From positions 47,049 to 111,048 of IMG/VR virus record IMGVR_UViG_3300021255_000131: 64,000 nucleotides of DNA; one strand, 5' to 3'. Below are positions 1-64,000 of this stretch, piece by piece. The notes under the pieces were generated by a model. That model was not told the origin of the DNA and made no database searches. It saw only the letters and a program-made list of their open reading frames with translations. Numbering within the stretch: position 1 is the stretch's first letter; each line of letters starts with the position of its first letter. The stretch is from a virus. Lineage: Duplodnaviria; Caudoviricetes. A program made the translations under genes and the position numbers.

Positions 1-890
1 AAGCCTTCTTTTCCCCAGCAGATCAGGATCTCGTTGGCATCCTTGCAGTTGCGGCCATAGTCTTTCCCGTTGAAGACGGCCTGCGGATATTCCGCAGGAA
101 TCATGCAGCGATCTTCACCCAAACGGGACATGAGCGTGGTCATCATATTGATGCCAGGCTCGTCCATGTCGCCGAACAGGATGATCTGCTGAAACTTTTC
201 AAGCCAGTTCCAGCAAGTATCGACCCACTCCATGTTATTGCAGCCACATGGCACGGAGACGGCATTGGTGACGCCGGCTTCGTACAGGGACAGAGCGTCA
301 ATCTCACCCTCGGTGATGATCAGCGGCTTGTGGAAGGACACGAGATCCATGCCGAACAGGATGGGCTGCGTGTTGGCCATCTGCCATTCCTTGCCCATCT
401 TGGACGTTGCCTTATCGAACGCCTTGGGCTCACGGTACTTGACGTAGATCAGCTTGTCATCCCGATAGAACGGGAACACGATGTTGCCGTTCGCGTCGCA
501 GCCGACTTTATAGGCGGCCAGCGTTTCAGGGCTGAGCTTGCGCTGACCCAGATAGTTAAGCGCTGTTTCGGTCAGAGGCAGCACATCTTCCGGATTCGGA
601 CGGGCGTACAGCTTCTTGCCTTTTGCGCCGCCGAAGCTTACGGAGATCGTTTCAGGAGCTTCTTCACCGAAATAGTTGCACAGCTCACGGAAAGAGCCGG
701 ACTTGCCGCACTGGCCGCGCTTGCAGTTGAACGCGCCGTTGTACAGTCCGACGGCGAACGTATCCTGATCCCGGGAGTCGCCGCCTTCGCAGAACGGGCA
801 GTATTTCGGGATCAATTCGCCGTTGCGGATCTTATAGGAACCAAAGTGCTTGGTGGCCATCGCTTTGACGGCGTCACTGATATTTTCCAT
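1..890 (-). CDS. Primase-helicase (T7 gp4/Twinkle-like), N-terminal Zn-binding + TOPRIM part; runs off the window edge
   Basis: Manual translation from ATG at 890: MENISDAVK...CPFCEGG...FNCKRGQCG (Zn finger) and IITEGEIDALS...LFGDMDEPG...CKDANEIL (TOPRIM). Absent from the ORF track because it is truncated. Confidence 0.85.
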   Translation of the reverse strand, partial: MENISDAVKAMATKHFGSYKIRNGELIPKYCPFCEGGDSRDQDTFAVGLYNGAFNCKRGQCGKSGSFRELCNYFGEEAPETISVSFGGAKGKKLYARPNPEDVLPLTETALNYLGQRKLSPETLAAYKVGCDANGNIVFPFYRDDKLIYVKYREPKAFDKATSKMGKEWQMANTQPILFGMDLVSFHKPLIITEGEIDALSLYEAGVTNAVSVPCGCNNMEWVDTCWNWLEKFQQIILFGDMDEPGINMMTTLMSRLGEDRCMIPAEYPQAVFNGKDYGRNCKDANEILICWGKEG

Positions 891-959
891 ACAATAAACT
901 ACCTTCTTCTTTCTTTTATTTTCGTCAGCCGAATGTTTTCGTCGAGCTTAATATGGTTT

Positions 960-1295
960 TGTCCGCCCCTGAGAGGGCGGAACAAACAAACATAAGCAGA
1001 AACGTTTTTGTTTCAATAGAAATAAGCGCGAGTGACAGAGGGATAAGACGAAAGACCGCTCCTTACGTGACACGCCTAATGTTAAATGCTGTAAAGCGCC
1101 AGGTGTTACGCGTAAGACGACCAATATAACAAACGATCCCAGATGGTGGAACCCATTTGCCTAAACTTGTTGTCAACAAGAGCGAATTGAACGTTTCCCG
1201 TGCGCCGCGCGAAGCGGAATACAGAAAGCGTTGAACACGCGGATAAAAACGTTTGCTGTTCATATTCATCTGTTCAGCCTTCTCAGGGGCGGACA
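960..1295. ncRNA. ~335-nt intergenic element closed by a 25-bp inverted repeat (structured RNA or MITE-like element)
   Basis: 960-984 TGTCCGCCCCTGAGAGGGCGGAACA versus reverse complement of 1271-1295 TGTCCGCCCCTGAGAAGGCTGAACA (2 differences); internal stems such as CTTACG-TGACAC/GTGTTA-CGTAAG. Confidence 0.45.
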
Positions 1296-1301
1296 GTTAA
1301 A

Positions 1302-1919
1302 TCAACTGAGTATACCTGCCGACGCTGCGGCAGTCAGACAGGAATCATTGACGCTGAAGGCCGGATCAAAGTTGACTTCTACGTCAATCAGGATCCGATC
1401 AATCTCGGCGGAACGTTCGTCCGCCTGGTCCATCAGCTTTTTCGAGGCTTCGGCAGCGACCTTCGGATCAAGCACGGGCGTCTTTTTGACGACGACCGGA
1501 TACAGATACTGAGACGCGCCTGTATCGTTGATGAATGTACCGGTGCTGGTTGTGCGTTGCTCCGACTCCTTCAGTCCTGCGAGCTGGCGGAACTTGAGCC
1601 CGATGGCCCGCATCTCTCGCGCTGTATCGAGCGTGCTCTTATAGCCGGCGGCGTTCATAGCCATCGACGCGTCAATTGCCTGAGAGACCGCCGCGTACTC
1701 TTGCAGGAGTACGCGGATGAACTCAAACGCCTGGGCGGCGTTGAAGCCGGTTCTCGATGGGACAGACGCGTCGATCAGCTCGTCCTTTTCAGCGGGGACG
1801 ACAGAGTGCTTCAGGTGCGCTTCAGTTGTCTTGTACTTGCCCTGATCGTCAAAGAGGAGCAGTTCGCTGATCCACTCTCCGAGTTGGCTTTTATAACGGA
1901 ATGCGTCTTTGAGCTTCAT
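1302..1919 (-). CDS. Hypothetical helical protein (205 aa)
   Basis: ORF with AAGGAG RBS, in operon downstream of ssb. Confidence 0.75.
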   Translation of the reverse strand: MKLKDAFRYKSQLGEWISELLLFDDQGKYKTTEAHLKHSVVPAEKDELIDASVPSRTGFNAAQAFEFIRVLLQEYAAVSQAIDASMAMNAAGYKSTLDTAREMRAIGLKFRQLAGLKESEQRTTSTGTFINDTGASQYLYPVVVKKTPVLDPKVAAEASKKLMDQADERSAEIDRILIDVEVNFDPAFSVNDSCLTAAASAGILS

Positions 1920-1928
1920 AAACGCTCC

Positions 1929-2327
1929 TTAGGCGCCGAACGGATCATCGTCGACGGGCATCGGGGCGGCCGCGGGCGAACGGGCTTCAGCGCCCTTAGC
2001 CTTGGCTGTGATCTTGACCTTGAACGCGTCAACGCGCAGGCGCACGCGCTTCTGGTTGTCCTTCTGGCTGACATATTCGACCATCGACAGATCGCCGACA
2101 ACCTGCACAGCCGTACCCTTTTCGGCGTGCTGCACGAAAGCTTCGCCGCGCGGACCCCAGAGAGAGACGTCGTAGAAGTTTGTATCGAAGGTGCCATCGG
2201 GTTTCTTGACGGCGGTCGAGACGGCGACGGTAAAGGCCGCCACCTTCGATTTGGTTGCGCCGACTTCCTTCAGTTCGGGATCACGGACGAGGTTGCCATG
2301 GATGACGACAGTTGCATCATTTGCCAT
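1929..2327 (-). CDS. ssb: Single-stranded DNA-binding protein
   Basis: GNLVRDPEL, FTVAV, KGTAVQVVGDL OB-fold motifs; acidic tail DDDPFGA. Confidence 0.93.
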   Translation of the reverse strand: MANDATVVIHGNLVRDPELKEVGATKSKVAAFTVAVSTAVKKPDGTFDTNFYDVSLWGPRGEAFVQHAEKGTAVQVVGDLSMVEYVSQKDNQKRVRLRVDAFKVKITAKAKGAEARSPAAAPMPVDDDPFGA

Positions 2328-2385
2328 AATTGTTTTCTCCTTTTTCGTTGGCTGATTTGTTTTTGAGAAGGGACCATTCTCTTCT

Positions 2386-2415
2386 CATATATATCCATTC
2401 TTGAATGTCGACATG
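2386..2415 (-). promoter_or_regulatory. Phage-specific promoter-like motif B (CATGTCGACATTCAAGAATGGATATATATG), copy 1
   Basis: Near-identical copies at 15993, 26198 and 61752, all intergenic; this copy is upstream of ssb. Confidence 0.7.
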
Positions 2416-2416
2416 C

Positions 2417-3088
2417 TTATGCCGCTTCAAGCTTGGCTAACAGGTCTGCAAGTTTCTCCGCGTCGGTGCACTTGAGATAGTTGGACATGCCGAGCACCGG
2501 CTCTACCTTTTCAACGGCGAACTTGCGCTTTTCATCCGGAGACATGGAACGGATGAGCGTTTTGATTTTCGAGTCTACCTTGTTGAGAACGACGGCGAGA
2601 TCGGCCTTTTGCTGCCTGGTCGCGTCGTCCTCTTCCGGCAAATCTTCGCCGGCGTAGATATACAAGCCGAGGCCGTGACGCGCAATAGCCTTGGTCAGCG
2701 AACGCTGAATGGCCTTATTGACCTGCATGGAGGTAACGGCGTCGGCCGGAATCGAAGCATTCTTGAAGTCCATGACGGGCAGTTCTTCGATATACTCCTG
2801 AACGTAATCGCCGTCGACCACGGTGACGCCGGTCTTGACCCAGCATGTGCGGCCATCGGTGAAGTAGTTCCAGTCATCCTTGTTGTGGTAAACGGTATAG
2901 TAGGACAGGGGATAGCGCTTTTTCAGCTCCGCCCAGGCCCAGGCCCAGCTCAGATAGGTCAGACCGTTCTTCTTTTCCGTGTGTTTGGTAACGTCGATTT
3001 GGTTTAAGACGCTGAATACGGACTGTACTTTGGCTTCCGCGGCCGCCGCTTCGGGCGCGGCGGCCTCCGCTTTCTTGACGGGAGGCAT
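2417..3088 (-). CDS. Sak3/DUF1071-like single-strand annealing protein
   Basis: EKKNGLTYLSWAWAWAELKK and NKAIQRSLTKAIARHGLGLYIYAGEDLP signatures; adjacent to ssb. Confidence 0.88.
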   Translation of the reverse strand: MPPVKKAEAAAPEAAAAEAKVQSVFSVLNQIDVTKHTEKKNGLTYLSWAWAWAELKKRYPLSYYTVYHNKDDWNYFTDGRTCWVKTGVTVVDGDYVQEYIEELPVMDFKNASIPADAVTSMQVNKAIQRSLTKAIARHGLGLYIYAGEDLPEEDDATRQQKADLAVVLNKVDSKIKTLIRSMSPDEKRKFAVEKVEPVLGMSNYLKCTDAEKLADLLAKLEAA

Positions 3089-3105
3089 TGAAACACTCCT
3101 TTCTT

Positions 3106-3609
3106 TTATTGATGTAGTTTGGGTTTAGCATTGGACGACGTGAGATGATAGAAATGATCATCCCGCGTCAGGATCTCTGACATCAGAGGTTTCTTTTCCC
3201 AGAAAGCTTTGAGCCTGGCGAAGCCCTGGTCGGCCACCCTGCCAATATCCGGATCGGGCACGCGCTTGATGAAGAGCGCGGGCCCTGTCTGATAGCCGGA
3301 AATATCGCACGGGAACCAGAACAGTCCGCCTTCCGGGTAGTATTTGCGCATCTTCTTGTTCTTGCGCCGGCCTGTTTGATACATCGTATCCCGCGTGCGG
3401 TAGCAGGAGAGAAAATCGATCATCTCCTCATGCCCGGTCAGCGTGGTGACAAGGACCTTCGGCATGGCGCCCAAGGTATTGTCCGGCTGAACGACGCGCC
3501 AGGGGGCGCGGCTTTCCGCCGTGCCCCTGGTTTTGCAGAGCACGTAAGAGGGAACGATGTTGCCTTTGCGCATATCCGTTTTCTTTACAATGGCGAGGTA
3601 GTAATACAT
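3106..3609 (-). CDS. Hypothetical protein (167 aa)
   Basis: ORF with AGGAGG RBS overlapping the end of the RNAP gene. Confidence 0.7.
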   Translation of the reverse strand: MYYYLAIVKKTDMRKGNIVPSYVLCKTRGTAESRAPWRVVQPDNTLGAMPKVLVTTLTGHEEMIDFLSCYRTRDTMYQTGRRKNKKMRKYYPEGGLFWFPCDISGYQTGPALFIKRVPDPDIGRVADQGFARLKAFWEKKPLMSEILTRDDHFYHLTSSNAKPKLHQ

Positions 3610-6404
3610 ACTTCCTCCTTGCGGCGCAGACGTTCTTTGACTTTGCTGGCGCGTTTAACAAGCTTCCTGTGCTTCGCCTGGCATTCCGGGCAGCGCTTTT
3701 GCCGACCATTGAGCCGGTGGCACCACTTGCCGCACTCGACACAGGTGAAGAACCCTTTGACTGCGGCGGAACAGCCGTGCTCTTCCGTCCAGACGGGCAG
3801 CTTTATGCCGCAGTGAACGCAGGTAACGCAAGTCATGAGATTCAGCTTGAGATTGCGTAATGCAATGTCTCCAAACACACGCCAGAACATTTGCTTATGC
3901 GCGGCTTTATCTTTTCCGTCGCCGACGAACAGGGTGTACGCGATGGACGGATACGCGGCTTCAATGCTGCCGCACAGCTCAGTGAGCTTATCTGTAATCA
4001 GTTCTTTGAGCGCCTCATAGCCGAAGGCGTTGTACATTTCCATAACGTCCATCATGGACGCTCCGTCAATTCTGGATTGCAGATTGCTGTCATCGAGCCG
4101 GGAAAAAAGTTCAACGGCTTCTGTGTTGATCTCCGTGACCGGAGCTTCCAGAAACATCTCGCCGTTGAAGGGTGGAACGCCTACTGCGTTTAAGTTGATG
4201 TTGCCGATATTATCAAATAAAGCGCAAAGCCTGTTCATGGTAGAATTGTTGGCTTTCGCGCACTGCTTCTTCTTTTTCGTCGTGTCTGCATGGCGGCCGT
4301 TCTTGGAGAACTGGAACCAGTAAGGCATCTTACCGTTCGGGCCGCCGATTGCTTTATTGATTTTCGCAGAGACTTCCGGATAATTGGTATAACCGTTGAC
4401 GGAACCTGTTTTGGCCCCGTCGATCGTGAGATTGTTGAAGTAACACAAAAGCGCGGCAGACTGTAAATCAGGATGCGGTCTGTTCCAAAGCCTGGTCAGG
4501 GCGTTTGAAATCTGGCCGATGCCACTGTAGTCATGCGCGCGCTTGACCCCGTGAAACAATGTTTCAAGGGAAATCTGTTCGGACGCGGCCTTGGTCGCGT
4601 CATAGAACAGGGGAACGATATCATACTCTTGAATGTTTCGCTTGGCGTTGTCGATCAGAATACGGTCTGAGACAACGTTGAGCTGATCTCCGTCTACATC
4701 GAACTGAAGAATTCTTGATATCAGATCATGACAGCTGGTGTAAATGCCGTTCGTGTAAAACCACGAGGCGATTTCCGGATCGTGATTGACGGTGCGAATC
4801 GCATGCTCGTTGAAAAGATGCGGACTCCTTAGAACATCTACCTCGTCTACATCCCTGAACGGACGGGCAAAGACTTCGCCGTTTTTCAACAAACCTTCCG
4901 GCTCCTTCTGACCGAGAAACCAGTATTGGCAAGCGGCATACAGATCCGGAATGGCAAACAGGCGTTTGTTTTTACAGCGTATTTTGCCGGACTTGGCGTC
5001 GAGCGTCCAACGCTTTTTGATTGCCTTCAAAGACTCTCTGGAATAAGCTTCGCGCAACAGCTCCGGATATAAAGTAAGCGCCTGACGATACGGGACTTCC
5101 GAATAATCGTCGGCGCCGAGCGCGTGAAGCATGTGTTCCCGGTCGTTCGAGAGGCTTTTGATCCGATCGTAGGTAGGCCTGACAAACTCCTTCAGCTCAT
5201 TCTGTGGAAAATTTTGAAGCGTTTGAATGAACTGATAGTTGAGCTCGCTGTTGCCAATGTACGCCTCTTCCATGTTGGTGCGGCCAAATGTACAGCCGCA
5301 GGTCTTGAAGAAGGATTTGTACTCATCCCAGCTGTCGTAGTACTTCCACAGCTTGAGTTGTGACTTGGTGAAGACGACCTGTATGTCTTCCGCGCGGAGA
5401 TCGTGCATCTGACCCCAGACGTCTTTCAGCTTTGCCTCGCAGCCGTTTTCCTCGCAGAAGCGTAGAAAATTAAAACTGCACAATAGGCCCTTTAAAAATG
5501 GACCTCGTATCATGAAATTCCATCTGGATACAGAAGGCAGCATCATGCCCGCGCCGTCACAATGGTTGATAACGACGGTCCGTTCGCCGCGCTCGATGGT
5601 GTAATCCGGACTGATATAATCCATCAGGCCGGTGACGGGAGCTTCAAAGTCGTCCACGACGATGCAGCGGTCAATATCGAGCGGGTAAGGATCCGTTGCC
5701 GAGCATGGCAGGGCCAAATACGCCATGAGCTTACTCGTATTAATTCCACCCCGTTCGTTGATGCGCTCCCAGCTGAGGCCGCACATAATGCGCGGCTCGA
5801 TTCTTGACCAGGCGTCGTCTGAGAGAAACTGCACCTTGTCCGTTCTGAGCTGGCCGGCCGAAGCCGTAGAAAAGCGATAGCGTTTGACGGAAACGGAGCC
5901 ATCCTCGTTCAGCACAGACATATTAAAACCCTGAAGGATGATCTGTCTTAAGATATCTTCTGATTTCCACTTGATGATAATCTTGTCGAAGGTGATGTCG
6001 TTTTCGTTCAGGCCGAGGGCGCGGGTTTCTTCTGATACGAACTCGGCGATGCGGCGGTTGGGTTTGAGCGTTTTCCACGTGACGCCCGGCGGGCGTTCTG
6101 GAAGCGTTGGATCGAGGACGGCGCTGAGATTCACCGTCCGGGGGACATGCTCGTGCGAAGCGATGAGCTTGGCGAGAGCGTTTTGCTGTACACGTTTTTC
6201 ATTGACGATTTCCTGACGGTTAGGTACGGTATCATTCAGCATGCGTTTCAAACGGGCGATGTTGAAGAAAATCACGCGCTCCTCGTCAGTCAGCAGATCG
6301 TACGTAGAGAAACTTGCGAGGCGGATTTGACTGCTCAGATAAGATTTGTTACTCGTGAAACCACCTCTTTTGAAAAGTAAAGCGGCATGTGCCGCTGGGT
6401 GCAT
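3585..6404 (-). CDS. Single-subunit two-barrel DNA-dependent RNA polymerase (YonO-like), RNAP-1; true start uncertain, possibly ~6356
   Basis: SAGQLRT, HCDGAGM...FMIRGPFLKG, VLRSPHL, catalytic QFDVDGD (4686-4700), C-terminal CxxC Zn ribbons. Confidence 0.88.
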   Translation of the reverse strand: MHPAAHAALLFKRGGFTSNKSYLSSQIRLASFSTYDLLTDEERVIFFNIARLKRMLNDTVPNRQEIVNEKRVQQNALAKLIASHEHVPRTVNLSAVLDPTLPERPPGVTWKTLKPNRRIAEFVSEETRALGLNENDITFDKIIIKWKSEDILRQIILQGFNMSVLNEDGSVSVKRYRFSTASAGQLRTDKVQFLSDDAWSRIEPRIMCGLSWERINERGGINTSKLMAYLALPCSATDPYPLDIDRCIVVDDFEAPVTGLMDYISPDYTIERGERTVVINHCDGAGMMLPSVSRWNFMIRGPFLKGLLCSFNFLRFCEENGCEAKLKDVWGQMHDLRAEDIQVVFTKSQLKLWKYYDSWDEYKSFFKTCGCTFGRTNMEEAYIGNSELNYQFIQTLQNFPQNELKEFVRPTYDRIKSLSNDREHMLHALGADDYSEVPYRQALTLYPELLREAYSRESLKAIKKRWTLDAKSGKIRCKNKRLFAIPDLYAACQYWFLGQKEPEGLLKNGEVFARPFRDVDEVDVLRSPHLFNEHAIRTVNHDPEIASWFYTNGIYTSCHDLISRILQFDVDGDQLNVVSDRILIDNAKRNIQEYDIVPLFYDATKAASEQISLETLFHGVKRAHDYSGIGQISNALTRLWNRPHPDLQSAALLCYFNNLTIDGAKTGSVNGYTNYPEVSAKINKAIGGPNGKMPYWFQFSKNGRHADTTKKKKQCAKANNSTMNRLCALFDNIGNINLNAVGVPPFNGEMFLEAPVTEINTEAVELFSRLDDSNLQSRIDGASMMDVMEMYNAFGYEALKELITDKLTELCGSIEAAYPSIAYTLFVGDGKDKAAHKQMFWRVFGDIALRNLKLNLMTCVTCVHCGIKLPVWTEEHGCSAAVKGFFTCVECGKWCHRLNGRQKRCPECQAKHRKLVKRASKVKERLRRKEEVCITTSPL

Positions 6405-6435
6405 CCGCGCTGACTTTTGCGCGGATGTAGGAAAT

Positions 6436-6633
6436 ATTGAAAACCGGAGGCATCGTCTCTAAGTTGTTCTACTCCGAGGATCGTTTCGGCGGTGGCTGCC
6501 ACCAGGCGTAGCCTTGGTGGCAGCCTGAGCCGAAACGAGCCGAGAAATCGTAATTTAAGACGAAGCTCCTGATGACATCAAGAGTGCTAAACCCGCAGGT
6601 AAAGCCAGTGCACGATGCCTCCGGTTGTTCAAT
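6436..6633 (-). ncRNA. Retron-like msr/msd ncRNA located downstream of the RT gene
   Basis: Perfect 15-bp a1/a2-like inverted repeat (6442-6456 / 6612-6626, extendable to ~21 bp with one bulge); G at 6611 (minus strand) right after the 5' arm; two short msr-like stem-loops; 58-nt msd-like hairpin at 6481-6538. Confidence 0.75.
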
Positions 6634-7784
6634 CAGTTTGCATAACGCAATGCTTGTTTAATCATTACGTTTTTGTCGTACCACCAGATGTGAAACTTCC
6701 CTTTGGTATGATCGAACACATGCTTGGTGAATTCTGGTTCGATATAGCTGTAGTAGCTCCAGCGGCCGATGAAAGATTTGACCCAATCTTTTGACAGCGT
6801 TCCGCGGAAATTCTTGACGAAGTTGTACATATCCGCTTTGAAGAGCCGTTTCACCTGATGGCCGATGGTGATCTTGTGATCGGCGTTCAGCATGTAGCCG
6901 AGATTCCAGTTCGCGCCTTTGATGCTGCCATATCTGGTCTTTTTGCTGTTCAGTTTATAAGGATAGCCCAGCCTGAACAGGAGACCAAGGACATCGTGGT
7001 GGATGATGTATTGTTTGACGTGGCTGAAGTCGCCATAGCCTGAGATCAGACAATCGTCCGCGTAGCGGGTGTAGACATAGCCCGATCCCAGGACCCTGGT
7101 CAGCTCATAATCAAATGGGATCATGATCAGATTGGTGAGCATGGGGGAAAGCGTTGTGCCCTGCGGCAAACCGCCACGCAGGAACGCGTAGCTCAACGCC
7201 TTTTCGAGCTTTGCTTTTCTGGCCGGATCCTGCATAAATGTATTGAACGGCCAAATTGCGCCCAGAATATTCATGACTGTCGCGAGCGAAGTCGAGCCAA
7301 AGAAATCATGAAAATCGGTCTTCAGGAAGTAACTGCTGTTCTGATGCCGCTGGATGCACTTGTAGGTGTTGCGATAGCGGACGTAAGCGTAGGCCGCGCT
7401 GTGATACAGCGCGAAGAACCGCCTGCGGAGAATTTTCTCGATTTCTTCATGAACTTTTCTGAGCTCAGGCTTGGGATCATCGATGGGCCTGACGCCGCCG
7501 GAACGCTTTGGGATGGTGTAATGCTTGTACCAGCTTTCCGGATCGCCGGTGACGGTTTTCTCCGCCAGATCGATCACGGCGTCGAGCGCGGTCTCGGCCG
7601 CTTCCGCGTCAAAAAGGTAGGAGAATTCCTGCGGGACGGTGTTGGTTTTGATTGTTTTCGTCGCTGCGGAGCCGTACATGAAGTTGCTTTCAGCGCCCGG
7701 AATCTCAGGATCAGTGTCCATCAGAAGAGACATGTATATTTGTTCTTCGTTTGTTTTGCCAAAGAGGCGCCGCGTAATGTACAT
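6633..7784 (-). CDS. Retron-type reverse transcriptase (383 aa)
   Basis: YTIPKRSGGVRPIDDP, AYAY, KTDFHDFF, LPQGTTLSPMLTN, YTRYADD, LNSKKT; region 7 reads WNLG instead of VTG. Confidence 0.9.
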   Translation of the reverse strand: MYITRRLFGKTNEEQIYMSLLMDTDPEIPGAESNFMYGSAATKTIKTNTVPQEFSYLFDAEAAETALDAVIDLAEKTVTGDPESWYKHYTIPKRSGGVRPIDDPKPELRKVHEEIEKILRRRFFALYHSAAYAYVRYRNTYKCIQRHQNSSYFLKTDFHDFFGSTSLATVMNILGAIWPFNTFMQDPARKAKLEKALSYAFLRGGLPQGTTLSPMLTNLIMIPFDYELTRVLGSGYVYTRYADDCLISGYGDFSHVKQYIIHHDVLGLLFRLGYPYKLNSKKTRYGSIKGANWNLGYMLNADHKITIGHQVKRLFKADMYNFVKNFRGTLSKDWVKSFIGRWSYYSYIEPEFTKHVFDHTKGKFHIWWYDKNVMIKQALRYAN

Positions 7785-7794
7785 TTTAACTCCT

Positions 7795-8466
7795 TTACAG
7801 GGCGAGAACGTCCCAGGTTTCCGTATTGATCAGGATGGTTTTCTTGATGGTTTTCTTCTTGACGAAGTCAAGAAAGTTGACGACGCCGCAGGTGACGATC
7901 ATACGAACGGTGGCGGCGACGCCCAGTGTGACGCGGCACGCGGACATCGGCGTCTCCTGTGCCGCTTCCTCATGCGTGAATTGCATTGAAGCGATGAACG
8001 CTTCTTTCTGCTTTTCATTAGACCAGTCCGCCGCGTAATGCTGCGCGTCGGTCAGGCGTGTTCTGAAATCGAACATAGCCTTGATGAACGGATTGCTCTT
8101 GTTCTCTTCAGCAATCTTACGGCGCAGCTCGATATTATCAACGCAGAGGAAGACATAGCCGCTCAGCTTCTGATTGGTGTAGCCTTTGTCCGCGACGCGC
8201 AGAGATTCCGCGATTTCCGGGTTAATGGCCACAAGATGATCAGCCAGGGCTGTCACCTTTTCTTTGCCGATGTCCGCCGAAGTAAACATCTGGTTAACGA
8301 TGTTCTTGGGCTCAACGTAATCGAAATCATAGAGCGTGATGTCCTTGAGCCCGTAACGAACAAGCAGCTCCGCAAGCGTAGAGCCTACGGAGCCGCAGCC
8401 GATGATATGGATACGGCCTTCCGCCATGGAAGGCTGAAAGAAGTCATAGCTTTTCGACAGATCCAT
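7795..8466 (-). CDS. ThiF/E1-like adenylating enzyme
   Basis: IIGCGSVGS nucleotide-binding loop, DFDYVEPKNIVNQ, CVDNIELR, candidate catalytic Cys in TPMSAC. Confidence 0.9.
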   Translation of the reverse strand: MDLSKSYDFFQPSMAEGRIHIIGCGSVGSTLAELLVRYGLKDITLYDFDYVEPKNIVNQMFTSADIGKEKVTALADHLVAINPEIAESLRVADKGYTNQKLSGYVFLCVDNIELRRKIAEENKSNPFIKAMFDFRTRLTDAQHYAADWSNEKQKEAFIASMQFTHEEAAQETPMSACRVTLGVAATVRMIVTCGVVNFLDFVKKKTIKKTILINTETWDVLAL

Positions 8467-9296
8467 TACGAATAACTCCTTCCGTACGGATAGCCGCGAC
8501 CGTAAGGCGCCGTGCCATCGTCAAAAAGATCGTCGTAATCTTCGTACGGGTCCTCAGCGGCCTTTTTTTGCTTTTCCTTTTCCTTTTTCTCTTTCTTTCC
8601 GCCGTTGATAACCGTACCTGTAAAGACCGTTTTTTTAACCCTGGCCTGCGCGGCCTGAATGAAACTCGTTTTGGTGTAGGTGTTGTCCGTGCCGCCGTAG
8701 TCGAACACGATGGAGAGATCGATATCCTTCGTTTCATACATGACGTTGTTCGGGATATCGTAGATAGCGCTGCTGATTTCACCCTTCTTGTTCCAGATCT
8801 GGAAAATCCAGGCTTTATCAGGATCAGACGCCTTCATCAGATTCGCTCGGTGCGTCATATCGGTCGAGGAAGGGAACACGGCCATATTGACATGACTGTG
8901 ACCGTGAAAGAACATATGATCCGCCTGGTCCTGTGTGAGATGCTGCAGGAACATCGGGTAGCTGTTTTCGCCCTCGTAGACGGTGTTGACGGTCGTGCCG
9001 GTCACCTCCTGATCGTACACGAGGACGTCGTAGACGAGCCAGGTTCTGTCGCTGGTCTTGCGTACCAGGGCGTGCCAGCCGACCTCAGAATCGAATTTCT
9101 GAACGAGCAGCAGCATCTTGATGTACGCTTCCGCGGAATATGAGATGGTGGCGCGTTCTTCCGGCAGCGCGTCGCGGGACGCGAAGCTACGGGTGAAGGT
9201 GAAGTGTCCGTCGGACAGACGAGCCGTCTCGAGCTCCTTCAGGAACTCCTGTCTCATTTTCTCTTTATCGGCTTCGGTAATTGTAATCGGTTTCAT
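8466..9296 (-). CDS. JAB/MPN+ metallopeptidase (deubiquitinase-like)
   Basis: SEVGWH ... FHGHSHVNMAVFPSSTD fits the JAMM motif E..HxH(x7)SxxD. Confidence 0.85.
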   Translation of the reverse strand: MKPITITEADKEKMRQEFLKELETARLSDGHFTFTRSFASRDALPEERATISYSAEAYIKMLLLVQKFDSEVGWHALVRKTSDRTWLVYDVLVYDQEVTGTTVNTVYEGENSYPMFLQHLTQDQADHMFFHGHSHVNMAVFPSSTDMTHRANLMKASDPDKAWIFQIWNKKGEISSAIYDIPNNVMYETKDIDLSIVFDYGGTDNTYTKTSFIQAAQARVKKTVFTGTVINGGKKEKKEKEKQKKAAEDPYEDYDDLFDDGTAPYGRGYPYGRSYS

Positions 9297-10645
9297 TTCT
9301 GCTCCTTCAGTTTCTCCAACGCTTCTTTTGCGTTATATTCGTTGCCGTCCTTGTCGATGAGGACTTTTTCTTTCTTGGTGGTGGCGAAGAGCCGCTTCAT
9401 AAACGGGATAAAGGTGACGCCTGTCTCTGCCAGGTTGATAGACTGGCAGGACGCGACGCACTGCTCAATGGCGCCGATATAGTTGCTGTTGCGGATCGCC
9501 GTTCTGATCGGGTCGCGGTAAGAACCGAGACACTGATGATATTGCAGATGCGGATTCGGAAGATACTGACGGGTCAGCTCTTCCGGATATTCGTAATTGC
9601 GGAAGACGGCCACGTCCGTGTTGAGCGCGTATATGGCGCACAGACGAATGCGGAAAACCGGATCATCCGAGAAGATCGCGTCCATCAGGAGTTTGCGGTC
9701 TTCTACCTTGCAGAAAGGCGGATCGGCGGTCATACGGTAGATAGAGCCGTTCGAGGAGGCACGGCGATAAAAGTCCAGGTCGAACCAGTCTGCGGTCGTC
9801 TTGACGTAGAATTTGATGGTGCCGTCGGAAACGTTGACAAGCTGAAGGTTCTTGTGCCGCTTGAAATAATCGACAAGCTCGGTGCTCTCGTTCTTCGGTC
9901 GGGCGAGCAGGGCTTCATATTTAATCGTCGCGTCGTTGACCTTCTGCACCAGGCGGGCGTATTCGGCGACATTATCTTCGAGCGCCGCCCGTGCGACCCG
10001 CAGGGTGTTGTTGGTTTCATCAATACTGCGTTCGAGCTCGACGTTGGCGAAGCGCTTAAGCAGGACTTCGTTCAGCTCGTTCTCAAGACCGGACTGACGG
10101 ACCAGCTTCGCGATCATGGACTCGAAGTCTCCAGAGGTGCGCTTGGTCATGGAGAAGCATAACTTCTTCTCGTCATCGGTCAGCGGCTTTTCATCAAATG
10201 GCGTTTTGATAAACAGCGGGAGCAGCGACATAAGCATGTGCGTCTTGCGGGTATCGAGCTCCTGCGAGAAGACGACCGCGCTGTTGATATCATGGTTGAC
10301 GAAGATCTGGCAGCTCAGCCATTTCGAAAGATAGTTTTCGGCCTTTTCGAGCTTGGTGTAGGCGGGATGCGACGCGGCGAACGAATCGTCGGTCGTGTGA
10401 ACGATATTGAAGGATTTCGGCAGCTGCGTGTCCGGGATCGGCCACGACTCCTTAATGCTTCTGAGGGTCAGGGTTTCGTCTTCCGGCAGCCTGTTAAACA
10501 AAAGAATCCTTGCCGTCGCGAGGCATGTGCTATCATCCGAATCGAACGGGTAATGTTTATCGACGCTGATTCTGCTGAGGATTCCGTGTTCGTTGCCGAA
10601 CGTGTCGGTCAGGCCGCGGACGGTATTGAATGTTGCGCTGAACAT
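9293..10645 (-). CDS. Coiled-coil protein with putative C-terminal prokaryotic E2-like domain (450 aa)
   Basis: C-terminal YLPNPHLQYHQCLG resembles the E2 His/Pro...CL catalytic segment; lies between the Ubl and JAB/E1 genes. Confidence 0.6.
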   Translation of the reverse strand: MFSATFNTVRGLTDTFGNEHGILSRISVDKHYPFDSDDSTCLATARILLFNRLPEDETLTLRSIKESWPIPDTQLPKSFNIVHTTDDSFAASHPAYTKLEKAENYLSKWLSCQIFVNHDINSAVVFSQELDTRKTHMLMSLLPLFIKTPFDEKPLTDDEKKLCFSMTKRTSGDFESMIAKLVRQSGLENELNEVLLKRFANVELERSIDETNNTLRVARAALEDNVAEYARLVQKVNDATIKYEALLARPKNESTELVDYFKRHKNLQLVNVSDGTIKFYVKTTADWFDLDFYRRASSNGSIYRMTADPPFCKVEDRKLLMDAIFSDDPVFRIRLCAIYALNTDVAVFRNYEYPEELTRQYLPNPHLQYHQCLGSYRDPIRTAIRNSNYIGAIEQCVASCQSINLAETGVTFIPFMKRLFATTKKEKVLIDKDGNEYNAKEALEKLKEQK

Positions 10646-10667
10646 AGTTACTCCTTTTGTTTAAGAG

Positions 10668-10694
10668 GCTGCCGCGAGTAAACCGCGGCAGCCC
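10668..10694. terminator. GC-rich hairpin between the Ubl and E2-like genes
   Basis: GGCTGCCGCG-AGTAAAC-CGCGGCAGCC; no clear U-tract. Confidence 0.4.
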
Positions 10695-10701
10695 TGAATG
10701 A

Positions 10702-11316
10702 TTACTGAATGGTGATGAAGCCCTTGATCTTCTCCTGATCCGCGTGGATGGACGCGACGGCGTCAGCGAAGTTCTCCTCGATCTTGTTCAGATAGAGCAG
10801 GCCCATGCCGATCTTGTCGGTCAGCTGGGCTTCGATATCATTGTCGCGGTCGACGCACATTGTGATGGTGGCGTAGCCTTCCTGGTTCGTGGCCTCGGAG
10901 AAGGTGGCGCCCTTATCGTTGATAGAGCCGGAGGAGCGGGTGGTCACGTCGATGCCGAAGAGCTGCTCGTTCTTCTTATCGTCCTTGTAGAGCTTCAGAG
11001 CCTCGGGGCGATACTTCTTCGCGAGCTGAATATCCTCGAGCTTCAGCGCGGAGGTGACGACAGCGGCTTCACCGATAACGGTCACGGTGGCGGCGTTATC
11101 CGCCTTCACGACGACGGACAGGTAGCAGGCATCCTCGATACCGTGCTGCGCGAATGTCTTATCGAGATCGCCGGGACGCAGGGAGCATCCGTCGATCTGG
11201 GTCATGCCGACGGAATAGTTGACGCGGTTCTCGTCGAGAACTTCGCGGACGGTGGCGTCTTCAGAAACGTTGATGGTTTTGCGGCCGGAATTGGTGATGA
11301 GGGTGATCTGGATCAT
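10702..11316 (-). CDS. Ubiquitin-like (beta-grasp) N-terminal domain (aa 1-75, ending KADNA) fused to a ~130-aa domain of unknown function
   Basis: MIQITLITNSGRKTINVSEDATVREVLD...IDGCSL...DLDKTFAQHGI...YLSVVVK parallels the ubiquitin pattern; AAAGGAG RBS before ATG at 11316. Confidence 0.72.
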   Translation of the reverse strand: MIQITLITNSGRKTINVSEDATVREVLDENRVNYSVGMTQIDGCSLRPGDLDKTFAQHGIEDACYLSVVVKADNAATVTVIGEAAVVTSALKLEDIQLAKKYRPEALKLYKDDKKNEQLFGIDVTTRSSGSINDKGATFSEATNQEGYATITMCVDRDNDIEAQLTDKIGMGLLYLNKIEENFADAVASIHADQEKIKGFITIQ

Positions 11317-11514
11317 TGTGTTTTCTCCTTTTTTTGATCGATAGTGAATTAATTTGATTTTTTGTGCGGCAAAATACACCGCGCGGCAACAATACGCGCC
11401 GCCAAAAATATATGTGGTTGTTCAGATGATGGTCAGGCGCTCGGGCCGGCTCTCACCTTAATCATGCGCTGCCTCCTTTCCTGTTGGCATAAAGATATAA
11501 ACGGAACGCTCCGT

Positions 11515-11847
11515 TTACAGCAATGAAAGAAATTCCGCGGGATCCGCTTCGAGCTCGTTCATTTCCGACTCCGAAAGCAGCATCCAGTCTGCCCAGTTGT
11601 ATGCCCGGTTGAACTGTTTTCTGTGTTCCTCGTTCGGGTCGATGCACGACAATGTGTAGGTTCTGGCATTTTTATACGTTATCTCGCATTTGTATCCCGC
11701 GAAAGTTGTCATTTCCGGAACAACGGATGGGCTGCGATGGGATTCGATGATATCCGGATGGATATAGACGACGCTGCCCTCTTTAAAAAGTTTGGTGCCC
11801 TCTCTCTCCTTGCATCTTTGATTTGCAAGTCCTTCAAAGTTGAGCAT
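11515..11847 (-). CDS. Small SH3/KOW-like protein, EFxxML family
   Basis: FKEGSVVYI...WADWML...AEFLSLL*. Confidence 0.75.
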   Translation of the reverse strand: MLNFEGLANQRCKEREGTKLFKEGSVVYIHPDIIESHRSPSVVPEMTTFAGYKCEITYKNARTYTLSCIDPNEEHRKQFNRAYNWADWMLLSESEMNELEADPAEFLSLL

Positions 11848-11848
11848 A

Positions 11849-12055
11849 TCAGCCTCCGAGCATTTGAAAATGCTTCTTCTCTGTCGTCGTGTCTTCCGGC
11901 ACCTTTCTGAGCTGCGAGGCGCGGAAGTATCGCTTTCCTCCCAACTGGTTGCGGCAGGTGTAATAAACGTCTCCGTCCTGTCCGGTGTCTATGACCTCGT
12001 AAATGTCACCGGTGGCCACGTATAAAACCGCATCTCCGTTCTGATACCTTCTCAT
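11849..12055 (-). CDS. Small SH3/KOW-like protein, EFxxML family (degenerate tag)
   Basis: YQNGDAVLY...KHFQMLGG*. Confidence 0.7.
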   Translation of the reverse strand: MRRYQNGDAVLYVATGDIYEVIDTGQDGDVYYTCRNQLGGKRYFRASQLRKVPEDTTTEKKHFQMLGG

Positions 12056-12339
12056 ACAAGCATTCCTTCAAATTCTTCGGCCGTGACGGGGTCTTCCGTT
12101 TCCGGTGGGACAAACATGTAATCGGCCCAGTAAAACGGGCATTCCTCGAGCGTGTATGAATCCGGATGCACGTGTTGAATGGTCATTTCCTGGCCTCGGT
12201 AGTCGAGCATATCGCTGACGACGGACGGACCAAAATCGAGATCGTCGGTCAGGTCCGTTCTGACGACAACTTTATCGCCGACCTGAAACAGATCGGCATT
12301 GGCATGTTCCAAACAATATTCATCTGTCAATTCAGGCAT
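12052..12339 (-). CDS. Small SH3/KOW-like protein, EFxxML family
   Basis: FQVGDKVVVR...YWADYMF...EEFEGMLV*. Confidence 0.8.
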   Translation of the reverse strand: MPELTDEYCLEHANADLFQVGDKVVVRTDLTDDLDFGPSVVSDMLDYRGQEMTIQHVHPDSYTLEECPFYWADYMFVPPETEDPVTAEEFEGMLV

Positions 12340-12396
12340 ATTTGCTCCTTCATGAATCGTGTTGTTAGAAAAGATCTCCTTCGTGATATCCGGCGT

Positions 12397-12693
12397 TCAC
12401 AGCAGCATGGCTTCAAACTCAGTCATGGAAACGTCTTCTTCGGGCGGTACCAGCATATAATCCTGCCAGTAGTAGGTTCGTATACGACAATCTTCGCCGC
12501 TCAGACGATAATAGACACCCTTTCTCTGGGCGACGAAGGCTGGTTGTCCCGACAACTCGGTCATTAGCTCAGTGACGACCTTGCCATACGGCATCCTTTT
12601 TATCAGGTCCGGTCTGATGACAACGGCGTCTCCGACCTGAAACCATTCCGCTTTGCAGTGCGCTTGACAATAATCCGGTGTTAATTTTTCCAT
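12397..12693 (-). CDS. Small SH3/KOW-like protein, EFxxML family
   Basis: FQVGDAVVIR...YWQDYML...TEFEAMLL*; clear paralog of 12052-12339. Confidence 0.8.
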   Translation of the reverse strand: MEKLTPDYCQAHCKAEWFQVGDAVVIRPDLIKRMPYGKVVTELMTELSGQPAFVAQRKGVYYRLSGEDCRIRTYYWQDYMLVPPEEDVSMTEFEAMLL

Positions 12694-12707
12694 TGTTACC
12701 TCCGAAA

Positions 12708-12781
12708 TAGGGCTTCTTGGACTCGAACCAAGGACCTGCGCTTTATAAGAGCGCTGCTCTGACCTGCTGAGCTAAAGCCCC
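12708..12781 (-). tRNA. tRNA-Ile(UAU)
   Basis: Cloverleaf GGGGCTTTAGCTCAGCAGGTCAGAGCA-GCGCT-CTTATAA-AGCGC...GGTTCGAGTCC-AAGAAGCCCTA; anticodon TAT. Confidence 0.9.
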
Positions 12782-12784
12782 GGA

Positions 12785-12855
12785 CTGAGGCGGCGGGAGT
12801 TGAACCTGCGATGCGGGAGTCAAAGTCCCGTGCCTTACCGTTTGGCGACGCCTCA
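12785..12855 (-). tRNA. tRNA-Gln(UUG)
   Basis: TGAGGCGTCGCCAAACGGTAAGGCA-CGGGA-CTTTGAC-TCCCG...GGTTCAACTCC. Confidence 0.9.
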
Positions 12856-12934
12856 ATAAAAAGAGCCTGCGTGCCGAACCTATAGCACGCAGGCTTGCGC
12901 AGAAAGGATTGCTGACTTGTTTCACATCAGCAAC

Positions 12935-13010
12935 TGGTGGAGACTGGCGGAATTGAACCGCCGGCTTCCTGCTTGCAAAGCAGGCGCTCTGCTAACTGAG
13001 TTAAGTCCCC
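12935..13010 (-). tRNA. tRNA-Ala(UGC)
   Basis: G3:U70 acceptor pair, CCTGC-TTTGCAA-GCAGG anticodon arm, encoded CCA end. Confidence 0.93.
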
Positions 13011-13110
13011 ACGTGCACCGGTTAGATTATAGCGCCCAAACCGGTGCCAAAACGACGTACAGAAGTGCCGGTCATGACTCCGGCATACTGCCCCCTGTAA
13101 GGCAGCATCT

Positions 13111-13180
13111 TAGACCCTGCCTGACTCGAACAGGCGCATAAGCCATACTCGCTTCGCTCTGCCAACTGAGCTAAGGATCC
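13111..13180 (-). tRNA. tRNA-like element with aberrant anticodon arm
   Basis: Intact acceptor stem, D arm (TAGCTCAGTTGGCAGAGC) and T arm (GCCTG-TTCGAGT-CAGGC); 4-bp anticodon stem with non-canonical loop GAGTATG. Confidence 0.65.
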
Positions 13181-13431
13181 ATATGCGCGTAAACCTCACC
13201 GATGTAAACCGCGCCGCTGCGTTCTTACGTCTGCCGACTTCTTCGCTTTTGCTCCATTAGCAGATCAAACGTCAGCTTTAACCGCTTCTCTCTTGTGCGG
13301 AGGTTTTGTTTGCAACGCTGCAAACAAGGTGTGGGATTGGATCAAAGGCAAGACTAATTGCGCAACCCAAGCCTTCTGTTCCAACGGCGTTGCGCGTGAG
13401 CTGCGCCATTTTCCGGCAGCTCGTCCCGACG

Positions 13432-13504
13432 AGGCCCCTGCGTGACTTGAACACGCGACAAGCTGGTTAACAGCCAGCTGCTCTGCCAGCTGAGCTAAGG
13501 GGCC
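13432..13504 (-). tRNA. tRNA-Asn(GUU)
   Basis: GGCCCCTTAGCTCAGCTGGCAGAGCA-GCTGG-CTGTTAA-CCAGC...GTGTTCAAGTCAC. Confidence 0.9.
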
Positions 13505-13507
13505 ATG

Positions 13508-13723
13508 TTACAGCATTTGAAAAAATTCGGATTCTTCTACGGGGGCGCACAGATAATCGAAATCGTCGTCTTCGACCCAATACTTGCCACCGGGGCCGTC
13601 AACAAAGATGTTACTGCCATTGACCTCCAGGACCGTGCCGATCCAGCCCGTTTTTGTAATCGAATAATAAACCGACGCTTTTTCGTTGCCGACGACCTCG
13701 TCGCCTATAGAAAATTTAGGCAT
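13508..13723 (-). CDS. Small SH3/KOW-like protein, EFxxML family
   Basis: FSIGDEVVG...ESEFFQML*; AAAGGAG RBS. Confidence 0.8.
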   Translation of the reverse strand: MPKFSIGDEVVGNEKASVYYSITKTGWIGTVLEVNGSNIFVDGPGGKYWVEDDDFDYLCAPVEESEFFQML

Positions 13724-13895
13724 AGAAGACTCCTTTCAAAAAAGATCTCGCCCGGGGACGTAAGTTATTGTGGAACCGTCCCCGGACTTGCAGTCACACT
13801 GCCATGGCCTGTTTATCCTGCGGCATTTATGGACTGTGCCGTAAACCTCGCGTTGCATCCGAGCTCAACGCATGCTCTGAAAGGAGGTAATCACA

Positions 13896-13959
13896 TGGCT
13901 CCCTGCCCGAGTCGAACGGGCTATTCCAATATGGCGTGTCGTCGTAACACTATGGGAGC
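13896..13959 (-). tRNA. Truncated tRNA-like element with collapsed anticodon arm, ending in CCA
   Basis: GCTCCC/GGGAGC acceptor pairing, GTGT..ACAC D stem, GCCCG-TTCGACT-CGGGC T arm; only CCA-TAT-TGG in the anticodon position. Confidence 0.55.
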
Positions 13960-14216
13960 ATGGCGGTGAATTCCTCTATGTCGACATCATTATATGGCGA
14001 AAAATACTCATCGTGCGTTAATTGAAAAGTCTTTCCGTTGGCCCAGCGGTAGCAATATTCGCCGCAGTCATACCTTAAGAATACGACGGGATAATTCGTT
14101 TCGTCCAGCAGCATCCTGGCGAAGCCAGGGTTCATACCTTCTCCTCTGGAGGTGCGTCTACTGGCCGCGCATTCGCGGCCGTAGTCGTTAAGGATCAAAA
14201 GATCTCCTGTTTCCAT
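13950..14216 (-). CDS. Small SH3/KOW-like protein, EFxxML family
   Basis: METGDLLIL...IEEFTAMLP*. Confidence 0.75.
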   Translation of the reverse strand: METGDLLILNDYGRECAASRRTSRGEGMNPGFARMLLDETNYPVVFLRYDCGEYCYRWANGKTFQLTHDEYFSPYNDVDIEEFTAMLP

Positions 14217-14225
14217 ACAAACTCC

Positions 14226-14498
14226 TTATAGCAATTTTAAAAAATCATCTTCAGCAGCCTCTTCGACGTACGGTATGATATAATGACCTTCGAGCCCCAG
14301 ACAATAATATGAGCCTATGTGTTCTGCCAATTCAAAGCACCCATCTTGCACTTTGGTGATCATCAGCGGCTTTCCGTTGGCGAAATCTCGTCCGAGTTTG
14401 AGTTTTTCCGCTGAAAAACTGCTCATGTAAATTTGTCTGACGTGAGCTGCTTCTTCCGGTTTTACTACAACCATATCGCCAACTTTTAATTTTTCCAT
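14226..14498 (-). CDS. Small SH3/KOW-like protein, EFxxML family (start reassigned to 14498)
   Basis: GGAG RBS then MEKLKVGDMVVVK...EDDFLKLL*. Confidence 0.75.
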   Translation of the reverse strand: MEKLKVGDMVVVKPEEAAHVRQIYMSSFSAEKLKLGRDFANGKPLMITKVQDGCFELAEHIGSYYCLGLEGHYIIPYVEEAAEDDFLKLL

Positions 14499-14588
14499 TA
14501 TTTCGTCTCCAGTCGCGGGTTTATAAATTTTAAAAAGCGTCATTACGGCAAGACAGCTTGGCAAAGCAGTGGTAACTTCGGCCACGGT

Positions 14589-14629
14589 AAAAAAGCCGGG
14601 ATAGCCCAGGAGGAGGGAGCTATCCCGGC
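14589..14629 (-). terminator. Rho-independent terminator
   Basis: GCCGGGATAGC stem followed by a T6 tract on the minus strand. Confidence 0.6.
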
Positions 14630-14821
14630 AACGGTGAGGAGGTGATGCGCTCTTGTACGGCTTGACCGACGTTGACGGTCGCGGCCGCATAAAAAGGCGG
14701 AGCTGCCTTTCACAGCTCCGCGTCGTCGTCAAGTTCTTCAGCGTCTTCGAAGAGCGCCTCCGCGATATAGAAGGCCTCTATATCCTCAAAGGAGGCGTTT
14801 TCGCTGTACGGATCCATCTGC

Positions 14822-15226
14822 TTAGCCGAACGGGAACTCGTCGGGCTCCTCGGTCGCGGGAGCGGGAGCCGCGGGGGCTTCCTCGCCGTCACGCTTCTGC
14901 GCAGACAGGAACTCGAAGTTCTGGATGACGTTGATTTCGGGGCTGGCACGCCAGGACCCATCCTGCGTGGACTGATAGACCGACACCTTCAGCGGGCCTT
15001 CGACGAGCACCTGGGTGCCCTTCTTCAGGTACGGAGCGGTGTTGGTGGCCTGATTGCGCCACATGGTGCAGCGGACATAGGTGACGGGGCGCTGGCCCTG
15101 TTCGTCACGGCGGCCGGAGTTAGCGGCGACGGTGAATGTGCACACGGGCGTCTGCACGCCAGAAACATTGCGGTTGACCAGCACAGCGTCATTGGTCAGA
15201 TGTCCTACGATGGTGAGCTTATTCAT
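14822..15226 (-). CDS. ssb: Second single-stranded DNA-binding protein
   Basis: MNKLTIVGHLT, FTVAAN, YLKKGTQVLVEG; tail PDEFPFG. Confidence 0.92.
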   Translation of the reverse strand: MNKLTIVGHLTNDAVLVNRNVSGVQTPVCTFTVAANSGRRDEQGQRPVTYVRCTMWRNQATNTAPYLKKGTQVLVEGPLKVSVYQSTQDGSWRASPEINVIQNFEFLSAQKRDGEEAPAAPAPATEEPDEFPFG

Positions 15227-15397
15227 GTGATACCTCTTTCTGCCCGGCTAACGGGCGTGATCAATATTGGCGTAAGCCGAAGTTTTAGAACCTGTAGCAG
15301 GTTCAAAATATATCGTTTAGCGCCGGAGCATTCGTCTGCAGCGCTTAACGAGCGTATTTGCCGGCCGCGGAAATTGTTTTCTTTTCCCGCAAACCTT

Positions 15398-15428
15398 TCA
15401 TCATGGCTGCGGCCCGTCCCCGGGCCGC
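15398..15428. promoter_or_regulatory. Hairpin motif A, copy 1
   Basis: TCATCATGGCT-GCGGCCCG-TCCC-CGGGCCGC; seven covarying copies between 15.4 and 19.1 kb. Confidence 0.6.
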
Positions 15429-15461
15429 CCTGCTGGCGTAAAGACCAGCTGGGGAGGGGCG

Positions 15462-15641
15462 TCAGGCTTTCAATAAGCCGGTCGCAGGAAGCGGCGCTTT
15501 CTCGCCGAGATATTTGCTGAGCGTTCTGGCGATCTTGAGCCACGCTTCTCTGTCGTGTTCTTCCCTGGCGATCTTGTTGAGCACGCAGCCCATCGTCGGG
15601 TCGAGCTGCTTGGAGCCGTTGTAATACAAGCTTTTATCCAT
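15462..15641 (-). CDS. Small hypothetical protein (59 aa)
   Basis: AAAGGAG RBS, MDKSLYYNG... Confidence 0.65.
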   Translation of the reverse strand: MDKSLYYNGSKQLDPTMGCVLNKIAREEHDREAWLKIARTLSKYLGEKAPLPATGLLKA

Positions 15642-15673
15642 ACGACAATCTCCTTTCAGGCTACGTAAACCTT

Positions 15674-15704
15674 TCATCCTGGCTGCGCGGCGTCCCCGCC
15701 GCGC
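15674..15704. promoter_or_regulatory. Hairpin motif A, copy 2
   Basis: TCATCCTGGCT-GCGCGGCG-TCCC-CGCCGCGC. Confidence 0.6.
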
Positions 15705-15810
15705 CCTGCTGGCGTAACAACTGCCGGGCAGCGAAAATAAAGCACTTGTGCCGGCTTTCTATGGTTAAAAAAGTGAACTTAAAATGCGAAAAATGTAACA
15801 GAAATTTAAC

Positions 15811-15839
15811 TTGACAGCGATTTTTCGCGGCAGTATAAT
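15811..15839 (+). promoter_or_regulatory. Consensus sigma70/sigmaA promoter, antisense to the early arm
   Basis: TTGACA-17 bp-TATAAT with an A-rich UP region. Confidence 0.8.
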
Positions 15840-15855
15840 GGAATCCCGAGAAAAA

Positions 15856-15885
15856 CCACCATGGTGCCGCCCGTCCTCGGGCGGC
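15856..15885. promoter_or_regulatory. Hairpin motif A, copy 3
   Basis: CCACCATGGT-GCCGCCCG-TCCT-CGGGCGGC. Confidence 0.6.
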
Positions 15886-15992
15886 GTTGCCAAGAAGATA
15901 GAAACGAGCCAAGCAAGAACAGTGAACATTAGCTTGGCCGGCTTAAGGCGAGATATGGTTATAAACATGTATAATCTGGTACCAGAAAATAC

Positions 15993-16020
15993 TGTCGACA
16001 TTCAAGAATCGATATATATG
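15993..16020 (+). promoter_or_regulatory. Phage-specific promoter-like motif B, copy 2
   Basis: TGTCGACATTCAAGAATCGATATATATG-GAAAG. Confidence 0.65.
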
Positions 16021-16587
16021 GAAAGAGAAGCCCAAAACGCAGAAGTACGCGAATCGCGTGAAGCGCGATTCGCCTGATAACTACACGACGGTTAAAAGAT
16101 AACCGAAGTGAAGCTGACAGGACGGCATTGAATAAAGCGTCGTTCCCATGGAAGGAACGACGCGCTGAAACAGTGAAAACTTAGGCTTGAAGAGAAACGC
16201 AGGACCTGCATAACAGGACCTGCAATGAAAAATATCTCCCGTCGCCCATGGAAGGCGACGGGAGGGTGATGAAGATAACATGTCTAAAGAAAGAAAAGAA
16301 CCTCGAAGCTGACACGCTGAAGTCAAAAGAAAGAAACGAACTTTCTTTCTTTTCAGGCACGATGAAGATAACTACAGAGGGTAGAGAGATAACACCTCCT
16401 CGATATAGGAATAAAAAAGGAATCAAAAGGACAAAACTGTGAAAGAACTACTCGTGCTTCTGAGTAAACACAAGATATTGTATCCGATTCCCCTCCTTTC
16501 TACTACATCTTGATATATCTCCAATATTGCTGATATATCACCTCTTTTCCTGTTATCGTTCGGCATGGTTTTAAGTTAGCAGTGTAA

Positions 16588-16625
16588 ATAGGGGAGCGCC
16601 GGTGAAGCGCTCCCCTTATTTTTTA
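16588..16625 (+). terminator. Rho-independent terminator, possibly bidirectional
   Basis: GGGGAGCGC/GCGCTCCCC stem followed by TTATTTTTT. Confidence 0.7.
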
Positions 16626-16925
16626 CATATGCACGTCGTAGCCTTTCAGCCAGTCAGGATTCACCGCCATTGTATCCGCTAACACGGTGAACTTGTCATC
16701 TTTCGGGCAGTACTTTTCATGTTCGTAGTTGTAGACATCCTGGTATGAAATTCTGATGCCGGATCCGTTGGCTTTCAGGTTTGCCATTTTGACGAGCTGT
16801 ATTCTGGACATGGGCTTACCGTCAACACCGTGCATCGTTCTCCACTGGATAGAGCGTTGGCCGAGCGTAGCAACTTTGTGGGTGGACACTCTGCGATAGG
16901 CTACCGAATTGTAGGGATACATCAT
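16623..16925 (-). CDS. XRE-type helix-turn-helix protein
   Basis: SRIQLVK...ISYQDVYNYEHEKYCP...LADTMAVNPDWLKG. Confidence 0.72.
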   Translation of the reverse strand: MMYPYNSVAYRRVSTHKVATLGQRSIQWRTMHGVDGKPMSRIQLVKMANLKANGSGIRISYQDVYNYEHEKYCPKDDKFTVLADTMAVNPDWLKGYDVHM

Positions 16926-16940
16926 AATACGTTTCCTCCT

Positions 16941-17351
16941 TTACGGGCGCGGCAGTGATACTGCGTTCCATTCACGGGCAAGAGACTCGCCTTTGGCTTT
17001 CGACCAGATATAGCCTATTAGCCGGCTGTCGTTGGTAGCATGGTTGGTCCAGCCGACACGATACGCTGATTCGGGCATGATGGCGTGATCATACTTGCCG
17101 ATTTCACGGACGTCTCCTTCATCGAAGACGATCTCGTGAAACACGGGCTTGAAGATTGTACGATCGTACTTGTTATCGGCGTGCGATGGGAACTGGATGA
17201 ACATCGATCTGTCATTGACGATCTGCGTGCGGTATTCGGTGTCACTGACCTTGTGAAATTCACCAAGTCCTTTTGCTCCGGACATTGCTGTGACGATACT
17301 CATCACGTCCGGTTCATCAATCTCTGGTACGACGACTACTTTTCTCTCCAT
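16941..17351 (-). CDS. Hypothetical protein (136 aa)
   Basis: AAAGGAG RBS; ORF in the regulator cluster. Confidence 0.72.
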   Translation of the reverse strand: MERKVVVVPEIDEPDVMSIVTAMSGAKGLGEFHKVSDTEYRTQIVNDRSMFIQFPSHADNKYDRTIFKPVFHEIVFDEGDVREIGKYDHAIMPESAYRVGWTNHATNDSRLIGYIWSKAKGESLAREWNAVSLPRP

Positions 17352-17382
17352 AAAAAACTCCTTTCAAACCTGAAGTTAAATA

Positions 17383-17414
17383 TCATCATGGTCCCCGCCC
17401 GTTTCCGGGCGGGG
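17383..17414. promoter_or_regulatory. Hairpin motif A, copy 4
   Basis: TCATCATGGT-CCCCGCCCG-TTTC-CGGGCGGGG. Confidence 0.55.
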
Positions 17415-17429
17415 CAGTGAACAGCCTCG

Positions 17430-17777
17430 TTACGGACGATTGTAGCGCGCGGTGCTGACTTCCGCGACGCGGCGGGTGACGATGAGTTTGCTGGATCCAT
17501 AGCCGCAGAGCCAGGACGTGCTGACGCCCATGACCTTGCACAGGACGGTCATGTTGTTCATCTTCGGCGTGCAGCGGTTGTGCACGTACGAGTTGATGAT
17601 GGACTTGCTGAAGTTGACGCCGTAGTGGCGGCCATAGACGTTGCAGGCCCTGGTGAGCTCCGCCTGCGTCGTGCCGGTCTGGATGAGCCAGGCCTTGATG
17701 CGATCACCGATATACTCGGTGCGTTTGGTGTAACCGTGTTCCATCTTCTGCCACGAGCAACTGTAAGGCTTATTCAT
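17430..17777 (-). CDS. XRE-type helix-turn-helix transcriptional regulator
   Basis: IGDRIKAW...TQAELTR...SKSIINSYVHNRCTP...LCKVMGVSTSWLCG. Confidence 0.82.
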   Translation of the reverse strand: MNKPYSCSWQKMEHGYTKRTEYIGDRIKAWLIQTGTTQAELTRACNVYGRHYGVNFSKSIINSYVHNRCTPKMNNMTVLCKVMGVSTSWLCGYGSSKLIVTRRVAEVSTARYNRP

Positions 17778-17812
17778 GTGTGTTACCTCCCAAGATTATT
17801 GAAGTGATGACT

Positions 17813-17842
17813 TCACCATGGCGCCGCCCGTCCTCGGGCGGC
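17813..17842. promoter_or_regulatory. Hairpin motif A, copy 5
   Basis: TCACCATGGC-GCCGCCCG-TCCT-CGGGCGGC. Confidence 0.6.
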
Positions 17843-17950
17843 ATTCAGCATCAGCCTGCTGAACCAGGCTTCGAACGGTCAACAGGCATGTTACGAGAAA
17901 AAATATAGGGCCCCGCAAAAATAGGGGACCCTCATACATAGACGGTGTGC

Positions 17951-18418
17951 TTACTTAACGGGCGTCACTTCGATCAACTGTAGTTTCGCCAGATCACGCT
18001 GGGCGCAGGCTTCCTCGTCGCAGCGCTCGTTCAGGGGATGACCGGCATGACCCTTCACTTTAGTGAAGGTAACCTGATGGATGTCAAGCTGGTTCTTGAG
18101 CGCGGTCCAGAGATCGACATTCTGGACAGGCTTCTTATCCGCCTTGACCCAGTTGTTGGCGATCCACTTGTCTAAGTAGCCGCCGTTGATCTGGTCGACG
18201 ATATAGGCCGAGTCCGTGAGGACTTCAACTTCACAGGGAAAATGGAGCTCCTTGAGGCCGCGCACGACGGCTCTCAGCTCCATGCGGTTGTTGGTGGTCT
18301 GTGGGCTATTGCCGGAGACCATCATTTCACGGTCTTGACACTGCAGGATCGCGCACCAGCCCCCGGGGCCTGGATTGCCGGAGCACGCGCCGTCTGTAGC
18401 GATGGTCACGTGATACAT
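17951..18418 (-). CDS. rnhA: Ribonuclease HI
   Basis: TDGACSGNPGPGGW, TTNNRMEL, TDSAY, NVDLW, VKGHAGHPLNERCD. Confidence 0.96.
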   Translation of the reverse strand: MYHVTIATDGACSGNPGPGGWCAILQCQDREMMVSGNSPQTTNNRMELRAVVRGLKELHFPCEVEVLTDSAYIVDQINGGYLDKWIANNWVKADKKPVQNVDLWTALKNQLDIHQVTFTKVKGHAGHPLNERCDEEACAQRDLAKLQLIEVTPVK

Positions 18419-18430
18419 AAGATGTCCTCC

Positions 18431-18601
18431 TTAACGAAAATCGCGGCGGACCCTTTGCGGGTGCCGCCGCTTGTTGTAATTGAGACGCCAGCGCGGGAAG
18501 CGCTGACGCAGATTCCAGATGGCTTCAGTAGATTCGAGCCAGATGATGTCGCCGAGGATCAGGATGGTCAGGGCGGCGACGATGATGAACAGCGTCAGCA
18601 T
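18431..18601 (-). CDS. Small membrane protein (56 aa)
   Basis: Manual translation MLTLFIIVAALTILILGDIIW...basic tail; GAGGTG RBS. Confidence 0.6.
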   Translation of the reverse strand: MLTLFIIVAALTILILGDIIWLESTEAIWNLRQRFPRWRLNYNKRRHPQRVRRDFR

Positions 18602-18753
18602 TTAGTCACCTCTTCGATGACGACGAAGCTGAAGCTTTCGCAGCGGCCCATTGTGGTGACCCAGTCATAACGAAGCTCGGCGTTGTGTCTGGTTTCGTCA
18701 TAACCGTGAATAATGAATCTACCGTCGGACAGATACTCGATGACTTTGAACAT
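18595..18753 (-). CDS. Small hypothetical protein (52 aa)
   Basis: AAGGAGG RBS; MFKVIEYLSDGRFIIHGYDE... Confidence 0.6.
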   Translation of the reverse strand: MFKVIEYLSDGRFIIHGYDETRHNAELRYDWVTTMGRCESFSFVVIEEVTKC

Positions 18754-18919
18754 ATACAGATCCTCCTTCTGCATTGCAATAAAATAAGCGCTGTGTGGCC
18801 AGCGCTAACCCCGGCGAGGCTTTTCGGGTCACCGATCCCGCTGCGGTTTATCGCGGTACGCAGGATATACCGGAAGAGCCTTACGTCTTCAGCCCGGTTG
18901 GCCAAAGGCGTAAAACTAT

Positions 18920-18950
18920 TCATCATGGCCGCGCGCCGTCCTCGGCGCGC
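18920..18950. promoter_or_regulatory. Hairpin motif A, copy 6
   Basis: TCATCATGGCC-GCGCGCCG-TCCT-CGGCGCGC. Confidence 0.6.
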
Positions 18951-19025
18951 ATCTTGGGATACATTTTGCCGGAGAGTGACGATGCACAAACACCGCACAG
19001 ACCGGACAGGAGTGCAATAATGCAT

Positions 19026-19056
19026 TCGCCATGGCCGCGCGGTGTCCCCAACGCGC
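19026..19056. promoter_or_regulatory. Hairpin motif A, copy 7 (one mismatch in stem)
   Basis: TCGCCATGGCC-GCGCGGTG-TCCC-CAACGCGC. Confidence 0.5.
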
Positions 19057-19535
19057 TTAGCTTGGAAGTGAAGACGTCCAGCAACGCTCATAAATTGTAA
19101 GGATAGAAAGACGTCATCATAGAGGCAGGCAAGAATATGGGGAAACGCGGAGAGCTGGATCAGCCTGCATAAATTATGCAGAAAATTCGACAGGAATCAC
19201 GCTTCAGCACCCGGAGACAGCACGCAGATGAAAACAGCGAGATCGGGAGGTGGCGGAGCGGAGGCGAAGCCGAAGCGGAGCCCGTGAAGCGCAAAGCGAC
19301 GACACGGGATACGGGACCGACAGACGCAGCACCCGGAAGCAAGCTTGAGAGTGAACCCAAGTAAGCAATGCGAAGCGAAGGCCGGCGAAGCCGTGACGCA
19401 GCGGAGCGAGCGAAGCGGGAAAAATATGGGGCCCGGAAAAAAGGGGAGGCCCGCTCGTGGTGCAATGCCTGTCTTGACGGCGCAGGCAGGGCCGGAGCAG
19501 TTTAACGACGTGCTCAGGTCGGCTTGACTTAATGA

Positions 19536-19652
19536 TTAATCTGTGCTATCATCGGGCTGGAGGTACTCACGGTATTCTTCTTCTGTCGCGAAGAGAATCC
19601 ACTCGTCACCAACGAGCCCCATGTAGCCGCTTGCGGTGGAGTAGCCGTACAT
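19536..19652 (-). CDS. Small phage protein (38 aa)
   Basis: AAAGGAGG RBS; MYGYSTASGYMGLVGDEWILFATEEEYREYL. Confidence 0.7.
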   Translation of the reverse strand: MYGYSTASGYMGLVGDEWILFATEEEYREYLQPDDSTD

Positions 19653-19762
19653 GGAGAACCTCCTTTCCGCCGGATGTTGCTGCATCCGGCTTATTTTATT
19701 TTGAGCCTGGGGCTCACTCGCAGGCCGCAACGCGGCGGCCCGTGGTGTGAGACTCAGACGAA

Positions 19763-20986
19763 TTACAGGTCGTCAGCGACGCAAAGAGAATAAAGAGAAT
19801 TATATGGATCAACTGCTGCCGCTTTGCTGTCGTAAAGATAACGCCATTCTTCTTTCTCAGTACAGCCGCTCATTTCGACATAATAACTATCGTTGCGTAC
19901 ATATTCGTCTCTGATGTAGTAAGAACGACCGTCGACGCAGATTTCAAACGGCTCACCCTCGAAGAAATATCTGTCTTCAGGTTTGAAGGATTTCAGAAAA
20001 GAATCCAATATTTCTTCAAGTTCGTCGGACAGATCGATGTCGCAATGAGTCCACGATTCTTTCAGAGAAAAGACATGAAAGATCGCGTTCAATGCATAAT
20101 CTTTATTTGCTTTGTCGAAGTTAAAAGAATGCACTTCGACATAGCTCTGATTGCGAGAATCGGTATTTTCAAGCATGCTGAACGTAATCATTGCAACGTG
20201 GGCTTTATTCAGCTCGCTGAAGTACTTGACAGCCTTTTCCTTGGTCGCATAGCGCAGATCCATATAACCGTCTAGGATCCGATCATCCACGCGAACAATG
20301 TGATACAGGCCATCCGGGTCCTGGTCAAGGAACGAAGCGTCTTCAATGAGATCAAGATTGATCGCTTCTTCAACGGACTGTTCCTGTACAGGCTCAATGC
20401 TATCGACAGCATCCATGTCATCAATGGCGTCGTTCATTTCGTCGATCGCTGCGTCGATGTCAATGTCAGGCGTTTCGGATTCCGGCATAGGCGCGACGCC
20501 CGCTTTTGGGGCGGGCGTCGGCTGGAGCTGGTCAGCATGGATGCTGTAGCCGGCCCACTTCGGGCCGCAGTTGTCGGCGGTGACGATCTGGCCGTCCCGG
20601 CTCAGGAACACTGGATAGCCGGCATGCAGACCATGCACATAGATCGTGGCGGCTTCCATGGAGTTGTTCGTCGTCTTGCTATAAACACGGCGGCCGGTCT
20701 TGATCTTGACTTCGTAGATGTGGGCGAAGCATACGCCGGTGATAGCCTGGGTGAGGGACATAGTGTAGTTCGCGGGGTTGGCGGTGTAAACATGGCGTCC
20801 TGTCTTAGTCGTCAAGATGACGCAGGCACGGATTACGGACGGTTCGCCGTCAGTGCCATACTCGATCATGACTCGGTCTGATTTGATCAACTGATCCATC
20901 TGGCGATACGCCTCCATAACGGAAGGCAGGTCATTCATAACGATTTTAATACCGTATTTGTTGTTATAGCCGATGCTGATAGACAT
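19763..20986 (-). CDS. Hypothetical early protein with acidic linker (407 aa)
   Basis: AAGGAGG RBS before ATG at 20986. Confidence 0.75.
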   Translation of the reverse strand: MSISIGYNNKYGIKIVMNDLPSVMEAYRQMDQLIKSDRVMIEYGTDGEPSVIRACVILTTKTGRHVYTANPANYTMSLTQAITGVCFAHIYEVKIKTGRRVYSKTTNNSMEAATIYVHGLHAGYPVFLSRDGQIVTADNCGPKWAGYSIHADQLQPTPAPKAGVAPMPESETPDIDIDAAIDEMNDAIDDMDAVDSIEPVQEQSVEEAINLDLIEDASFLDQDPDGLYHIVRVDDRILDGYMDLRYATKEKAVKYFSELNKAHVAMITFSMLENTDSRNQSYVEVHSFNFDKANKDYALNAIFHVFSLKESWTHCDIDLSDELEEILDSFLKSFKPEDRYFFEGEPFEICVDGRSYYIRDEYVRNDSYYVEMSGCTEKEEWRYLYDSKAAAVDPYNSLYSLCVADDL

Positions 20987-20999
20987 AATGATTTCCTCC

Positions 21000-21028
21000 T
21001 TGTAATCTGATATTTTTTGTTGTATAAT
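21000..21028 (+). promoter_or_regulatory. sigmaA-type promoter, antisense to the early arm
   Basis: TTGTAA-17 bp-TATAAT. Confidence 0.65.
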
Positions 21029-21048
21029 CACCCGCAGGGGGTGGTATC

Positions 21049-21219
21049 ATGGAAGAATTCGATACTCAGGCGCTGCAGGAAGAGAAAGCTCTTGCAGACA
21101 TCGAGAAATCGCAAAAAGTACGCAAACTTAAACTTCTGAAAGATCAGAAGCTTCTCGAGCTCGAAGCCATCGAAGCGATGCTCAGCGAGCTCGAGAAAGA
21201 CGAGGATTACCCCTTCTGA
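21049..21219 (+). CDS. Small charged helical protein (56 aa) ending ...EKDEDYPF
   Basis: Own promoter and GGGGGTG RBS; fills the gap between two minus-strand genes, stop abuts the RNAP-2 stop. Confidence 0.7.
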   Translation: MEEFDTQALQEEKALADIEKSQKVRKLKLLKDQKLLELEAIEAMLSELEKDEDYPF

Positions 21220-24033
21220 TCAGAAGTCCATCCCAGCCAGCCAGGAAGGTAATGCTGCCTTCCTGGCCTTTTCTTCGTGCGCTTCAACGCATTCCTGGCG
21301 GAACGTCTTCTCCGGAATAACGGCGGGCAGTATGGTACGCTCCTGTTTGTTTTCAGCGAGGATATCGCCGAAGCACTCCAGAATCGCCATCAGGTGACGC
21401 GCGGCGAACTTCTTGTTCCATTTGTCGTGGGCATGCGCCACATGCTGACGCAGAATCGCGGCGGCAGTCCAGCGAGCCAGCTCGTCGTCGGACATGTTGC
21501 CCTTATTGACACCTTGCATGAACGCAAGCGTCTCGTCGCGGACGTACTTGTAAGCGCTCAGCATTGCCTCTTCGTATTCAGCCGCTTCAAACGACGCTTT
21601 CGCGATCTTCTGGACTGCGCTGCTCAAAGTTTCGAACAAGAAGTAGATCGAATATTTTGTGTCTGCTGCGAAGACCTCCTTGCCGAGCATGTCGTTGTAT
21701 TCCTTGACCTTTTCAGCAGGAAGCACGTCGTTGCGCACCATGCGCACGTTTGCGCTGCAGCCGCCAGGCATCGCGATTTCCCAGCGGTAATCGATCTTAC
21801 TGAAGTCCGGCGCCCACTCGGAACCGCCGATGATCAGGTTGACCTGGTGGCCGAACCGATCTACGATGGACTCTGATTCGGGCAGGGTTTTCTCGTCCCA
21901 TCTCTGGTCGTTCCAAGGAGTTTCATCACAGTGTTTTGCAAACCGCTGGTTGTAAGGCATCGCGTTATAGTTTTGCCCGACGGTGCGAGCGATTTCCCGG
22001 AGCGCCTGCGGAAGCACGCCCGTCTTGATGTAGTCCAGAATCAGGATGGTCAGCACGTGCGGGATCGCCGCAGTTTCCAGGATGCCGCTGATGACGGAAG
22101 GATCCATGTCGATCCTGCAATCGTTCAGGATCTTGGTGCAGAGGTTGGAGTAGACGCCAACCTCGTTGTACCGTTCAGCGTCGATCATCATCTGAGCAGT
22201 CTGATTCTGCCACTCGTCCGTCTTGGGCAGCTTGCCCTTGGGTGCTTTGTCGTGGTCGAAGATCACGCAGGGCGGATTGACGCGATTGATGACTCGCTCC
22301 ATCAGGGAGACGAGCAGCGGATTCGAGGACCAGAAGCCCTCGTCTCCGTCGTTGTCACCGTCCCAGTAGCCGGACAGAACAGTGCTGTTCCACGGCAGGA
22401 TCATCATGTTGCCGCAAACGGCGAGCTCATCGTGCACCTCTACGTGAAGCACACGAGCGTTCAGCAGGTTGGCGGGATGGCGAATACCATAGATTTTCCG
22501 GCCATTTTCTACGCCGGTGACGCAGCAGGTCTTGCTGCTGTTGAAGACGCCGATCTTCTCCTTGGCCGGGTCCTTGCCAAAGACCCAGACGTCGATCAGG
22601 GCGTAGGGGTCCATAGCAATATATTCATAATGAGATTCTTCGATTGCAGGCGAGATCATTGCGTCTGCGTACTTGTTGTTAAACAGGTCTTCCAGGTGGT
22701 TGATGATGTCTTGATTTGCCACATAGTCCGGGAAAGCGCGGAAGAACTTGGCGGCGTTGCCGCATTCCTCCTCGTCGGCCCAGGGTTTTTGTAGTTCCTT
22801 TACACAGCCTTCAACTGTTTTCAGCTGCTTTACGCAAATGGCCTTAGACGTACCGAGCTTCCTAAGCTCGGCGTTGCTGGTGTAGACCAGCTCCTGCAGC
22901 GCCTGGCGGGAGAGATTTCGTTTGTCGCCTTCTGCCTTGTTGGCGAAGCCGCACACACGCAGCTCATCGATGCCGAGGGTTTCGAACGTGGTCCGATAGT
23001 CGTCGAGGCTATCAAACCATTTGAGGCCTTTGCAGCACGACTCGCTGAGAATGATATAGATACCATCAGTCGAGCGCCAAATGCCCTGATAATCTTTGAT
23101 CTTATCCGGTATATTCTCGACGATGGCGACGACGGCCATTGTCTTGTTGGTGCCGAGGCGACCCTGAAGGGAGAGGAAATTCTTGGTATCCTCGAGGCTA
23201 CGAGCGATGATTACGGACTGACCGTCGGCGATTGTTGCGTCCTCTTCGGATTCGGGAACGTATTTGATTGCGCCGGTTTTGGCGTCAATTTTCAACACGT
23301 TGGTATACTTCAACTGCCAGTTGAAGTCCTTAACGATGATCGCGTTCTTCAACGCTATCTTCTTCAAACCAAACCGACTGACCGGCACGCTGCCGGAGAA
23401 CAGCGTGCTAAGTACTTTGTTGTATTCTACGGGGTTGGTGCCCCTGTCGAACTGCTCCTTGGTGCGGAGCAGCGCGAGCTCCTTCTTGTATTTGGCCTGA
23501 ATGTCGACGCGAATAAGAAGAGATTTGCCGACCTTCAGGTAGGAAGGCGTTGAACACAAGTATTTCCAAACAAGCTGGCCAGACTGGATGCCCAGCTTCT
23601 GCAGGTTCTTGCCGACCTGCTTTTTGATTTGGCCGACAAGGAAGAAATATTGTTTTGCTTGATCCGCTGTGAAGTGGATTTCACAATTGAATTTCAGAAG
23701 GTTGTATAAGTGGTGTTCGAGTACGACGACGCTGTCGTCGAATTTATCGTACTCAATGTGGAGCATATCAGCTCCAGCGGATTCATCCATTGTAATGACC
23801 TTGGGGTCATCAATGGAAATGGTGTAGGGAACGGTGCGCTCCCGCTCCAGCTTCAGGATTTGCTGGGCGGCAGAGATCATTTTCTGGCAGATGTTGTCTT
23901 TCGAGTATAACGCTTTATTGAAGATGTCTGTCTCTTCCTTCGGGAAGAAGGCGGCCTGGCTGAAGGACCAGGTCATATAATGTTGTTTATTCAGGGCGGG
24001 AGCTTCAATGGCGCGTTCGATAACCTTAGACAT
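21220..24033 (-). CDS. Second single-subunit two-barrel RNA polymerase, RNAP-2 (937 aa)
   Basis: IADGQSV...LQGRLGTNKT, GIRHPAN, catalytic WDGDNDGDEG (22342-22356), VGVYSN. Confidence 0.8.
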   Translation of the reverse strand: MSKVIERAIEAPALNKQHYMTWSFSQAAFFPKEETDIFNKALYSKDNICQKMISAAQQILKLERERTVPYTISIDDPKVITMDESAGADMLHIEYDKFDDSVVVLEHHLYNLLKFNCEIHFTADQAKQYFFLVGQIKKQVGKNLQKLGIQSGQLVWKYLCSTPSYLKVGKSLLIRVDIQAKYKKELALLRTKEQFDRGTNPVEYNKVLSTLFSGSVPVSRFGLKKIALKNAIIVKDFNWQLKYTNVLKIDAKTGAIKYVPESEEDATIADGQSVIIARSLEDTKNFLSLQGRLGTNKTMAVVAIVENIPDKIKDYQGIWRSTDGIYIILSESCCKGLKWFDSLDDYRTTFETLGIDELRVCGFANKAEGDKRNLSRQALQELVYTSNAELRKLGTSKAICVKQLKTVEGCVKELQKPWADEEECGNAAKFFRAFPDYVANQDIINHLEDLFNNKYADAMISPAIEESHYEYIAMDPYALIDVWVFGKDPAKEKIGVFNSSKTCCVTGVENGRKIYGIRHPANLLNARVLHVEVHDELAVCGNMMILPWNSTVLSGYWDGDNDGDEGFWSSNPLLVSLMERVINRVNPPCVIFDHDKAPKGKLPKTDEWQNQTAQMMIDAERYNEVGVYSNLCTKILNDCRIDMDPSVISGILETAAIPHVLTILILDYIKTGVLPQALREIARTVGQNYNAMPYNQRFAKHCDETPWNDQRWDEKTLPESESIVDRFGHQVNLIIGGSEWAPDFSKIDYRWEIAMPGGCSANVRMVRNDVLPAEKVKEYNDMLGKEVFAADTKYSIYFLFETLSSAVQKIAKASFEAAEYEEAMLSAYKYVRDETLAFMQGVNKGNMSDDELARWTAAAILRQHVAHAHDKWNKKFAARHLMAILECFGDILAENKQERTILPAVIPEKTFRQECVEAHEEKARKAALPSWLAGMDF

Positions 24034-24054
24034 AGTTTTCCTCCTTATGCGGTA

Positions 24055-24083
24055 TTGACCGCGTTTTCATTTTGTCGTATAAT
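24055..24083 (+). promoter_or_regulatory. sigmaA-type promoter divergent from the RNAP-2 start
   Basis: TTGACC-17 bp-TATAAT. Confidence 0.65.
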
Positions 24084-24144
24084 AGTGAACGGGGTGCGTT
24101 GATGAGTTAACGTTACTACAGTGGTATAATGTTTTCACCTCCCT

Positions 24145-24178
24145 GCCGGGTGCTGCTGACACCCGGCTTTTTGTTTTA
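24145..24178 (+). terminator. Rho-independent terminator closing a putative ~90-nt sRNA
   Basis: GCCGGGTG/CACCCGGC stem plus TTTTTGTTTT. Confidence 0.65.
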
Positions 24179-24209
24179 TGTGAAGAGCCTAAGGCTCGCT
24201 GAGGTGTGC

Positions 24210-24632
24210 TTATTGGCAAACAGAATCTATATATCTCAAGTTATCTTTTGTTGTTTTGCTATCTTCGGCAGAAATACAAAATGGAAAAGAGCAGCCTGCC
24301 ATATTGTCTAAATATTCTGCATAATCTTTATCATGTTCTTCGGACAATATTTTTTCTTTTACTGCTATTTCTTTAGCGATAGAATATTCTTTGTCTTTGA
24401 ATGTGCCGATGTTTTTAATGTTGTTGTTTATAGTTATAACAATATACTCGCGGTTCAACTCATCATACTCACCGAAGTACCATTCTCCATCAAGCATCGC
24501 TGCTATGCTTGATATTTTGAATGTTCTGGGCAACGCGCCCATTGAGATGAATCCTTTTGCCATGGCAGAGGCGGCTTCGAGGCCGATGGTGCTCCAGGCT
24601 TTGTTGATTGCTCCGATTCTCCAATTTTTCAT
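24210..24632 (-). CDS. Hypothetical early protein (140 aa, AT-rich)
   Basis: AAGGAGG RBS. Confidence 0.72.
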   Translation of the reverse strand: MKNWRIGAINKAWSTIGLEAASAMAKGFISMGALPRTFKISSIAAMLDGEWYFGEYDELNREYIVITINNNIKNIGTFKDKEYSIAKEIAVKEKILSEEHDKDYAEYLDNMAGCSFPFCISAEDSKTTKDNLRYIDSVCQ

Positions 24633-24730
24633 AAGGTTTCCTCCTTCTGCTGTTTAACGCACAGCTGCATATTATTCGAGCAAGCGCCCGTATCTGCCCA
24701 CCGCATGGATGGGCAGAAGCTGGTGCTTGA

Positions 24731-25420
24731 TTACTTTATGGCCGTGTATTCGCCACGGTGCTTCTCGATACAAGATAGTAATTCTTGCATCGAATCGAAT
24801 TGCCAATCGATATCACATCCCATTAGTCCATCCCAGCCTCCGACATCTGTTGTGCTATCTCCGCGCATGACATATTTTTCGCGGATCTTGTAAACACGAC
24901 CACTTCCTTCATAATGGCAATAGTTGTGGCAACACACTTGGCCATAAGATACGGAAATACTTCCTTCCGTATAAGACCATTTGAATTTGCCTAAAAGCTG
25001 CCGATTTAATCTGTCTGCAACAGCTTCGCACGTTCTTTCCAGATATTCGCTTCCAATCTTTTTCCATGCTTCAAAGAAACCTTCGTTGTAGAATCTTGAA
25101 GTTTCTTCAATCCATGCGTCGTACTCCTTTCCATGCGTTTCTTGCTCGTAGAAAAGACTCTTATAGAAATTAATTATTCTGTATCCGCAACCTCTCGCAT
25201 AATACTCATCAAGGTCAACGGAAATGAATATTGCTTGTTGCAGCTTAAACCGTTCGTACTTGAATTTATCGGACTCCACATCGAAGAAATCAATTTCTTC
25301 TTTGTTTCCGCAATATGTTTTTCCGACGTAAAATATTTTTGCAAAGTACACCGTGTCGTCGTTCTCGTCCACATAGGACTTGGTTGCCCACCACGTGAGC
25401 TTTTCGAATACTTGTTTCAT
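24731..25420 (-). CDS. Hypothetical early protein (229 aa, AT-rich)
   Basis: AAGGAGG RBS; first gene of the minus-strand arm. Confidence 0.75.
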   Translation of the reverse strand: MKQVFEKLTWWATKSYVDENDDTVYFAKIFYVGKTYCGNKEEIDFFDVESDKFKYERFKLQQAIFISVDLDEYYARGCGYRIINFYKSLFYEQETHGKEYDAWIEETSRFYNEGFFEAWKKIGSEYLERTCEAVADRLNRQLLGKFKWSYTEGSISVSYGQVCCHNYCHYEGSGRVYKIREKYVMRGDSTTDVGGWDGLMGCDIDWQFDSMQELLSCIEKHRGEYTAIK

Positions 25421-25774
25421 AATGTTTCCTCCTTGCGGCTGTGCCGATAATCGTTGTTTGAAGGTTAAATTTAAGAATCTATAATCAGCATATTGATTAA
25501 GATTCTTAACCTTCGATTGAATAATATATCATGACGGCCAAAGTGTAAAGGACAACTTTTGCCGTTGATACAGGGAACATCAGCGAACAAATCTGATGTG
25601 TTATCAGGATAATTCGCCGATGTGCGAGGACTCGTCAAGCGATTTGTCAAGATGGAACTTTTCATGAAGCCAACTTAACAAATGCTTAACATTTTGCTCG
25701 ATACAGTTTCGCGTTCCGTTTCGGCTCATGCCATCATCGGGTCTCGGACTCTTACCGAGACGACGGAATTGCCC

Positions 25775-25803
25775 TTGACGGCAGCGGTTTTTTGTGCTAC
25801 CAT
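25775..25803 (+). promoter_or_regulatory. sigmaA-type extended -10 promoter
   Basis: TTGACG-17 bp-TACCAT with TG upstream of the -10. Confidence 0.55.
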
Positions 25804-25809
25804 CAAGGG

Positions 25810-26186
25810 CGGAGGGGTTTACGGTCGCGTATAACGACGTGACCGACGCGTAGAGACGTTCGTCAACGTCTCTGAGTACCCGTTAAGGTACTCAACCTCG
25901 GCTGTGCGAGCCGAGAGCCAACGGATCTTGCGCACTTGACCGAGTGCGCAGGCTAATGCATACAGCGTGTCAGCGCTGTCATGCACCAGGCGCTGTTTGT
26001 CAGCGCGTCCTGGCTTGGCGCCTGAGTCCACCATGAAGCCAAGGTTATTCAATGGACATTGCATCCGCCGGGCACCCCACCCATTTACGCTGAAAACATA
26101 AACGAGGGAGAAAACCCAACAAATTTGTTCTTCTCTAAGTCCCTTCTCTAAGTCTCTTCTAACCGTGCTCAGCACGGTCTTTTTTA
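25810..26186 (+). ncRNA. Candidate structured ncRNA made of back-to-back hairpins, between the two arms
   Basis: At least six consecutive stems at 25822-26006 with G:U pairs favouring the plus strand; upstream promoter; terminator ACCGTGC/GCACGGT + T6 at 26162-26185. Confidence 0.5.
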
Positions 26187-26197
26187 TTGCCAAAAAA

Positions 26198-26227
26198 CAT
26201 GTCGACATTCAAGAATGGATATATATG
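26198..26227 (+). promoter_or_regulatory. Phage-specific promoter-like motif B, copy 3 (head of the late operon)
   Basis: CATGTCGACATTCAAGAATGGATATATATG, identical to the copy at 2386-2415. Confidence 0.75.
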
Positions 26228-26282
26228 GAAAGAGACGAGGGTCTCTGACCAAGATTTTATGATCAATTCAAGAGGTGTTTTT

Positions 26283-26669
26283 ATGCAGAACAAAACCTAT
26301 GAGAACAACACGTACGTTGCTCAGCGTCCCGCCTATGGATTCAATCAACCGCCAAAGCAGGCGTATGATATGGAGTACGGCACGCAGAGCAGAAAAGAAT
26401 TTGAGTATCTGAAAGATCATGGCATGCTGCCCGTGTTCGTTAAGAAATCCGAATACGGCATCAAGACCTACAAGTACACGAAGACGCCGGCTTTATTTAA
26501 ACTCCTTGTCGATTACTTCACCGCTGTTAAAGCCGAGAAGGAATACGATAAGTTGAACCGTGAGATCGAAAATAACAAGACTCCTCTGTCCGAAGAAGAG
26601 GAGCATGAGATTATCGATTCTCTGATTGATCGCGGCGCTCCGATTCGGAAGGCGCGTATCTATGCCTAA
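26283..26669 (+). CDS. Hypothetical protein, first late-operon gene
   Basis: GAGGTG RBS before ATG at 26283. Confidence 0.7.
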   Translation: MQNKTYENNTYVAQRPAYGFNQPPKQAYDMEYGTQSRKEFEYLKDHGMLPVFVKKSEYGIKTYKYTKTPALFKLLVDYFTAVKAEKEYDKLNREIENNKTPLSEEEEHEIIDSLIDRGAPIRKARIYA

Positions 26670-27558
26670 TGTTACTGAGTCAAAACCGAAGCGTATACCG
26701 AAGCCGCCGCAGACAAAGCTCTGTCTTAAGTGCGGCCGGGTAAAGCCTATCGCCGACTACTACGTCAACCGAGACTGGGAAGACCAGCTCGGCAAAGACA
26801 TTTGGTGCAAGGATTGTGTCAATCGTTGTTCTTCCAAAGACGAAGTGCGTGAGTACTTTTGGGAGAACCATCGCGAATGGAATGATCGTATCTGGCAGAA
26901 AGCCGAGGAACGCGCTGAGAAGCTGGCCGCCAACAACACGGTTTATCAGAAAGCAAACGATGACCGTAGGCGCATCCTGCTTGAAAAACTTACATGTCAG
27001 CAAGTGCCGGCAGTGATGGGCGTCTATTACAAATACATTGATAACGGAGAAGACGGCAAGACGATTACCTATGCGGAAGCGAAAGAAAATGGACAGATCG
27101 TAGAAGAAGCCGATCCTAATGTCAAAACGTACAGCCACAAGTTCAACGGGTACTTTAAACCTAACGAGCTTGAATACCTTGAAGAATACTATGCCGGGCT
27201 TGAGGAAGACTTTGATCTTTCTGACACTAACCTTCGCGACATCGCACGCAAGCTCGCAAAGGCAAGCTTGCAAGCCGATAAAGCACAGGATGATTTCATG
27301 GCCGGCAAGTGCGATTACAGCGTCGTTAAAGACGCTATCTCTCAATTTGACTTATTGAGTAAGTCTGGTAACTTTGCCGCATGCAAACGCAAGCCTGGAG
27401 AAAATGCCGGCATGAGTTCCTGGTCGGAACTGACTCTGAAGCTTGAGACATCCGGACATCCTTGTACACGAAAGATTGAGTGGCCTAAGGACGATGTAGA
27501 CAAAACGCTTGAAGAGTTCAAATACATTATTGAGGCTTTAGGTCTTGATCAGCAGTAG
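26662..27558 (+). CDS. Zn-finger protein upstream of TerL, putative terminase small subunit
   Basis: CLKCG...WCKDC; position immediately before TerL. Confidence 0.6.
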   Translation: MPNVTESKPKRIPKPPQTKLCLKCGRVKPIADYYVNRDWEDQLGKDIWCKDCVNRCSSKDEVREYFWENHREWNDRIWQKAEERAEKLAANNTVYQKANDDRRRILLEKLTCQQVPAVMGVYYKYIDNGEDGKTITYAEAKENGQIVEEADPNVKTYSHKFNGYFKPNELEYLEEYYAGLEEDFDLSDTNLRDIARKLAKASLQADKAQDDFMAGKCDYSVVKDAISQFDLLSKSGNFAACKRKPGENAGMSSWSELTLKLETSGHPCTRKIEWPKDDVDKTLEEFKYIIEALGLDQQ

Positions 27559-27576
27559 CAAGGAGGTGGTGGCCGC

Positions 27577-29222
27577 ATGATGTCAAAGCCAGGCGTTATA
27601 ACGAACTGGGACGTTGCTGAAGAGCAAGTCATTTTTTATCGAACTCACTTAGACATCTTTATATAGAAGACGCGTTTCCACCTTATAAGCTGACCCGCGA
27701 CCAGCATGTTATTGCCAGAGCTACCGGCAACGGAGAAGACATTAAGCCAGTAGAAAGCCGCGGGTCTGGCAAAACTTGGCTCATGGCTTTATGCGCACAT
27801 TCTATCTGCTGTCTTTATCCGGGTACTATCGTTGCTGTATGTGCCGGCACTGCGGAGCAAGCGACGCTTATCTTCCAGAAGCTGAAGATGATGGCGGAGC
27901 AAAATCCGAATATCGCTAATGAGATGCAGGCAAACAACGCTCGCAATCTTGTTCAGCTTTCCGGCGACAAAGGTAAAGTGACCTATAAGAACGGATCCAA
28001 GATGGAAAGCTTTGCTGTCCGCTCTATGCGCGGACAGCGCGCCAAGATCGTCATCGTCGACGAGATCCCCGAGGTTGACCAGGATGAATTAGACGCGATC
28101 GTTTCACCTATCCTTAACTATCGCAGAGACATCTCGTTTAACTATGGGTTCAAAGATTACGCGTCTAAAATGATTTCTATTACTTCAGCCTGCGAAAAGT
28201 CTAACTCATTTTACGATGCGTTCTTGCGTACCGTTAAGGATATGGCGCGAGGCGAACCTGGAGCGTTCGCCTGCGCCTTAGACTACCGTGCCGCGGCAGC
28301 TAACGGAATTACCGATATGGATTTCTTCATGAAGAAGAAAGCTGAGTTGCCGCAGTCCGTATTTGACAAAGAATATGGATCAAAGTTTATTGGCGCGACG
28401 ACGAACTCTGCGTTCCCGTACGAGCTGACGCAGACTTGCCGTACGTTGAAGAAGGTTGAGCTCGAGCAGCCTAAGAACAGTAAATCGAGATACGTTATAT
28501 CTTTAGACATAGCTACGTCTGAAGCAAAAGGCGCCGACAACTCTATTATCACAGTACTCAAATTCAATGAGCGAAGTGATGGTACTTACGCAAGGAAGGT
28601 TGTCCTGATCCGAAGCTTCCACGGTAAAGGCTTGGATGTACTCGCTGAAGAGCTGCGCAAGCTTTACCATTTAAAGTTTCCAAATACAGAAAAAATTGTC
28701 TACGACGCTCGTGGCTTAGGCGACAGCTTAGACAAGTTCTTTGACAAAGAGTGGGTCGACATAAATGGAAAAGAGTATCCTCCGCTTGTTGTAGACGATA
28801 CTCCTAACATGAACTCGGCGGCTTTACCTGTGTTGCATCCATTCCGCGCCGTCCAGACTTTGAACCAGCGGATCTACACAAACCTGCGCGTCGCCTTAGA
28901 AAAGCGTACGATCGAGATCCCTGTGAATCAGCGCATTATACGCGCTGATCAGGAAGCAATAGATGATCCCTCAAAGCGGATGAGCAAAGAAGAGCAGGCA
29001 ATATATTATGAAGCCGACGCCTTGCAATTCGAGATGGGTAACATCGTCAGCAAGGTAGGTGCAAGCGGCAACGTATTATACGACACGCCGCGGAACTCAA
29101 TGCACAAGGACCGCTACTCAAGTCTCGCGATGGGCAACGACTACATCAGCGAGCTTGAAAAAGATAGCGTCAAACGTCATAAACGTGGCAAGCCCTGCGT
29201 TGGGCTTGTCAGTTATTTTTAA
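27577..29222 (+). CDS. terL: Terminase large subunit, reading frame broken at ~27661
   Basis: Walker A SRGSGKT just upstream of the called ORF, Walker B IVIVDE, nuclease motifs SLDIA, YDARGLG, HKDRYSS. ATG at 27577 with AAGGAGGTG RBS hits TAG at 27664; the coding frame resumes at 27663. Confidence 0.88.
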
Positions 29223-29237
29223 GGAGGTTGAGCGGCT

Positions 29238-30815
29238 ATGGGCTGGTTCGACAGATTCCGAAGACGGAAACCGGTAGAGGCTGCGGTTGAAAAGCCTCCT
29301 ACGCAGAACAAGCAAAAAGTTGTTACCGGCGCGAAAGATGAAGATGACTTTATCAAGTACTCGTCGTTTTCTAATTCTAACATTACTTTTAGCGGCAGCT
29401 TGTCGGGCTATGATTACGACAGCATTTTGCGGAACAAGCAAAGGAATATCGTAAGTTTGTATCAGCTGTCTGACTATTACAGCGACGCTGACTCTGTCGT
29501 GCATGGTATCATCAAACACGTATACGTTCCGTATACGGTTGGGTCTTCGTGGACATTATCTGGCACGAACGACAAGACGAACAAAATCTACGAAGAGTAC
29601 TACAAGAAGATTCGGCTCAGAGAGAAACTTGAAAGCATCGCCACGGAATACTGGAAATACGCTAACGTATTTGTCTATATTCTAAACGGCGTGCCAATTA
29701 CTCTTCCTGTGCATCTCTGTAAAATCGGCGACACGATGCTGAACGGCGAGCCGATCGTTGACTTTGACTGCCAGACGATTCTGAATGAATGGCGTGTTAA
29801 AAACTACGCTATTAAAGAAAACTGGATCAAGGACAATAACCTCCAGCATTACTTTGAGGGGTATCCACCTGAGATTCGGGAAGCTTTGAACGCCGGGCAG
29901 CAGTATGCCCAGCTCAATCCTAAGTATACGAAAGTGCTTCAAGCTCCGAAGGAAGGCTGGCTGAGATACAGCATTCCTTTTATCGCGGCTTGTCTTCCGG
30001 CGCTCGCGAAAAAGGAACTCATCTCTAAATACGAAAACGCAATCCTTAACCTCGGTATCCGCTCGTTTGTTCACATTACTTATGGAGACAAACAAAAGGG
30101 ACGTGACATCCTCCCAGATGCTGCTGAGCTTACCGATGTGCGCTCGATTTTCTCAAGAGCTATGTCTAACTTTCCTTTAGCTGTAACGAATCAGCTTGCG
30201 GAAGCTCATGTCGTTCAGCCGAAGCTCGATGATCTTTTCCAGTTTGACAAATATCGCGACGTTAACAACGATATTCTTTCAGCTGGAGGCATCAGCGGCA
30301 TTATCGTCAACGGCATCTCTGAAGACGGCAGTACCTTCGCTTCCGCTCAGGTGTCTATGCAGACGGCAGCCGAGCGTATCGACGCGGCGAGGGACGAGAT
30401 CTGCGAGCTCATGAATAAGATCAATGTCTGTATTCAGGAAGAGCTTGCGTTATCTCACGTCTACAACGTCAGCCAGGTTCCTGAGTTCAAGTTTAAGCCG
30501 TTGGATATGGATGGCCGCAAAGCGATGCGCGAAACCTGTAAGGAGCTTTGGGCTCAGGGCTTAGTGTCTACTCAGACAATGATGAAGACACATGGCTATT
30601 CGTTTGAACGGGAACGCGCTATGCGTGAAGAAGAGAAAGCGAACGGCGCCGACGAAGTGTTTGCGCCGCGGCCGCTGCAGGGCCAGACGTCTACTGAGAA
30701 AGAAAGCGGCAGGCCAGAGATGACCGACGAGGAGCGACACTCGGATCCCGACGCTGCCAACAGAAGCAAACAACCCAAGCCATCCAACCCAGACGGCAGT
30801 ATGGATGACACGTAA
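29238..30815 (+). CDS. Portal protein
   Basis: 525 aa directly after TerL; basic N-terminus and GRP-containing disordered C-terminus typical of portals. Confidence 0.8.
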   Translation: MGWFDRFRRRKPVEAAVEKPPTQNKQKVVTGAKDEDDFIKYSSFSNSNITFSGSLSGYDYDSILRNKQRNIVSLYQLSDYYSDADSVVHGIIKHVYVPYTVGSSWTLSGTNDKTNKIYEEYYKKIRLREKLESIATEYWKYANVFVYILNGVPITLPVHLCKIGDTMLNGEPIVDFDCQTILNEWRVKNYAIKENWIKDNNLQHYFEGYPPEIREALNAGQQYAQLNPKYTKVLQAPKEGWLRYSIPFIAACLPALAKKELISKYENAILNLGIRSFVHITYGDKQKGRDILPDAAELTDVRSIFSRAMSNFPLAVTNQLAEAHVVQPKLDDLFQFDKYRDVNNDILSAGGISGIIVNGISEDGSTFASAQVSMQTAAERIDAARDEICELMNKINVCIQEELALSHVYNVSQVPEFKFKPLDMDGRKAMRETCKELWAQGLVSTQTMMKTHGYSFERERAMREEEKANGADEVFAPRPLQGQTSTEKESGRPEMTDEERHSDPDAANRSKQPKPSNPDGSMDDT

Positions 30816-30832
30816 TAATAGGAGTGGTCAAT

Positions 30833-30997
30833 ATGCGCATTTATGAAAACGGTACTTACCGTGACGCAACCGAAGCTGAAATCGCGGCCGCCGAGAGCGT
30901 CGTCGAGCCGGACGAGAAGCAGACGCTTGAGCAGCGCCTTGCTGAGCTCGAACAGGAGCTGGAGGCTACGAAGATTCTGCTGGGGGTGAGTGAATGA
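30833..30997 (+). CDS. Small coiled-coil protein (54 aa)
   Basis: Manual translation MRIYENGTYRDATEAE...LEQRLAELEQELEATKILLGVSE; ATGA overlap with the next gene. Confidence 0.7.
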   Translation: MRIYENGTYRDATEAEIAAAESVVEPDEKQTLEQRLAELEQELEATKILLGVSE

Positions 30998-31392
30998 CTC
31001 TTACCGAGCTTGCGCAGAAGCTGCGTTCTTATATCGAGAAGGCGGCTATTTCTCTGAGCGACGAAGACGCGCTTGACGCGGTGCAGCTGTATCCGAGCTG
31101 GAAGAACGAACACGAATATAAGACGATTGGCGAACGCGTGCGTTACGATGGCGTTTTATATAAGGTTCTTCAGCCCCACACGTCTCAGAGCGCTTGGACG
31201 CCTCCGGCTGCGCCTTCTCTGTTCGCGAAGGTACTGATTCCGGATCCCGATGTGATTCCTGAATGGGAACAGCCTGACAGTACGAACCCTTATATGAAGG
31301 AAGACAAAGTTACACACAACGGTAAGACCTGGATCTCTGACGTAGACAATAATGTCTGGGAGCCGGGGGTCTATGGCTGGTCCGAGGTGTAA
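30994..31392 (+). CDS. Protein with CBM5/12 (chitin-binding type 3)-like modules
   Basis: YPSW...RVRYDGVLYKVLQPHTSQSAWTP and WEQPDSTNPY...KVTHNGKTWIS...WEPGVYGW. Confidence 0.8.
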   Translation: MTLTELAQKLRSYIEKAAISLSDEDALDAVQLYPSWKNEHEYKTIGERVRYDGVLYKVLQPHTSQSAWTPPAAPSLFAKVLIPDPDVIPEWEQPDSTNPYMKEDKVTHNGKTWISDVDNNVWEPGVYGWSEV

Positions 31393-31516
31393 CGAATATT
31401 ACATATTATTTGTGACATAGCGCCGGCTTTCTATTGAGGCCGGCTTTATGTATATCTGTGCAAACACATAAAGTATCTCCCACTGCTGTATGTGTAAGCA
31501 TGAAGGAGAAATGCGT

Positions 31517-32644
31517 ATGAACCAAATTACGTTCATAGCGTCTGCCTCCGAGCTGCAAACTTCTGACCTGTATATGACTGTGAAAGCAACGTTGTTCACT
31601 GTACCCGAAGCAAACTTGAACGGCGTGCGCTGCACGCACGAATTCCTTTCGGAAATCGTAGAACATCAGGACAAGTATATTGGCCTGCCTCTTTGCGCAG
31701 ATGTAAAAAATTTGGCACAAGGCCGATATGAAAAGCTGGGTCATTGTTACAACCCGGTAACCGGAACCTTTCTGACGTCAATGATAGGAAGCTTTTATAA
31801 GTTTGAGTCTGTTGCTACAGAGAACGACGGAGAGGCGCTGGTTGGATACGCCAGGATTCTGAAACGGAACAAAGCTGTATGCAAGGCGATTGGCGAACTG
31901 TTTGCCGAAGGCGCGTTGAAGTTCAGCTTTGAAATTGCCTGCGGGAGTTACGAGACGCTCGACGACAAGACGATCTTGATCGACGCGGCGGACGACAATT
32001 ATCTCGAAGGCATGTGTGTCGTTTCGTTCCCTGCTTGTCCCGAGGCCGTAGCGTTGCAGCTCGTGGCCGAAATCGAAGCTTGTAACAAAGATCTGACAAA
32101 GGAGGCAGAAAATATGCCTAATGAAGAGGCTGAACAGCCTATTGAAACTGTGGTCGCTGAAGAAGTGACAGAACAGGAAGCGGAACAAACCGCTGAAGTC
32201 AAACCCGAAACAGATGAAGTTGTCGCTGAAGAAACAGCTGCTGTTGTCGTGACCGAAACGCATGTCGAAGTTGACGAAGCTAACGCTTATGATACTGAGA
32301 CCGGCGAAGAAGTTTCTGAACGCAACGTTCATGAGACGACTACCCGCACCTACGCTGAGGAAGAACAGCAAGAAGAAGAAACGGCCGCCTGCAAAGACGA
32401 CAAAGAGAAGGAAGATGAAATAGCTTCTCTGAAGGAAATGATTGCCGAGCTTCGCAAGGAATTAGTTTCCGTAACGGAAGGCATCAATGATGTCCGCAAC
32501 ATGTTTGCGGAACGGGAAAAGCAAGTTGCTGAAACCGTCAACCCTTTCATGGCTGAAATTGAGCAGCCTGTGAAAAAGTATTCTCTGCTCGAGTCTGACA
32601 ACGAGCCGGCGAGCAAGCAGTGGTCGCTGCTTGATCCGGCGTAA
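31517..32644 (+). CDS. Prohead protease/scaffold protein
   Basis: NLNGV, FSFEI, EGMCVVSFPACPEA protease-like N-terminus plus long acidic scaffold region; position before the capsid genes. Confidence 0.72.
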   Translation: MNQITFIASASELQTSDLYMTVKATLFTVPEANLNGVRCTHEFLSEIVEHQDKYIGLPLCADVKNLAQGRYEKLGHCYNPVTGTFLTSMIGSFYKFESVATENDGEALVGYARILKRNKAVCKAIGELFAEGALKFSFEIACGSYETLDDKTILIDAADDNYLEGMCVVSFPACPEAVALQLVAEIEACNKDLTKEAENMPNEEAEQPIETVVAEEVTEQEAEQTAEVKPETDEVVAEETAAVVVTETHVEVDEANAYDTETGEEVSERNVHETTTRTYAEEEQQEEETAACKDDKEKEDEIASLKEMIAELRKELVSVTEGINDVRNMFAEREKQVAETVNPFMAEIEQPVKKYSLLESDNEPASKQWSLLDPA

Positions 32645-32712
32645 GTAAATAAACAATCGAGTATTGCCGCCCTTCGGATTGGGCGGCAATACGCATTTTT
32701 GGAGGGATAGCT

Positions 32713-33144
32713 ATGGCTGGATACATGACCAAGCTGCAGGGCTACCTCTATGAAGGCGAATTCACTAACGGCACTGGCGCCCCCGTCGAGAACGGTACGC
32801 TGGTTGCTCTCGGTTCCGGTGATGACGCCGGCAAGATGGTCCTGCCCGCGGCTAATGCCAATACTAAGTTTGTGTGCAAGGAAGTTGCCGCTATCTATGA
32901 CGGTATTCCTGCTTATCGTTTTATCGTGACTGCTATCAATACGCCCGTGTATTTCGTCGAAAACGGCTTCGAGCTGAACGTCGGCGAGGGCGAATATGAT
33001 ACTACCCAATACGCCACTAAGGACGGCGCTTTCCTGCGTGCTCACCCGCTGCAGGTCGGCGAAGAGTTTGTGACCAACATGGTCACTGGCACCCCTGTGG
33101 CTGGCACCGAGTACTCCGTCAAGGCTGACGGTACGATCGGTTAA
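32713..33144 (+). CDS. Head decoration/cement protein
   Basis: 143 aa, VENGTLVAL, position between scaffold and MCP. Confidence 0.65.
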   Translation: MAGYMTKLQGYLYEGEFTNGTGAPVENGTLVALGSGDDAGKMVLPAANANTKFVCKEVAAIYDGIPAYRFIVTAINTPVYFVENGFELNVGEGEYDTTQYATKDGAFLRAHPLQVGEEFVTNMVTGTPVAGTEYSVKADGTIG

Positions 33145-33165
33145 TCAGGCTGAGAGGTGATAACT

Positions 33166-34170
33166 ATGGCTGATATTAATGTGACAAAAGACAGTAAGTT
33201 TGTAAAGGTGCTTACTGCTCAGGCTAAGAACGAACGCGTTGATTCTAACCTGGTTCAGGAAGCTAACGAGATCGTTGCCGAACTCGTGAAGGATCCTTCT
33301 CCCCAGAATCGCCATCAATTGGCGCAGACTGTCGGCTTCGCCGTCAACGATCTGCAGCAGGGCGAGCTGGATTTCCTCAATCATGTTGCCGACATTAAGA
33401 ACATTGCGTATGGCGACAAGGCCGCGTTCAATGTGAAGACCGGCGGTATCAAGGCGTATATCCAGGCCAAGGGCTCTACAACCGCCCGCAGCTACGTGGC
33501 TGACCGTCAGGTGACGCTGGAGACCGTTGAAATCTCCGCTCGTCCCGCGATCAACATTATGGATCTGCGTACCGGCCGTGTGAACATGGCCGACCTGATC
33601 CGTGAAGCAAACCGCGAAATGACCAACATGAAGCTCGCCAAGATCGAAGGCGTGCTGCATGACGCGATCGACGATTATGCTTCCCCGTTCTACGCTACCG
33701 GTACCGGCGTGGTCAAGGCCACCCTGGACGCCCAGCTGGCGTACTTCAACCGCCTGGGCAATGTGACCCTGCTGGGTGACGCGGCCGCGGTTGGTCAGCT
33801 GTCTGGTATTACTGGCTTCGCGAGCTACAGCGGCCAGAACATGATCGTGAGCCCGTCCGACAATATGATCGACGAGCTGAACAACAACGGCTTCATCGGC
33901 CGTTATATGGGCGCGAACGTTATGAAGCTGCAGAACGCATACAAGGATGGTACGACCACTCCTGTGCTGGCTGTGGACTGGATCTATATCCTGCCCGCTG
34001 GCATGACCGGCGATGCTCGCAACCTGAAGGTTGTGAACGAAGGCAACGTTAACGCGTTTGAATCTCAGAACATCGACGATCTCGTTTACGAGATCCGCCT
34101 CGATCAATGGTTTGGTGCTGGCTTTGTGACCGGCAAGCTGCCTACGATCGGCGCTTATAAGATCGGCTAA
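33166..34170 (+). CDS. Major capsid protein
   Basis: 334 aa, strongly biased codon usage, GFIGRYMGANV motif, followed by a hairpin. Confidence 0.82.
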   Translation: MADINVTKDSKFVKVLTAQAKNERVDSNLVQEANEIVAELVKDPSPQNRHQLAQTVGFAVNDLQQGELDFLNHVADIKNIAYGDKAAFNVKTGGIKAYIQAKGSTTARSYVADRQVTLETVEISARPAINIMDLRTGRVNMADLIREANREMTNMKLAKIEGVLHDAIDDYASPFYATGTGVVKATLDAQLAYFNRLGNVTLLGDAAAVGQLSGITGFASYSGQNMIVSPSDNMIDELNNNGFIGRYMGANVMKLQNAYKDGTTTPVLAVDWIYILPAGMTGDARNLKVVNEGNVNAFESQNIDDLVYEIRLDQWFGAGFVTGKLPTIGAYKIG

Positions 34171-34177
34171 TTTAACG

Positions 34178-34210
34178 CGAGGCCGTCCTTTATGGGGCGG
34201 CCTCGCTCTT
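34178..34210 (+). terminator. Hairpin after the capsid gene
   Basis: GCGAGGCCGTCC/GGGCGGCCTCGC. Confidence 0.55.
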
Positions 34211-34230
34211 AAGGTAGAAAGGTGTTAATT

Positions 34231-34677
34231 ATGACTGAAACATTATATCGAGTATACAATAAATGCAAGTATGATATCGGTGTCGTGACTCAACAGAATA
34301 TCGGTATCAATATCAAGGCCGGCAGTTTTCAGATGCTGACGCCTAACGATATTGCGTTTATCGAAGCAAACTGTGCCGACAGGAAATTCTTTTCTCAGAG
34401 GATGCTTGTGCCCGTCGATGACGATGGCAATGAGGTCGATCTGCGAAAGGTGCATGTGCCGGTTGACGTAGACGTTGTGCCGCACAGAAGTGACGACGAA
34501 ATCATTGCTGCGCTGAAAGGATCCGCGAAGAAGCTTGAAGACTGGCTGTCTACGATCGACGATCCTGCCGAGCTGCATGCTATTTATAAAGTTGCCGAGG
34601 GGCTTGATCTCCCCGCGAGCAAGCTGAAGATTCTCAGCGGCAAGATGCCGAACAAAGACTGGCTCGACCAGCGTTAA
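34231..34677 (+). CDS. Hypothetical head-module protein
   Basis: ORF with AAAGGTG RBS after the MCP. Confidence 0.7.
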   Translation: MTETLYRVYNKCKYDIGVVTQQNIGINIKAGSFQMLTPNDIAFIEANCADRKFFSQRMLVPVDDDGNEVDLRKVHVPVDVDVVPHRSDDEIIAALKGSAKKLEDWLSTIDDPAELHAIYKVAEGLDLPASKLKILSGKMPNKDWLDQR

Positions 34678-34699
34678 CTTAATTTGGGAGGTGAGACTT

Positions 34700-35128
34700 G
34701 TGACAAGCATCAATGATCTGATCGACGAAGTGAAGGATGCTACCGGGTGGCAGCGTACGCCTGAGCCTGTGACAGACAGCGACTATAAGCGCTTAATTGT
34801 CAACGCTATCAAAACGCTGTTTATTGATACGGGTCGAACCTTCCAGTATAAAAAAGAATATCTGACTCAAGACGAAAAAGGCAACGACGTCTTTGACTAC
34901 GATTTCGAGATTGACGAAGAGAAGTACATTCTTCTGACAGCGCAAATTGGATTCTTTAAAAAGGTTCAATCTGACGTGAATAACATCGTCAGCTACAGTA
35001 CAGACGCGTTAACCGTCACATCGGCTGACAAACCTTACACTCATTTACAGGACACTATCGGTGAGCTTGAGAATGAGCGCAGGATCGTTTTCTATAAAAT
35101 GAGCAGGTTTGTTTGCCTGCAGAACTAA
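34700..35128 (+). CDS. Putative head-tail adaptor
   Basis: Size, position, helical character; GGAGGTG RBS. Confidence 0.55.
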   Translation: MTSINDLIDEVKDATGWQRTPEPVTDSDYKRLIVNAIKTLFIDTGRTFQYKKEYLTQDEKGNDVFDYDFEIDEEKYILLTAQIGFFKKVQSDVNNIVSYSTDALTVTSADKPYTHLQDTIGELENERRIVFYKMSRFVCLQN

Positions 35129-35143
35129 GAGGAGGAACCCAAT

Positions 35144-36307
35144 ATGCCTAATGAATACACTGTGATTCATGCGGAAGATCATGCTGCCGCATTATACGCG
35201 GCGCAGCTTCAGGCCCGCATCGACGAAATCGAAGCCAGCGGCAGCGCTGTTGACGAGCATGGTGATCCGGTTACTATCGCCGCTGACCAGGTCGTTAAGT
35301 CCGGTACTGAAATCGGCGGCATTACGATTGGCAGTAAACGCACTGCCTTCTATGCTCCTGAGGTGCAAGTGCCAGAAGCGTCCAAGGTTGTTGTAACACC
35401 TTTGACGAACACAGGCACAAAGATTGCAAATATCAAGGTCGATAACACGCTGCACTCAATCTACGCGCCGGCTGGTGAACAAGTAACAGTTACGCCTGCG
35501 CTGAGCAACGGTGTGGCCATTGGTACGATCAAGGTTGGTAATACGACAAAAACACTGTACGCACCCGAAATCATTGACGATGGCAGCGGCGGCACAGTTG
35601 ATATCAGCGGCAAGCTTGACGCACCGGCTACCCCCGGTACAAGCGGGCAAGTGCTTGCCACGAACGGCCAGGGCACTACCTACTGGACAAACAATGGTTC
35701 TGGCGGCGGTTCTACTGTTACAGTAACACCGCGGCTTTCAAGCGGCACAAACATCGCTACGATCACCGTCAACGGCACGGCGACGCAGCTGTACGCTCCG
35801 ACGTCCGGTGGTGGTGGCTCTACTGTCGTGACCGGCGGCGGGGCGTTCCCGCTGCTGAAGTCTATCACGCTTGACGAAGATGTTTCAACCATCGTCATCA
35901 GCGAAGACGACGGTGGCAACGGTTTGAGTCTGACCGAAGGGTTCTTTATTCAGGCTGAGTTTGAACTCGCTTCTGAGAACCGCGCTCAGTATTTCAATGT
36001 TAGTCTTGGCAGCTCGGACAGCGAGAACAATGTGCCTGTGAGCACAAACCATCGTCTCGACACGACCAGGTTCACTTATGCCGATATCTACGGTGTTCAG
36101 GTCGCTCCGCAGCAATGGCTTGTTGAAACACACACGAAGCAAGCAATGTACGACGGCGCCACCGGCGTTGGCACAAATGTCGGTAACTTAAGCTATAACA
36201 ACTGGAACGGTTTTAACAACCCGCCGGCTACAGTCAACCGTGTAGTGATCAGCTTCAACACTTCGCTGTTCGGCAAGAATACGAAGATCAAACTCTTCGG
36301 TCGGTAA
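35144..36307 (+). CDS. Putative head/neck fibre with four ~30-aa repeats
   Basis: Repeated VTVTPxLxxGTxIxxIxVxxxxxxLYAP; GTSGQVLATNGQG fibre motif; Gly linkers. Confidence 0.65.
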   Translation: MPNEYTVIHAEDHAAALYAAQLQARIDEIEASGSAVDEHGDPVTIAADQVVKSGTEIGGITIGSKRTAFYAPEVQVPEASKVVVTPLTNTGTKIANIKVDNTLHSIYAPAGEQVTVTPALSNGVAIGTIKVGNTTKTLYAPEIIDDGSGGTVDISGKLDAPATPGTSGQVLATNGQGTTYWTNNGSGGGSTVTVTPRLSSGTNIATITVNGTATQLYAPTSGGGGSTVVTGGGAFPLLKSITLDEDVSTIVISEDDGGNGLSLTEGFFIQAEFELASENRAQYFNVSLGSSDSENNVPVSTNHRLDTTRFTYADIYGVQVAPQQWLVETHTKQAMYDGATGVGTNVGNLSYNNWNGFNNPPATVNRVVISFNTSLFGKNTKIKLFGR

Positions 36308-36336
36308 TTTTTATTTAAGGAAACAGAGGCCAAGGT

Positions 36337-36681
36337 ATGAATAAGGACTTCACAGTACAGATCGATTACATGAACCGCAATATGGATCACGTTGATCGTA
36401 AACAATATCTGTTCAATGAATATACTGGCATGCTTGAGCTCGAGATTAAACGCCTTATTCTCGATGTTGAGGATGCTTTTTATAAGCTGGAAGACGACAA
36501 GCAAAAGGATGAATGGTCTGCCGAAGCCAAGCAAAGCTTCGGCAGGATCCGTCATAAGCTGCTTGATATCGCCAACGCTGTTGGGCGCCTTCCGAAAACA
36601 CTTCATTACAAAGGCGTGTCTTGCTCTGAAATCAAGCTGTCTGATCTTATTGCGGACATCGTTGACAAATCTGCTAAGTAA
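36337..36681 (+). CDS. Hypothetical protein (114 aa)
   Basis: ORF in the neck module. Confidence 0.65.
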   Translation: MNKDFTVQIDYMNRNMDHVDRKQYLFNEYTGMLELEIKRLILDVEDAFYKLEDDKQKDEWSAEAKQSFGRIRHKLLDIANAVGRLPKTLHYKGVSCSEIKLSDLIADIVDKSAK

Positions 36682-36698
36682 CACAGGGGGAGAGGTCA

Positions 36699-37421
36699 AT
36701 GTCAAAAGCGTACGTGCCGGCTGGCACAAATAAACGGTTTTATATTCCGCCAACGTTGGCCTCAGACTTTACTGAATTTCTGAGCAACGATATTCCAGAT
36801 ACTGTAATGGACTTTATTGTATATCACGATTGGTATGACCAGTTCTTGGACGGATACGTGGACACTATCGTCAGAGGCGAAGTGTACCCGGACTCCTCCA
36901 AGAGCCGTTATACCAACATGGACAACAACATGAATATCCGTTGCAATGTCGATAGCGGCATCCGTAAAGGAGACATCGTCAAAGACGAAAATGGAAGGAT
37001 CTATATACTTGACTGGGAAGTGCATGAGCAAAGCAATAACGCACCCTCGCGGGCTTTACGTTGCAACATGTATCTGACCGTTGAGCATTTTTACAGAGAA
37101 GAGACAGATGACGAAGGCTATCTGATTAAAGAAGAGGGCTGGAAGCCGCTGTTTGAAAACCTTCCTTCTAACGGCTACAGATATGACGGCAGGCCGGAAT
37201 ACTCCGCGATCTCTGCTACTCCTGGCGTTACGCCTAACGCTCTGACGATCGTCACCGTGCAGTATAACGATAAAACGAAGTTTATCCGCATCGGTGATCG
37301 GTTCAACTGGGGCGGCGAGTATTTTGAAATCGTTGACGTCAACCGGATCGGTGTTTCGTTAGACGAAACCTTTGGCTGCATTACGCTGCAGGCAAAGAAG
37401 GCGGCGGGTGGTATTCAATGA
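36699..37421 (+). CDS. Putative head closure/neck protein
   Basis: Two beta-rich repeats (IRKGDIV; IRIGDRF); position. Confidence 0.55.
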   Translation: MSKAYVPAGTNKRFYIPPTLASDFTEFLSNDIPDTVMDFIVYHDWYDQFLDGYVDTIVRGEVYPDSSKSRYTNMDNNMNIRCNVDSGIRKGDIVKDENGRIYILDWEVHEQSNNAPSRALRCNMYLTVEHFYREETDDEGYLIKEEGWKPLFENLPSNGYRYDGRPEYSAISATPGVTPNALTIVTVQYNDKTKFIRIGDRFNWGGEYFEIVDVNRIGVSLDETFGCITLQAKKAAGGIQ

Positions 37422-37690
37422 GCTTGTTAAACACTGACGCTATCATGAAAAGAATCGACGATATAGTCAACGAAAAAGCGCACGGCATGTTGGATAAAAT
37501 GCTTGCTATTCTTGACTATGAGGGCCGTGTAGAGAAGACGGATTTGTCTCAGGTTACGGGCTCGGTTGAAAAGAAAGGCGACAATGAGTATAACATCGAG
37601 TTTCATCTCGGCGCCTTGAACGAAGACGAAAACAAACTCTTCAAAGAAATTTATTATCCAAACATGTTAATCAAAAGGAAGTGGGACTAA
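37418..37690 (+). CDS. Hypothetical protein (90 aa)
   Basis: Overlapping start/stop with both neighbours. Confidence 0.65.
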   Translation: MSLLNTDAIMKRIDDIVNEKAHGMLDKMLAILDYEGRVEKTDLSQVTGSVEKKGDNEYNIEFHLGALNEDENKLFKEIYYPNMLIKRKWD

Positions 37691-38157
37691 TGCCATCAGC
37701 ATGGATTTCAGAATGGAACACCATTCTCAGAAAGGTTATCTGGAAAGATGACAAGCTCAAAGAATTAATGATGATCCCTGACGGCACAGATATTATCACT
37801 TTCTTTGACAAATACTTTATCAGAGCTGGGTACGCAAACACCTTGGTTGAGCACGAAGACGTCCGCATCACATACGGCGTTATGGGAAACAGTGATACTG
37901 ATGTCCCAGACGTGAAACGGAATATGCTTAACTTTGACATCTATGTGAAAACAGAACATCTGCATGACGCAGACAGAGATCGGTTGCTTTATCGAACCGT
38001 TCTGATTGCGGACCGGCTTAAAGAAATGCTGAAGCGGAAAGATTTTATCGAAGGTACTGGTTATAAGTTCCGGCTCGCTGGCGAAGGCGAGCTCGGCACC
38101 CGTACGATTGGATACAGCAGATACGGTATCAGCTTCAGCTTTATGCGTGTTTATTAA
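37690..38157 (+). CDS. Putative tail terminator/completion protein
   Basis: Position before the major tail protein; LNFDIYV...DRLLYR...IADRLKEML. Confidence 0.6.
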   Translation: MPSAWISEWNTILRKVIWKDDKLKELMMIPDGTDIITFFDKYFIRAGYANTLVEHEDVRITYGVMGNSDTDVPDVKRNMLNFDIYVKTEHLHDADRDRLLYRTVLIADRLKEMLKRKDFIEGTGYKFRLAGEGELGTRTIGYSRYGISFSFMRVY

Positions 38158-38255
38158 CACACATTGATATATCTTGCGCGGATTCTGTGGGAGGTTTCCA
38201 AGCTTTATATGTCATCTGTGTTGGTAAAAATAAATTCGAAAGGAAGTGCTTCTGA

Positions 38256-40290
38256 ATGAGCACTTATATTGCCGCGTACAAAGGGTAAATAACATTGCCC
38301 CATATGACAGTGATGCCATATGCAAACTCACCTAAACGGAGGAAATCTTAAGCTTGGCAACTTAAGACTACTTACCGTGCTAAAGGTTGGAGATTGTTTA
38401 CGATTGTTCCATGATTATAGGATTATGTAACCAATCAAAAGCCTAACGATCATCCCTGATGGGAGTAGGGGCAAGTGTCCCGAAATGGTGAGCGTCTCAT
38501 TGAGACGGTGATATGATCTACTCTGCATGGCGACATGCAGCTGCCTTATTGGCGGCAGAAGCTTAACGAACTTCTGCGAATAATAGGATATCGCTGACGT
38601 TCCGCGCGTGTGGTTCCGTCGTTGCGATGGCCGCATTTTCTATTTTGACGAAATCACTCAGGCGAACGCCTCTCCTAACGTCCAGTATACCGAAATCAAC
38701 GCCGGTTGGTCTCTGTTCCCCGTTGCGTACTTACCCGGTCAGTCTACCATGGAAATCTCCATGACCTCCGGTCAGTTCAACGCCGACCTGTTCGCGCTGG
38801 CAAATGGTTCCAACTTCAAGGCCGACGCCGCCTATACCACTTACACCACCGAGCACCTGACGGTCGACGCTACTTCTCACAGCATCACCCTCACCAATAC
38901 GCCTGTGGCGCATAGCATTTCCATTGGCGGTATGGTTGAAGGTACGACCGCCGGCGCTGGCACTGAAGATACTGATAACCTCGACACCTTCGCGGTTGCC
39001 GAAAAGGTTATCACCCTGCCTGACGACGTCACTGGCGAAATCGAAGTTTCCTATGAGTATGTCGTGACCGACGCGAAGGTTGCCGAAATCGACAACCAGA
39101 CCTCCGCTATCGGCGAAGCTGTCTTCAAGTGGCCGGTATACAACTCTGGCGAAGACTGCACTGACGCCTCTATCAAGGGCTACGTTATCATGAAGGTGTA
39201 CCGCTGCCGCGTCAGTCAGATGCCCGGTTTCGATACAAGCTATAAATCTGCGGCTTAGTAATATAGGCCCCTATAATAGAAATATTATTTGAACAACCTG
39301 CTTAAACGGGGAACGTCTCAAAAGAGATAACCTACCGTGCTAAAAGCATAATTCCAAACGTCCTCAAGAAAGGACGTGTTTTATTATAGAAACGTATATT
39401 GTCTACATGCACGTGAATAAGATTAACGATAAAAAGTATATTGGTATTACCAAGAGAGAGCCTGACGAAAGATGGAAAAACGGAAGAGGCTATTCGAAGA
39501 ACGTACATTTTTACAGAGCTATTAAAAAGTACGGATGGGATAACTTTAACCATGTGATCCTTTGTGAAGGTTTGACAAAAGACGAAGCTTGCCAAACTGA
39601 AAAAGACTTAATTAAGAAGTATAAAACCACCGATGAAGAGTATGGTTATAACAACTGTGCTGGCGGCGAGGGTGTTTCCGGATATCGCCATACGGAAGCA
39701 ACAAAGAGAATTATTTCTGAACGTATGAAGGGTGAACATAATCCGAATTACGGTGGAGTACACAATACGCCGGAGCAAATGAAAAAACTTCTTGAAGCAA
39801 ATTTAGGATTAAAGCATACAGAAGAACATAAGAAAAAGATTGGAGAAGCTCTTAGAGGACAACATTATCACGATGAGACGTTTAAAAAAGCATTATCTGA
39901 AAGAGCATCTCATCCAGTTCAAAGAGATGACGGTGTTATATACAAATCTGTTAAAGAGGCTGCGGCCGCGATGGGTGTTTGCCGCGCAGCTATCAGCCAA
40001 TCGATCAAACGAAATCAAAAATCATGTGGATACGTTTGGAGTTATGTAAAAGCCTAACGACTATTCCGGAAGGAAGTAGAGCACAAGCGATTGGTGCTCG
40101 AAATGGCAGGGCTCTTCAATTTAAGAGCGTGATATAGTCTGCTCTGCACAGTGATGTGCAGCTGTACAACAGTACGGGCGCGGTGTAGCGAACCGCGCCG
40201 AACATAAGGACTAATAGCGTCACCTGGGCCACGATGGACCCGAAGCGTGACGACGGCAAAGCGTACAGCATTGCCTACGTTGCTGCCTAA
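38256..40290 (+). CDS. Major tail (tube) protein, spliced from exons 38256-38286, 38588-39255 and 40210-40290 (259 aa)
   Basis: Joining the exons gives a continuous frame MSTYIAAYKG-Y-IADVPRVWF...FDTSYKSAA-TNSVTWATMDPKRDDGKAYSIAYVAA*; position before the chaperones and TMP. Confidence 0.82.
38287..38587 (+). mobile_element. Group I intron 1 (301 nt, no ORF)
   Basis: P1 GGGU/GCCC with U:G at the 5' splice site; AAACGGAGGAA, ACCGTGCTAA, GCCTAACGATCATCC..GAGTAG, GATATGATCT core elements; terminal G; removal restores the frame. Confidence 0.88.
39256..40209 (+). mobile_element. Group I intron 2 (954 nt) carrying a homing endonuclease
   Basis: P1 GGCU/GGCC; AAACGGGGAA, ACCGTGCTAA, GCCTAACGACTATTCC, GATATAGTCT; P10 TAGT/ACTA; terminal G; removal restores the frame. 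Confidence 0.9.
39386..40057 (+). CDS. GIY-YIG homing endonuclease with NUMOD3/NUMOD1-like repeats; probable non-AUG start
   Basis: YIVYMHVNKINDKKYIGIT...RW...GYNNCAGG, HTEATKRIIS, HTEEHKKKIG, IYKSVKEAA; the first motif residues lie upstream of ATG 39407. Confidence 0.9.
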   Translation: METYIVYMHVNKINDKKYIGITKREPDERWKNGRGYSKNVHFYRAIKKYGWDNFNHVILCEGLTKDEACQTEKDLIKKYKTTDEEYGYNNCAGGEGVSGYRHTEATKRIISERMKGEHNPNYGGVHNTPEQMKKLLEANLGLKHTEEHKKKIGEALRGQHYHDETFKKALSERASHPVQRDDGVIYKSVKEAAAAMGVCRAAISQSIKRNQKSCGYVWSYVKA

Positions 40291-40383
40291 TTATAATTAA
40301 ATACTCAAGCGTTTATTAAGACTATATAAGGTTTAGCCGCGCAAGCGGTGTTATTAAGGCAGTCCTTTCTAATATACGCGATC

Positions 40384-40417
40384 AGGGGACACTGCCTTGT
40401 GCAGTGTCCCCTTTTTT
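40384..40417 (+). terminator. Rho-independent terminator after the tail tube gene
   Basis: AGGGGACACTGC/GCAGTGTCCCCT plus T-tract. Confidence 0.75.
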
Positions 40418-40445
40418 AAAACCATAAGGAATGAAGGTGTCTGTA

Positions 40446-40952
40446 ATGCTCGCAGAAGAAAAGCCGGTTCCGGAAGTTTTAGAAGAAGAAGTTCCAAAGC
40501 CGGCGCCAAACAAAAAGAGAAAAGTAATTCCGAAAGAGAATACTGCGCTCAAGGAAACACCTGAAGAAAAGAAGCTTGATAAAGCAATGCCGGTCGAGGT
40601 GAATCCTGAAAACTGCGTTACTATAAACGGCGAGACGATTGAAATAAAGCCGACGAAGCTGAAGTATCAGCGCAACCGTACGGCCGCCGCTTATCATATT
40701 CTCGAAGTCTATCCTCTCGCTGACATCTTAGCTTGGGACAAGGGCGTCGTTGATCCAGAGCGTGACGGAGATCAGGTCGTATTTGATTTCCTGATTGCTG
40801 TGTTCGACAACAGCAAGCTTGTTGCCAGGCTATACGACTCAATGACGACTGGCGATATAGAACGCATCCTTCAGATTTTTAAGCGTCTCAATAAAATTCA
40901 AGAGAAAGAGGACGCGGCAAAAAACCGGGCGGCCAAGGAAACGAATCGTTAA
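40446..40952 (+). CDS. Tail assembly chaperone (gpG-like)
   Basis: Position; ends ...AAKN with a slippery site. Confidence 0.75.
   Translation: MLAEEKPVPEVLEEEVPKPAPNKKRKVIPKENTALKETPEEKKLDKAMPVEVNPENCVTINGETIEIKPTKLKYQRNRTAAAYHILEVYPLADILAWDKGVVDPERDGDQVVFDFLIAVFDNSKLVARLYDSMTTGDIERILQIFKRLNKIQEKEDAAKNRAAKETNR
40919..40925 (+). other. Programmed -1 frameshift site A-AAA-AAC (G/GT type)
   Basis: The -1 frame is open from 40919 into ORF 40967-41254. Confidence 0.82.
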
Positions 40953-40966
40953 GCCTTGACGAAGCC

Positions 40967-41254
40967 GTGGCTATGATTGCAGTTTACCTTGGCGAAACAA
41001 ACGAAGACAACATCGACAATATGAGCTGGCCATTTTTCAACGACGTCTTGGCGGCTTTGGGTAAGCGCGTGAATTATGACGCTGTTGTCAACTATGCAGG
41101 AAACGCGTTTGCTAAAGACAGTTGGAAGATTATCCAGGAAGCTAATCCTATGACGAAGCCTAAGAAGATGAGCACGAGCTTTATCGACATGCTGAGTAAA
41201 CCGAACACGATGTCGAAGATCGAGGATCTTGGAGACTTGTCATGGGCGCAATAG
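40967..41254 (+). CDS. Tail assembly chaperone frameshift extension (gpT-like)
   Basis: No RBS of its own; IDNMSWPFF motif; reached by the -1 shift. Confidence 0.75.
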   Translation: MAMIAVYLGETNEDNIDNMSWPFFNDVLAALGKRVNYDAVVNYAGNAFAKDSWKIIQEANPMTKPKKMSTSFIDMLSKPNTMSKIEDLGDLSWAQ

Positions 41255-41346
41255 TACATAAACACTATTGCTTGCTGCGTGCTAAAGCACGCATGGCACA
41301 ATAGCGTATATACGTTACAATTATATTTTTCAAAGGAGATCTTATT

Positions 41347-41574
41347 ATGAACAAAGAGAACGCTGCTTATCAGTATTACGATATTATGGTCAACAACTAT
41401 CAGCGCTGGCAGATGAACGTCATCGACAGCAAGGCTTGCCGCGGGCGTTTTATTAACGCGGCGATCAACCTTGCTAAGCTGAATATGCCGAACCCGTTTA
41501 CGTTTGCGCAGACGCATGACAATGCTCAGGCTCGGCCTGTTGAACCCGGTATTGTGACAGCTGTTGCTGAATAA
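41347..41574 (+). CDS. Hypothetical protein (75 aa)
   Basis: AAGGAG RBS, followed by a hairpin. Confidence 0.65.
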   Translation: MNKENAAYQYYDIMVNNYQRWQMNVIDSKACRGRFINAAINLAKLNMPNPFTFAQTHDNAQARPVEPGIVTAVAE

Positions 41575-41633
41575 AATAAAAATACGCCCTGCGGCTTTGA
41601 GCGCCGCAGGGCGGTGTAAAGGAAGATAAGATT

Positions 41634-42269
41634 ATGATACAAGCGATTGAAACGTACTATAAAGGCTATCGATTCCGTTCGCGGCTTGAAGCAAGATGGG
41701 CTGTATTCTTTGATGAATGCGGCGTTGTCTGGGAGTACGAAAGCCAGGGTTACAAATGCAGTGACGGCACCTGTTATTTGCCGGATTTTCTGCTACACAA
41801 TGTCGCCGGCCGTGTTAATGGAGATTTATACGTAGAAGTCAAAGGACAGATGAACGACGCCGACGCCAAGAAGATCAAAGCTTTCGTTGCAGAAGGCATG
41901 ACCGAAGATAATAGATATACGAATACGCCTATATTGATTGTTGGCGATATACCTTATGGAGATACGATCGACGATGTTATTGAATGCATCTTCGAACGCG
42001 CATACGATGATCATGAGAAGTGGCCAAACTTCTACAACTTTGAAACAATTGACGGCGATTACTTTGCTGCTTATCCTGGTATCAATCGCAGAGGACAGTT
42101 TGAAATCTTCGGAGATGCCGTGCACTATCTTGGCAGAATGAACAGGCAGGCGACAGAACAAGCTTATCGTACCGCCAGGCAGGCGCGGTTTGAACACGGA
42201 GAGAGACCAGTCCAAACGTATCAGAATTGGTCAGATACCACATTACTTACAAACAGAAGATACAGATAA
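41634..42269 (+). CDS. PD-(D/E)xK-family nuclease, possibly a free-standing homing endonuclease
   Basis: FRSRLEARWAVFFD...WEYE...YLPDF...YVEVKG. Confidence 0.8.
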   Translation: MIQAIETYYKGYRFRSRLEARWAVFFDECGVVWEYESQGYKCSDGTCYLPDFLLHNVAGRVNGDLYVEVKGQMNDADAKKIKAFVAEGMTEDNRYTNTPILIVGDIPYGDTIDDVIECIFERAYDDHEKWPNFYNFETIDGDYFAAYPGINRRGQFEIFGDAVHYLGRMNRQATEQAYRTARQARFEHGERPVQTYQNWSDTTLLTNRRYR

Positions 42270-42377
42270 AACAATCTTTCAATATTTTGTAAAGGCGCCG
42301 ACGTGAACCGGCGCCTTGCGAGAGCATTAATCGAAGCTGCTGGTAACAGCTTTTAGTTTATCAATGACCGTCTTTTG

Positions 42378-42497
42378 TTATTTCATTTGTCTGGGCCAAT
42401 GCAGCTTAATCAAGCTGCACAGCATCCATTCGACGAACATGATAAAGCTACCAATTGTTCCGACGACTGAAATAAAATTCCAGAAGACTTCACTCAT
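42378..42497 (-). CDS. Type I toxin-like hydrophobic peptide (39 aa)
   Basis: MSEVFWNFISVVGTIGSFIMFVEWMLCSLIKLHWPRQMK; AAAGGAGG RBS, own promoter (TTGTTT-17-TAGAAT) and downstream hairpin. Confidence 0.65.
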   Translation of the reverse strand: MSEVFWNFISVVGTIGSFIMFVEWMLCSLIKLHWPRQMK

Positions 42498-42597
42498 GGC
42501 GATCGCCTCCTTTCTTTTGCTAATTCGGGAACGCGGGGGAAGGAGACGGTCTGCTCTCGCGTTCTCATTCTATCACAACAAAGAAAGGAAAACAATT

Positions 42598-43035
42598 ATG
42601 AATTATTTTGATATTGTTAATCAGGCTATTGAGCTTGTTGTCGTCGATGCCGGCAACGGCCTGTATTTTCTCGAACCTCGATATAAAGAAGTCCTGCGTG
42701 AAGCAGGACTGACGGAGCACGAAGAATCTATTGATCCCGAAGAGCTGTTTGAAGTTGTCAGGCTTGAAGTTGAAAAACGTAACACGCTTGGCAATCAGAT
42801 GAACGTTATTGCCGCTTGGGTCGCGGAGACAATCACTACAGTAATTGAGCCTGCTATTGCTCAGGAGCAGAACGAACTGATGAAGAATATGCTTGCCTAT
42901 CTCGAACGCGACAAAGAAGTCAAAGAGAAGGAAGCCGAACTTGAAGAAAAAGAAAAGGAATTAGACGTCAAGGAGAATGTCGGCAAGATTGTGCCGATGG
43001 GGATTAACCTGTCAAAGCGTAGGGCAGAGGAATAA
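42598..43035 (+). CDS. Hypothetical coiled-coil protein (start reassigned to 42598)
   Basis: GAAAGGA RBS before MNYFDIVNQ. Confidence 0.7.
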   Translation: MNYFDIVNQAIELVVVDAGNGLYFLEPRYKEVLREAGLTEHEESIDPEELFEVVRLEVEKRNTLGNQMNVIAAWVAETITTVIEPAIAQEQNELMKNMLAYLERDKEVKEKEAELEEKEKELDVKENVGKIVPMGINLSKRRAEE

Positions 43036-43039
43036 AACA

Positions 43040-43366
43040 TCAGAACGGATACTCTTCGCCGGCTTCTTTTTCAAAAGCAGCTTTGATTGGATGATCGTTG
43101 CCGTCGAAGAATTCAGGATACAAGACATGAGGTCTCATATTCCGGTTGGCGGCCATCAAATGCTTAGCAACGTTTAACTTGACAGCGCAGGGATCTGTAA
43201 TGCCTAAACGCTCGCCGTAGACCCATTCTAACTTTTGAAGAAATTCTTTTAGAAGAATCGCAGGATCATCCTGAACTTTAGGAACATCGTGGGTTGCAAA
43301 ATACTTTTCTTCATCGAAGCTGTCGATCATGTGCATGATGTCCGCCTGGTCGTCGTTGTAATTCAT
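43040..43366 (-). CDS. Moron-like hypothetical protein ending ...GEEYPF
   Basis: GGAGGTG RBS; antisense within the late arm. Confidence 0.72.
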   Translation of the reverse strand: MNYNDDQADIMHMIDSFDEEKYFATHDVPKVQDDPAILLKEFLQKLEWVYGERLGITDPCAVKLNVAKHLMAANRNMRPHVLYPEFFDGNDHPIKAAFEKEAGEEYPF

Positions 43367-43391
43367 AGGGCACCTCCATGTTTAATACGTT

Positions 43392-43880
43392 TTATATCAT
43401 AAGGAACAAAGTATATGATTTCATTTTATCATCCAAACAATTCGTAATCCAGTTTGTGTAGTCGTGCACGCCAGTAGCTAAAGCGCTGTATAAAGTAACA
43501 GCGGCTGCTTTATCATAGATTCTACCATCTGGCAAGAAATAACTGTGTTCGCAAACCCAGAACGGGCTGTAAGATCTGTTTGCATGATTATAGTCGGCAC
43601 ACAGATAAAATAGATTACTATGGTAATTACCAAAATCATATATGATTTCCATTCGCGCCAATACAACAAAATGATAGCTCGCATTACTACTTTTGTTTTC
43701 GTAATCGACGGGAAAACTACGACCAGGTGTAAGCGTTAAGTTTTTGTAGACAACCTTATTCTTTGAGTCGAAGGTTTGAGCCATTCTGTTATAATCGTTT
43801 TCAATTAAACGCATATAAGTAGGATCAGATAGTGTAAACATGTAAGCATCGTTTAAACAGTCAAACAACCTCTGTTCCAT
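43392..43880 (-). CDS. Moron-like hypothetical protein (162 aa, AT-rich)
   Basis: AAGGAGGTG RBS; own sigmaA promoter. Confidence 0.75.
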   Translation of the reverse strand: MEQRLFDCLNDAYMFTLSDPTYMRLIENDYNRMAQTFDSKNKVVYKNLTLTPGRSFPVDYENKSSNASYHFVVLARMEIIYDFGNYHSNLFYLCADYNHANRSYSPFWVCEHSYFLPDGRIYDKAAAVTLYSALATGVHDYTNWITNCLDDKMKSYTLFLMI

Positions 43881-43907
43881 AATGCACCTCCTTATGTAGG
43901 TGCATTA

Positions 43908-43936
43908 AGTCTACCACACCGGAATTATAAAGTCAA
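43908..43936 (-). promoter_or_regulatory. sigmaA-type promoter for the two-gene moron
   Basis: TTGACT-17 bp-TAGACT with extended -10 TG. Confidence 0.65.
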
Positions 43937-43963
43937 ACAAAATAAGCAAAAGGAGGAAAACAC

Positions 43964-46900
43964 ATGGCAGACGAAATTGAACTATCAGTACATATAGACA
44001 ATCAACAAGCACTTATGTCGTTGACAGAATTAGAAGTCAAAGCCGGTGAGATGAGTGAAAGTGTTCAGCAAATGCAATCTGGTATGACAACGCAGCTTCC
44101 CGGTTATGCTGAAGGTATGGCGTTTCAGTATTCTCAATTTCAAGACAACCTGCAACGACTCATCGACTTAAGGCGAAGTATAGATACTGCATCCAGCAGT
44201 TTCGATGCAGATCGTTTGACAGAATCATTTACAAGGTCTTTAAAAACTATCGAAAACGTTTATAAAGATTTTACCGAAAACTTTCAATTTTCCAAAACGA
44301 TTGAAAGCAATCTGTCAGGCATGGGAGACGCTGTTAAGAACAATCTTCTTTCGTCTCTCAGAGAATTACAACCTGAATTGATTGGTGAACTACGGAAATT
44401 CGCAGCTTCGGCAACGCAGGCAGTCGGAGCACAAACAGATAAAAGCTTATTGAATATGTTTGCCGGCAGCGACGCATTTAAGAGACTACAGAGACAATTA
44501 ACACAACGTACTTCTGCTTTTGGCGGTTCTGACGACAGCTCTCTGCATAATCTTCAAACTCTTGCAAAATTAAGTATGCCATTTGCTGTCGCTCAGTATA
44601 ACAGACAACAAATCGTTGACTGGTTTGATAAGACCAATGCTCCCGAAACTTTTAGACAAATGCTTCCTAAAAGCTTTCAGACGATTCCGGCTTACCTTAA
44701 AAATACTCAACTCAGACAACGCGGGAGCAATGCTGCAGAAAACAGGCATTTGACAAACGATGAGAAGAAGGCTTTAGAAAGTATTATAACATCTGATTCG
44801 TTTGCCCTTGATGCCGCAGTTTCTCAGGGTATCGCCAGAAAGCATAACGGACGTATTTTTCTAAACGAATATACAACCAGAGAAATGATTAACGCTATGG
44901 CCGGACGTGTCATGCACGACATCGTCAACGGCGCTCAGGGCGAAGCGCGTTATGGAATTACTGATGTTGAAGATCCAGATGTCTTTTATAAGATCATTCG
45001 CAAAAACAATAAGATGCTGACTGGCAGTTTACAAACTGCCAGAGTGATGAACGATCGTTTTGGATCATGGTTGAATCCCGGATATTATGAAGCGTCTAAA
45101 GGTCGGTTTTCTGAAGGCGGCAAAGATTTAGGCACCGTTCGATTCGCACCGAGAATCGATACGCGCGCTTTTGCTGAATATACGCTCGATGAAATGAAAC
45201 ACGGCGCACAGTTCGACGGGCAACCAGTGACGGAAGAAGGAAGACCAGTCAGGCCAGAAGACTACCATCAGATCACATTGCGAGACAGTATTCATCACAG
45301 AAAATTACGCGCAACGCAGGCCGGTGACAATGTTGAACATAATGGTTTCAGCAGAAACGCTATCTACTTAAAAACTCCAGAAGAAGCTTACGATTATGAA
45401 ACTTCACCTGAAAGATTAAAAGAAATAGAAAAAGATTTAGCCGAAAGAATTGAAAATGGTTATACTGTCAATGGCAGACATTATTCATACGTCAGGCACA
45501 ATGCAACTCATGCCGAATTTGTTCTCGACGATATTATCAAAGAATTAGGCGGCGGGGATTTTGAAAAAGGCAGAAACGTATTTTTAAACGGTGCGCAAAG
45601 ACGATATACGGATCCTGTCAAATTTCATAAGGCGTTAGATTATCAAAATAAGACAGCTACCGACTCTCAAAGGATTGCTGACTTATATGGATCAGACTTA
45701 CGTGGCGCAAAAGTAGTTGTGTCTAACCTTAAAGAGCTCGGTATGGACGGCTTCAATTTAATAAGTGATGAAATTGTTCCGGCCAGCTTTCAAGGCAGAG
45801 AAAATGAGGCAGCCGAAAAAGCTACATATGTTAAGTTCAATATGGCCGGCTTACGAAAACTTTATAAAGATAAAATTGATAGTCAAGGCAATCTTGTTAT
45901 CCCTAAAGCTGCGCCTGGCGGACAAGATTTAGTTATCGGGCCGGATGTTACAATGATAGAAGACCAGGCCAACATAAAAAACTTTGATAGCCTGTATCGT
46001 GACAAAAAAGGAAATCTATTACCTCTTGAAGCAATTAATGCCGCCAGAAGCCAAGTTATGCAGCGCGGGGATCTTTCAGCCAAAGTAACATATGAAGGCG
46101 CTAATACTGAAAAAAGATGGTTGTCTCATCAGATGGTTCAGACTTTAGGTCCTGTTTTTACTCCTGAACTTCGGAAATACTTTATGCAAAATGTTTTCGA
46201 TGAATTAGCTTCGCTTGGTGACGACGAAACTGTACGTAGGAAATTATTTGGCGGGCAAAATATTGATTTAAATTCTCCTGCTGCTCAGCAGACTATACAG
46301 GATTACAGAGATTCTATTTTTGAAAGAATATCTCAAGGTGACCTTTTGGGTCCTGAAGGCGGTATTCAATACGGAATGGCTGCGCCGTGGGTTCCCAGCA
46401 TCGTCAACAAAGCATTGAAGCGTGCTGGAGTTTCGCTAACAAAAGAGCAGGAAAACGCTGCAATCGACGAAAACAACGTTTTATTCATGAACATGCTTGC
46501 CGATACGCTGGGCATTGTTCGCGCTCCGTATTCAGCAGAAGGCAACATTGTCGCCGGTAATGAAGCAGTAAAAGATAATTTTAAAGCATTGGTAAAAACG
46601 CTGGGCCTTGACCCGAATGGTTTATATATGGCGCCTGGCGCTCCAATGCTCAGCTTTATGCAAACAGAAGACTTTGACGGCGACATTAATGCTATCATGG
46701 ACTTAAGCGGCCAAGGCGTTAGCCGGAATAATCCACGCTTTGCTGCCGCCATGAATAAGCTAATGACAGACGCTCAAGCGTGGTACCAAAAAAACATTGT
46801 CGAAAGATCCGGCAGAACACAAGAAGAGCAAGAAGCATTAAAAGCTCAACGTACCATTCAAGCTGCTAATCAGCCTGGTGCCGTGTTCGACATGTTTGAT

Positions 46901-49900
46901 AGTAAAACCAACGCACACGAAATCATTGAAGGCGCGCAAGCCGGGCAAAAGATGGGATTAGCCAACGCTGTTGACCGTAATGCATGGCAGTATGGTGTAT
47001 CTCAACGTGTCGCAAGAGCTCACCGAGATTCAGCGTCTCACTATGACGCTGTTTCTACGTTTTTAAAAGAAAGAAACAATTTTGATTTAACTGAAGACGA
47101 ACGAAAAATTCTCTCTGGCGGCGCTCCATTTGCGGCTATGTTTAAGTGGATAAACGATGCTTTAGAAGATGTAGATGGCAATCGGATGTGGACAGAAAAC
47201 AGTCAAGCGCAATTCAATAAACATAATATTGATAAAGTGAATCTTCCCAGCCAGAAGCAAGGAGATATTCAAGCAGCTTTATATACAAGGTTTTTAGCCC
47301 ATAAACAGGGCTTTGATATTAACGGCAAACTGAATTTAGATGAAATATTTGCTAAGTTACCTGAAGTAGATTTAAACACAGCTACCGGCAGAATGACTCA
47401 GCAGTTAAGAAATATACGGCGCGACATGGGCAAAGGTCTATATGTGGCTTTGTCTGATTCATTGGCCGAAGAAACAAAACTGATGAGTACAATGGCTTAT
47501 AATGAGATCACAAGAGACGTTAATCAAGACAGTCGTTTTGTTACTACGAGCGATAAAAACAAGGAAATTGCAAGACGGTTCAGAGAAGCTGGCGGAGAAG
47601 TAGCGAAAAACATAGATCAATTTGTTGTTACAGAATCTATTGCACGTGGTAACCAAGATTTAAGAAATGAGTTAAAACAGCTTTCTGATTTATCTGGTCA
47701 ACACTCTGTTTTTGGCACGAGCTATGGAATAACATTTAAAGAACCAGAAAAAGTCATTGAGCAGAACAAGCGAGAATTAGAAAGAATTGATAAAGAGAAT
47801 CAAGAAAAACAACGTCGTGTTGATGAAATAAAAGCTAAACAGGCTGGCAATGGCCGCAGGCTTATTTCCGATACGGAATATATGATATATGATCCAAATA
47901 TATCTAAAGAACAAAATATCAAAGAGCGAACTGAACATTTTAAAAAACAAGGTCTTTCTCAAGAAGCAATTGATAAAGATGCAAAAGCTGTTTCAGACTT
48001 GTATGATGCTATTGAATCAGGACAAATAATTGTAGATGACGGAAAGAATTCTAAGTTCAAGGTTAAAAACAATGGACAATGGGTCAACTTAGCCAATGAA
48101 GAGGTTGAAGAGCTCAAGCAATTAAAAACATTAACAACAGAGATCGGTGATAACGACGAAAGAAAAGCAGCTATCGAACAGAATATTGATTTGGCCGAAA
48201 ATCAGATTTCAGCAGCTTATAATTTTATAAAAGCACAAGAGAGGTTTAATGGCATACGGTCTAACGTTGGACAATTTACTTCAGGCCTCTATTCTTCTAT
48301 TGCGAAAAAAGAAAATGAATTAGAAGGATTAAGCAAAGCGGATATATATTATAACGATAAATGGAATATGGCTAATCGTCTTAGCAAAGAGTTGGACGCT
48401 TTTAGAGAATCGCAAGAATTTGCAGCGTTGAGTACGGACGATCAAGATACCATTAATCGCTGGCTTTCCAAAGACAATGGTTTGTTTGCTTTAGTGGATA
48501 AAGATTTAGCAGAAACAACAGCGTTCAAGACTAAGAGAACGCTGGAGCAATATCAAAAAAAGAATGTAAAGCATAATGGGAACGCTGCGATATTAAAAGA
48601 TCGTTTTGAGGCATACGATAAGGATATAGAAAATTTAATAGGATATAGAGATCTGTTAGAGGAACGTTTAGCTGCTGGCGGATTTGACGATAAAACAAGG
48701 GATCTGTTTGAAAAGCGATTGGTAGAATCAAATAAAAATATCACATCTGCGCAGGGCGAAGTTGGGCGACTGAAAGTTTCTGAAGCCACCGAAACATTAG
48801 ATAAAATAAAAAACACTGTAATTAATGACCCATTTCAAAAACTAAAGCAAGGTGCTGCTGAAGCTAAGGTTCAAGTATCAGCTTTGGTTGATGTTCTTGC
48901 AAAAGTATACAAAGATCAAGGTTTAAATGATGCAGAAATAGAAAAGAAAATGAAAAATTATTCGACGCTTACTCAACAAATTGATGAAAACGCTGCATTT
49001 CAAAAAGATGTTTTGGACTTGCAACAGCGTTCTAAAGTTAGACAAATATTAGGCACATATTCAACGGATATAGACAGCTATGACTTAGAAAGACAAAAAG
49101 CTTTTTTGGATTTTAGGCAAGAACAAAGCCGTATCGCAAAAAAATATAATTCAGGAAAGCTTATTACTGACGATGAGCGTCGATTACTTAGCACTTCTTT
49201 TGCAGAGTACAATCGCCGATTTGATGAGAGGCATTTAGATGTATCTTCGTATTTAACTGGAGAGGATGCTGTACGTCATAAAGCCAGCGTTAATGTTGAT
49301 AACGCTAACAAGATCATCGAAAGAATTCGAAAAAGCAAGCTTAATAAAGAAGAGAAAGAGCTTCGCGAAGACACGATAAAAAGGATGTTTGGAGACAATT
49401 ATGTAGATGACCAAGTGGCCGCTTATCGAATTCAACAAAGTATGAAAGATCAGCGACAGTTGATGCAGGCAGAACGCGCCGAGATGCAGGGACAGCAGAT
49501 GCAGCGCAACTGGAATATGCGTGGATTCAGTGATCCTTTCTCTCGTCGTTACATGCAGCGCATGAGCATGTATGACCAGTACCGCAGTCAGTATTCTTAC
49601 AACAAGTTGATGGCAGCTCAGGCTGCGCAGGCTCAGCGTGAGAGAAAGCAAGCGTTAGATCGGCTCAGTCCGAACGCTACTGATGAAGAAAGGGCCAACG
49701 CTCAAACAAGTTATGATACGGCAACAGCGGCACTGAACCATTGGAACGCAGCATTAGAAGCATCTCAGCAAGGCATGCAGCATTTCGGTGACGAAAGCGG
49801 AAACTTCAACAGCTCTATGAACGCTATGGGCGCGGCGATCGATACTGCTGCGGAGGCGTTAGACAGGCTGATCCAAGGCTTTGGCCGGCAGATATTCAAC

Positions 49901-52900
49901 AAGGCGATCAGCGAAGCGAAAGCGTTCACGACACAGTTTGATACGCAGATGCGCACGATCCAGGCTATTACAATGAAGTCTGACAGCGAGATGGCTACAG
50001 TACGCAGGCAGACGATTGACCGTGCGATACAGCTGAAGACACCCGTGGCAAACGTTGCGTCTGTCGAAGCTGACCTGTACCGCCAGGGCTTAAACGACCA
50101 GCAGGTTGAAGAACGCACGAGCGCAATCATCAAGTTTGCTACAGTTGCCGGCGCGAAGGTGACGGATGCCGGTAAGGCAATCACTACGGCGATACAGAAC
50201 GGGCTTGTCTCTTCCGCTACAGAAGCGATGGATGTCCTTGTCGCGCTCGGCGATACAGCCGCTACAACGGCAGAGCAGATCTTCAGAGGTATGCAGAAAT
50301 CCGCTGCCGCCGCCAAGGTGGCGGGCGTCAGCTACGAAGAGCTGACGACGCTGCTGACGATTGGCACGAGCAAGACGCAGCTGAGCGGCCAGGTGATTGG
50401 TACCGGCTTGCAGACGATCTTTAGCCGCATGAACCGCGTTACAAATCAGGGCCTTGTCAACGATCAGTCCGGTGCGACAACTACGATTAACGATGTTGAA
50501 GCCGCCCTGAAGAGCGCAGGCGTTAAGTTAAGAAACGATGACGGCAAGAGTTTCCGCAACAGCTTCGACGTTTTAAGAGACTTAAGTAAAGTCTGGGGCA
50601 ACCTGACGGATATTCAGCGCAGCAATATTACGTATACGATGGCTGGCGGCCGACAGATGAACGTGTTCCAAAGCTTGATGGAAGGTATGTCTGAAGATGG
50701 CGGAGCCGAGCTTGAACGTCTGTTAGGCATGGCTGAGAACAGTGAAGGAACGACCGAGAACAAGTACGCGATCTCGATCAAGAGCGTGACGGCAGCGTTA
50801 GACGAACTGAAGAGTACGTATGATAGCCTTGTCAATACGATCGCCGGAGGTAACTCAATCGCTCCCGCTATCGAAGGTGTCACCGGGATCATCAACGGAT
50901 TCAACAACCTCGTCTCTAATGGACAGAGCTGGGTTGCTGGACTTGCGATTATTGGCGCGGCGCTTGTCGCGTTCGGCGTAAAGGCGATGGTGGCCAATGC
51001 CGCAGTTGAAGGATTTGGCAAAGGTACGCTTGGCGTACTTGGTACTATTCTGTCTCTTGGTGCAGCGGCAGGTATCATCGCTATTGCCGGTGGCGTTGGG
51101 GATATGGTTGAAGGCGCAAGCAATAACACAGAAGAAGCGAGAACGAAGAAGCAGATTGAATCCGGCAATAAGTTCTATGAAGCTCAGATGAAGAGAACAG
51201 CTGATGAGCAGAAACAAATAGATAAAGTAAGAGAACTTGGTGAAGCTTACGAAAGAGCAGAAGGTCAGATGAAAACTGAAAAGGCTGAAGCGTTGAAGAG
51301 TGCATTAGAGGGATTATATACAACGTTAGGTGGATTAAGTGTTGGGTTTGATGAAAACGGTGCTGTTGTACTGAAATGGGCTGAAGCAGTAGGTGAGGCT
51401 CAGAAAAAGGTTACGCAATTAAGATTAGACGCTGCAAAAGTTGCTGACACTGCAAAATTTAAAGAGTTTAGTTCAAATCTTGAAACAGTATTCGATGAAA
51501 ATAATTATACTGTTGGGCTGTATGAAAACAACGGTTTTAACTCAAGAGACATTGTACAAAATTCTTTGACGTATGCTTCGCAGTTTCCGGGTTTATTTTA
51601 TTCTTTGGCTGAATCTGATACTGTAAGAAACGTTATTAAAGGAAAAACTGGACGAGAAGTATTTAACGACGATGTATATACGTATTTAGGATCAATTGGT
51701 ATTGCAGCAGAAGATCAGGAAAAATATATAGTCACAGACGAAAACGGTGATAAAAAGCTTAATGAGGATGCTTTGATTGACTATTTTGCGGCTAAATATT
51801 TATTGGATTTAAACACGCAAGACCCAGAAGAAGTATATAAGCATATCGAAGAAGCCAAGGGACAAAAAATAGAAAATGATTCCGCAATATATCTTTCTAG
51901 TGTATTTAATTGGCTTAAAGGTTTCGAAGGAAGCACGGAATACACAGAGATGTTGAATAATGTTGGCGGCGATATGTCCCAAATAAAACCTGAGACATAT
52001 TTAGAAGCTCTTCAGAATTATCAACAGCATTCTCAATCAAGTTCGTTAAGTGGAGCACAAATTAACGCAAGTGAAGCGAAGATAAGTACAGTAGAATCAT
52101 ATTTGAGAAATAGCAGCCGTCTGTCATATTTATTCAAAGATATGGATCAAAAAGTTTTTGAAGGATTTATATCGCAAGCTATTAAAGATATTAATCCTGG
52201 TCAATATACTGATGCCGGCGAACTTGCAAATGCTACAGAAGCATATATAGGAAACGCAGTTTCCAGATATGCAAATAAAGATACAGAATTTTTGAACAAA
52301 ACTTTTAATCCATATGATTCAAAATATAATTCTCAGATTACGTATACAGGGAAAGATGGTAAGACATATACTTTCGGTACAGAAGAATACGTAGATGCGA
52401 ATGACGCAGAACGTATTCAGACTTTGATCGATCAACACTATAACGAGATGACGAGTATAGATACTGATCCAATGGTATCGGCCGTTGAAGGGGCCGGAGA
52501 CTCAATAGTTGATGCAATTGGCGCACTTGCTGAAGTAATTACAGGAGACGAGACAGCAAAAGAACGGTATGAAGCCCTATTAAGCAAAGGCAAAGAAACC
52601 GCAACCACACCGCAAACTGATCAAACTACATCTGAACCAACAATGTCCAGCTTTGTTGCTCCTGAAGGAGCCATAAAAATTGCTGCTGGGTCTGCGAGCG
52701 ATGTTGGTCCTGGATATAAGCGGCCAGAAGCTCAAGCCAAACAAATGACGCCGCAGGAACGTCTTACAAATTTATATCAGCAAGGTATTGCCGCTGGATT
52801 TACTCCTGCAGAATTGTCAGAGATGGGTTTAAATGAAGCTTTATTCAACTCTTTATCAATTTCTGGTTGGGATGCCAACACGTTTGAAAGCTTTATTGGT

Positions 52901-55900
52901 CCAATAGAAAAGATAATCGGAGAAAGAAACACAAAGTTAGCACTTAAACATGCTTTACCGTACATGTCTTTAGATGAAATGCATGAAGCCGGAGCTATTG
53001 ATGATTCTTTGTATACTGAAGCAAAGCGTCACCGTTGGACGTATGCGGATGTATACAACAGAGGACTATTAAACAACACTATTCTTTCTTCTGAAGCACT
53101 GAGTAATGTAACTTCTAAAATCACTGAAAAACAGGAAGCTGGAAATGCTGAAACAAGAAAGAAAGCGGAAGGTGCAGCGAAACTACATCAAATGTTTGAT
53201 GGGCTAACTGATGAACAAATAGAAGAAAGAAAGGATTTATTGCCTTTTCTTCCGGCGTATAAACAGTTATTAATCGACGAAGCGTTTATGGCTGGGGCCG
53301 AACTTAAACCAATGTCTTCGTCTGTCACGCCGTTAGATGTAGACATATTAAAAGACGATACGGAAAGAAGCCGCAAAAGGCCTGAGTTTATTAAAGCGTT
53401 GGCGGATAAAGGTATTACGAGCTATGCTGACTTTGAGAGAGGTTTAGATTCACAATGGATTGATGGATTGCTTTTAGATGTGCTTCCTGCTATTGGATGG
53501 ACTTCGAAACAACTGGTTGATCATGGATTATTAACACAAAAACAAATAGACGAAGGAGATTATGATGCGATTAGAGGAGTGGCAGAAATGCTATATGGTG
53601 CTTTTTTTAGTCGAAAGGAACATGATGAAACATACGGCACAACTTCAACAGGTATATCAACTTATAAAGATTTGCAAATTTCTCAAACGCCATATGATTA
53701 CAAAGAAACAGACGAGCCTTTTGTAGGAAAAAAAGATAGAATAAGGACAAATTCTGTTAAAGAAAAAGCAAATGAGATAAAGATAGCAGCAGCGCACGAG
53801 GGCTTTAGGAGATCGCAACACGCTGGCGCAACTGTCGCAGAATCACTTAGTATAGCGCAACAAGCATCCGATGCTGCAGAAGAAATAATCGAAGATACAA
53901 TCGAAGAAACGCTTGGTACCGATGGCCCAGTTGACTTGCCAAAGCTCGGAGATTTGCAACTTAATGAAATTACCAGAAATCTTAGTGATAAGTTTAGCGT
54001 GTTGTCGAGCGTTGGAGAAATGCTCAGAGCTCCTGAAATTATTAAAGAAGCGGTTGAATCTGTTGGAGAATCGATTGGCAACATGGCTACCGATTTAGTT
54101 AATGGAGTCGTCAGTTTGTTTACGGTTCCGACAGCTGAAACAGACGAAGATCCTGAACTGGTGAGTAGAAGAATTAAGAGAAGTAAAGAGTTAGAAGCCG
54201 CGAAGCAAATTGAAGACGAAAGATTGTCGACAGAAACATATAGGACGGAAAGAAAACGAGGTAAACAGAACACAAAGGATGGTTTAGTAAAGTCTGAAGA
54301 ATCAGGAACTTCTGGAAATACGCTTAAACAAGTTGAAACAAAAGAAAGGAGAAGCCTTGAACAAATCATTGAAGATGCGACCATTAATGGGAACGTAAAT
54401 AATCCTGACTTAAGCGGACTTTATTCTCGTTTATTAACTAGTTCAACAAACGTTAGTACGCTTGCAGAGCTTAACGATATTATTGGTGAAAACGCAGATG
54501 ATTACGAAAAACTATTTTCTAGTAATGAAAAGCTAAGAAAAATAGGCGAAAGCCTCAGAAAAGGTGATGGCGAATACTCCATAGAAGATTTCCGCGAAGA
54601 GTTAAGACAAGGTGCTGCAGGTACTACGCTTAAAACTCTCATGCCTCAAATTACTGGAACAGCCTATACATACGATCAACAACTTGCTGCATTGACCGCC
54701 GTTGAAAACGGTACGGCAACTACAGAACAAATGGATCTGGTTGCGAAGCAGTGGGGGATTGACAGGAATACTCTGATGAATAATAAAGGCGCGTATACAG
54801 TGCTTGAGAGAAACAGGTTGCAAGGAGAAGCTGGGGCAATGGGACGCAGCGCCGCTACTGTGTTTAATAAATTGTTTGATTTTGAGGAAAACGCAGAAAA
54901 CAAAGCTATTTTTGAAGCGCTTCATCCAGAAATATCCGGAGGAGAAGCACGTTTCCGCGCTTTCTGGACTCAATACGCTGGCAACAACGAAGAATACAAG
55001 TCAATGATGGACGCCTACAAACAAGCTGGTTATACGTTTGAGATGAACGACCAAGGGCAAGTTACAGCAAAGTATAACGGCAAGGCTGTTGAAGAAAACC
55101 CGCTAAACCCGTTTGATTGGAATCGCAGACACGTATCAAGAGCGCAGACATTGGCTGACATTAACACCGTAATCAATGGCGGAGAACTAACTGGCAAAAA
55201 CATTGAAGAACGTAAAACACTGTTAAAAGGTTATTCGAGTGAAGTTGCTCAGTATCTCGAAATGGATGATAAACTTCGCGAATCTGCAGAAGGACAAGAG
55301 CTACTCAAGAAAATAAAAATACAGATTGAGGTAGATGGATTAGATAACTTAGTTGCGGTCGGTGAATTAACGCAGGAAGCTGCAACTGCTGCAAAGAATC
55401 TGTCGGCCGGTGGTATTCTCAGATTTGACGCAATGAAATCTATTCGTTCTCAGACGTATTCGAATCAGCAGCTTGGCGGCCTTGCTTCCGCAAGTCCTAC
55501 ATCTTTCACAAAAGAAATGGATCAAGCGTTGATGAGTCAGCTTGGATTAACAGAGGCGCAATACTACTCGCAAGATCGTACACATTGGCAAAATGAATTG
55601 CAGGATTATCTTGGAAGCGACGCTTTTGAAACGAGCATTGTGAACGCGTATGAAGAAGAGATGAAAAACGCGAAAAGCATGAAAGATCGTAATGAGATTA
55701 GAGCGCGTTATCGAACAACGTACGGTTTGCGCGGAGAGCGCGATGGTGGATATTCGATAGACAGAAACTGGTACAACAATCAAAATTACCAAACTGTGAA
55801 TTCTTTTAAAGCGACGCAGCCTATTCATACAAAATCGCAGGTGTTGGAAGCCGCACGAGAGATATATGGTAGACAGTTAAGCGTTGAACAAGCGGACACA

Positions 55901-58900
55901 CAATATAAAGAATATGCTGACGAATTAAAGAGCAGTTATCCTGAGCTGTACGAATATCTTAACACCGATAACGCTGCTCGCAAGGCAGAACTTGAGACGC
56001 AAATCAAGTTGAAGTTTGCTGTTGATGGATTGGCCGATGTGAAGGAATTCAAGACAGAGCTTGAGTCAATCAAAGCTTTGGCGGCGGAGCTGTCTGCGTC
56101 TGGCACCGGCGAACAAAGAATCAACGCGTTGAACGCCGGGTTTGAGGATTTGCAATACAGAGCGTATGTATATCAGCAAGTTGATAAGGTGCGCAAAGGC
56201 GAGATTGGATATCAGGACGTCGCGCCAGAAGTGTGGAAGTATGTGGCCGGTGTTGTTGGCGCCAAAAATGTTGAGACCGCTACAGACGCCCAGAATTATC
56301 AAGACATATATGGAACAAGTCTGATTGACTTACTGTTTAACAATAGCGAAGGTTATCGTCAAGAGCATGAAGCGGCACTGACCGCATTGCTGCAAAACGG
56401 ACAAATTACTGAAGAAGCTGTTACGGCCCTCGGCGGTTCTGTTAGACGTGATAAGAATATTGACGTAGAAGGTAAAGCTACCGTTACGCCGAGAGTTGTT
56501 TTAGACGAGGATTGGTTTAGTGGTGTTAACTATACGCCGAAGCGAAAGTATACCACGGACAGCGTATATTCAAGAGCTGAGAATATGGATATGCTGCGGA
56601 CTATTAGAGAACAAGAAATGAGTTTAGATGCTGCTCAGGGTATATATGAAGATCAGATATCTCAAAGCAGCAGCCTTGTAAAAGCGTTGCAACTTGAAGA
56701 ACGTCGGCGTCAAGGCAAAAAAGTGGACCAAGCAGAAATCGACCAGCTTTGGGAACAAGCTGAGAAAGATTTCTCGAGTGATCCGCTGGCAGGGCAGAAA
56801 GCTCAGCTGACGACGAAAGAATTGGTTAGTCAAGTAAATGATATTGTTGCGGCAGGGGAAGCTGGAAGAGATGTGTTTAAAGGGCTTGACTCTACTGTAC
56901 AGCAGCAGTTGATGAATCTGAACGGATTCTCTCAATTTATGCTGACTCTCGGCGAGAATACTGAAGCCGCCACACAGGCGCAGAAAACGTTGGCAAGGAC
57001 TGTGTTGTCTGAAACTGTCAAAGCGCTTGAAGAAGAGGGAAAAGTTATTAAAGGATTAAGCAGCGATCTCGATACAATCATTTATGGCAACGTCGTAGAT
57101 AGTACAAAGCAGATAAATCAAACGAATGCTGATTTAGTACAGATGGCAAACATCGGTGAAATATATAAACGGCTCACCTCTGGCGGAATTACGAGAGAGC
57201 AGGACTGGAAAGACTTTGCGAGCTTCTTTAACATTCGTGAAGAAGATCTGGTTAAATACCGTACCGGAGAGAAGAGTTTGACGGCCGATTATGGATCCAG
57301 AGTAACTGGCACTGAAACGCTGAGAGCTGATACAGCTATGCAAGCTGCGGAGCAAATTATAAGAGCGAGTCTTAAAGATGAACAGTTGTACGAAACTAAG
57401 GAAGTTGAAGATGTTCCTACAGGGTTTGTCGACAGATTATTCTATAATTTGTATACTGCTGCTGGCGGCTCTAAGAGAATGAAGACAGTAAAAACCGAGA
57501 AAAGCACTGACGAGATTATCGCGGGATTCGAAGGGGAACAGTTGACATCCATAAATAATCAGCTTGAACCATTTGGATTAACGATTCGAGACGGTGAGCT
57601 TGTTAGTATTGACGGCGGCATGGCGGATAAACCGCTGACTATGCAGCAACGTGCCGCCATCGCATCTGCAACAAGAAGTTCTGCAGAAAATACAAGCAAG
57701 GCACATGACTATAGGCTGTTGCTACAATACGGGAGAGGCTTTAAAACAAGAAACTTCAGAGGCAATATGTTTGAAGCCTTAGAGAGACACGCCCAACAAT
57801 TAGCTCAAGGTGACAACTTTACAAGTGATGCTGCTGAACAATTCTTCGCGTCTCAGGAGTATGCTGAATTAAAAGAAAACAACGATTATGAAGGATTAAT
57901 GGCTCGTCTGTTCGCTTTGGAAAACGGACAAGAAGCGTCTAATCCTTACAACATTAACAGCGAAGAAGTTCAAAAGTATCTTACAGCAGCAGAGACCGGA
58001 GACTATAAGACGCTTGCAAAGTTTTCAGAGGAAAAACCTCTTTTGAAAAATTATATGCAAACCATTCCTGGATGGTTTAACATATACAGCCAATATACGA
58101 CAAACCAACCTGTAGATGAAGAAGAGCTGAAAGCATTCAAGGGCGAGCGCGTTTATGCAGAACTTGCTGAAATGGAACGTCTGGGTACCATCAGAAAAGG
58201 CACGGCACAGCTTGGACGTACATTGACAACAGGGACAGAAGAAGAGCAGAGGCAAGCTGTAAATACAGCTGGGTCTGAGATCAGAAGTGCTGCTAACGCT
58301 AAGAAAATTGTGAATGAAATGATTGAAAACACAGATGAAATTACAGATGCGCAATGGGTTGCATTAAAAGCAACTGGCGAAGTAGGCGATACAGAGATAG
58401 CGTATTACAGACAGCACACAGATGAGCTCGACAAATTAAAAACAAGACTTGAGTCAAAAGAAAATGACTTGTCGACTGCGCTCGAAACTGCTTTAGCGAA
58501 AGCGTTCAATCTTGGTTCGTTTGATGATATAATCGCAGACGGAAATGAGCAGATAAAGGCAGCTATAGAAGCATTACTTAATCTTGCTGGATTGCAACTA
58601 AATATAGACGGTGAAAATGTTGATGTTGGAAGATTAAAAGATACTAGGGCAGGATCTGTAATTGTTAGCGAGGCTGCTGATGCAGTGTCAGGATACGGAA
58701 ATAAGCAAACCAACGCAGCGAGGCGTAGACAGTTTTATGAAATTGTATTTGAAAGCGGGGACGCAACAGAGTTCAATGCCGCGTTAGATGCTTTAGGTAA
58801 AGAAAATGAATGGGCGAAAGATGCTGACGAGTGGAAAAAGGTTCTCACGGAGGATCAAGCCAGCTTGATGATGTCAATGCTTAACGGTGGAATCAGTTAT

Positions 58901-61720
58901 GAGTCCTTTAGGAACCAGATACAGCAAGGTTCTCCTTATGCGCCATTATATCTGAACAATTCACTATTTCCTGTGGTTGACACATTGCAGCAGTACGCTG
59001 GAGATAATTTTGCATATAATCCAGAATTTGATCGTGAAGGTTTTGAAAACTTTATATCTACTACACAAGAAGGTGCTAGCTTCGCATCGTCGATGAATTC
59101 GCTTGAATACGGGGCACAAGTTATGCGAACATTTGGCGAAAACACTGATGAGGCTAACGAATATTGGCGCTTGTTTTTGAATGCACTTTCGGCTAAGTCA
59201 ATAGCGCAAATGGAGCAATGGGGCGACAATACAAAAGAAGTGTCTGATGCTGTATCTGATCTTGGCAAAAATTCAAAAACAGCTTTGTCAACTACTGGAC
59301 AGTTGATAAATAAGATGTCAAAGCTTAACGATCAGGCTTATGCCGCGAGTAAGGCTAAAGGAAAAAGCGGAAGTCAGCTTGATTCAAAAGCACTTGGTGT
59401 GTTGTCATCTGCTACTGGTATCGATCAACAAGCAATGAAGAAAATGACAAAAGAAGAAATCGATGGTCTTGCCGACATGGTTGAATCTTCAGCAAACGAA
59501 GAGTTTTTGCCGATAGGTCAAATAGTGGCAGAAAGATTCCAGGAATCCGTCAATCAGGCTATCGGAAGCGGAAAGATTACGTTGCCGCAAGTGCTTGAAC
59601 TTAGTGTTGATGGACAGGGAACATTTGATTTTGCGGGGATTGAAGCTTTGGCAAAGATGATGTCCGACGAAGAACTTGCGGCTTTGGCAGCGTACGCTGG
59701 TAAAATCGCTACACTTACTGCCAAATACAGCTCTAGCGGAGAACAAATCACAGTTGAAAACGTTTTGACGTCTTTGCTCGGCGGAAGCGGTGCTGGTTAT
59801 AAGAGCGCCGGCGGCGGAGGCGGCGGAGGCGGAGGTAAGTCCGCAGCTCAGAAGCTGATGGAAGAGCTTAAGCGTGAGCAATCTCTCCGCAACCACGAGA
59901 TCAAAATGATACAGTTCCAGGAGACACGGTATCATAACAAAGATGAGTACGGTAACGAGAACGCGATGATCGCGTTGGAGAACGAAGCACAAAAACGTTT
60001 GATTAAAACGTTACAGGACGCTATTGAAAAGACAAAGCAGCAGATGGCGCAGACTAAGAAAGGTTCTGACGATTGGAACAGCTTATACGACAGCGTACTC
60101 AATTACGAAGAAGCGATCGAGCAGGCAACACAGGCAATCGAAGATAATACAAAGAAAATGTTAGAGAACGAAAAAGCTATTTTGAAAACAAGAACCGATC
60201 TTGAGCAATCCGTACTGAAAGAAATTGAAGCAAGAAAGCAGAGAGAACGGGATATGCTTGACGGCACTGTCAGCATGCAAGACATTGTACTTGAAGCGAT
60301 TCGCCAGCGTTATCGCGACGAATGGGAGCTTGTTAAAAAAGACATCGAGAAGAAGAAGGAAGCGCTCGAAGAAGAGAAGAGTTTGATTGATGAGCGTCTG
60401 CAGCGCCGTAAAGATGCTGAAGATGAAGCTGAGAAATATGAAGAGCTTGCCGAGTACAAGAAGCAGCTTGCGCTTATCCAGACGGACAGCACACGTACGA
60501 AGGATGCTGCGAAACTGCGCGAAAAGATTGCTGAAATTGAGAAGGAAATTGCCTGGGATGCTGCTCAGGATGAAGCAGATTATCAGAAAGAACAGATCGA
60601 CGATCAGCTTGAAGCTTACGATGATTTTCTGAACTACGGCGAAGAAGATCTTGAAAGCTTCCTCGAAGACGCTGACAATCTGTCTTCCGAAGTAACGAGT
60701 GTTATGCAGTTAAATCAAGAAGGTTTAATGCAGTGGCTCAGAGAAAACGTTAAAGAATATGCGTTGGCTATGACAGCTGCACAGCAGCAGATGATCCAAG
60801 GCTGGACTGATACGTACGAACAAATGCTTGGCAAAACTCACACGTATTGGGATGAGATCAACGAGATCCTGACCGGCAAACAGACTTGGCTCGAGTATAT
60901 GAAGCAGAGTCAAGAATACATTAACGCAAGCGAAGATGAACGTAAAACAATGTTGATAGAATGGGGCGAAATGTATGATAAATATGTTGCTGCCCATTTG
61001 ACTGGTGCTACGTATAGTCATACTGATGAACAGCTTGCCGGCACCGGAACAAGCGGCAGCGGCGGAGGTTCTGGCGGCGGCGGTGGATCAGGAAGCGGAG
61101 AGTATAAAGTTAAATACAAACCGTCTGGATATATTTGGGGATCTTCTTATGCGTCTGAGAGTGATGCAAAAGCTGCCATTAGCGCTGCTGCTAAGAGAAT
61201 GGGTACGAATGTTGGAGACTATGAGATTATAAAGCCGGCCAATGTAACAACGCCAACGACAACATCTACTACAACGCCTACAACGCATACGATGGCTACT
61301 GTCGGTCCTGATATACCTACAACGTCTACAACAGCAGAAGGCGTTATCGATGAGATATTGCATTATATTTATTCTGGCGGCATTAAGTACGCTTCCGGCG
61401 GCCTCGTAGATTATACAGGTCCTGCCTGGGTTGATGGCACACCGTCCAAACCAGAAGCATTCCTGAGCGCTGAAGACACACAGATGATGCGTAACTGGAT
61501 CGAGAGCGCCAAGTATGTACAGTATCGATCGACGGTCAGCAACATTGACGGTTCCGCGTTTAACGGAAGCTCGCAGAATATTGGCGAGCTGATTATCAAT
61601 ATTACAGAAGCTCAGTTCAAAGACGATGCTGATTTCGACGAAGTTGCAAGACGCGTTGGCAATCAGTTTGTCAAAGAATTATCCAAACAAGGATTCCATA
61701 CGATGAGTTATTCGTTTTAA
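43964..61720 (+). CDS. Giant tape measure protein (5918 aa) with an N-terminal two-barrel RNA polymerase domain, RNAP-3
   Basis: TMP core around aa 1985-2300 (FDTQMRTIQAIT...IGTGLQTIFSRM...AGGRQMN); C-terminal YASGGLVDYTGPAWVDG; RNAP motifs MDGFNLI..FQGR (aa 594-612), VRAP (aa 852) and DFDGD (aa 903-907, nt 46670-46684). Confidence 0.88.
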   Translation: MADEIELSVHIDNQQALMSLTELEVKAGEMSESVQQMQSGMTTQLPGYAEGMAFQYSQFQDNLQRLIDLRRSIDTASSSFDADRLTESFTRSLKTIENVYKDFTENFQFSKTIESNLSGMGDAVKNNLLSSLRELQPELIGELRKFAASATQAVGAQTDKSLLNMFAGSDAFKRLQRQLTQRTSAFGGSDDSSLHNLQTLAKLSMPFAVAQYNRQQIVDWFDKTNAPETFRQMLPKSFQTIPAYLKNTQLRQRGSNAAENRHLTNDEKKALESIITSDSFALDAAVSQGIARKHNGRIFLNEYTTREMINAMAGRVMHDIVNGAQGEARYGITDVEDPDVFYKIIRKNNKMLTGSLQTARVMNDRFGSWLNPGYYEASKGRFSEGGKDLGTVRFAPRIDTRAFAEYTLDEMKHGAQFDGQPVTEEGRPVRPEDYHQITLRDSIHHRKLRATQAGDNVEHNGFSRNAIYLKTPEEAYDYETSPERLKEIEKDLAERIENGYTVNGRHYSYVRHNATHAEFVLDDIIKELGGGDFEKGRNVFLNGAQRRYTDPVKFHKALDYQNKTATDSQRIADLYGSDLRGAKVVVSNLKELGMDGFNLISDEIVPASFQGRENEAAEKATYVKFNMAGLRKLYKDKIDSQGNLVIPKAAPGGQDLVIGPDVTMIEDQANIKNFDSLYRDKKGNLLPLEAINAARSQVMQRGDLSAKVTYEGANTEKRWLSHQMVQTLGPVFTPELRKYFMQNVFDELASLGDDETVRRKLFGGQNIDLNSPAAQQTIQDYRDSIFERISQGDLLGPEGGIQYGMAAPWVPSIVNKALKRAGVSLTKEQENAAIDENNVLFMNMLADTLGIVRAPYSAEGNIVAGNEAVKDNFKALVKTLGLDPNGLYMAPGAPMLSFMQTEDFDGDINAIMDLSGQGVSRNNPRFAAAMNKLMTDAQAWYQKNIVERSGRTQEEQEALKAQRTIQAANQPGAVFDMFDSKTNAHEIIEGAQAGQKMGLANAVDRNAWQYGVSQRVARAHRDSASHYDAVSTFLKERNNFDLTEDERKILSGGAPFAAMFKWINDALEDVDGNRMWTENSQAQFNKHNIDKVNLPSQKQGDIQAALYTRFLAHKQGFDINGKLNLDEIFAKLPEVDLNTATGRMTQQLRNIRRDMGKGLYVALSDSLAEETKLMSTMAYNEITRDVNQDSRFVTTSDKNKEIARRFREAGGEVAKNIDQFVVTESIARGNQDLRNELKQLSDLSGQHSVFGTSYGITFKEPEKVIEQNKRELERIDKENQEKQRRVDEIKAKQAGNGRRLISDTEYMIYDPNISKEQNIKERTEHFKKQGLSQEAIDKDAKAVSDLYDAIESGQIIVDDGKNSKFKVKNNGQWVNLANEEVEELKQLKTLTTEIGDNDERKAAIEQNIDLAENQISAAYNFIKAQERFNGIRSNVGQFTSGLYSSIAKKENELEGLSKADIYYNDKWNMANRLSKELDAFRESQEFAALSTDDQDTINRWLSKDNGLFALVDKDLAETTAFKTKRTLEQYQKKNVKHNGNAAILKDRFEAYDKDIENLIGYRDLLEERLAAGGFDDKTRDLFEKRLVESNKNITSAQGEVGRLKVSEATETLDKIKNTVINDPFQKLKQGAAEAKVQVSALVDVLAKVYKDQGLNDAEIEKKMKNYSTLTQQIDENAAFQKDVLDLQQRSKVRQILGTYSTDIDSYDLERQKAFLDFRQEQSRIAKKYNSGKLITDDERRLLSTSFAEYNRRFDERHLDVSSYLTGEDAVRHKASVNVDNANKIIERIRKSKLNKEEKELREDTIKRMFGDNYVDDQVAAYRIQQSMKDQRQLMQAERAEMQGQQMQRNWNMRGFSDPFSRRYMQRMSMYDQYRSQYSYNKLMAAQAAQAQRERKQALDRLSPNATDEERANAQTSYDTATAALNHWNAALEASQQGMQHFGDESGNFNSSMNAMGAAIDTAAEALDRLIQGFGRQIFNKAISEAKAFTTQFDTQMRTIQAITMKSDSEMATVRRQTIDRAIQLKTPVANVASVEADLYRQGLNDQQVEERTSAIIKFATVAGAKVTDAGKAITTAIQNGLVSSATEAMDVLVALGDTAATTAEQIFRGMQKSAAAAKVAGVSYEELTTLLTIGTSKTQLSGQVIGTGLQTIFSRMNRVTNQGLVNDQSGATTTINDVEAALKSAGVKLRNDDGKSFRNSFDVLRDLSKVWGNLTDIQRSNITYTMAGGRQMNVFQSLMEGMSEDGGAELERLLGMAENSEGTTENKYAISIKSVTAALDELKSTYDSLVNTIAGGNSIAPAIEGVTGIINGFNNLVSNGQSWVAGLAIIGAALVAFGVKAMVANAAVEGFGKGTLGVLGTILSLGAAAGIIAIAGGVGDMVEGASNNTEEARTKKQIESGNKFYEAQMKRTADEQKQIDKVRELGEAYERAEGQMKTEKAEALKSALEGLYTTLGGLSVGFDENGAVVLKWAEAVGEAQKKVTQLRLDAAKVADTAKFKEFSSNLETVFDENNYTVGLYENNGFNSRDIVQNSLTYASQFPGLFYSLAESDTVRNVIKGKTGREVFNDDVYTYLGSIGIAAEDQEKYIVTDENGDKKLNEDALIDYFAAKYLLDLNTQDPEEVYKHIEEAKGQKIENDSAIYLSSVFNWLKGFEGSTEYTEMLNNVGGDMSQIKPETYLEALQNYQQHSQSSSLSGAQINASEAKISTVESYLRNSSRLSYLFKDMDQKVFEGFISQAIKDINPGQYTDAGELANATEAYIGNAVSRYANKDTEFLNKTFNPYDSKYNSQITYTGKDGKTYTFGTEEYVDANDAERIQTLIDQHYNEMTSIDTDPMVSAVEGAGDSIVDAIGALAEVITGDETAKERYEALLSKGKETATTPQTDQTTSEPTMSSFVAPEGAIKIAAGSASDVGPGYKRPEAQAKQMTPQERLTNLYQQGIAAGFTPAELSEMGLNEALFNSLSISGWDANTFESFIGPIEKIIGERNTKLALKHALPYMSLDEMHEAGAIDDSLYTEAKRHRWTYADVYNRGLLNNTILSSEALSNVTSKITEKQEAGNAETRKKAEGAAKLHQMFDGLTDEQIEERKDLLPFLPAYKQLLIDEAFMAGAELKPMSSSVTPLDVDILKDDTERSRKRPEFIKALADKGITSYADFERGLDSQWIDGLLLDVLPAIGWTSKQLVDHGLLTQKQIDEGDYDAIRGVAEMLYGAFFSRKEHDETYGTTSTGISTYKDLQISQTPYDYKETDEPFVGKKDRIRTNSVKEKANEIKIAAAHEGFRRSQHAGATVAESLSIAQQASDAAEEIIEDTIEETLGTDGPVDLPKLGDLQLNEITRNLSDKFSVLSSVGEMLRAPEIIKEAVESVGESIGNMATDLVNGVVSLFTVPTAETDEDPELVSRRIKRSKELEAAKQIEDERLSTETYRTERKRGKQNTKDGLVKSEESGTSGNTLKQVETKERRSLEQIIEDATINGNVNNPDLSGLYSRLLTSSTNVSTLAELNDIIGENADDYEKLFSSNEKLRKIGESLRKGDGEYSIEDFREELRQGAAGTTLKTLMPQITGTAYTYDQQLAALTAVENGTATTEQMDLVAKQWGIDRNTLMNNKGAYTVLERNRLQGEAGAMGRSAATVFNKLFDFEENAENKAIFEALHPEISGGEARFRAFWTQYAGNNEEYKSMMDAYKQAGYTFEMNDQGQVTAKYNGKAVEENPLNPFDWNRRHVSRAQTLADINTVINGGELTGKNIEERKTLLKGYSSEVAQYLEMDDKLRESAEGQELLKKIKIQIEVDGLDNLVAVGELTQEAATAAKNLSAGGILRFDAMKSIRSQTYSNQQLGGLASASPTSFTKEMDQALMSQLGLTEAQYYSQDRTHWQNELQDYLGSDAFETSIVNAYEEEMKNAKSMKDRNEIRARYRTTYGLRGERDGGYSIDRNWYNNQNYQTVNSFKATQPIHTKSQVLEAAREIYGRQLSVEQADTQYKEYADELKSSYPELYEYLNTDNAARKAELETQIKLKFAVDGLADVKEFKTELESIKALAAELSASGTGEQRINALNAGFEDLQYRAYVYQQVDKVRKGEIGYQDVAPEVWKYVAGVVGAKNVETATDAQNYQDIYGTSLIDLLFNNSEGYRQEHEAALTALLQNGQITEEAVTALGGSVRRDKNIDVEGKATVTPRVVLDEDWFSGVNYTPKRKYTTDSVYSRAENMDMLRTIREQEMSLDAAQGIYEDQISQSSSLVKALQLEERRRQGKKVDQAEIDQLWEQAEKDFSSDPLAGQKAQLTTKELVSQVNDIVAAGEAGRDVFKGLDSTVQQQLMNLNGFSQFMLTLGENTEAATQAQKTLARTVLSETVKALEEEGKVIKGLSSDLDTIIYGNVVDSTKQINQTNADLVQMANIGEIYKRLTSGGITREQDWKDFASFFNIREEDLVKYRTGEKSLTADYGSRVTGTETLRADTAMQAAEQIIRASLKDEQLYETKEVEDVPTGFVDRLFYNLYTAAGGSKRMKTVKTEKSTDEIIAGFEGEQLTSINNQLEPFGLTIRDGELVSIDGGMADKPLTMQQRAAIASATRSSAENTSKAHDYRLLLQYGRGFKTRNFRGNMFEALERHAQQLAQGDNFTSDAAEQFFASQEYAELKENNDYEGLMARLFALENGQEASNPYNINSEEVQKYLTAAETGDYKTLAKFSEEKPLLKNYMQTIPGWFNIYSQYTTNQPVDEEELKAFKGERVYAELAEMERLGTIRKGTAQLGRTLTTGTEEEQRQAVNTAGSEIRSAANAKKIVNEMIENTDEITDAQWVALKATGEVGDTEIAYYRQHTDELDKLKTRLESKENDLSTALETALAKAFNLGSFDDIIADGNEQIKAAIEALLNLAGLQLNIDGENVDVGRLKDTRAGSVIVSEAADAVSGYGNKQTNAARRRQFYEIVFESGDATEFNAALDALGKENEWAKDADEWKKVLTEDQASLMMSMLNGGISYESFRNQIQQGSPYAPLYLNNSLFPVVDTLQQYAGDNFAYNPEFDREGFENFISTTQEGASFASSMNSLEYGAQVMRTFGENTDEANEYWRLFLNALSAKSIAQMEQWGDNTKEVSDAVSDLGKNSKTALSTTGQLINKMSKLNDQAYAASKAKGKSGSQLDSKALGVLSSATGIDQQAMKKMTKEEIDGLADMVESSANEEFLPIGQIVAERFQESVNQAIGSGKITLPQVLELSVDGQGTFDFAGIEALAKMMSDEELAALAAYAGKIATLTAKYSSSGEQITVENVLTSLLGGSGAGYKSAGGGGGGGGGKSAAQKLMEELKREQSLRNHEIKMIQFQETRYHNKDEYGNENAMIALENEAQKRLIKTLQDAIEKTKQQMAQTKKGSDDWNSLYDSVLNYEEAIEQATQAIEDNTKKMLENEKAILKTRTDLEQSVLKEIEARKQRERDMLDGTVSMQDIVLEAIRQRYRDEWELVKKDIEKKKEALEEEKSLIDERLQRRKDAEDEAEKYEELAEYKKQLALIQTDSTRTKDAAKLREKIAEIEKEIAWDAAQDEADYQKEQIDDQLEAYDDFLNYGEEDLESFLEDADNLSSEVTSVMQLNQEGLMQWLRENVKEYALAMTAAQQQMIQGWTDTYEQMLGKTHTYWDEINEILTGKQTWLEYMKQSQEYINASEDERKTMLIEWGEMYDKYVAAHLTGATYSHTDEQLAGTGTSGSGGGSGGGGGSGSGEYKVKYKPSGYIWGSSYASESDAKAAISAAAKRMGTNVGDYEIIKPANVTTPTTTSTTTPTTHTMATVGPDIPTTSTTAEGVIDEILHYIYSGGIKYASGGLVDYTGPAWVDGTPSKPEAFLSAEDTQMMRNWIESAKYVQYRSTVSNIDGSAFNGSSQNIGELIINITEAQFKDDADFDEVARRVGNQFVKELSKQGFHTMSYSF

Positions 61721-61726
61721 CGAGAC

Positions 61727-61756
61727 GTCGCCCCGGGCTTTGCCGCCCGGGGCGAC
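61727..61756 (+). terminator. Hairpin after the TMP gene
   Basis: GTCGCCCCGGGC/GCCCGGGGCGAC. Confidence 0.55.
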
Positions 61757-61782
61757 ACTCAAGAATGGATATATATGGAAAG
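61752..61782 (+). promoter_or_regulatory. Phage-specific promoter-like motif B, copy 4
   Basis: GCGACACTCAAGAATGGATATATATGGAAAG upstream of the Dit gene. Confidence 0.7.
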
Positions 61783-61798
61783 GGAAAGAGGGTGAAAT

Positions 61799-62893
61799 AT
61801 GGTTGGAGGGTTTACTTTTGACGGCGTAGATATCGCTGACTTAAATTTAGAATACGCGCCGGAGTTAACGAACACATACGTATATAAACCCGCGGCAGCT
61901 AAGAATCACGAACAAGTGTTTGATGGACATGACGGCGGCTATTATTATGGGTCGTCTACTCAACCTAAAGAGTTTACTTTACGTTGTTTTTATGAAGCAC
62001 AACATGTTTCTGGCGGCGTCATGACAAGAATTTATAACACGTTTAAACGTGGTAAAGCCGGAAGGCTTGTTTTTAAGAAGCGTCCGTGGTGCTGGTATAC
62101 CGCTACAGTCACAAATGTTGAATCCGGGCAGATGTTCAATTTTGAAAACGGTGTTGTCTCTATCTCGCTTAAAGCATACTATCCCTTTGCGAGGTCGGAT
62201 TATTTAGGAATACCGGCAGGCAGCGAATACAGAGAAAGCATGTTGGCCAACAGCGCTTTGATCGATGAGAACGCTGTAAGTTTTGTTACTTCTTTTGCGA
62301 ACATAGGTGAGCCGATCCAGGCTGAGCAAAGCATATTGCTATATAACCCTGGCACTGAACGGGCAAAGGTTGCAATACGTATTGCTGGTGACGTAGGCAC
62401 AGGTATTTCTATAGACAACAATACAACAGGCCAAAGTAGTAGGTTTGTTGCCATTACACCTGATGTATGCGCGAACAACTATTACATACAAAGTGACGGT
62501 TTAAGCGGACAGACAGTTCTGACAAACGGTACAGCTGTAAAGCCTGGGTTCCTTTATCATGACTACGGGTTTATAGAACTTGATCCCGGCTTTCCTGCAT
62601 ATCGTGACGTTATAGTCACTATAGAAAATACAACAGATAACTCTGTTTTTAGCGACGGCAAGTTTACTTCAGACATGCTTGGCAGATATATTTATTTCAG
62701 AAGTGGCGAAAGCGCGAAGATTGTCAATGTAGTTGATGAAAACATAGTTGTGATAGATAAGCACTTGACAAACTCTGACAGTGGACCTGCACAGATTCTG
62801 AAAATGAATGAACTGTATGTAAAGCCGAATCCTGCCGGCGGGCAGATTCGGCTAACAAAGCTTGACTTTATTTTTAAACCTACATATGCGTAA
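61799..62893 (+). CDS. Distal tail protein (Dit)
   Basis: GFTFDGVDI...DGGYYYG...KEFTLRCF...LKAYYPFA; directly after the TMP. Confidence 0.82.
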   Translation: MVGGFTFDGVDIADLNLEYAPELTNTYVYKPAAAKNHEQVFDGHDGGYYYGSSTQPKEFTLRCFYEAQHVSGGVMTRIYNTFKRGKAGRLVFKKRPWCWYTATVTNVESGQMFNFENGVVSISLKAYYPFARSDYLGIPAGSEYRESMLANSALIDENAVSFVTSFANIGEPIQAEQSILLYNPGTERAKVAIRIAGDVGTGISIDNNTTGQSSRFVAITPDVCANNYYIQSDGLSGQTVLTNGTAVKPGFLYHDYGFIELDPGFPAYRDVIVTIENTTDNSVFSDGKFTSDMLGRYIYFRSGESAKIVNVVDENIVVIDKHLTNSDSGPAQILKMNELYVKPNPAGGQIRLTKLDFIFKPTYA

Positions 62894-62916
62894 AGCAGAA
62901 AGGAAGTGAGCATTGC

Positions 62917-64000
62917 ATGCTTAAACACTTACGCAATCTTGTATTGGATATATTTGACTACGCTGGGAACAAGCTGTGCTCACTATATGATCAGACGTCA
63001 GACGCTGGTGGCCAGGCGCATGATGTTGTTGTTACAACTGAGCGCAATGGATGGAAAGAATTATCTTTTACTCTGCCTCAGTTAATGCGTACAGAAGACG
63101 GCGATGTAAAGAATTACAGGTTGGACTATATTAAAGAAGGATACAAGATTCGTTTAATTGACGACGAAGGAACAGACTGGTTTATCTTAAGCGAGACGAA
63201 AGTTCAACACAACAACTATACGAAAACAATTAACGTTACAGCTGGCCATGTATGCCAGCTGTTGAAATATAAAAAACTTGACCTTGAGTTTTCAGACGAT
63301 GAAGGCAACAATGTCGGAACTGCACTAACTCTGTTGGCAACAATCTTAGATGGAACTGGATGGGAACCTGGCGAGGTTGATGAATTCAAAGAGAAGGACG
63401 GAAGCACAAAGTATCGCAGCTTAAAAGCTTCAGTGAAAACTGGTGCGTTCAAGCTTATTGCTAACATGTGCGATCTCTTTGAGGCAAAGCCGATCTATCA
63501 CGGAGATACAAAAACGGTAGACATTAAACCGCTGAATCCGTTCAGTGAGCCAAAGAATGGCGCGTTGCCCGACGTGCTCAATGAAGACGTCGTTGAATTG
63601 CATTATGGAACTAACATCAGCAACGTTACGCGCACGCTAAACGAAGAAAATCTTATCACGAAGTTGTATGCGTACGGTTCTTACGGTGACAAGACAGACG
63701 GCTACTGTGGTATCGACGAGTGCAAACATACTGTATTTACATTAAGCGTCGGCGAAGGCGTAGAACGAGGAGCTGTGTGCCATGTCAATCTGACAGATAC
63801 AGCTGGCGTATCTATCGTAAGATATTTCACTGCCGATAATCATAGAGAAATTATGCAGAAAGTATGGAGCGTGAAATGGTCCGAGTTGGACCCTGCTTCT
63901 CGTATGTATGTATGGGACGAGGCAAATCAGTGCGCATATTTTCTGTACGAAAATCCGGAAGAAAATCATATCGATGCATTCTTCACAGAAACAGATCGAA
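62917..64000 (+). CDS. Tail spike/baseplate hub (Tal-like) protein, partial
   Basis: Manual translation from ATG 62917: ...GWKELSFTLP...ILDGTGWEPGEVD...YGTNISNVTRTLNEENLITKLYAYG; open to the window end. Confidence 0.82.
   Translation, partial: MLKHLRNLVLDIFDYAGNKLCSLYDQTSDAGGQAHDVVVTTERNGWKELSFTLPQLMRTEDGDVKNYRLDYIKEGYKIRLIDDEGTDWFILSETKVQHNNYTKTINVTAGHVCQLLKYKKLDLEFSDDEGNNVGTALTLLATILDGTGWEPGEVDEFKEKDGSTKYRSLKASVKTGAFKLIANMCDLFEAKPIYHGDTKTVDIKPLNPFSEPKNGALPDVLNEDVVELHYGTNISNVTRTLNEENLITKLYAYGSYGDKTDGYCGIDECKHTVFTLSVGEGVERGAVCHVNLTDTAGVSIVRYFTADNHREIMQKVWSVKWSELDPASRMYVWDEANQCAYFLYENPEENHIDAFFTETDR

Follow-up and report, generated by a model that had tools for sequence, protein, structure and literature searches.

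Three putative two-barrel RNA polymerases in one uncultured siphophage and a possible division of its transcription programme in time

Single-chain RNA polymerases (RNAPs) of the two-barrel type are regarded as models for the ancestral form of cellular RNAP and, to our knowledge, the only ones that have been studied are YonO, the crAss protein gp66 and two enzymes of phage P23-45. YonO belongs to SPbeta, a prophage of Bacillus subtilis (Forrest et al. 2017), whose late operon it transcribes from a start site downstream of the yonO gene (PMC5467207). The Thermus phage P23-45 (Chaban et al. 2024) carries gp96, a virion RNAP fused to the tape measure protein (TMP), which makes the pre-early RNA including the gene of the non-virion RNAP (PMC10770324); the late genes of this phage use the host RNAP. 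A virion-delivered enzyme is also found in the crAss-like podovirus phi14:2, where gp66 (PDB 6VR4) is a free protein of 2180 aa and is not fused to a TMP. Coliphage N4 offers a three-stage succession of polymerases (virion RNAP, RNAPII, host RNAP) in which the injected enzyme acts first. However, the N4 enzymes are T7-like, only two of the three are phage-encoded, and the virion RNAP is a free ejection protein of 3500 aa outside the tape measure.

These systems can be compared with the 111-kb genome of an uncultured siphophage from a gut or rumen source, of which we analysed a window of 64,000 nucleotides (positions 47,049 to 111,048 of IMG/VR record IMGVR_UViG_3300021255_000131); all coordinates below are those of the window. 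The host is probably a member of the Oscillospirales (Acutalibacteraceae or Ruminococcus), and the phage carries a tyrosine integrase gene, i.e. its lifestyle is apparently temperate. A first-pass annotation had placed three distinct two-barrel RNAPs here, with the motifs DVDGD, DNDGD and DFDGD, and had proposed that they act as a relay. All three open reading frames and motifs are located where they were claimed, and the homology of each enzyme is supported by profiles, structure or both, so that these are not chance motif matches. The libraries that we searched hold no described phage with more than two two-barrel RNAPs; a phage with three, one of them within the TMP, is thus as exceptional as had been claimed. 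Enzymes of the YonO kind and of the P23-45 TMP-RNAP kind were already known. We propose that the three enzymes, which are of the YonO/QDE-1 type and putatively active, divide the transcription programme in time, and we give this reading a probability of roughly 0.5.

RNAP-1 (3585..6404, minus strand; 939 aa, DVDGD at aa 569-573) is the orthologue of SPbeta YonO. It matches the family phrog_8308 over the full length (4.7e-176) and is 35-37% identical to YonO of SPbeta-like phages (36.8% to SPbeta YonO over 80% of the length). The two enzymes are alike in being single-chain two-barrel proteins of about 100 kDa from large phages, with a candidate promoter that follows the polymerase gene on its own strand; the fold of RNAP-1 was assigned from its YonO homology and from the Pfam RdRP family PF05183 only, whose score of 2e-5 is barely past the cut-off. 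A six-frame search of the genome with PF05183 did not recover RNAP-1 itself and is therefore uninformative. RNAP-1 has more than 1900 homologues, many on contigs of 100-150 kb, and is conserved between the relatives of this phage (51-53% identity). SPbeta has one such enzyme as opposed to three here, and tblastn found in it neither an RNAP-2-like gene nor an RNAP domain in the tape measure protein. The RNAP-1 gene lies further along the leftward arm than that of RNAP-2 and adjoins a gene set with a reverse transcriptase and ThiF/E1.

RNAP-2 (21220..24033, minus strand; 937 aa) is a highly divergent YonO-like paralogue with DGDNDGD at aa 558-564 (DNDGD at aa 560). It had been described as the third gene of the early arm and is indeed third among the substantial genes of the leftward arm; a position at the head of this arm is also found in the relatives. 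It matches phrog_8308 across the full length (2.3e-22), BLASTP aligns it with RNAP-1 over 447 aa at 21% identity with the DxDGD motifs aligned, hhalign joins it to the RNAP-1 family with 99.8% probability (E 2e-27), and DGDxDGD is invariant among its 8 homologues. Because the AF2 model is poor (pLDDT 58, from an alignment of 8 sequences), the identity of RNAP-2 rests on the profiles and on the ESM Atlas structure, which matches RdRP-type phage clusters with TM 0.65-0.67 over about 720 residues (features score 0.98). Foldseek with the poor model gave RDR2 or QDE-1 for all of the best 9 matches. The two-barrel fold, on which the first-pass annotation had made its proposal depend, is thus predicted by both structure comparisons. 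Between lineages the second YonO-like paralogue is barely alignable (about 59 bits). The early-arm proteins are mostly ORFans with respect to Pfam and PHROGs.

RNAP-3 is a domain (44939..47314, plus strand; about aa 326-1117) of a giant TMP that is encoded in a single open frame of 5918 aa (43964..61720, plus strand); its DFDGD motif lies at 46670-46684 on the plus strand (aa 903-907) and the conserved block spans about aa 200-1250. The protein carries PF10145 (PhageMin_Tail) at about aa 2025-2228 (E 4e-23), and its gene is in tail-gene position, with terminase, portal and major capsid protein upstream and tail genes after it. Homologues of 3.7-6.1 kaa share this architecture, and the giant-TMP domain family comprises 71 cluster representatives at 50% identity, with no match among cultured phages. 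The AF2 model of the domain, made from a 27-row alignment, has pLDDT 84.9 and pTM 0.81, and the best 25 Foldseek rows for this predicted structure are all two-barrel single-subunit RNAPs, including QDE-1 (E 1.8e-11), RDR2, gp62/gp64 and crAss gp66. VIA gave Z 18.2 for QDE-1 (524 aa), 14.5 for RDR2, 13.1 for gp62 and 10.7 for gp96, so the best structural matches are QDE-1, RDR2, the non-virion RNAP of P74-26/P23-45 and P23-45 gp96; isolated DPBB domains and large subunits of multisubunit RNAPs follow further down. The match to phi14:2 gp66 is far weaker (Foldseek E 1.1e-3; Z 6.4, 560 aligned residues). Near-invariant positions across 43 homologues are D903/D905/G906/D907, R853/P855, FQGR..K619 and Q723, and the catalytic residues are kept at identities as low as 23%, which argues for a selected enzymatic role. 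By hhalign the domain aligns in register with both other families, at E 1.6e-5 for that of RNAP-2 and at E 1.1e-4 for that of RNAP-1. Since it has no PHROG match and its kinship is seen in profile-profile comparison only, we regard it as a relative of YonO outside the family (phrog_8308) as defined.

The resemblance to P23-45 is one of architecture. Both phages have a giant TMP (5002 aa in P23-45, 5918 aa here) with an N-terminal two-barrel RNAP domain and DFDGD, a tape-measure signature and a tail-gene position, as well as a second, free RNAP from the early region (gp64 in P23-45) and distinct classes of promoter or promoter-like motifs. In contrast, the phage described here has two free RNAPs instead of one, a mesophilic Firmicute host and an integrase, and its enzymes do not resemble gp96 or gp64 at the sequence level. 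A specific kinship of RNAP-3 to gp96 was not found: phmmer against the PDB gave no match, Foldseek gave E 0.09, and the Z score is below those of QDE-1, RDR2 and gp62. The hhalign comparisons of the three families with gp96 and gp64, which are single sequences and hence lower the sensitivity, were not significant. RNAP-3 is therefore gp96-like in its predicted role, yet outside the gp96 family. As it is nearer to QDE-1 in structure and to the YonO-like enzymes of its own phage in profile than to gp96, an independent duplication and fusion is suggested, and the RNAP-TMP fusion probably arose independently of P23-45. RNAP-3 and RNAP-2 both match QDE-1 and RDR2 best in structure, and RNAP-1 matches their Pfam family, PF05183, but QDE-1 and RDR2 are RNA-dependent enzymes of eukaryotic RNAi, with about 10% identity and no phage context.

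The earlier statement that the three enzymes share little beyond the catalytic motifs holds in part, but hhalign brings four motif blocks of all three into register along about 450 residues. An RxP strand followed by DxDxD, the metal-binding motif of barrel A (LRSP...FDVDGD in RNAP-1, IRHP...DNDGD in RNAP-2, VRAP...DFDGD in RNAP-3) is in register between the families and invariant or near-invariant inside each of them; DxDGD, RxP and basic second-barrel residues are conserved across all three. Of all open reading frames longer than 100 aa that the 111-kb genome contains, only those of RNAP-1, RNAP-2 and the TMP have DxD[GA]D, and the sole further match is in a frame of 97 aa. Sequence searches gave nothing meaningful for the three enzymes against PDB sequences (phmmer), and no match for RNAP-2 and the RNAP-3 domain among GenBank phages. 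PF00940 (T7/N4-type RNAP) matched neither the phage genome nor the control genomes, and none of the three RNAP frames; a search with a positive control found no sigma-70 region-2 domain in the phage genome. Given a fold or family signature and conserved catalytic residues in each case, it is highly probable that all three are active transcriptases.

Two private repeated motifs had been noted, and both are real. Motif A, the dominant repeat of the genome, has 4 full copies. One of them (26193..26235, plus strand; core GACATTCAAGAATGGATATATATGGAAAG) heads the rightward packaging/head/tail operon, between a terminator-like hairpin and a ribosome-binding site with an ATG at 26283. Another (61743..61785, plus strand) lies between the TMP stop codon and the next tail gene, and a third (2381..2409, minus strand) heads the replication module (SSB-like, primase/helicase, exonucleases, DNA polymerase and others), on the strand that encodes RNAP-1 and about 1.2 kb downstream of that gene; motif A thus heads three operons, i.e. 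replication, head-tail and distal-tail. The fourth copy (15986..16028, plus strand) is antisense within the leftward arm, where no convincing plus-strand reading frame follows downstream and a terminator-like site is found past it (16590-16616, plus strand). By manual count the layout is TCGACA, a spacer of 12-14 nt and TATATA, a spacing unlike that of sigma-70 promoters, and the motif stands 20-60 nt ahead of the ribosome-binding sites of operon-initial genes. In SPbeta nothing similar was found ahead of yonK, in the yonN-yonK spacer.

Motif B is a minus-strand element inside the early arm (15399..18952), composed of a perfect GC stem of 8-9 bp, a loop of 4 nt, 1-2 nt and CCAKGRTG. A rigorous scan found six perfect copies (CCA starting at 15406, 15682, 15864, 17391, 17821 and 18928), all on the minus strand, against 0.08 expected; the stem sequences vary while the pairing is kept. 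Two copies are 40-44 nt upstream of start codons. Its ATG was considered as a uniform start codon and rejected because the frames are inconsistent between copies. The virion RNAP of N4 uses DNA-hairpin promoters, and motif B consists of hairpins too, but it might just as well act as a terminator, as an RNA-processing site or as some other RNA signal.

The first-pass annotation had seen no clear sense-strand sigmaA promoter for the early arm. This was not borne out: a sigma-70-like candidate, TTTACA-17-TATTAT (25521..25549, minus strand; 10/12 consensus matches), precedes the first early gene by about 100 nt. It is a consensus match only, and the region holds 29 such sites against 15 expected. 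A palindrome, TTAAGAATC-N21-GATTCTTAA (25472..25510), which was read directly from the sequence and looks operator-like, lies downstream of the candidate and ahead of the first early ribosome-binding site. Rfam found tRNAs only, with no match in the structured, ORF-free region at 25.7-26.2 kb.

Two complete related genomes, G001 (108 kb) and G002 (151 kb), keep all three enzymes and the order of their genes: RNAP-1 has 939 and 942 aa, a second YonO-like gene (806 and 859 aa) comes first among the large genes of the early arm, and the TMP-RNAPs have 5006 and 5658 aa, respectively. Motif A recurs in both, in sequence as well as in position (where the structural arm begins and right behind the TMP, the latter as in the window copy whose place G002 keeps), and the hairpin elements are lineage-specific. 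RNAP-1 and motif A are therefore both conserved, and the second paralogue and the hairpins both vary by lineage. On balance we favour RNAP-1 as the enzyme that reads motif A. In G001 and G002, however, the RNAP-1 gene is itself preceded, at 88-136 nt, by a motif-A-type element, which requires autoregulation or another polymerase that reads motif A.

The gene layout fits a temporal division of labour, with RNAP-2 at the head of the early arm, RNAP-1 further down and motif A heading the late operons. On infection, RNAP-3, together with or in place of the host sigma-A RNAP, would transcribe the head of the leftward arm, where the first large gene is that of RNAP-2. RNAP-2 would transcribe the remainder of this arm including the RNAP-1 gene, and the lineage-specific GC-hairpin/CCATG elements may serve it as signals to start or to control transcription. 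RNAP-1 would then start at the conserved motif A (30-40 nt) and so activate the replication module, the operon for packaging, head, tail and TMP, and that for the distal tail. After induction of the prophage the first step would fall to the host RNAP alone: the integrase implies induction without a virion RNAP, so the host enzyme probably must be able to start the programme. The full order from RNAP-3 through RNAP-2 to RNAP-1, as first written, is plausible, with chances that reach even at best. A strict relay is weakened by the sigma-A-like promoter and operator-like palindrome of the early arm, by the integrase, and by the fact that motif A heads the replication module too and, in two relatives, immediately precedes the RNAP-1 gene.

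The same features could mean that the host starts a programme of two stages, in which its sigma-A RNAP transcribes the whole early arm, RNAP-2 and RNAP-1 included, in infection and induction alike. RNAP-3 would then be auxiliary, a booster at infection that serves, for example, to outrun defence or a shut-off of the host, rather than a first stage that the phage must pass through. This reading is unlikely in our opinion, but it can draw on the TTTACA-17-TATTAT site at 25549-25521 and the palindrome after it, on the integrase, and on a further relative, G003, which has RNAP-1 and an RNAP-2-like gene and lacks RNAP-3. It also has precedents, since SPbeta yonO depends on the host RNAP (PMC5467207), and relatives of P23-45 without the TMP-RNAP exist that still express the non-virion RNAP (PMC10770324). 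The promoter, on the other hand, is one consensus match among 29 where 15 are expected, and a merely auxiliary enzyme sits poorly with catalytic residues that stay near-invariant in 43 homologues down to 23% identity.

Quite improbable is a different wiring, with RNAP-2 reading motif A and so transcribing RNAP-1, replication and late genes, or with RNAP-1 and RNAP-2 acting in parallel on separate promoter sets. The motif-A-type elements that immediately precede the RNAP-1 gene of G001 and G002, and the copy that heads the replication module, would suit it; but motif A is conserved, like RNAP-1, where the second paralogues are nearly unalignable, and the late-gene polymerase of SPbeta is YonO. 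We think it very improbable that at least one of the three is no DNA-dependent transcriptase at all and serves as a primase-like, RNA-dependent or anti-defence enzyme, or that RNAP-3 is a dead structural relic. The nearest solved folds, QDE-1 and RDR2, are RNA-dependent RNAPs, RNAP-1 lies beside the reverse transcriptase and ThiF/E1 set, and the early arm encodes ORFans, all of which speak for such a role; yet YonO, crAss gp66 and P23-45 gp96 and gp64 have the same fold and are all DNA-dependent RNAPs, and all three families keep DxDGD, RxP and basic second-barrel residues.

Returning to the division of the programme in time among three active enzymes, we speculate that the whole cascade might consist of paralogues from one YonO-like ancestor: a copy captured by the TMP independently of P23-45, a fast-evolving early copy on lineage-specific DNA-hairpin promoters and a conserved late copy on motif A. 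This is a doubtful extension; were it true, the injectable RNAP would be a case of convergent evolution, and the phage would be independent of the host RNAP on infection and still temperate. Three diverged paralogues with candidate cognate promoters amount to a natural specificity experiment, i.e. one fold with differing promoters and delivery, and compact orthogonal RNAP/promoter pairs could be of practical use. The fusion of an RNAP to a TMP is not peculiar to one thermophilic phage, as it occurs in a sizeable family (71 clusters) of mesophilic gut and rumen Firmicute phages, and an independent fusion would bear on the passage of proteins through long tails. A pattern scan of genome contigs for RNAP-3 returned no prophage copy; copies were later found in MAG contigs, and two phage-sized contigs of one Acutalibacteraceae MAG have RNAP-1 together with a TMP-RNAP.

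The motif DxD[GA]D occurs in only three long ORFs (>100 aa) of the whole genome, i.e. RNAP-1 (939 aa, DVDGD, window 3585-6404, minus strand), RNAP-2 (937 aa, DNDGD, window 21220-24033, minus strand) and the ORF that contains RNAP-3; the sole other match is a 97-aa ORF. As each of the three also has two-barrel family or fold evidence, the three RNA polymerases claimed by the first-pass annotation are borne out. RNAP-1 has more than 1900 homologues and matches phrog_8308 (4.7e-176), YonO of SPbeta-like phages (35-37% identity) and, barely above the cut-off, the Pfam RdRP family PF05183. RNAP-2 has no match in Pfam or among GenBank phages, and a word-seeded search found eight homologues only, within which DGDxDGD is invariant. 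The match to phrog_8308 spans the entire protein (2.3e-22), and the RNAP-1 and RNAP-2 family profiles align with a probability of 99.8% (E 2e-27, 556 columns), the alignment of the two proteins superposing their DxDGD motifs. The AF2 model of RNAP-2 is poor (pLDDT 58); nevertheless its nine best Foldseek matches are RDR2 and QDE-1, and the ESM Atlas model matches phage RdRP-type clusters with a TM of 0.65-0.67 over ~720 residues (feature score 0.98). Absence of the two-barrel fold from RNAP-2, named in the first-pass annotation as a refutation, is contradicted by the phrog_8308, profile, Foldseek and Atlas results; together these sequence and model comparisons are strong evidence for membership of the YonO-like family.

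RNAP-3 is a domain (residues ~326-1117, DFDGD, window 44939-47314, plus strand) of the 5918-aa tape measure protein (TMP; 43964-61720, plus strand). Searches with the N-terminal 1300 residues of this very long ORF found no match in Pfam, PHROG or the PDB sequences; the tape-measure signature PF10145 lies in the remainder, outside the RNAP domain. Exhaustive searching with HMMER yielded 71 representatives of clusters related to the domain, most of them 3.7-6.1-kaa proteins with the domain at residues ~200-1200. Near-invariant positions in the alignment of 43 homologues are D903, D905, G906 and D907, and further R853/P855, F609-Q610-R612-K619 and Q723. The AF2 model, built on an alignment of 27 rows, has a pLDDT of 84.9 and a pTM of 0.81. 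In a Foldseek search of the PDB its best 25 rows (printed ranks 1-27) consist entirely of two-barrel RNAPs of the single-chain type: QDE-1 (E 1.8e-11), RDR2 (2.2e-7 to 1.9e-4), P74-26 gp62 (8e-5), P23-45 gp64 (1e-3), crAss gp66 (1.1e-3) and gp96 (0.09). A second, independent structure aligner gives QDE-1 (Z 18.2, 524 residues), RDR2 (14.5), gp62 (13.1) and gp96 (10.7), followed by isolated DPBB domains and multisubunit RNAP large subunits, and the best matches in BFVD are YonO-type phage 'RdRP' proteins. Profile-profile comparison links RNAP-3 to the families of RNAP-2 (E 1.6e-5) and RNAP-1 (E 1.1e-4). The earlier impression that the three enzymes share little beyond the catalytic motifs holds only in part: four blocks are in register across the three families (DG..FQGR..K / QGR..K / FM.R..K; R.LS.Q..Q.L; R.P; DxDGD). 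Because of the structure matches, profile links and in-register blocks, RNAP-3 is a genuine two-barrel RNAP domain, and by the same comparisons its nearest kin are the YonO/QDE-1 branch and the free polymerases of its own phage, not P23-45 gp96.

In P23-45, gp96 clusters with gp64 of the same phage (PMC10770324). Since both TMP-linked enzymes are nearest to polymerases of their own phage, we infer that RNAP duplication and TMP fusion took place twice independently. Within the literature searched, whose coverage was incomplete, P23-45 was the only TMP-fused RNAP found, and neither YonO-type TMP fusions nor phages with three RNAPs were encountered.

The full trio is present, in the same gene order, in two complete relatives with terminal repeats, G001 (108 kb) and G002 (151 kb). 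Both have an RNAP-1 orthologue with 51-53% identity, a further gene of YonO type (DYDGD; 806 and 859 aa) that comes first among the large genes of the early arm, and a TMP-RNAP (5006 and 5658 aa) with DFDGD. Two fragments, G004 and G005, contain RNAP subsets as their length permits, and in another relative, G003 (151 kb), RNAP-1 is split, an RNAP-2-like gene is present and RNAP-3 is absent. A single Acutalibacteraceae MAG (G006) holds two different contigs of phage size (C1 and C9; 100 and 136 kb), both with an RNAP-1 relative plus a TMP-RNAP, which suggests double lysogeny or two related phages binned together. Evolution of the second paralogue is very rapid: between lineages it scores only ~59 bits as opposed to 940-990 bits for RNAP-1. 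The split in G003 (L020/L022, G003:C1:133896-137406) falls at about residue 570-578, beside DxDGD, with the ORFs ~700 bp apart; possible explanations are an intron, insertion of a homing endonuclease, or a gene in two parts.

The record (111,048 bp, 107-bp terminal repeat, rated complete; window = bases 47049-111048) has two divergent gene arms, both starting at window 25.4-26.2 kb. The rightward arm runs from an HNH endonuclease, large terminase, portal and major capsid protein to the 5918-aa ORF and wraps to further tail genes. The leftward arm (54 kb) comprises ORFan early genes, RNase H, SSB, five tRNAs (Ile-TAT, Gln, Ala, Tyr, Asn; 12708-13504, minus strand), a ThiF/E1 and reverse-transcriptase cluster and a Sak annealing protein, then an SSB-like gene, primase/helicase, exonucleases, a 1058-aa DNA polymerase, thymidylate synthase, PhoH, RNA ligase and endolysin. 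It ends, after the endolysin, with a tyrosine integrase (G000:C1:18938-20254, outside the window, minus strand; phrog_1, 1e-62), and for this reason the phage is probably temperate. Strong Shine-Dalgarno sequences serve as ribosome-binding sites. Among genomes, the nearest RNAP-1 relatives sit on 100-136-kb contigs that were assigned to Acutalibacteraceae and Ruminococcus MAGs, hence the host is probably within Oscillospirales.

The two private repeated motifs noted earlier were both recovered. Motif A (core GACATTCAAGAATGGATATATATGGAAAG), the dominant repeat of the genome, has four full copies: at the head of the packaging/head/tail operon (26193-26235, plus strand), between the TMP and the following tail gene (61743-61785, plus), before the replication module ~1.2 kb downstream of RNAP-1 (2381-2409, minus) and antisense into the early arm (15986-16028, plus). 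Its hexamer spacing is unlike that of sigma-70 promoters. Related elements occupy matching positions in the relatives: TTCGAGAAT-N3-TATATAGGA in G001, with copies that include one 88 nt upstream of RNAP-1 and one near the structural-arm start, and TTTCGAAAA-N4-CATAATGGAG in G002, at the structural-arm head, immediately behind the TMP and 136 nt upstream of RNAP-1. Motif B has six perfect copies (0.08 expected), all on the minus strand at 15.4-18.9 kb, each with an 8-9-bp GC stem, a 4-nt loop and then CCAKGRTG; the stems differ with compensating changes. Upstream of early-arm genes, G001 and G002 carry hairpin elements of their own that differ from motif B.

These pieces fit a division of labour over time among the three polymerases. 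In SPbeta, the start site from which YonO transcribes the late operon lies downstream of yonO (PMC5467207). Given this precedent, and since RNAP-1 and motif A are conserved together, the pairing we favour, with a probability of roughly 0.6, is that RNAP-1 reads motif A. RNAP-2 and its counterparts always lie at the early-arm head, and their hypervariability parallels that of the lineage-specific hairpins; on these grounds RNAP-2 is the best candidate for an early-to-middle polymerase that would use motif B. Its link to motif B is weak, since terminators or RNA signals are alternative roles for the hairpins. In phage N4 hairpins serve as single-stranded DNA promoters. If motif B acts likewise, the two SSB-type genes may matter, one just downstream of the motif B cluster (14822-15226, minus strand; Pfam SSB, 1.6e-21), the other the first gene past the minus-strand motif A copy (1929-2327, minus strand). 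By analogy, RNAP-3 would most likely act on the first DNA entering, like P23-45 gp96 (PMC10770324).

The relay originally proposed, in which RNAP-3, RNAP-2 and RNAP-1 would follow one another, is plausible, but its strict independence of the host is weakened. No phage sigma factor was detected in the genome. Contrary to the first-pass reading that the early arm has no clear sense-strand sigmaA promoter, a sigma-70-like candidate site precedes the first early gene together with a palindrome; this site, the integrase and the motif-A elements upstream of RNAP-1 in the relatives all speak against strict host independence.

The antisense motif A copy is followed by a hairpin and, ~600 nt downstream, by a terminator-like site (16590-16616), with no convincing ORF in this stretch (15986-16620, plus strand); this may be an antisense RNA that silences early transcription after the motif A promoters fire. 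Directly upstream of RNAP-1 (6437-11316, minus strand) lie a reverse transcriptase (6633-7784, minus strand; RVT_1, E 1.4e-16), a ThiF/E1-like gene (7795-8466, minus strand) and more ORFs, and the 228-nt spacer at 6405-6632 is highly structured. G+C content is 50-55% in the leftward arm (1-24000) as opposed to 39-47% in the TMP/tail region (42000-64000), where GC and AT skew are both strongly positive. The ~480 nt between the arms (25700-26180) have no convincing ORF and no match in an Rfam search; they contain many inverted repeats and are closed by a terminator-like hairpin (26162-26178). In SPbeta, an unannotated ncRNA occupies the corresponding position, which is upstream of the YonO-dependent operon.

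What the first reader, a model, noticed from the sequence alone, without database searches (positions are those of the whole stretch)
6436..11316. Phage operon joining a complete ubiquitin-like conjugation cascade (Ubl, E2, JAB, E1) to a retron-type RT and its ncRNA
Seen: on the minus strand the order is Ubl fusion, E2-like, JAB, E1/ThiF, RT, structured ncRNA, RNAP-1. E2/JAB overlap (ATGA at 9293-9296), JAB/E1 overlap (TAATG at 8466), E1 and RT are 10 nt apart with a shared AAGGAG, and the RT stop codon overlaps the ncRNA arm. Known: E1+E2+JAB+Ubl sets conjugate proteins in bacterial defence (Bil systems; CBASS Cap2/Cap3), and retrons act as RT+msDNA+effector complexes. Inference: this is one phage-encoded system in which RT/msDNA may gate, target or be a substrate of Ubl conjugation, for counter-defence, exclusion of competing phages or control of the lytic switch. 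I know of no characterised retron with a ubiquitin-like cascade as partner.
Basis: partly seen in the sequence, partly recalled or inferred. Interest (0 to 1): 0.93.

Follow-up and report, generated by a model that had tools for sequence, protein, structure and literature searches.

The report
Phage retron coupled to ubiquitin-like cassette
A 111-kb gut phage carries one tight operon that joins a retron (a reverse transcriptase with its own structured template RNA) to a small ubiquitin-like protein-tagging kit; this pairing recurs in thousands of uncultured phage lineages and I found no paper that describes it.

Summary
On the minus strand lie six elements. They are a Ubl fused to an unknown 129-aa domain "X", a 450-aa E2-like protein, a JAMM/JAB peptidase, a minimal ThiF-type E1, a retron-type RT and a 185-nt retron-like ncRNA. 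The stated overlaps and the 10-nt E1–RT gap are correct.

The E2-like C-domain models with a UBC/RWD fold and has an invariant Cys after an NPH loop. JAB has the full E…HxH…S…D motif. The Ubl ends in a near-invariant Asn-Ala, not Gly-Gly. In relatives it is a free-standing 75-aa protein that stops exactly there.

The ncRNA shows 20 of 29 pairs with compensatory changes.

Linkage is strong:
- All 68 uncut RT-anchored phage loci carry the cassette.
- All 21 E2-anchored loci carry the RT.
- Flanking genes differ between loci.
- Exceptions are rare: two RT+ncRNA-only loci and one deletion.

A complex prediction for RT with E2-like gave only weak support.

My reading is a new retron type whose accessory module is a Ubl-conjugation set. 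Its target and biological role are unknown. Earlier agents of this scan reported the same module in at least eight other genomes. I found no publication describing it.

The parts
11092..11316 (-). Ubiquitin-like (beta-grasp-type) domain, 75 aa, ending ...V-V-K-A-D-N-A. It forms the N-terminal part of the Ubl-X fusion ORF.
   Evidence: ATG at 11316 follows an AGGAG. In relatives this is a free-standing 75-aa protein that stops exactly at ...KADNA. The C-terminal K-[AMTL]-[DSE]-N-A is near-invariant in 23 sequences. Profile hits are weak but consistent: ubiquilin UBL E 0.056 over the whole length, Rad60-SLD, DUF2604.
10702..11091 (-). Domain X (129 aa plus stop). It is fused to the Ubl C-terminus here and is a separate gene upstream of the Ubl in most relatives. 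It belongs to no known family.
   Evidence: Split and fused forms are aligned. X is present in 68 of 68 uncut loci. It has no relatives in Pfam, PDB or the ESM Atlas.
10666..10694 (-). GC-rich hairpin between Ubl-X and the E2-like gene. It may be an attenuator or a processing site.
   Evidence: Read directly from the sequence. Not tested further.
9293..10645 (-). E2-like protein, 450 aa. It has an N-terminal alpha/beta domain, a 60-residue helix, and a C-terminal UBC/RWD-fold domain (residues ~252-450). N364-P365-H366 and C372 are invariant.
   Evidence: Alignment A1 gives the invariants. Full-length model pLDDT 92; C-domain model pLDDT 95.9. Nearly all of the VIA top 50 are RWD, UBC or UEV proteins, including BilB 8tyz_C Z 5.4, Cap2 7to3_A Z 5.1 and BubB 9eav_D Z 4.1. 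The family has 2,427 representatives at 50% identity.
8466..9296 (-). JAB/JAMM metallopeptidase, 276 aa, with a low-complexity Lys/Glu/Tyr/Gly-rich tail.
   Evidence: E71, H133, S134, H135, S143 and D146 are invariant, giving E...HxH-x7-S-xx-D. The profile hits Rpn11 at E 3.4e-4.
7795..8466 (-). Minimal E1-like adenylating enzyme (ThiF/MoeB family), 223 aa, a single domain.
   Evidence: Pfam ThiF 3e-24. PDB hits include MoeB, UBA5, Cap2 and MccB. Invariant GxGxxG, DxD..N..NQ, D110, R115 and C177 in TPxSxC. It falls below the cut-off of every NCBIfam model.
6633..7784 (-). Retron-type reverse transcriptase, 383 aa, with an invariant YADD box (residues 241-244) and an ~80-aa clade-specific N-terminal extension.
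   Evidence: PADLOC RT_II-A 1e-43. NCBIfam retron_St85_RT scores 158 bits against a cut-off of 235. Invariants come from alignment A5.
6442..6626 (-). Retron-like ncRNA (msr-msd). Its features are: arm a1 6613-6626 and arm a2 6442-6455; a conserved unpaired G at 6611 as candidate branch point; a conserved hairpin at 6566-6584; and a long msd-type hairpin at ~6479-6541. It lies downstream of the RT, unlike classical retrons.
   Evidence: Fold z = -9.55. A 15-bp a1/a2 stem. Alignment A9 with six relatives gives 29 consensus pairs, 20 with compensatory changes. There is a single copy in the window, and no R1-type copy anywhere in the phage genome.

Best explanation
This is a new type of retron carried by large phages of gut bacteria, probably Clostridia. 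Its accessory (effector) module is a ubiquitin-like conjugation set.

Proposed working, with each step marked:
1. The RT copies the msd part of the adjacent ncRNA into msDNA, primed from the conserved G next to arm a1. This is inferred from retron-type RT motifs and a covarying retron-type RNA.
2. The JAB peptidase cuts the Ubl-X precursor right after ...Asp-Asn-Ala. This releases a 75-aa Ubl and the X protein. The inference rests on free-standing Ubls in relatives ending exactly there, and on Bil and Bub precedents of peptidase pre-processing.
3. The minimal E1 adenylates the Ubl C-terminal carboxylate (inferred from family).
4. The Ubl passes to the invariant Cys372 of the E2-like protein and then to a target (inferred from fold and conservation).
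5. The E2-like protein docks on the RT-msDNA complex, so conjugation depends on, or is aimed by, the state of the msDNA. This rests on near-obligate co-inheritance and one weak in-silico interaction result.

I think the most likely biological role is conflict: interfering with host defence or excluding competing phages. The target is unknown.
For: Identity of the parts.

ncRNA:
- Fold z = -9.55.
- 20 of 29 pairs carry compensatory changes.
- A covariance model of the 5' part of the relatives' RNA finds 126 copies, all on the RT strand.

Linkage:
- Of 80 RT-anchored IMG/VR loci (RT 34-58% identical), 68 have Ubl+X+E2+JAB+E1+RT in one order on one strand. The other 12 are incomplete; most, though not all (L033, L062), are cut near a contig end.
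- 21 of 21 E2-anchored loci carry the RT.
- 48 of 79 MAG loci are complete, and most of the rest are cut.
- The same holds in every locus fetched through distant E2 or RT homologues.

Flanks vary while the module stays. Homologues of the window's RNAP occur in 15 of 159 loci and of Sak in 12 of 159, against E1 in 142.

The window shows translational coupling (overlaps and a shared RBS).

RT+ncRNA survives alone in rare loci (L132; weaker ncRNA signal in L137), while no cassette was seen without an RT. This fits a retron core with a modular effector.

Complex prediction for E2-like with RT gave weak support. The score was 0.49 (runs 0.46, 0.49, 0.53) against a best control of 0.00. The pass mark was reached by 58 of 80 solved complexes and 2 of 110 mismatched pairs. 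At 0.60 or under, however, only 7 of those 80 reached it, and so did both mismatches that passed. The runs agree in at least 84% of contacts, and the partner's pLDDT is at least 79.
Against: - No biochemical step is shown.
- The Ubl has no C-terminal Gly and no structural model here. Its ubiquitin-like assignment rests on sub-threshold profile hits.
- The UBC-fold matches have modest Z values (4-7).
- The E1 lacks the separate Cys domain of canonical E1s.
- Phage gene order can be conserved without functional coupling.
- Two loci keep the RT without the cassette, so the RT does not strictly need it.
- The complex score is in the range where passes are more often wrong than right unless the guess was already likely.
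- No toxin-like effector is present, and nothing indicates what is tagged.
- The module sits beside replication and recombination genes, which would also fit a core phage function.
Confidence: 0.62

Rival explanations
1. These are two independent systems: a phage retron and a phage Ubl system. They sit side by side only because gene order is inherited in this phage lineage, and they have no functional or physical coupling.
For: Phage genomes often keep synteny over long distances. Inserts of 6-7 kb between E1 and RT are tolerated (L062, L138, L139). RT+ncRNA persists without the cassette in L132 and L137.
Against: Adjacency is kept even where the E2-like protein is only ~25% identical and the RT ~35%, while the genes on both flanks change. 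No cassette without an RT appeared among the 21 E2-anchored loci or elsewhere. The window has overlapping genes and a shared RBS. The ncRNA copies sit between E1 and RT in most loci. The RT/E2-like interaction has weak predicted support.
Confidence: 0.15
2. The module serves the phage's own DNA metabolism rather than conflict. The msDNA, possibly carrying or recruiting the Ubl or X, would act in replication, recombination or packaging. On this view the module is a core gene set of this phage group.
For: In the window's subclade the module lies directly upstream of a YonO-like RNAP, a Sak single-strand annealing protein, SSB and a DnaB-type primase-helicase. The family is very broad, with 2,427 E2-like representatives. 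The module is almost never lost. Several ncRNA copies occur per genome in relatives.
Against: In most relatives the neighbours are different genes. Loss or decay of the cassette occurs in L132, L137 and L154. All characterised retrons and bacterial Ubl-conjugation systems act in phage-host conflict (PMC7736814, PMC10557695, PMC11601596).
Confidence: 0.15
3. The E1 and the beta-grasp protein form a sulfur-carrier or adenylation pathway of the ThiS/MoaD, TcdA or MccB type. It would chemically modify a nucleic acid (msDNA, ncRNA or the phage tRNAs) or a peptide, rather than tag proteins.
For: The E1 is a minimal ThiF/MoeB-type domain. Its best PDB and NCBIfam hits include MoeB, ThiF, TcdA and MccB. 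Five tRNA genes lie 1.4 kb upstream.
Against: The Ubl lacks the Gly-Gly end of sulfur carriers. A UBC-fold protein with an invariant Cys and a JAMM peptidase are universal parts of the module. I saw no sulfurtransferase, rhodanese or cysteine desulfurase gene in the operon.
Confidence: 0.06

Closest known systems
Retrons (RT + msr-msd ncRNA + accessory effector; 13 types in Mestre et al. 2020, PMC7736814). The nearest RT profiles are type II-A / retron St85 (Sen2) family.
   Same: The RT belongs to the retron lineage and has YADD. The structured ncRNA lies on the RT strand, is closed by inverted repeats a1/a2, has a conserved G beside a1 and carries a long msd-type hairpin. The accessory genes are co-inherited with the RT.
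   Different: The accessory module is a six-part Ubl-conjugation set, which none of the 13 types has; PMC7736814 contains no mention of ThiF, ubiquitin or JAB. The RT scores below the St85 family cut-off (158 against 235 bits). Here the ncRNA lies downstream of the RT. Relatives carry one upstream copy plus up to seven further copies. The system is encoded by a lytic-type 111-kb phage rather than a bacterial defence island.
BilABCD bacterial ubiquitination operons, types I and II (Chambers et al., PMC10557695)
   Same: Both have the four activities Ubl, E2, JAB-type peptidase and E1 in one operon. In Bil the peptidase pre-processes the Ubl. The E2-like C-domain superposes on BilB (8tyz_C, Z 5.4, rmsd 3.4 A, 85 residues).
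   Different: No Bil, Pfam or PADLOC profile matches the Ubl, E2-like or JAB proteins. The Ubl ends in Asn-Ala instead of the universally conserved Gly. The E1 is one 223-aa domain, without the inactive adenylation domain and Cys domain of BilD. The E2-like protein is 450 aa with two extra domains. There is an extra X protein, an RT and an ncRNA. The module is phage-encoded.
Type II CBASS Cap2/Cap3 (E1-E2 fusion and JAB)
   Same: Both have E1-type adenylation, an E2-type Cys and a JAB peptidase that act on a C-terminus which need not be a classical ubiquitin. The conjugation machinery is attached to a nucleotide/nucleic-acid polymerase of a conflict system. The E1 hits the Cap2 E1 region (PADLOC E1-E2 models up to 4.6e-19; PDB Cap2 1.1e-6). 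The E2-like domain superposes on Cap2 at Z 5.1.
   Different: E1 and E2 are separate proteins here. There is no CD-NTase and no cyclic-nucleotide effector. A dedicated Ubl exists. The polymerase is an RT with an RNA template.
Bub operons (Ye et al., PMC11601596)
   Same: Both use a Ubl made as a fusion precursor that a JAB/JAMM peptidase cleaves to expose the reactive C-terminus. In Bub, BubAB is cut after G229. The E2-like fold matches BubB weakly (9eav_D, Z 4.1).
   Different: Bub works through Ser/Tyr oxyesters and fuses the Ubl to the E2. Here the invariant residue is a Cys and the Ubl is fused, if at all, to the unknown X domain. Bub has no RT or ncRNA.
PRTRC cassette of plasmids and ICEs (ParB-related, ThiF-related; NCBIfam TIGR03736)
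   Same: Both are a mobile-element-borne set with a ThiF-type E1, an E2-like protein and a small beta-grasp protein.
   Different: The E1 scores 37.1 bits against a cut-off of 144.75 for PRTRC_ThiF. There is no ParB and no match to the other PRTRC proteins.

Membership tests
Retron | RT of the retron lineage with an intact YxDD catalytic box | tested here: met
   The best PADLOC hits are retron RTs (RT_II-A 1e-43, III-A, I-A). NCBIfam retron_St85_RT gives 3e-46, but its 158 bits fall below the curated 235. Y241-A242-D243-D244 are conserved in 17 sequences (A242-D243-D244 invariant, Y241 in 16 of 17).
Retron | Adjacent structured ncRNA on the RT strand, closed by inverted repeats a1/a2 and containing msr hairpins and a long msd hairpin | tested here: met
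   Fold z = -9.55. A 15-bp a1/a2 stem. 29 consensus pairs, 20 with compensatory changes across 7 RNAs.
Retron | Gene order msr-msd upstream of ret | tested here: not met
   In the window, E1 and RT are 10 nt apart and the only ncRNA lies downstream of the RT stop. In 31 of 33 more distant loci, one copy lies 200-400 nt upstream of the RT.
Retron | Conserved priming G at the inner end of a1, and production of branched msDNA | not testable with these tools
   By my reading of alignment A9, a G (6611) right after a1 lines up with a G in five of the other six RNAs. The 2'-5' branch and the msDNA itself need an experiment.
Retron | Accessory effector belongs to one of the 13 described types | tested here: not met
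   No PADLOC retron-effector model matches any neighbour. PMC7736814 mentions no ThiF, JAB or ubiquitin partner.
BilABCD | E2 with a UBC fold and a conserved catalytic Cys | tested here: met
   The C-domain model has pLDDT 95.9. The top 50 VIA rows are almost all RWD, UBC or UEV proteins, with BilB at Z 5.4. C372 is invariant in 25 sequences. Z values are modest and catalysis is untested.
BilABCD | JAB/JAMM peptidase with a complete metal site | tested here: met
   Invariant E71, H133xH135, S143 and D146. Rpn11 hit at E 3.4e-4.
BilABCD | Ubl with a universally conserved C-terminal Gly exposed by the peptidase | tested here: not met
   The C-terminus is K-[AMTL]-[DSE]-N-A in 23 sequences. No Gly is present.
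BilABCD | E1 with an inactive adenylation domain, an active adenylation domain and a Cys domain | tested here: not met
   The E1 is 223 aa with one ThiF domain covering residues 13-202.
BilABCD | Sequence-profile membership | tested here: not met
   PADLOC, Pfam and NCBIfam give no Bil-type or Prok-E2/Prok-JAB match for the Ubl, E2-like or JAB proteins.
CBASS Cap2/Cap3 | E1 and E2 fused in one protein and acting on a CD-NTase | tested here: not met
   E1 and E2-like are separate genes. None of the six operon genes is a CD-NTase.
PRTRC cassette | E1 reaches the PRTRC_ThiF (TIGR03736) cut-off | tested here: not met
   37.1 bits against a cut-off of 144.75.
ThiS/MoaD sulfur carriers | Gly-Gly C-terminus of the beta-grasp protein | tested here: not met
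   It ends in Asn-Ala.

The most novel reading that the evidence does not exclude
The Ubl may not be attached only to proteins. It could be joined covalently to the retron's own product (msDNA, ncRNA or the RT-msDNA complex). Alternatively, the variable msd hairpins, of which relatives carry up to eight different copies per phage, could act as sequence-specific guides that bring the charged E2-like protein to chosen nucleic-acid-bound targets. Either case would be a nucleic-acid-programmed or nucleic-acid-directed ubiquitin-like conjugation system.
Probability: 0.12. Interest if true: 0.95.

Novelty: new variant of a known kind. Interest (0 to 1): 0.8.

Why it matters
Retrons are sorted by their effector, and bacterial ubiquitin-like conjugation systems (Bil, Bub, CBASS Cap2) are a young field. 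A retron whose partner is a Ubl, E1, E2-like and JAB set would be a fourteenth and mechanistically unlike retron type.

It would also be the first ubiquitin-like system tied to a reverse transcriptase, and it is encoded by phages rather than by their hosts.

It sits in abundant gut phages. All of its non-RT, non-E1 proteins belong to undescribed families.

It offers three things:
- a tractable route to ask how a nucleic-acid product can control protein tagging;
- a Ubl that is activated at a C-terminal Ala after Asn;
- compact RT-ncRNA units, sometimes in arrays, that may be useful as retron tools.

Tried and rejected
- Foldseek of the full E2-like model and of its C-domain against the PDB gave nothing at E <= 0.001. 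VIA on the full model was swamped by the long helix. Only the separately folded C-domain gave the UBC/RWD list.
- The ESM Atlas fold search found only unnamed viral clusters.
- X has no informative match in the ESM Atlas features, a PDB profile search or Pfam.
- No close DNA relative exists among deposited phages. The best protein-level record is an unannotated faecal phage scaffold.
- Rfam finds only tRNAs in the window.
- The covariance model R1, built from the more distant relatives' msr, does not hit the window or the rest of its genome. The window's subclade has a diverged RNA, which I had to align separately.
I therefore could not look for msDNA or transcripts in reads.
- The promoter and terminator scan was no better than shuffles.
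- The first E2-like scan of IMG/VR with a single sequence found nothing; the alignment was needed.
- I checked PRTRC membership, suggested by earlier notes of this scan, and it was not met.

Full report
**What is there**

The window is the right-hand 64 kb of a complete 111,048-bp virus record with direct terminal repeats. It encodes terminase, portal, a major-head-like protein and Dit.

Between 11316 and 6442, all on the minus strand, lie the following:
- a 204-aa Ubl-X fusion, with its true start at ATG 11316 behind an AGGAG;
- a 450-aa protein;
- a 276-aa protein;
- a 223-aa ThiF-family protein (Pfam 3e-24);
- a 383-aa reverse transcriptase;
- a 185-nt structured RNA.

- ATGA overlap at 9293-9296.
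- TAATG overlap at 8464-8468.
- A 10-nt E1-RT spacer in which the E1 stop runs into AAGGAG.
- The RT stop touching the RNA's outer arm.

Downstream follow a YonO-like single-subunit RNA polymerase (phrog_8308 4.7e-176) and a Sak annealing protein.

**The proteins**

*RT.* Its best profile hits are retron RTs: PADLOC RT_II-A 1e-43 and NCBIfam retron_St85_RT 3e-46. The latter scores 158 bits, below the curated 235. YADD is conserved in 17 sequences (ADD invariant, Y in 16 of 17).

*276-aa protein.* It matches no library, but it has an invariant E71...H133-S-H135-x7-S143-xx-D146, which is the JAMM site. Its profile finds Rpn11 at E 3.4e-4.

*450-aa protein.* It also matches no library at a convincing level; the only row is a marginal PADLOC LmuB hit (E 0.0042). 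With 24 homologues it models at pLDDT 92 as an N-terminal alpha/beta domain, a 60-residue helix and a C-terminal domain.
- Folded alone, the C-domain reaches pLDDT 95.9.
- Its 50 best structural neighbours are almost all UBC-superfold proteins. They include Knl1 and SEA-complex RWD domains (Z 7.1-7.2), FANCL, GCN2 RWD and true E2s. They also include the bacterial E2s BilB (Z 5.4), Cap2 (Z 5.1) and BubB (Z 4.1).
- Each Z is modest; the weight lies in the composition of the list.
- By my reading of the model's secondary structure, the topology is helix, four-strand meander, loop, three helices. The invariant N364-P365-H366 and C372 lie in the loop after strand 4, where E2s carry HPN and the catalytic Cys.

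*E1.* It is a single adenylation domain with invariant GxGxxG, DxD..N..NQ, D110, R115 and a Cys in TPxSxC.

**The Ubl and X**

The first 75 residues of the fusion recur in relatives as a free-standing 75-aa protein that stops exactly at ...K-A-D-N-A. In those relatives the remaining 129 residues (X) form a separate gene placed just upstream.

Across 23 sequences the end K-[AMTL]-[DSE]-N-A is nearly invariant and contains no Gly.

The domain gives only weak but mutually consistent ubiquitin-like hits: ubiquilin UBL E 0.056 over residues 1-74, Rad60-SLD, TUG-UBL1 and DUF2604.

The split and fused pattern argues that the JAB peptidase cuts after Asn-Ala. There are experimental precedents:
- BilC exposes Gly97 of BilA (PMC10557695).
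- The JAB domain of BubCD cuts BubAB after G229 (PMC11601596).

X has no detectable relatives but is present in every complete module.

**The RNA**

The 185-nt element has these features:
- It folds at z = -9.55.
- It has 14-15-bp terminal arms.
- It has a conserved 8-bp hairpin at 6566-6584.
- It has a long perfect hairpin of the msd kind.

I aligned it with the six RNAs found at the same place in its nearest relatives (RT 42-58% identical). RNAalifold keeps 29 pairs, and 20 of them show compensatory changes in the arms, the small hairpin and the long hairpin. By my reading of alignment A9, a G right after arm a1 (6611) lines up with a G in five of the other six RNAs, as expected of a retron branch point.

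In more distant relatives the RNA has a different but related 5' part. A covariance model of that part finds 126 copies in 61 sources, every one on the RT strand. Typically there is one copy 200-400 nt upstream of the RT, which is the classical retron layout, plus 0-7 further copies downstream. The window's subclade has lost the upstream copy and keeps one (or two, in L116) downstream. The window has a single copy.

**Is it one unit?**

Co-occurrence:
The other 12 are incomplete; most, though not all (L033, L062), are cut near a contig end.
- Twenty-one loci anchored on the E2-like protein all carry the RT.
- Loci reached through E2-like homologues of only 24-33% identity, or through very abundant RT homologues, show the same block.
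- Among 79 loci from species-representative genomes, nearly all of them gut MAG contigs and mostly labelled Clostridia, 48 are complete.

Exceptions with enough flanking DNA:
- Two loci have the RT without the cassette (L132, L137; clear ncRNA hits in L132, only a marginal one in L137). No E2-like gene lies on L132's contig or anywhere in L137's MAG.
- One locus has a deletion running from the end of the Ubl into the E1.
- Two loci have 6-7-kb inserts between E1 and RT.

No cassette without an RT was seen.

Flanking genes are not conserved. Homologues of the window's RNAP and Sak occur in 15 and 12 of 159 loci, against 142 for the E1.

The E2-like family alone has 2,427 representatives at 50% identity, 1,226 of them at E <= 1e-30.

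A complex prediction of E2-like with RT passed the mark only weakly. The score was 0.49 against 0.00 for the best of three controls. That range was reached by only 7 of the 80 solved calibration complexes and by both of the mismatched pairs that passed. The runs agree in at least 84% of contacts, and the partner's pLDDT is at least 79.

**Reading**

The pattern matches retron logic: a conserved RT-ncRNA core that can stand alone, plus a co-inherited accessory module. Here the accessory module is a Ubl-conjugation set rather than a nuclease, an NDT, TIR or protease domain, or a membrane protein.

I therefore file it as a new retron type, not as a member of Bil, Bub, CBASS or PRTRC. Each of those fails at least one defining feature that I tested (see the membership table).

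Several things remain inferred: cleavage after Asn-Ala, adenylation, the Cys372 thioester, the target, and how msDNA gates or aims the reaction.

The biological role is open. I favour conflict, either against host defence or against rival phages, because every characterised relative on both sides works in conflict. The position next to recombination genes in this subclade and the near-universal retention keep a core-function reading alive.

**Literature and earlier notes**

Full-text searches combined retron, ThiF, JAB, ubiquitin-like, reverse transcriptase, phage and E1-like. They found no paper on this pairing. The retron classification paper does not mention it, nor do the Bil and Bub papers.

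Earlier agents of this scan reported the same module in at least eight other genomes and likewise found it undescribed. I re-derived the evidence independently here. I add four points:
- the exact Ubl end and the Ubl-X split/fusion;
- the diverged downstream RNA of this subclade with its covariation;
- the rare RT-only and decayed loci;
- the size of the family.

Noticed in passing
window 43964-61720 (+): A single 5,918-aa ORF lies in the structural module, directly upstream of a Dit-like distal tail protein (61799-62893). It is a giant virion or tail protein candidate.
   Followed up: no
window 21220-24033 (-): A second, much more diverged paralogue of the YonO-like RNA polymerase (937 aa; phrog_8308 2.3e-22, against 4.7e-176 for the copy at 3585-6404).
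   Followed up: partly
window 11515-12693 (-); also L003 1928-2443: A run of small (95-110 aa) paralogous proteins lies just upstream of the Ubl gene. They share acidic C-terminal tails (...EFLSLL...EFEGMLV...EFEAMLL). Similar small proteins ending ...SLL precede the module in L003. They have no Pfam match.
   Followed up: partly
window 12708-13504 (-): A cluster of five tRNA genes (Ile-TAT, Gln, Ala, Tyr, Asn) lies 1.4 kb upstream of the module.
   Followed up: no
L052 8432-13685; L008 6652-8519; L116 7147-7523: Relatives carry arrays of the retron-like ncRNA. L052 has about eight copies, L008 has three and L116 has two tandem copies. Each copy has a different long hairpin, so one RT appears to serve several templates.
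   Followed up: partly
L001 1191-2126; L008 5828-6637: Some lineages insert optional extra genes in the module. A DHH/DHHA1 phosphoesterase (RecJ/NrnA-like; Pfam DHH 2.2e-5, below cut-off) sits between E2-like and JAB in L001. A 256-269-aa protein of no known family sits between E1 and RT in about a third of loci.
   Followed up: partly
L114 7437-10960; L115 3385-6746: In two close relatives the YonO-like RNAP appears as two ORFs (561/522 aa and 370/363 aa) separated by an HNH_3 endonuclease gene. This suggests a homing-endonuclease insertion or an intron in the polymerase gene.
   Followed up: no
L132 9758-10378: In one of the rare RT-only loci, an ORF that overlaps the RT's 3' end carries a sequence that I recognise from memory as RNase HI-like (...GHAGNVENERCDALA...). 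I did not test this with a profile.
   Followed up: no

Follow-up and report, generated by a model that had tools for sequence, protein, structure and literature searches.

The window, a stretch of 64,000 nucleotides from the 111,048-bp genome of an uncultured gut phage, carries two minus-strand genes for polymerases of the YonO family (Table 1). Over 80% of its length, RNAP-1 is 36.8% identical to SPbeta YonO (E 1e-123), while RNAP-2 matches YonO with an E-value of 1e-10 across the DNDGD site. A DFDGD motif was also present at residue 903 of the tape-measure ORF (5918 aa). The large ORFs scanned were of the YonO type or structural, and no T7/N4-type polymerase was found among them; a PF00940 search of the 111-kb genome gave no match, which was equally the case for the control genomes.

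Downstream of the RNAP-2 operon and past a conserved non-coding stretch of about 600 nt, after which c7 is the first copy, a hairpin motif recurs within 3.7 kb. The earlier note had described seven copies of it, all in one orientation, intergenic and upstream of minus-strand genes. All seven were located between minus-strand genes, and the count is exactly seven genome-wide. In the sense of the genes, each element has a G+C stem of 8-9 bp whose arms enclose an RRRA loop; 1-2 nt after the second arm comes the box CCAKGRTG, and then a purine. Read on the plus strand, all copies show YCAYCMTGG and 1-2 nt followed by the hairpin, with loops TCCC, TCCT or TTTC and an invariant closing G-C pair. The flanks of c1 and c2 are near-identical to each other. 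An independent gene caller, applied to the near-identical contigs L124 and L125, called no gene in the motif regions and did not call the 161-aa ORF that spans c6 and c7. Genes for SSB and RNase H and long non-coding stretches lie near the cluster, and the copies precede early/middle genes. Low-depth metatranscriptome contigs exist for this phage; they resolve neither starts nor strand.

Table 1. Hairpin elements and neighbouring features (window coordinates; predicted starts are those of the promoter model; bits, covariance-model score).
Feature	Position	Strand	Element	Box	Predicted +1	Bits	Remarks
RNAP-1	3585..6404	-					true YonO orthologue; Pfam RdRP PF05183, invariant DxDGD
c1 hairpin	15409-15428	-	15398..15428	CCATGATG (15406-15399)	A 15398	50.9	stop of 59-aa gene 18 nt upstream; SSB start 182 nt downstream
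c2 hairpin	15685-15704	-	15674..15704	CCAGGATG	A 15674	45.5	RBS-supported ATG 15641/15642 about 42 nt downstream
sigma70-type promoter	15811-15839	+					perfect; faced by c3
c3 hairpin	15866-15885	-	15856..15885	CCATGGTG	G 15856	46.7	interval to c2 gene-free
sigma70-like site	15998-15971	-					weak, 9/12 match
terminator-like sites	16137-16163, 16236-16264, 16590-16616						followed by c3 and c2
c4 hairpin	17393-17414	-	17383..17414	CCATGATG	A 17383	45.0	9 bp; gene-sense loop GAAA; ATG 17351 41 nt downstream
HTH regulator gene	17430-17777						inside the cluster
c5 hairpin	17823-17842	-	17813..17842	CCATGGTG	A 17813	49.8	45 nt upstream of ATG 17777 (HTH regulator); terminator-like/AT-box element (hairpin and T-tract) about 50 nt upstream
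161-aa ORF	18606-19091						spans c6 and c7
terminator-like hairpin	18806-18787						between c6 and ATG 18754
c6 hairpin	18931-18950	-	18920..18950	CCATGATG	A 18920	49.8	ATG 18754 176 nt downstream
c7 hairpin	19038-19057	-	19027..19057	CCATGGCG	A 19027	46.5	one G.A mismatch
RNAP-2	21220..24033	-					divergent member of the YonO family; lies immediately upstream of the cluster

Hairpins of this kind are rare in the phage: only eight perfect hairpins in the 111,048-bp genome combine a 4-nt loop with a stem of 8 bp or longer that is 70% G+C or higher, and six of the eight are copies of the motif. A covariance model was built from the seven copies and one copy in the relative L123, and the search that the earlier note had proposed was run on the genome and 17 related loci. 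Motif copies scored 45-51 bits and the next best match 14 bits, no further motif being detected in the rest of the genome. The eight sequences had 98.4% of stem cells paired (71% when shuffled), with six of the eight pairs changed on both sides. This was extended to 16 sequences by adding to the seven copies nine from three related virus contigs (four genomes): 97.7% of stem cells were paired, with 33 compensatory double changes and no one-sided change. In neither set did any of 500 shuffles equal the observed value. The earlier note's claim that the stems differ while pairing, closing pair and 4-nt loop are largely kept was borne out. No G.U/G.T wobble pair was found in the 128 stem cells of the 16 sequences despite the 33 double changes, as expected if pairing is needed in DNA. 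Across the same 16 sequences, the invariant positions were the closing pair, the final base of the loop and, within the box, C-C-A, G and G; the box T was present in 15, and the base after the box was always a purine (13 A, 3 G). Folded as single-stranded DNA, six copies reached -12.1 to -14.6 kcal/mol (z about -4), c7 being weaker (-8.5 kcal/mol, z -1.4).

The geometry of a 20-bp palindrome is operator-like, an HTH regulator is encoded within the cluster, and the nearby SSB and RNase H genes and non-coding stretches would suit an origin region. The elements could therefore be duplex-DNA operators, or DNA-level sites apart from initiation such as priming or replication hairpins. Operators, however, conserve their half-sites, whereas here five to six stem positions vary freely with strict compensation, which indicates intrastrand pairing. 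The asymmetric conservation (the loop and a one-sided box) and the single orientation do not fit a symmetric dimer site, and a priming role would itself need a polymerase to initiate at the element. We regard a role as operator or priming site as very unlikely.

Six copies lie 41-52 nt upstream of a start codon. Between hairpin and ATG there are 41-45 nt at c2, c4 and c5 and 52 nt at two copies of the relative G050; analogous elements of the relatives L130 and L136 have 43 and 48 nt. No ORF lies just upstream of c2, c3, c6 and c7, and these four copies are therefore not the ends of coding operons. Apart from the weak match listed in Table 1, no sigma70-like site was found on the minus strand within the cluster. 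This setting bears on the idea that the hairpins are terminators or pause sites of a phage or host polymerase, the hairpin acting without a U-tract and the conserved 3' box serving for release. In keeping with it, c1 and c4 begin 15-18 nt past a stop codon, one G050 copy (M2) lies 25 nt past another, and a 26-nt terminator motif is conserved for the virion polymerase of Thermus phage P23-45 (PMC10770324). That motif carries a T-tract, however, whereas no T/U run follows any of the seven hairpins on either strand, as the earlier note had observed. A terminator scan listed none of the seven copies, and they do not qualify as intrinsic terminators. Moreover, four of the seven have no preceding gene, and the genes downstream would be left without a recognisable promoter. 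As c5 directly follows a canonical hairpin-plus-T-tract element, a terminator function there would be redundant. Termination or pausing is in our judgement scarcely plausible.

Stable G+C-rich intergenic hairpins are also typical of REP repeats, and the earlier note had named a host REP-like repeat unlinked to RNAP-2 among the findings that would count against its reading. In a search of bacterial genomes (185,579 species), none of the first 120 pattern matches listed formed the 8-bp hairpin, none clustered and no record held more than one match; on these matches, the motif is not a REP/BIME-like host repeat. Unlike REP repeats and intrinsic terminators, the elements lack a U-tract, conserve a loop and a 3' box, and are confined to one 3.7-kb phage region. 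Among virus contigs, the true hairpin was confined to relatives of this phage, the cluster recurring as five copies in 3 kb in G050 and three copies at a contig end in G051. Relatives with RNAP-2-clade enzymes have gene-sense families of their own, each with a variable stem, a fixed loop and a fixed 3' box: the loop is ACAGG in L130, TAGG in L136 (three copies) and CAAG in L140 (four copies with four different stems). L131 likewise has its own hairpin-plus-box family.

In the literature, the YonO polymerase family lacks defined promoters (PMC5467207; bioRxiv 10.1101/2020.03.07.982082). For SPbeta, Forrest et al. 2017 mapped the P_YonO start and left the promoter undefined (PMC5467207). We placed the published start, position 2225998 of B. 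subtilis 168, on a genome that is 100% identical over the region; the primer-extension primers of that study bracket it (PMC5467207). The start corresponds to the A in the box TCGGAT|A, and hairpins with unrelated stems stand directly 5' of a TCGGAT box in SPbeta (two copies), L148, L220 and L147. Four of six hairpins fold with z at or below -2.6; the one at the mapped start is weak (-4.7 kcal/mol, z -1.3). We infer from this arrangement that P_YonO may itself be a hairpin promoter, a reading that is our own and unpublished. Both phages encode a YonO orthologue (RNAP-1 here) and share a gene order of polymerase gene, terminator, long non-coding gap, start site(s) and long one-directional operon. 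Both have a variable hairpin, then a conserved box and next to it a purine, which is the mapped start in SPbeta and the predicted one here. The likeness is one of architecture, without sequence similarity: the box is TCGGAT in SPbeta and CCAKGRTG in this phage, the loops are dissimilar, and the hairpins of SPbeta, two in number instead of seven, are weaker and richer in A+T and vary in loop and length. SPbeta YonO also drives late structural genes, whereas the elements studied here precede early/middle genes.

The position and orientation of the elements, their covariation, the box ending at a purine, the families in relatives and the SPbeta architecture lead us to favour the view that the seven elements are probably structure-plus-sequence promoters of a phage two-barrel YonO-family polymerase. 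In this model, initiation would occur at the elements and the hairpin would act as DNA. The 8-9 bp G+C inverted repeat would be recognised as a hairpin, formed either by extrusion from supercoiled DNA or on DNA that is transiently single-stranded. The stem sequence would be free, with the closing G-C pair, the purine-rich loop (RRRA in the gene sense, TYYY in the template) and the distance to the box fixed. The box, 1-2 nt past the stem, would position the polymerase, and RNA would start at the invariant purine adjoining it, so that the genes at 15641, 17351 and 17777 would have 5' leaders of about 30-40 nt. Past terminator-like sites, transcription would be re-started by two tandem pairs, c7/c6 and c3/c2, which together with c1 would head the 44-kb leftward arm. 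If true, the elements would be start signals for an enzyme family without defined promoters.

N4-type promoters depend for extrusion on negative supercoiling and SSB. In all seven copies, predicted folds and covariation indicate a stable hairpin beside a conserved single-stranded start region, as in that class. The N4 early promoters share with the model proposed here a short inverted repeat acting as a DNA hairpin, a start a few nucleotides past the stem, and recognition by shape and a few fixed bases. In the template oligonucleotide of N4 P2, read 5' to 3', the start region comes before the hairpin, which is also the layout of the plus strand here (PMC13492108). The P2 stem, though, has 5 bp, a 3-nt loop and a key -11G, as against 8-9 bp, a 4-nt loop and a conserved 8-nt box in this phage. 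The N4 polymerase is a T7-like single-subunit enzyme, whereas only two-barrel YonO-type enzymes were found here. The comparison with N4 that the earlier note had drawn stands as an analogy of mechanism only.

The main rival to promoters is a cis element acting at the RNA level in read-through transcripts, bound by a phage protein or polymerase for antitermination (nut/put-like), site-specific processing, mRNA stabilisation or translational control; the earlier note had offered RNA processing or antitermination as its alternative. Being in the gene sense, the elements would be transcribed from any upstream start, and the hairpins would form in read-through RNA too, where they would be very stable. 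AT-box elements, which are possible promoters, lie about 50 nt upstream of c5 and about 370 nt upstream of c7. Both c6 and the c5/c4 unit are followed by terminator-like hairpins (at 18806-18787 and 16137-16616, respectively), so that sites conferring terminator resistance would make sense. The gene-sense loops GGGA and GAAA match GNRA, but AGGA, which makes up half of the loops, does not. Nor does the complete lack of wobble pairs suit a family of RNA helices, and 8-bp stems are below RNase III length. The Rfam 15 search of positions 15000-19900 gave no covariance-model match at E <=1. In SPbeta, the analogous hairpin stands 5' of the mapped 5'-triphosphate end and is therefore absent from the RNA.

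The lambdoid nut and HK022 put sites resemble the elements in their short G+C stem, purine-rich loop, linear box, gene-sense orientation and location upstream of terminators. In lambdoid boxB the stem is 5 bp long and the loop, which is GNRA-like, 5 nt, with boxA 5' of the hairpin, and nut sites occur once or twice per operon, just past the promoter. The elements of this phage differ from that plan, with an 8-bp stem, a 4-nt loop and a box 3' of the hairpin. There are seven copies, some in tandem without a gene between them and some at a fixed 41-52 nt from start codons, both of which are typical of promoters and not of nut/put sites. They are not lambdoid nut sites, and no N-like antitermination protein was identified in this phage. 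A function at the RNA level appears rather unlikely.

If the elements are promoters, the question is which polymerase reads them. The earlier note had proposed hairpin promoters for one phage polymerase, likely RNAP-2. The promoter part of that proposal is favoured here; the assignment to RNAP-2 is unsupported, because G050 keeps five near-identical copies of the motif with a non-orthologous 836-aa polymerase at the RNAP-2 position. A search of G050 for an RNAP-2 orthologue gave no match. RNAP-1 is the sole phage polymerase clearly conserved across the motif-bearing genomes whose contigs reach its gene (76% and 79-85% identity). In G059 and G062, complete relatives whose RNAP-1 orthologues share about 51% identity, no hairpin-plus-box family of at least two copies was found. 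We infer that RNAP-1 is the best candidate, with roughly even chances of being the reader; RNAP-2 is a doubtful one, and a tape-measure-fused polymerase or another factor is to be regarded just as tentatively.

P23-45 resembles this phage as a siphophage with a long tail, a giant tape measure that bears a polymerase motif, and free two-barrel polymerase(s) (PMC10770324). Its polymerases gp96 (tape-measure-fused) and gp64 each have their own motif class before pre-early/early genes (PMC10770324). These motifs differ from the elements here in being linear: in one class an A+T-rich box ends at the start, in the other a G+C-rich TCTAGGGGC-type box lies about 9 nt upstream of it (PMC10770324, Supplementary Data 1), and no hairpin is described for them. 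In the phage studied here, a second conserved motif, which is linear (class L, four copies), also resembles a phage promoter and bears on the assignment of polymerases to motifs.

The seven elements reported in the earlier note (c1-c7) were all found at their places. On the minus strand, in gene sense, the order within each class A element is a G+C stem of 8-9 bp with GGGA, AGGA or GAAA as its loop, then the pairing arm, a spacer of 1-2 nt, a box CCAKGRTG and a purine. The whole genome holds eight perfect G+C-rich hairpins (at least 8 bp, 4-nt loop), six of which are class A copies. A covariance model, R1, gave 45-51 bits for the seven copies and for one in the related locus L123, with no other match above 14 bits in the genome or in 17 related loci. 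Nine further copies were found in relatives: five in G050 (105 kb, 95% complete), grouped in a stretch of 3 kb, three at the end of the fragment G051, and one in G053, a variant whose stem has 6 bp and which recurs almost unchanged in G052. In the 16-sequence alignment 97.7% of stem cells were paired, against 69% in shuffles, and 33 cells were changed on both sides while none was changed on one side only; none of 500 shuffles did as well. All 16 copies share the closing G-C pair, the final base of the loop and, in the box, C-C-A, G and G; the box T is conserved in 15 copies, and the base after the box is A in 13 and G in three. As single-stranded DNA the elements fold at -12 to -15 kcal/mol, c7 being weaker. 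The covarying motif is thus confirmed and now numbers 16 copies in four genomes.

Searches of the phage collection with the region (megablast and blastn) returned nothing useful, and a 14-base pattern scan of virus contigs gave 117 single chance matches, none forming the hairpin. The near-identical contigs L124 and L125 (98.6% identity) differ by one substitution inside the motifs, too little for testing selection. Neither a class A match nor a hairpin family was found in G059 and G062, complete relatives with an RNAP-1 (the YonO orthologue of this phage) about 51% identical. The element is not a host REP-like repeat, one of the possibilities that the earlier note had named as fatal to its reading: among the pattern matches listed for bacterial genomes, none forms the 8-bp hairpin. 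The element matched no known RNA family. The box ATGs were also rejected as starts of conserved short ORFs, the frames being 7-19 codons long, unrelated in sequence and devoid of an RBS.

The virus record is complete, at 111,048 bp with terminal repeats of 107 bp; the window makes up its final 64 kb, and the gene content is siphovirus-like. On the plus strand, the structural arm encodes terminase, portal, capsid, Dit and, in the tape-measure position, an ORF of 5918 aa; the minus-strand arm, of about 54 kb, runs leftward from about 26.2 kb. The motif regions are all non-coding in the gene calls of L124 and L125. The hairpin lies 41-45 nt from the ATG in c2, c4 and c5; the corresponding distance is 52 nt for two G050 copies, M1 and M2, whose start codons have a strong RBS. 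That the elements end transcripts, as hairpins of intrinsic terminators do, is unlikely because they lack a U-tract and four of them (c2, c3, c6 and c7) have no ORF upstream. A role as operators is likewise unlikely, since stem sequence varies freely, with compensating changes, and what is conserved lacks symmetry.

Positions of class A copies and associated features (window coordinates unless a genome or contig is named; predicted +1 for c1-c7; the first 14 rows follow the minus-strand arm leftward)
Feature	Position	Strand	Remark
Sigma70-like site	25549-25521	-	
Two small genes, RNAP-2, 407-aa gene, 38-aa gene	21220-24033 (RNAP-2)	-	
Conserved element GGSCCCNATATTTT with T run	19421-19434	-	
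Non-coding C+T-rich DNA			~350 nt
c7, then c6	19027; 18920	-	
Terminator-like hairpin			after c6
Three small genes and RNase H gene		-	
Second GGSCCCNATATTTT element	17900-17913	-	
c5, then HTH regulator gene	17813 (c5)	-	
c4, then two genes	17383 (c4)	-	
Gene-free stretch			~740 nt; three terminator-like hairpins in gene sense
c3, then c2	15856; 15674	-	
59-aa gene		-	
c1, then SSB gene, then remaining 40-odd kb of arm	15398 (c1)	-	
RNAP-1 gene	3585-6404	-	
GGSCCCNATATTTT element in relatives	L123:7195-7225; L127:3868-3900; L130:6450-6500; L140:11975-12010; L295:4915-4945; G062 ~129243		
Other YonO-family lineage at RNAP-2 position	G050 (L295:1478-3988); G059 ~57101-58999; G062 ~125122-126681		
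RNAP-1 gene with insert, G051	L418:2316-5827		after residue 569
RNAP-1 gene with insert, G058	40556-44334		after residue 659
RNAP-1 gene with inserts, G062	19477-23992		gene in three pieces
Sigma70-type promoter	15811-15839	+	TTGACA, 17 nt, TATAAT
Two long hairpins within 15811-16625	16137-16163; 16236-16264	+	both with loop CATGGAA
Strong terminator	16590-16616	+	followed by T run
Second hairpin class	19669-19690; 24145-24167; 26162-26178; L123:1047, 2448, 6950; L121:1102		
tRNA-like sequences	12694-13305	-	
Exact metatranscriptome contigs	11223-14273; 15497-15826; 16268-16418; 16816-17035		first in pieces; second bridging c2
TTCAAGAATSGATATATATG motif	26208-26227; 61758-61777; 16001-16020	+	
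TTCAAGAATSGATATATATG motif	2386-2405	-	
TTCAAGAATSGATATATATG motif in G050	77602; 85301; 101371; 45926		syntenic places

For YonO, the polymerase of Bacillus phage SPbeta, a start site has been mapped to B. subtilis 168 position 2225998, with an unannotated RNA and yonK downstream of it; the promoter was left undefined (Forrest et al., PMC5467207). We used a Bacillus genome that is 100% identical to SPbeta over the region and has matching coordinates. Position 2225998, which falls inside the interval bracketed by the primer-extension primers of PMC5467207, is the A that directly follows a TCGGAT box; a second copy of this box lies 157 nt upstream of the mapped start (L219:1560-1760, B. subtilis 2225809-2226009), where the A equivalent to the start is 2225841. 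An arm of the hairpin at the mapped start falls at about 2225967-2225972. A hairpin directly precedes the box in both SPbeta copies, in L148 (YonO 86% identical), in L220 and in L147, a B. pumilus prophage. The stems are unrelated between lineages, that of the upstream copy being identical in SPbeta and L148; four of the six hairpins fold with z <= -2.6, and the one at the mapped start is weak. The SPbeta gene order (polymerase, terminator, small gene, 1.7-kb gap, start site, long operon) matches the order in this phage. With its hairpin, TCGGAT box and A, the one experimentally mapped start of the family therefore shares the class A architecture of variable hairpin, short box and purine start, which suggests that the undefined YonO promoter is of the hairpin-plus-box type. 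Across 72 prophage loci with YonO homologues, a search for hairpin-plus-box families gave 11 forward vs 7 reverse, which is noise, and a k-mer search of the Paenibacillus group yielded no common box. Such prophages probably carry one or two promoters each.

Contigs with enzymes of the RNAP-2 clade (25-32% identity) have gene-sense families of their own, each with a variable stem, a fixed loop and a fixed 3' box: L130 (loop ACAGG), L136 (TAGG, three copies), L140 (CAAG, four different stems) and L131 (several copies, box ending in TG, then a purine). For several of these copies, a start codon with an RBS follows at 43-94 nt. Such families fit a recognition element that co-evolves with a phage-specific protein. 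The most likely function of class A is that of a hairpin-type promoter of a YonO-family polymerase, which we consider reasonably probable and which predicts exact start sites. The part of the earlier proposal that saw hairpin promoters for one phage RNAP is thus favoured by the SPbeta architecture and the families in relatives; its assignment to RNAP-2 is not. The main alternative is that the elements act in the RNA, in antitermination, processing or stability; the SPbeta hairpin lies outside the transcript. RNase III was rejected as a processing enzyme because stems of 8 bp are too short for it.

If class A is a promoter, which polymerase would read it? RNAP-1 is clearly orthologous to SPbeta YonO (36.8% identity, E 1e-123) and also matches Pfam RdRP. 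RNAP-2 belongs to the same PHROG; its alignment to YonO spans the DNDGD catalytic site (E 1e-10), and DxDGD is invariant among RNAP-1, RNAP-2 and the RNAP-2 homologues. The tape-measure ORF has a DFDGD motif at residue 903. Comparing its N-terminus by profile against the RNAP alignment gave no significant match (probability 0.5%), and the evidence for a polymerase domain there consists of this motif and a short shared segment. A search for related loci with RNAP-2 as the sole query returned none. The suggestion that RNAP-2 was the likely reader is not supported: G050 retains class A almost unchanged and has no RNAP-2 match, an 836-aa polymerase of another lineage occupying that position. Nor was a homologue of the tape-measure polymerase domain detectable in G050. 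RNAP-1 identity is 76% in G050 and 79-85% in G051, and class A is absent from genomes with RNAP-1 at about 51-56%. Since RNAP-1 is conserved at 76-85% together with class A, while RNAP-2 and the tape-measure domain were not found in G050, this correlation makes RNAP-1 the best candidate reader. Its gene, however, lies downstream of the elements on the same strand.

The regulatory DNA flanking the RNAP-2 position is nearly identical between G050 and L123, and the replacement at this position looks like a polymerase module swap. RNAP-1 orthologues are split by inserts of about 0.3-1 kb at differing places, which could be introns, inteins or homing-endonuclease insertions.

Small two-barrel RNA polymerases, such as YonO, crAss-like phage gp66 and P23-45 gp64 and gp96, are related to cellular polymerases and eukaryotic RNAi polymerases. 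To our knowledge, little has been published on how they find start sites; we know of no promoter motif for gp66 (phi14:2), which reportedly prefers single-stranded templates, and of hairpin promoters only for the N4 polymerase, which is unrelated to the YonO family. We found no published description of a hairpin promoter for a two-barrel phage polymerase. The hairpin-plus-box element, with its clear covariation, amounts to a promoter model that can be tested directly and that predicts the exact start nucleotides; its natural covarying copies supply ready-made compensatory mutants, and it suggests a way of re-examining the SPbeta start site. Tentatively, YonO-family polymerases, SPbeta YonO included, may generally use a hairpin of arbitrary stem and a lineage-specific box ending at the start purine. 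If so, hairpin recognition by this family would be convergent with that of the N4 virion polymerase and would fit the template preference of gp66, and the 16 covarying copies would be the first natural data set defining such a promoter. Confirmation of the promoter model would mean that two unrelated polymerase superfamilies had each evolved structure-specific promoter recognition on their own, and would provide an orthogonal polymerase/promoter pair. For the tandem copies beside the SSB and RNase H genes, a further role in priming replication is conceivable.

Other features accompany the elements. In all relatives examined, the GGSCCCNATATTTT element, often in tandem and with a T run and C+T-rich repeats after it, comes immediately after the "position-2" polymerase operon; it is kept even at 26-32% polymerase identity, and in G050 and G062, where the polymerase at that place is of a different lineage. 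The element recalls the terminator-plus-A+T-rich-promoter units seen in Thermus phage P23-45 (PMC10770324 Supplementary Data 1) and could be a promoter, a terminator or both. Non-coding DNA at 19061-19640 shares 81% identity with L123, against only about 52% for the proteins of L123, which suggests selection on the DNA or RNA itself. The perfect sigma70-type promoter on the plus strand points into about 780 nt without ORFs, closed by the strong terminator, and its predicted start overlaps that of c3 head-on; this stretch may encode a non-coding RNA and be a case of promoter interference. In a second hairpin class, read in gene sense, a stem of 8-9 bp with a 5-7 nt loop comes after an A-tract and leads straight into an RBS and start codon; the opposite strand reads as a classic intrinsic terminator.

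RNA matches to the stretch were only Logan contigs of gut metatranscriptomes covering parts of it; these are blind to starts, ends, strand and level and may include DNA carry-over, and contig limits and gaps were not used as evidence. At the tRNA-like sequences, metatranscriptome contigs of other organisms accumulate through conserved tRNA parts. Finally, a linear motif of about 35 nt, with the core TTCAAGAATSGATATATATG then GAAAG, occurs four times, always oriented like the genes that follow it, with a start codon 22-60 nt further on. Copies stand before the structural arm and Dit and after the Sak gene, and one sits inside the hairpin cluster on the plus strand; the motif is probably a second phage promoter class.
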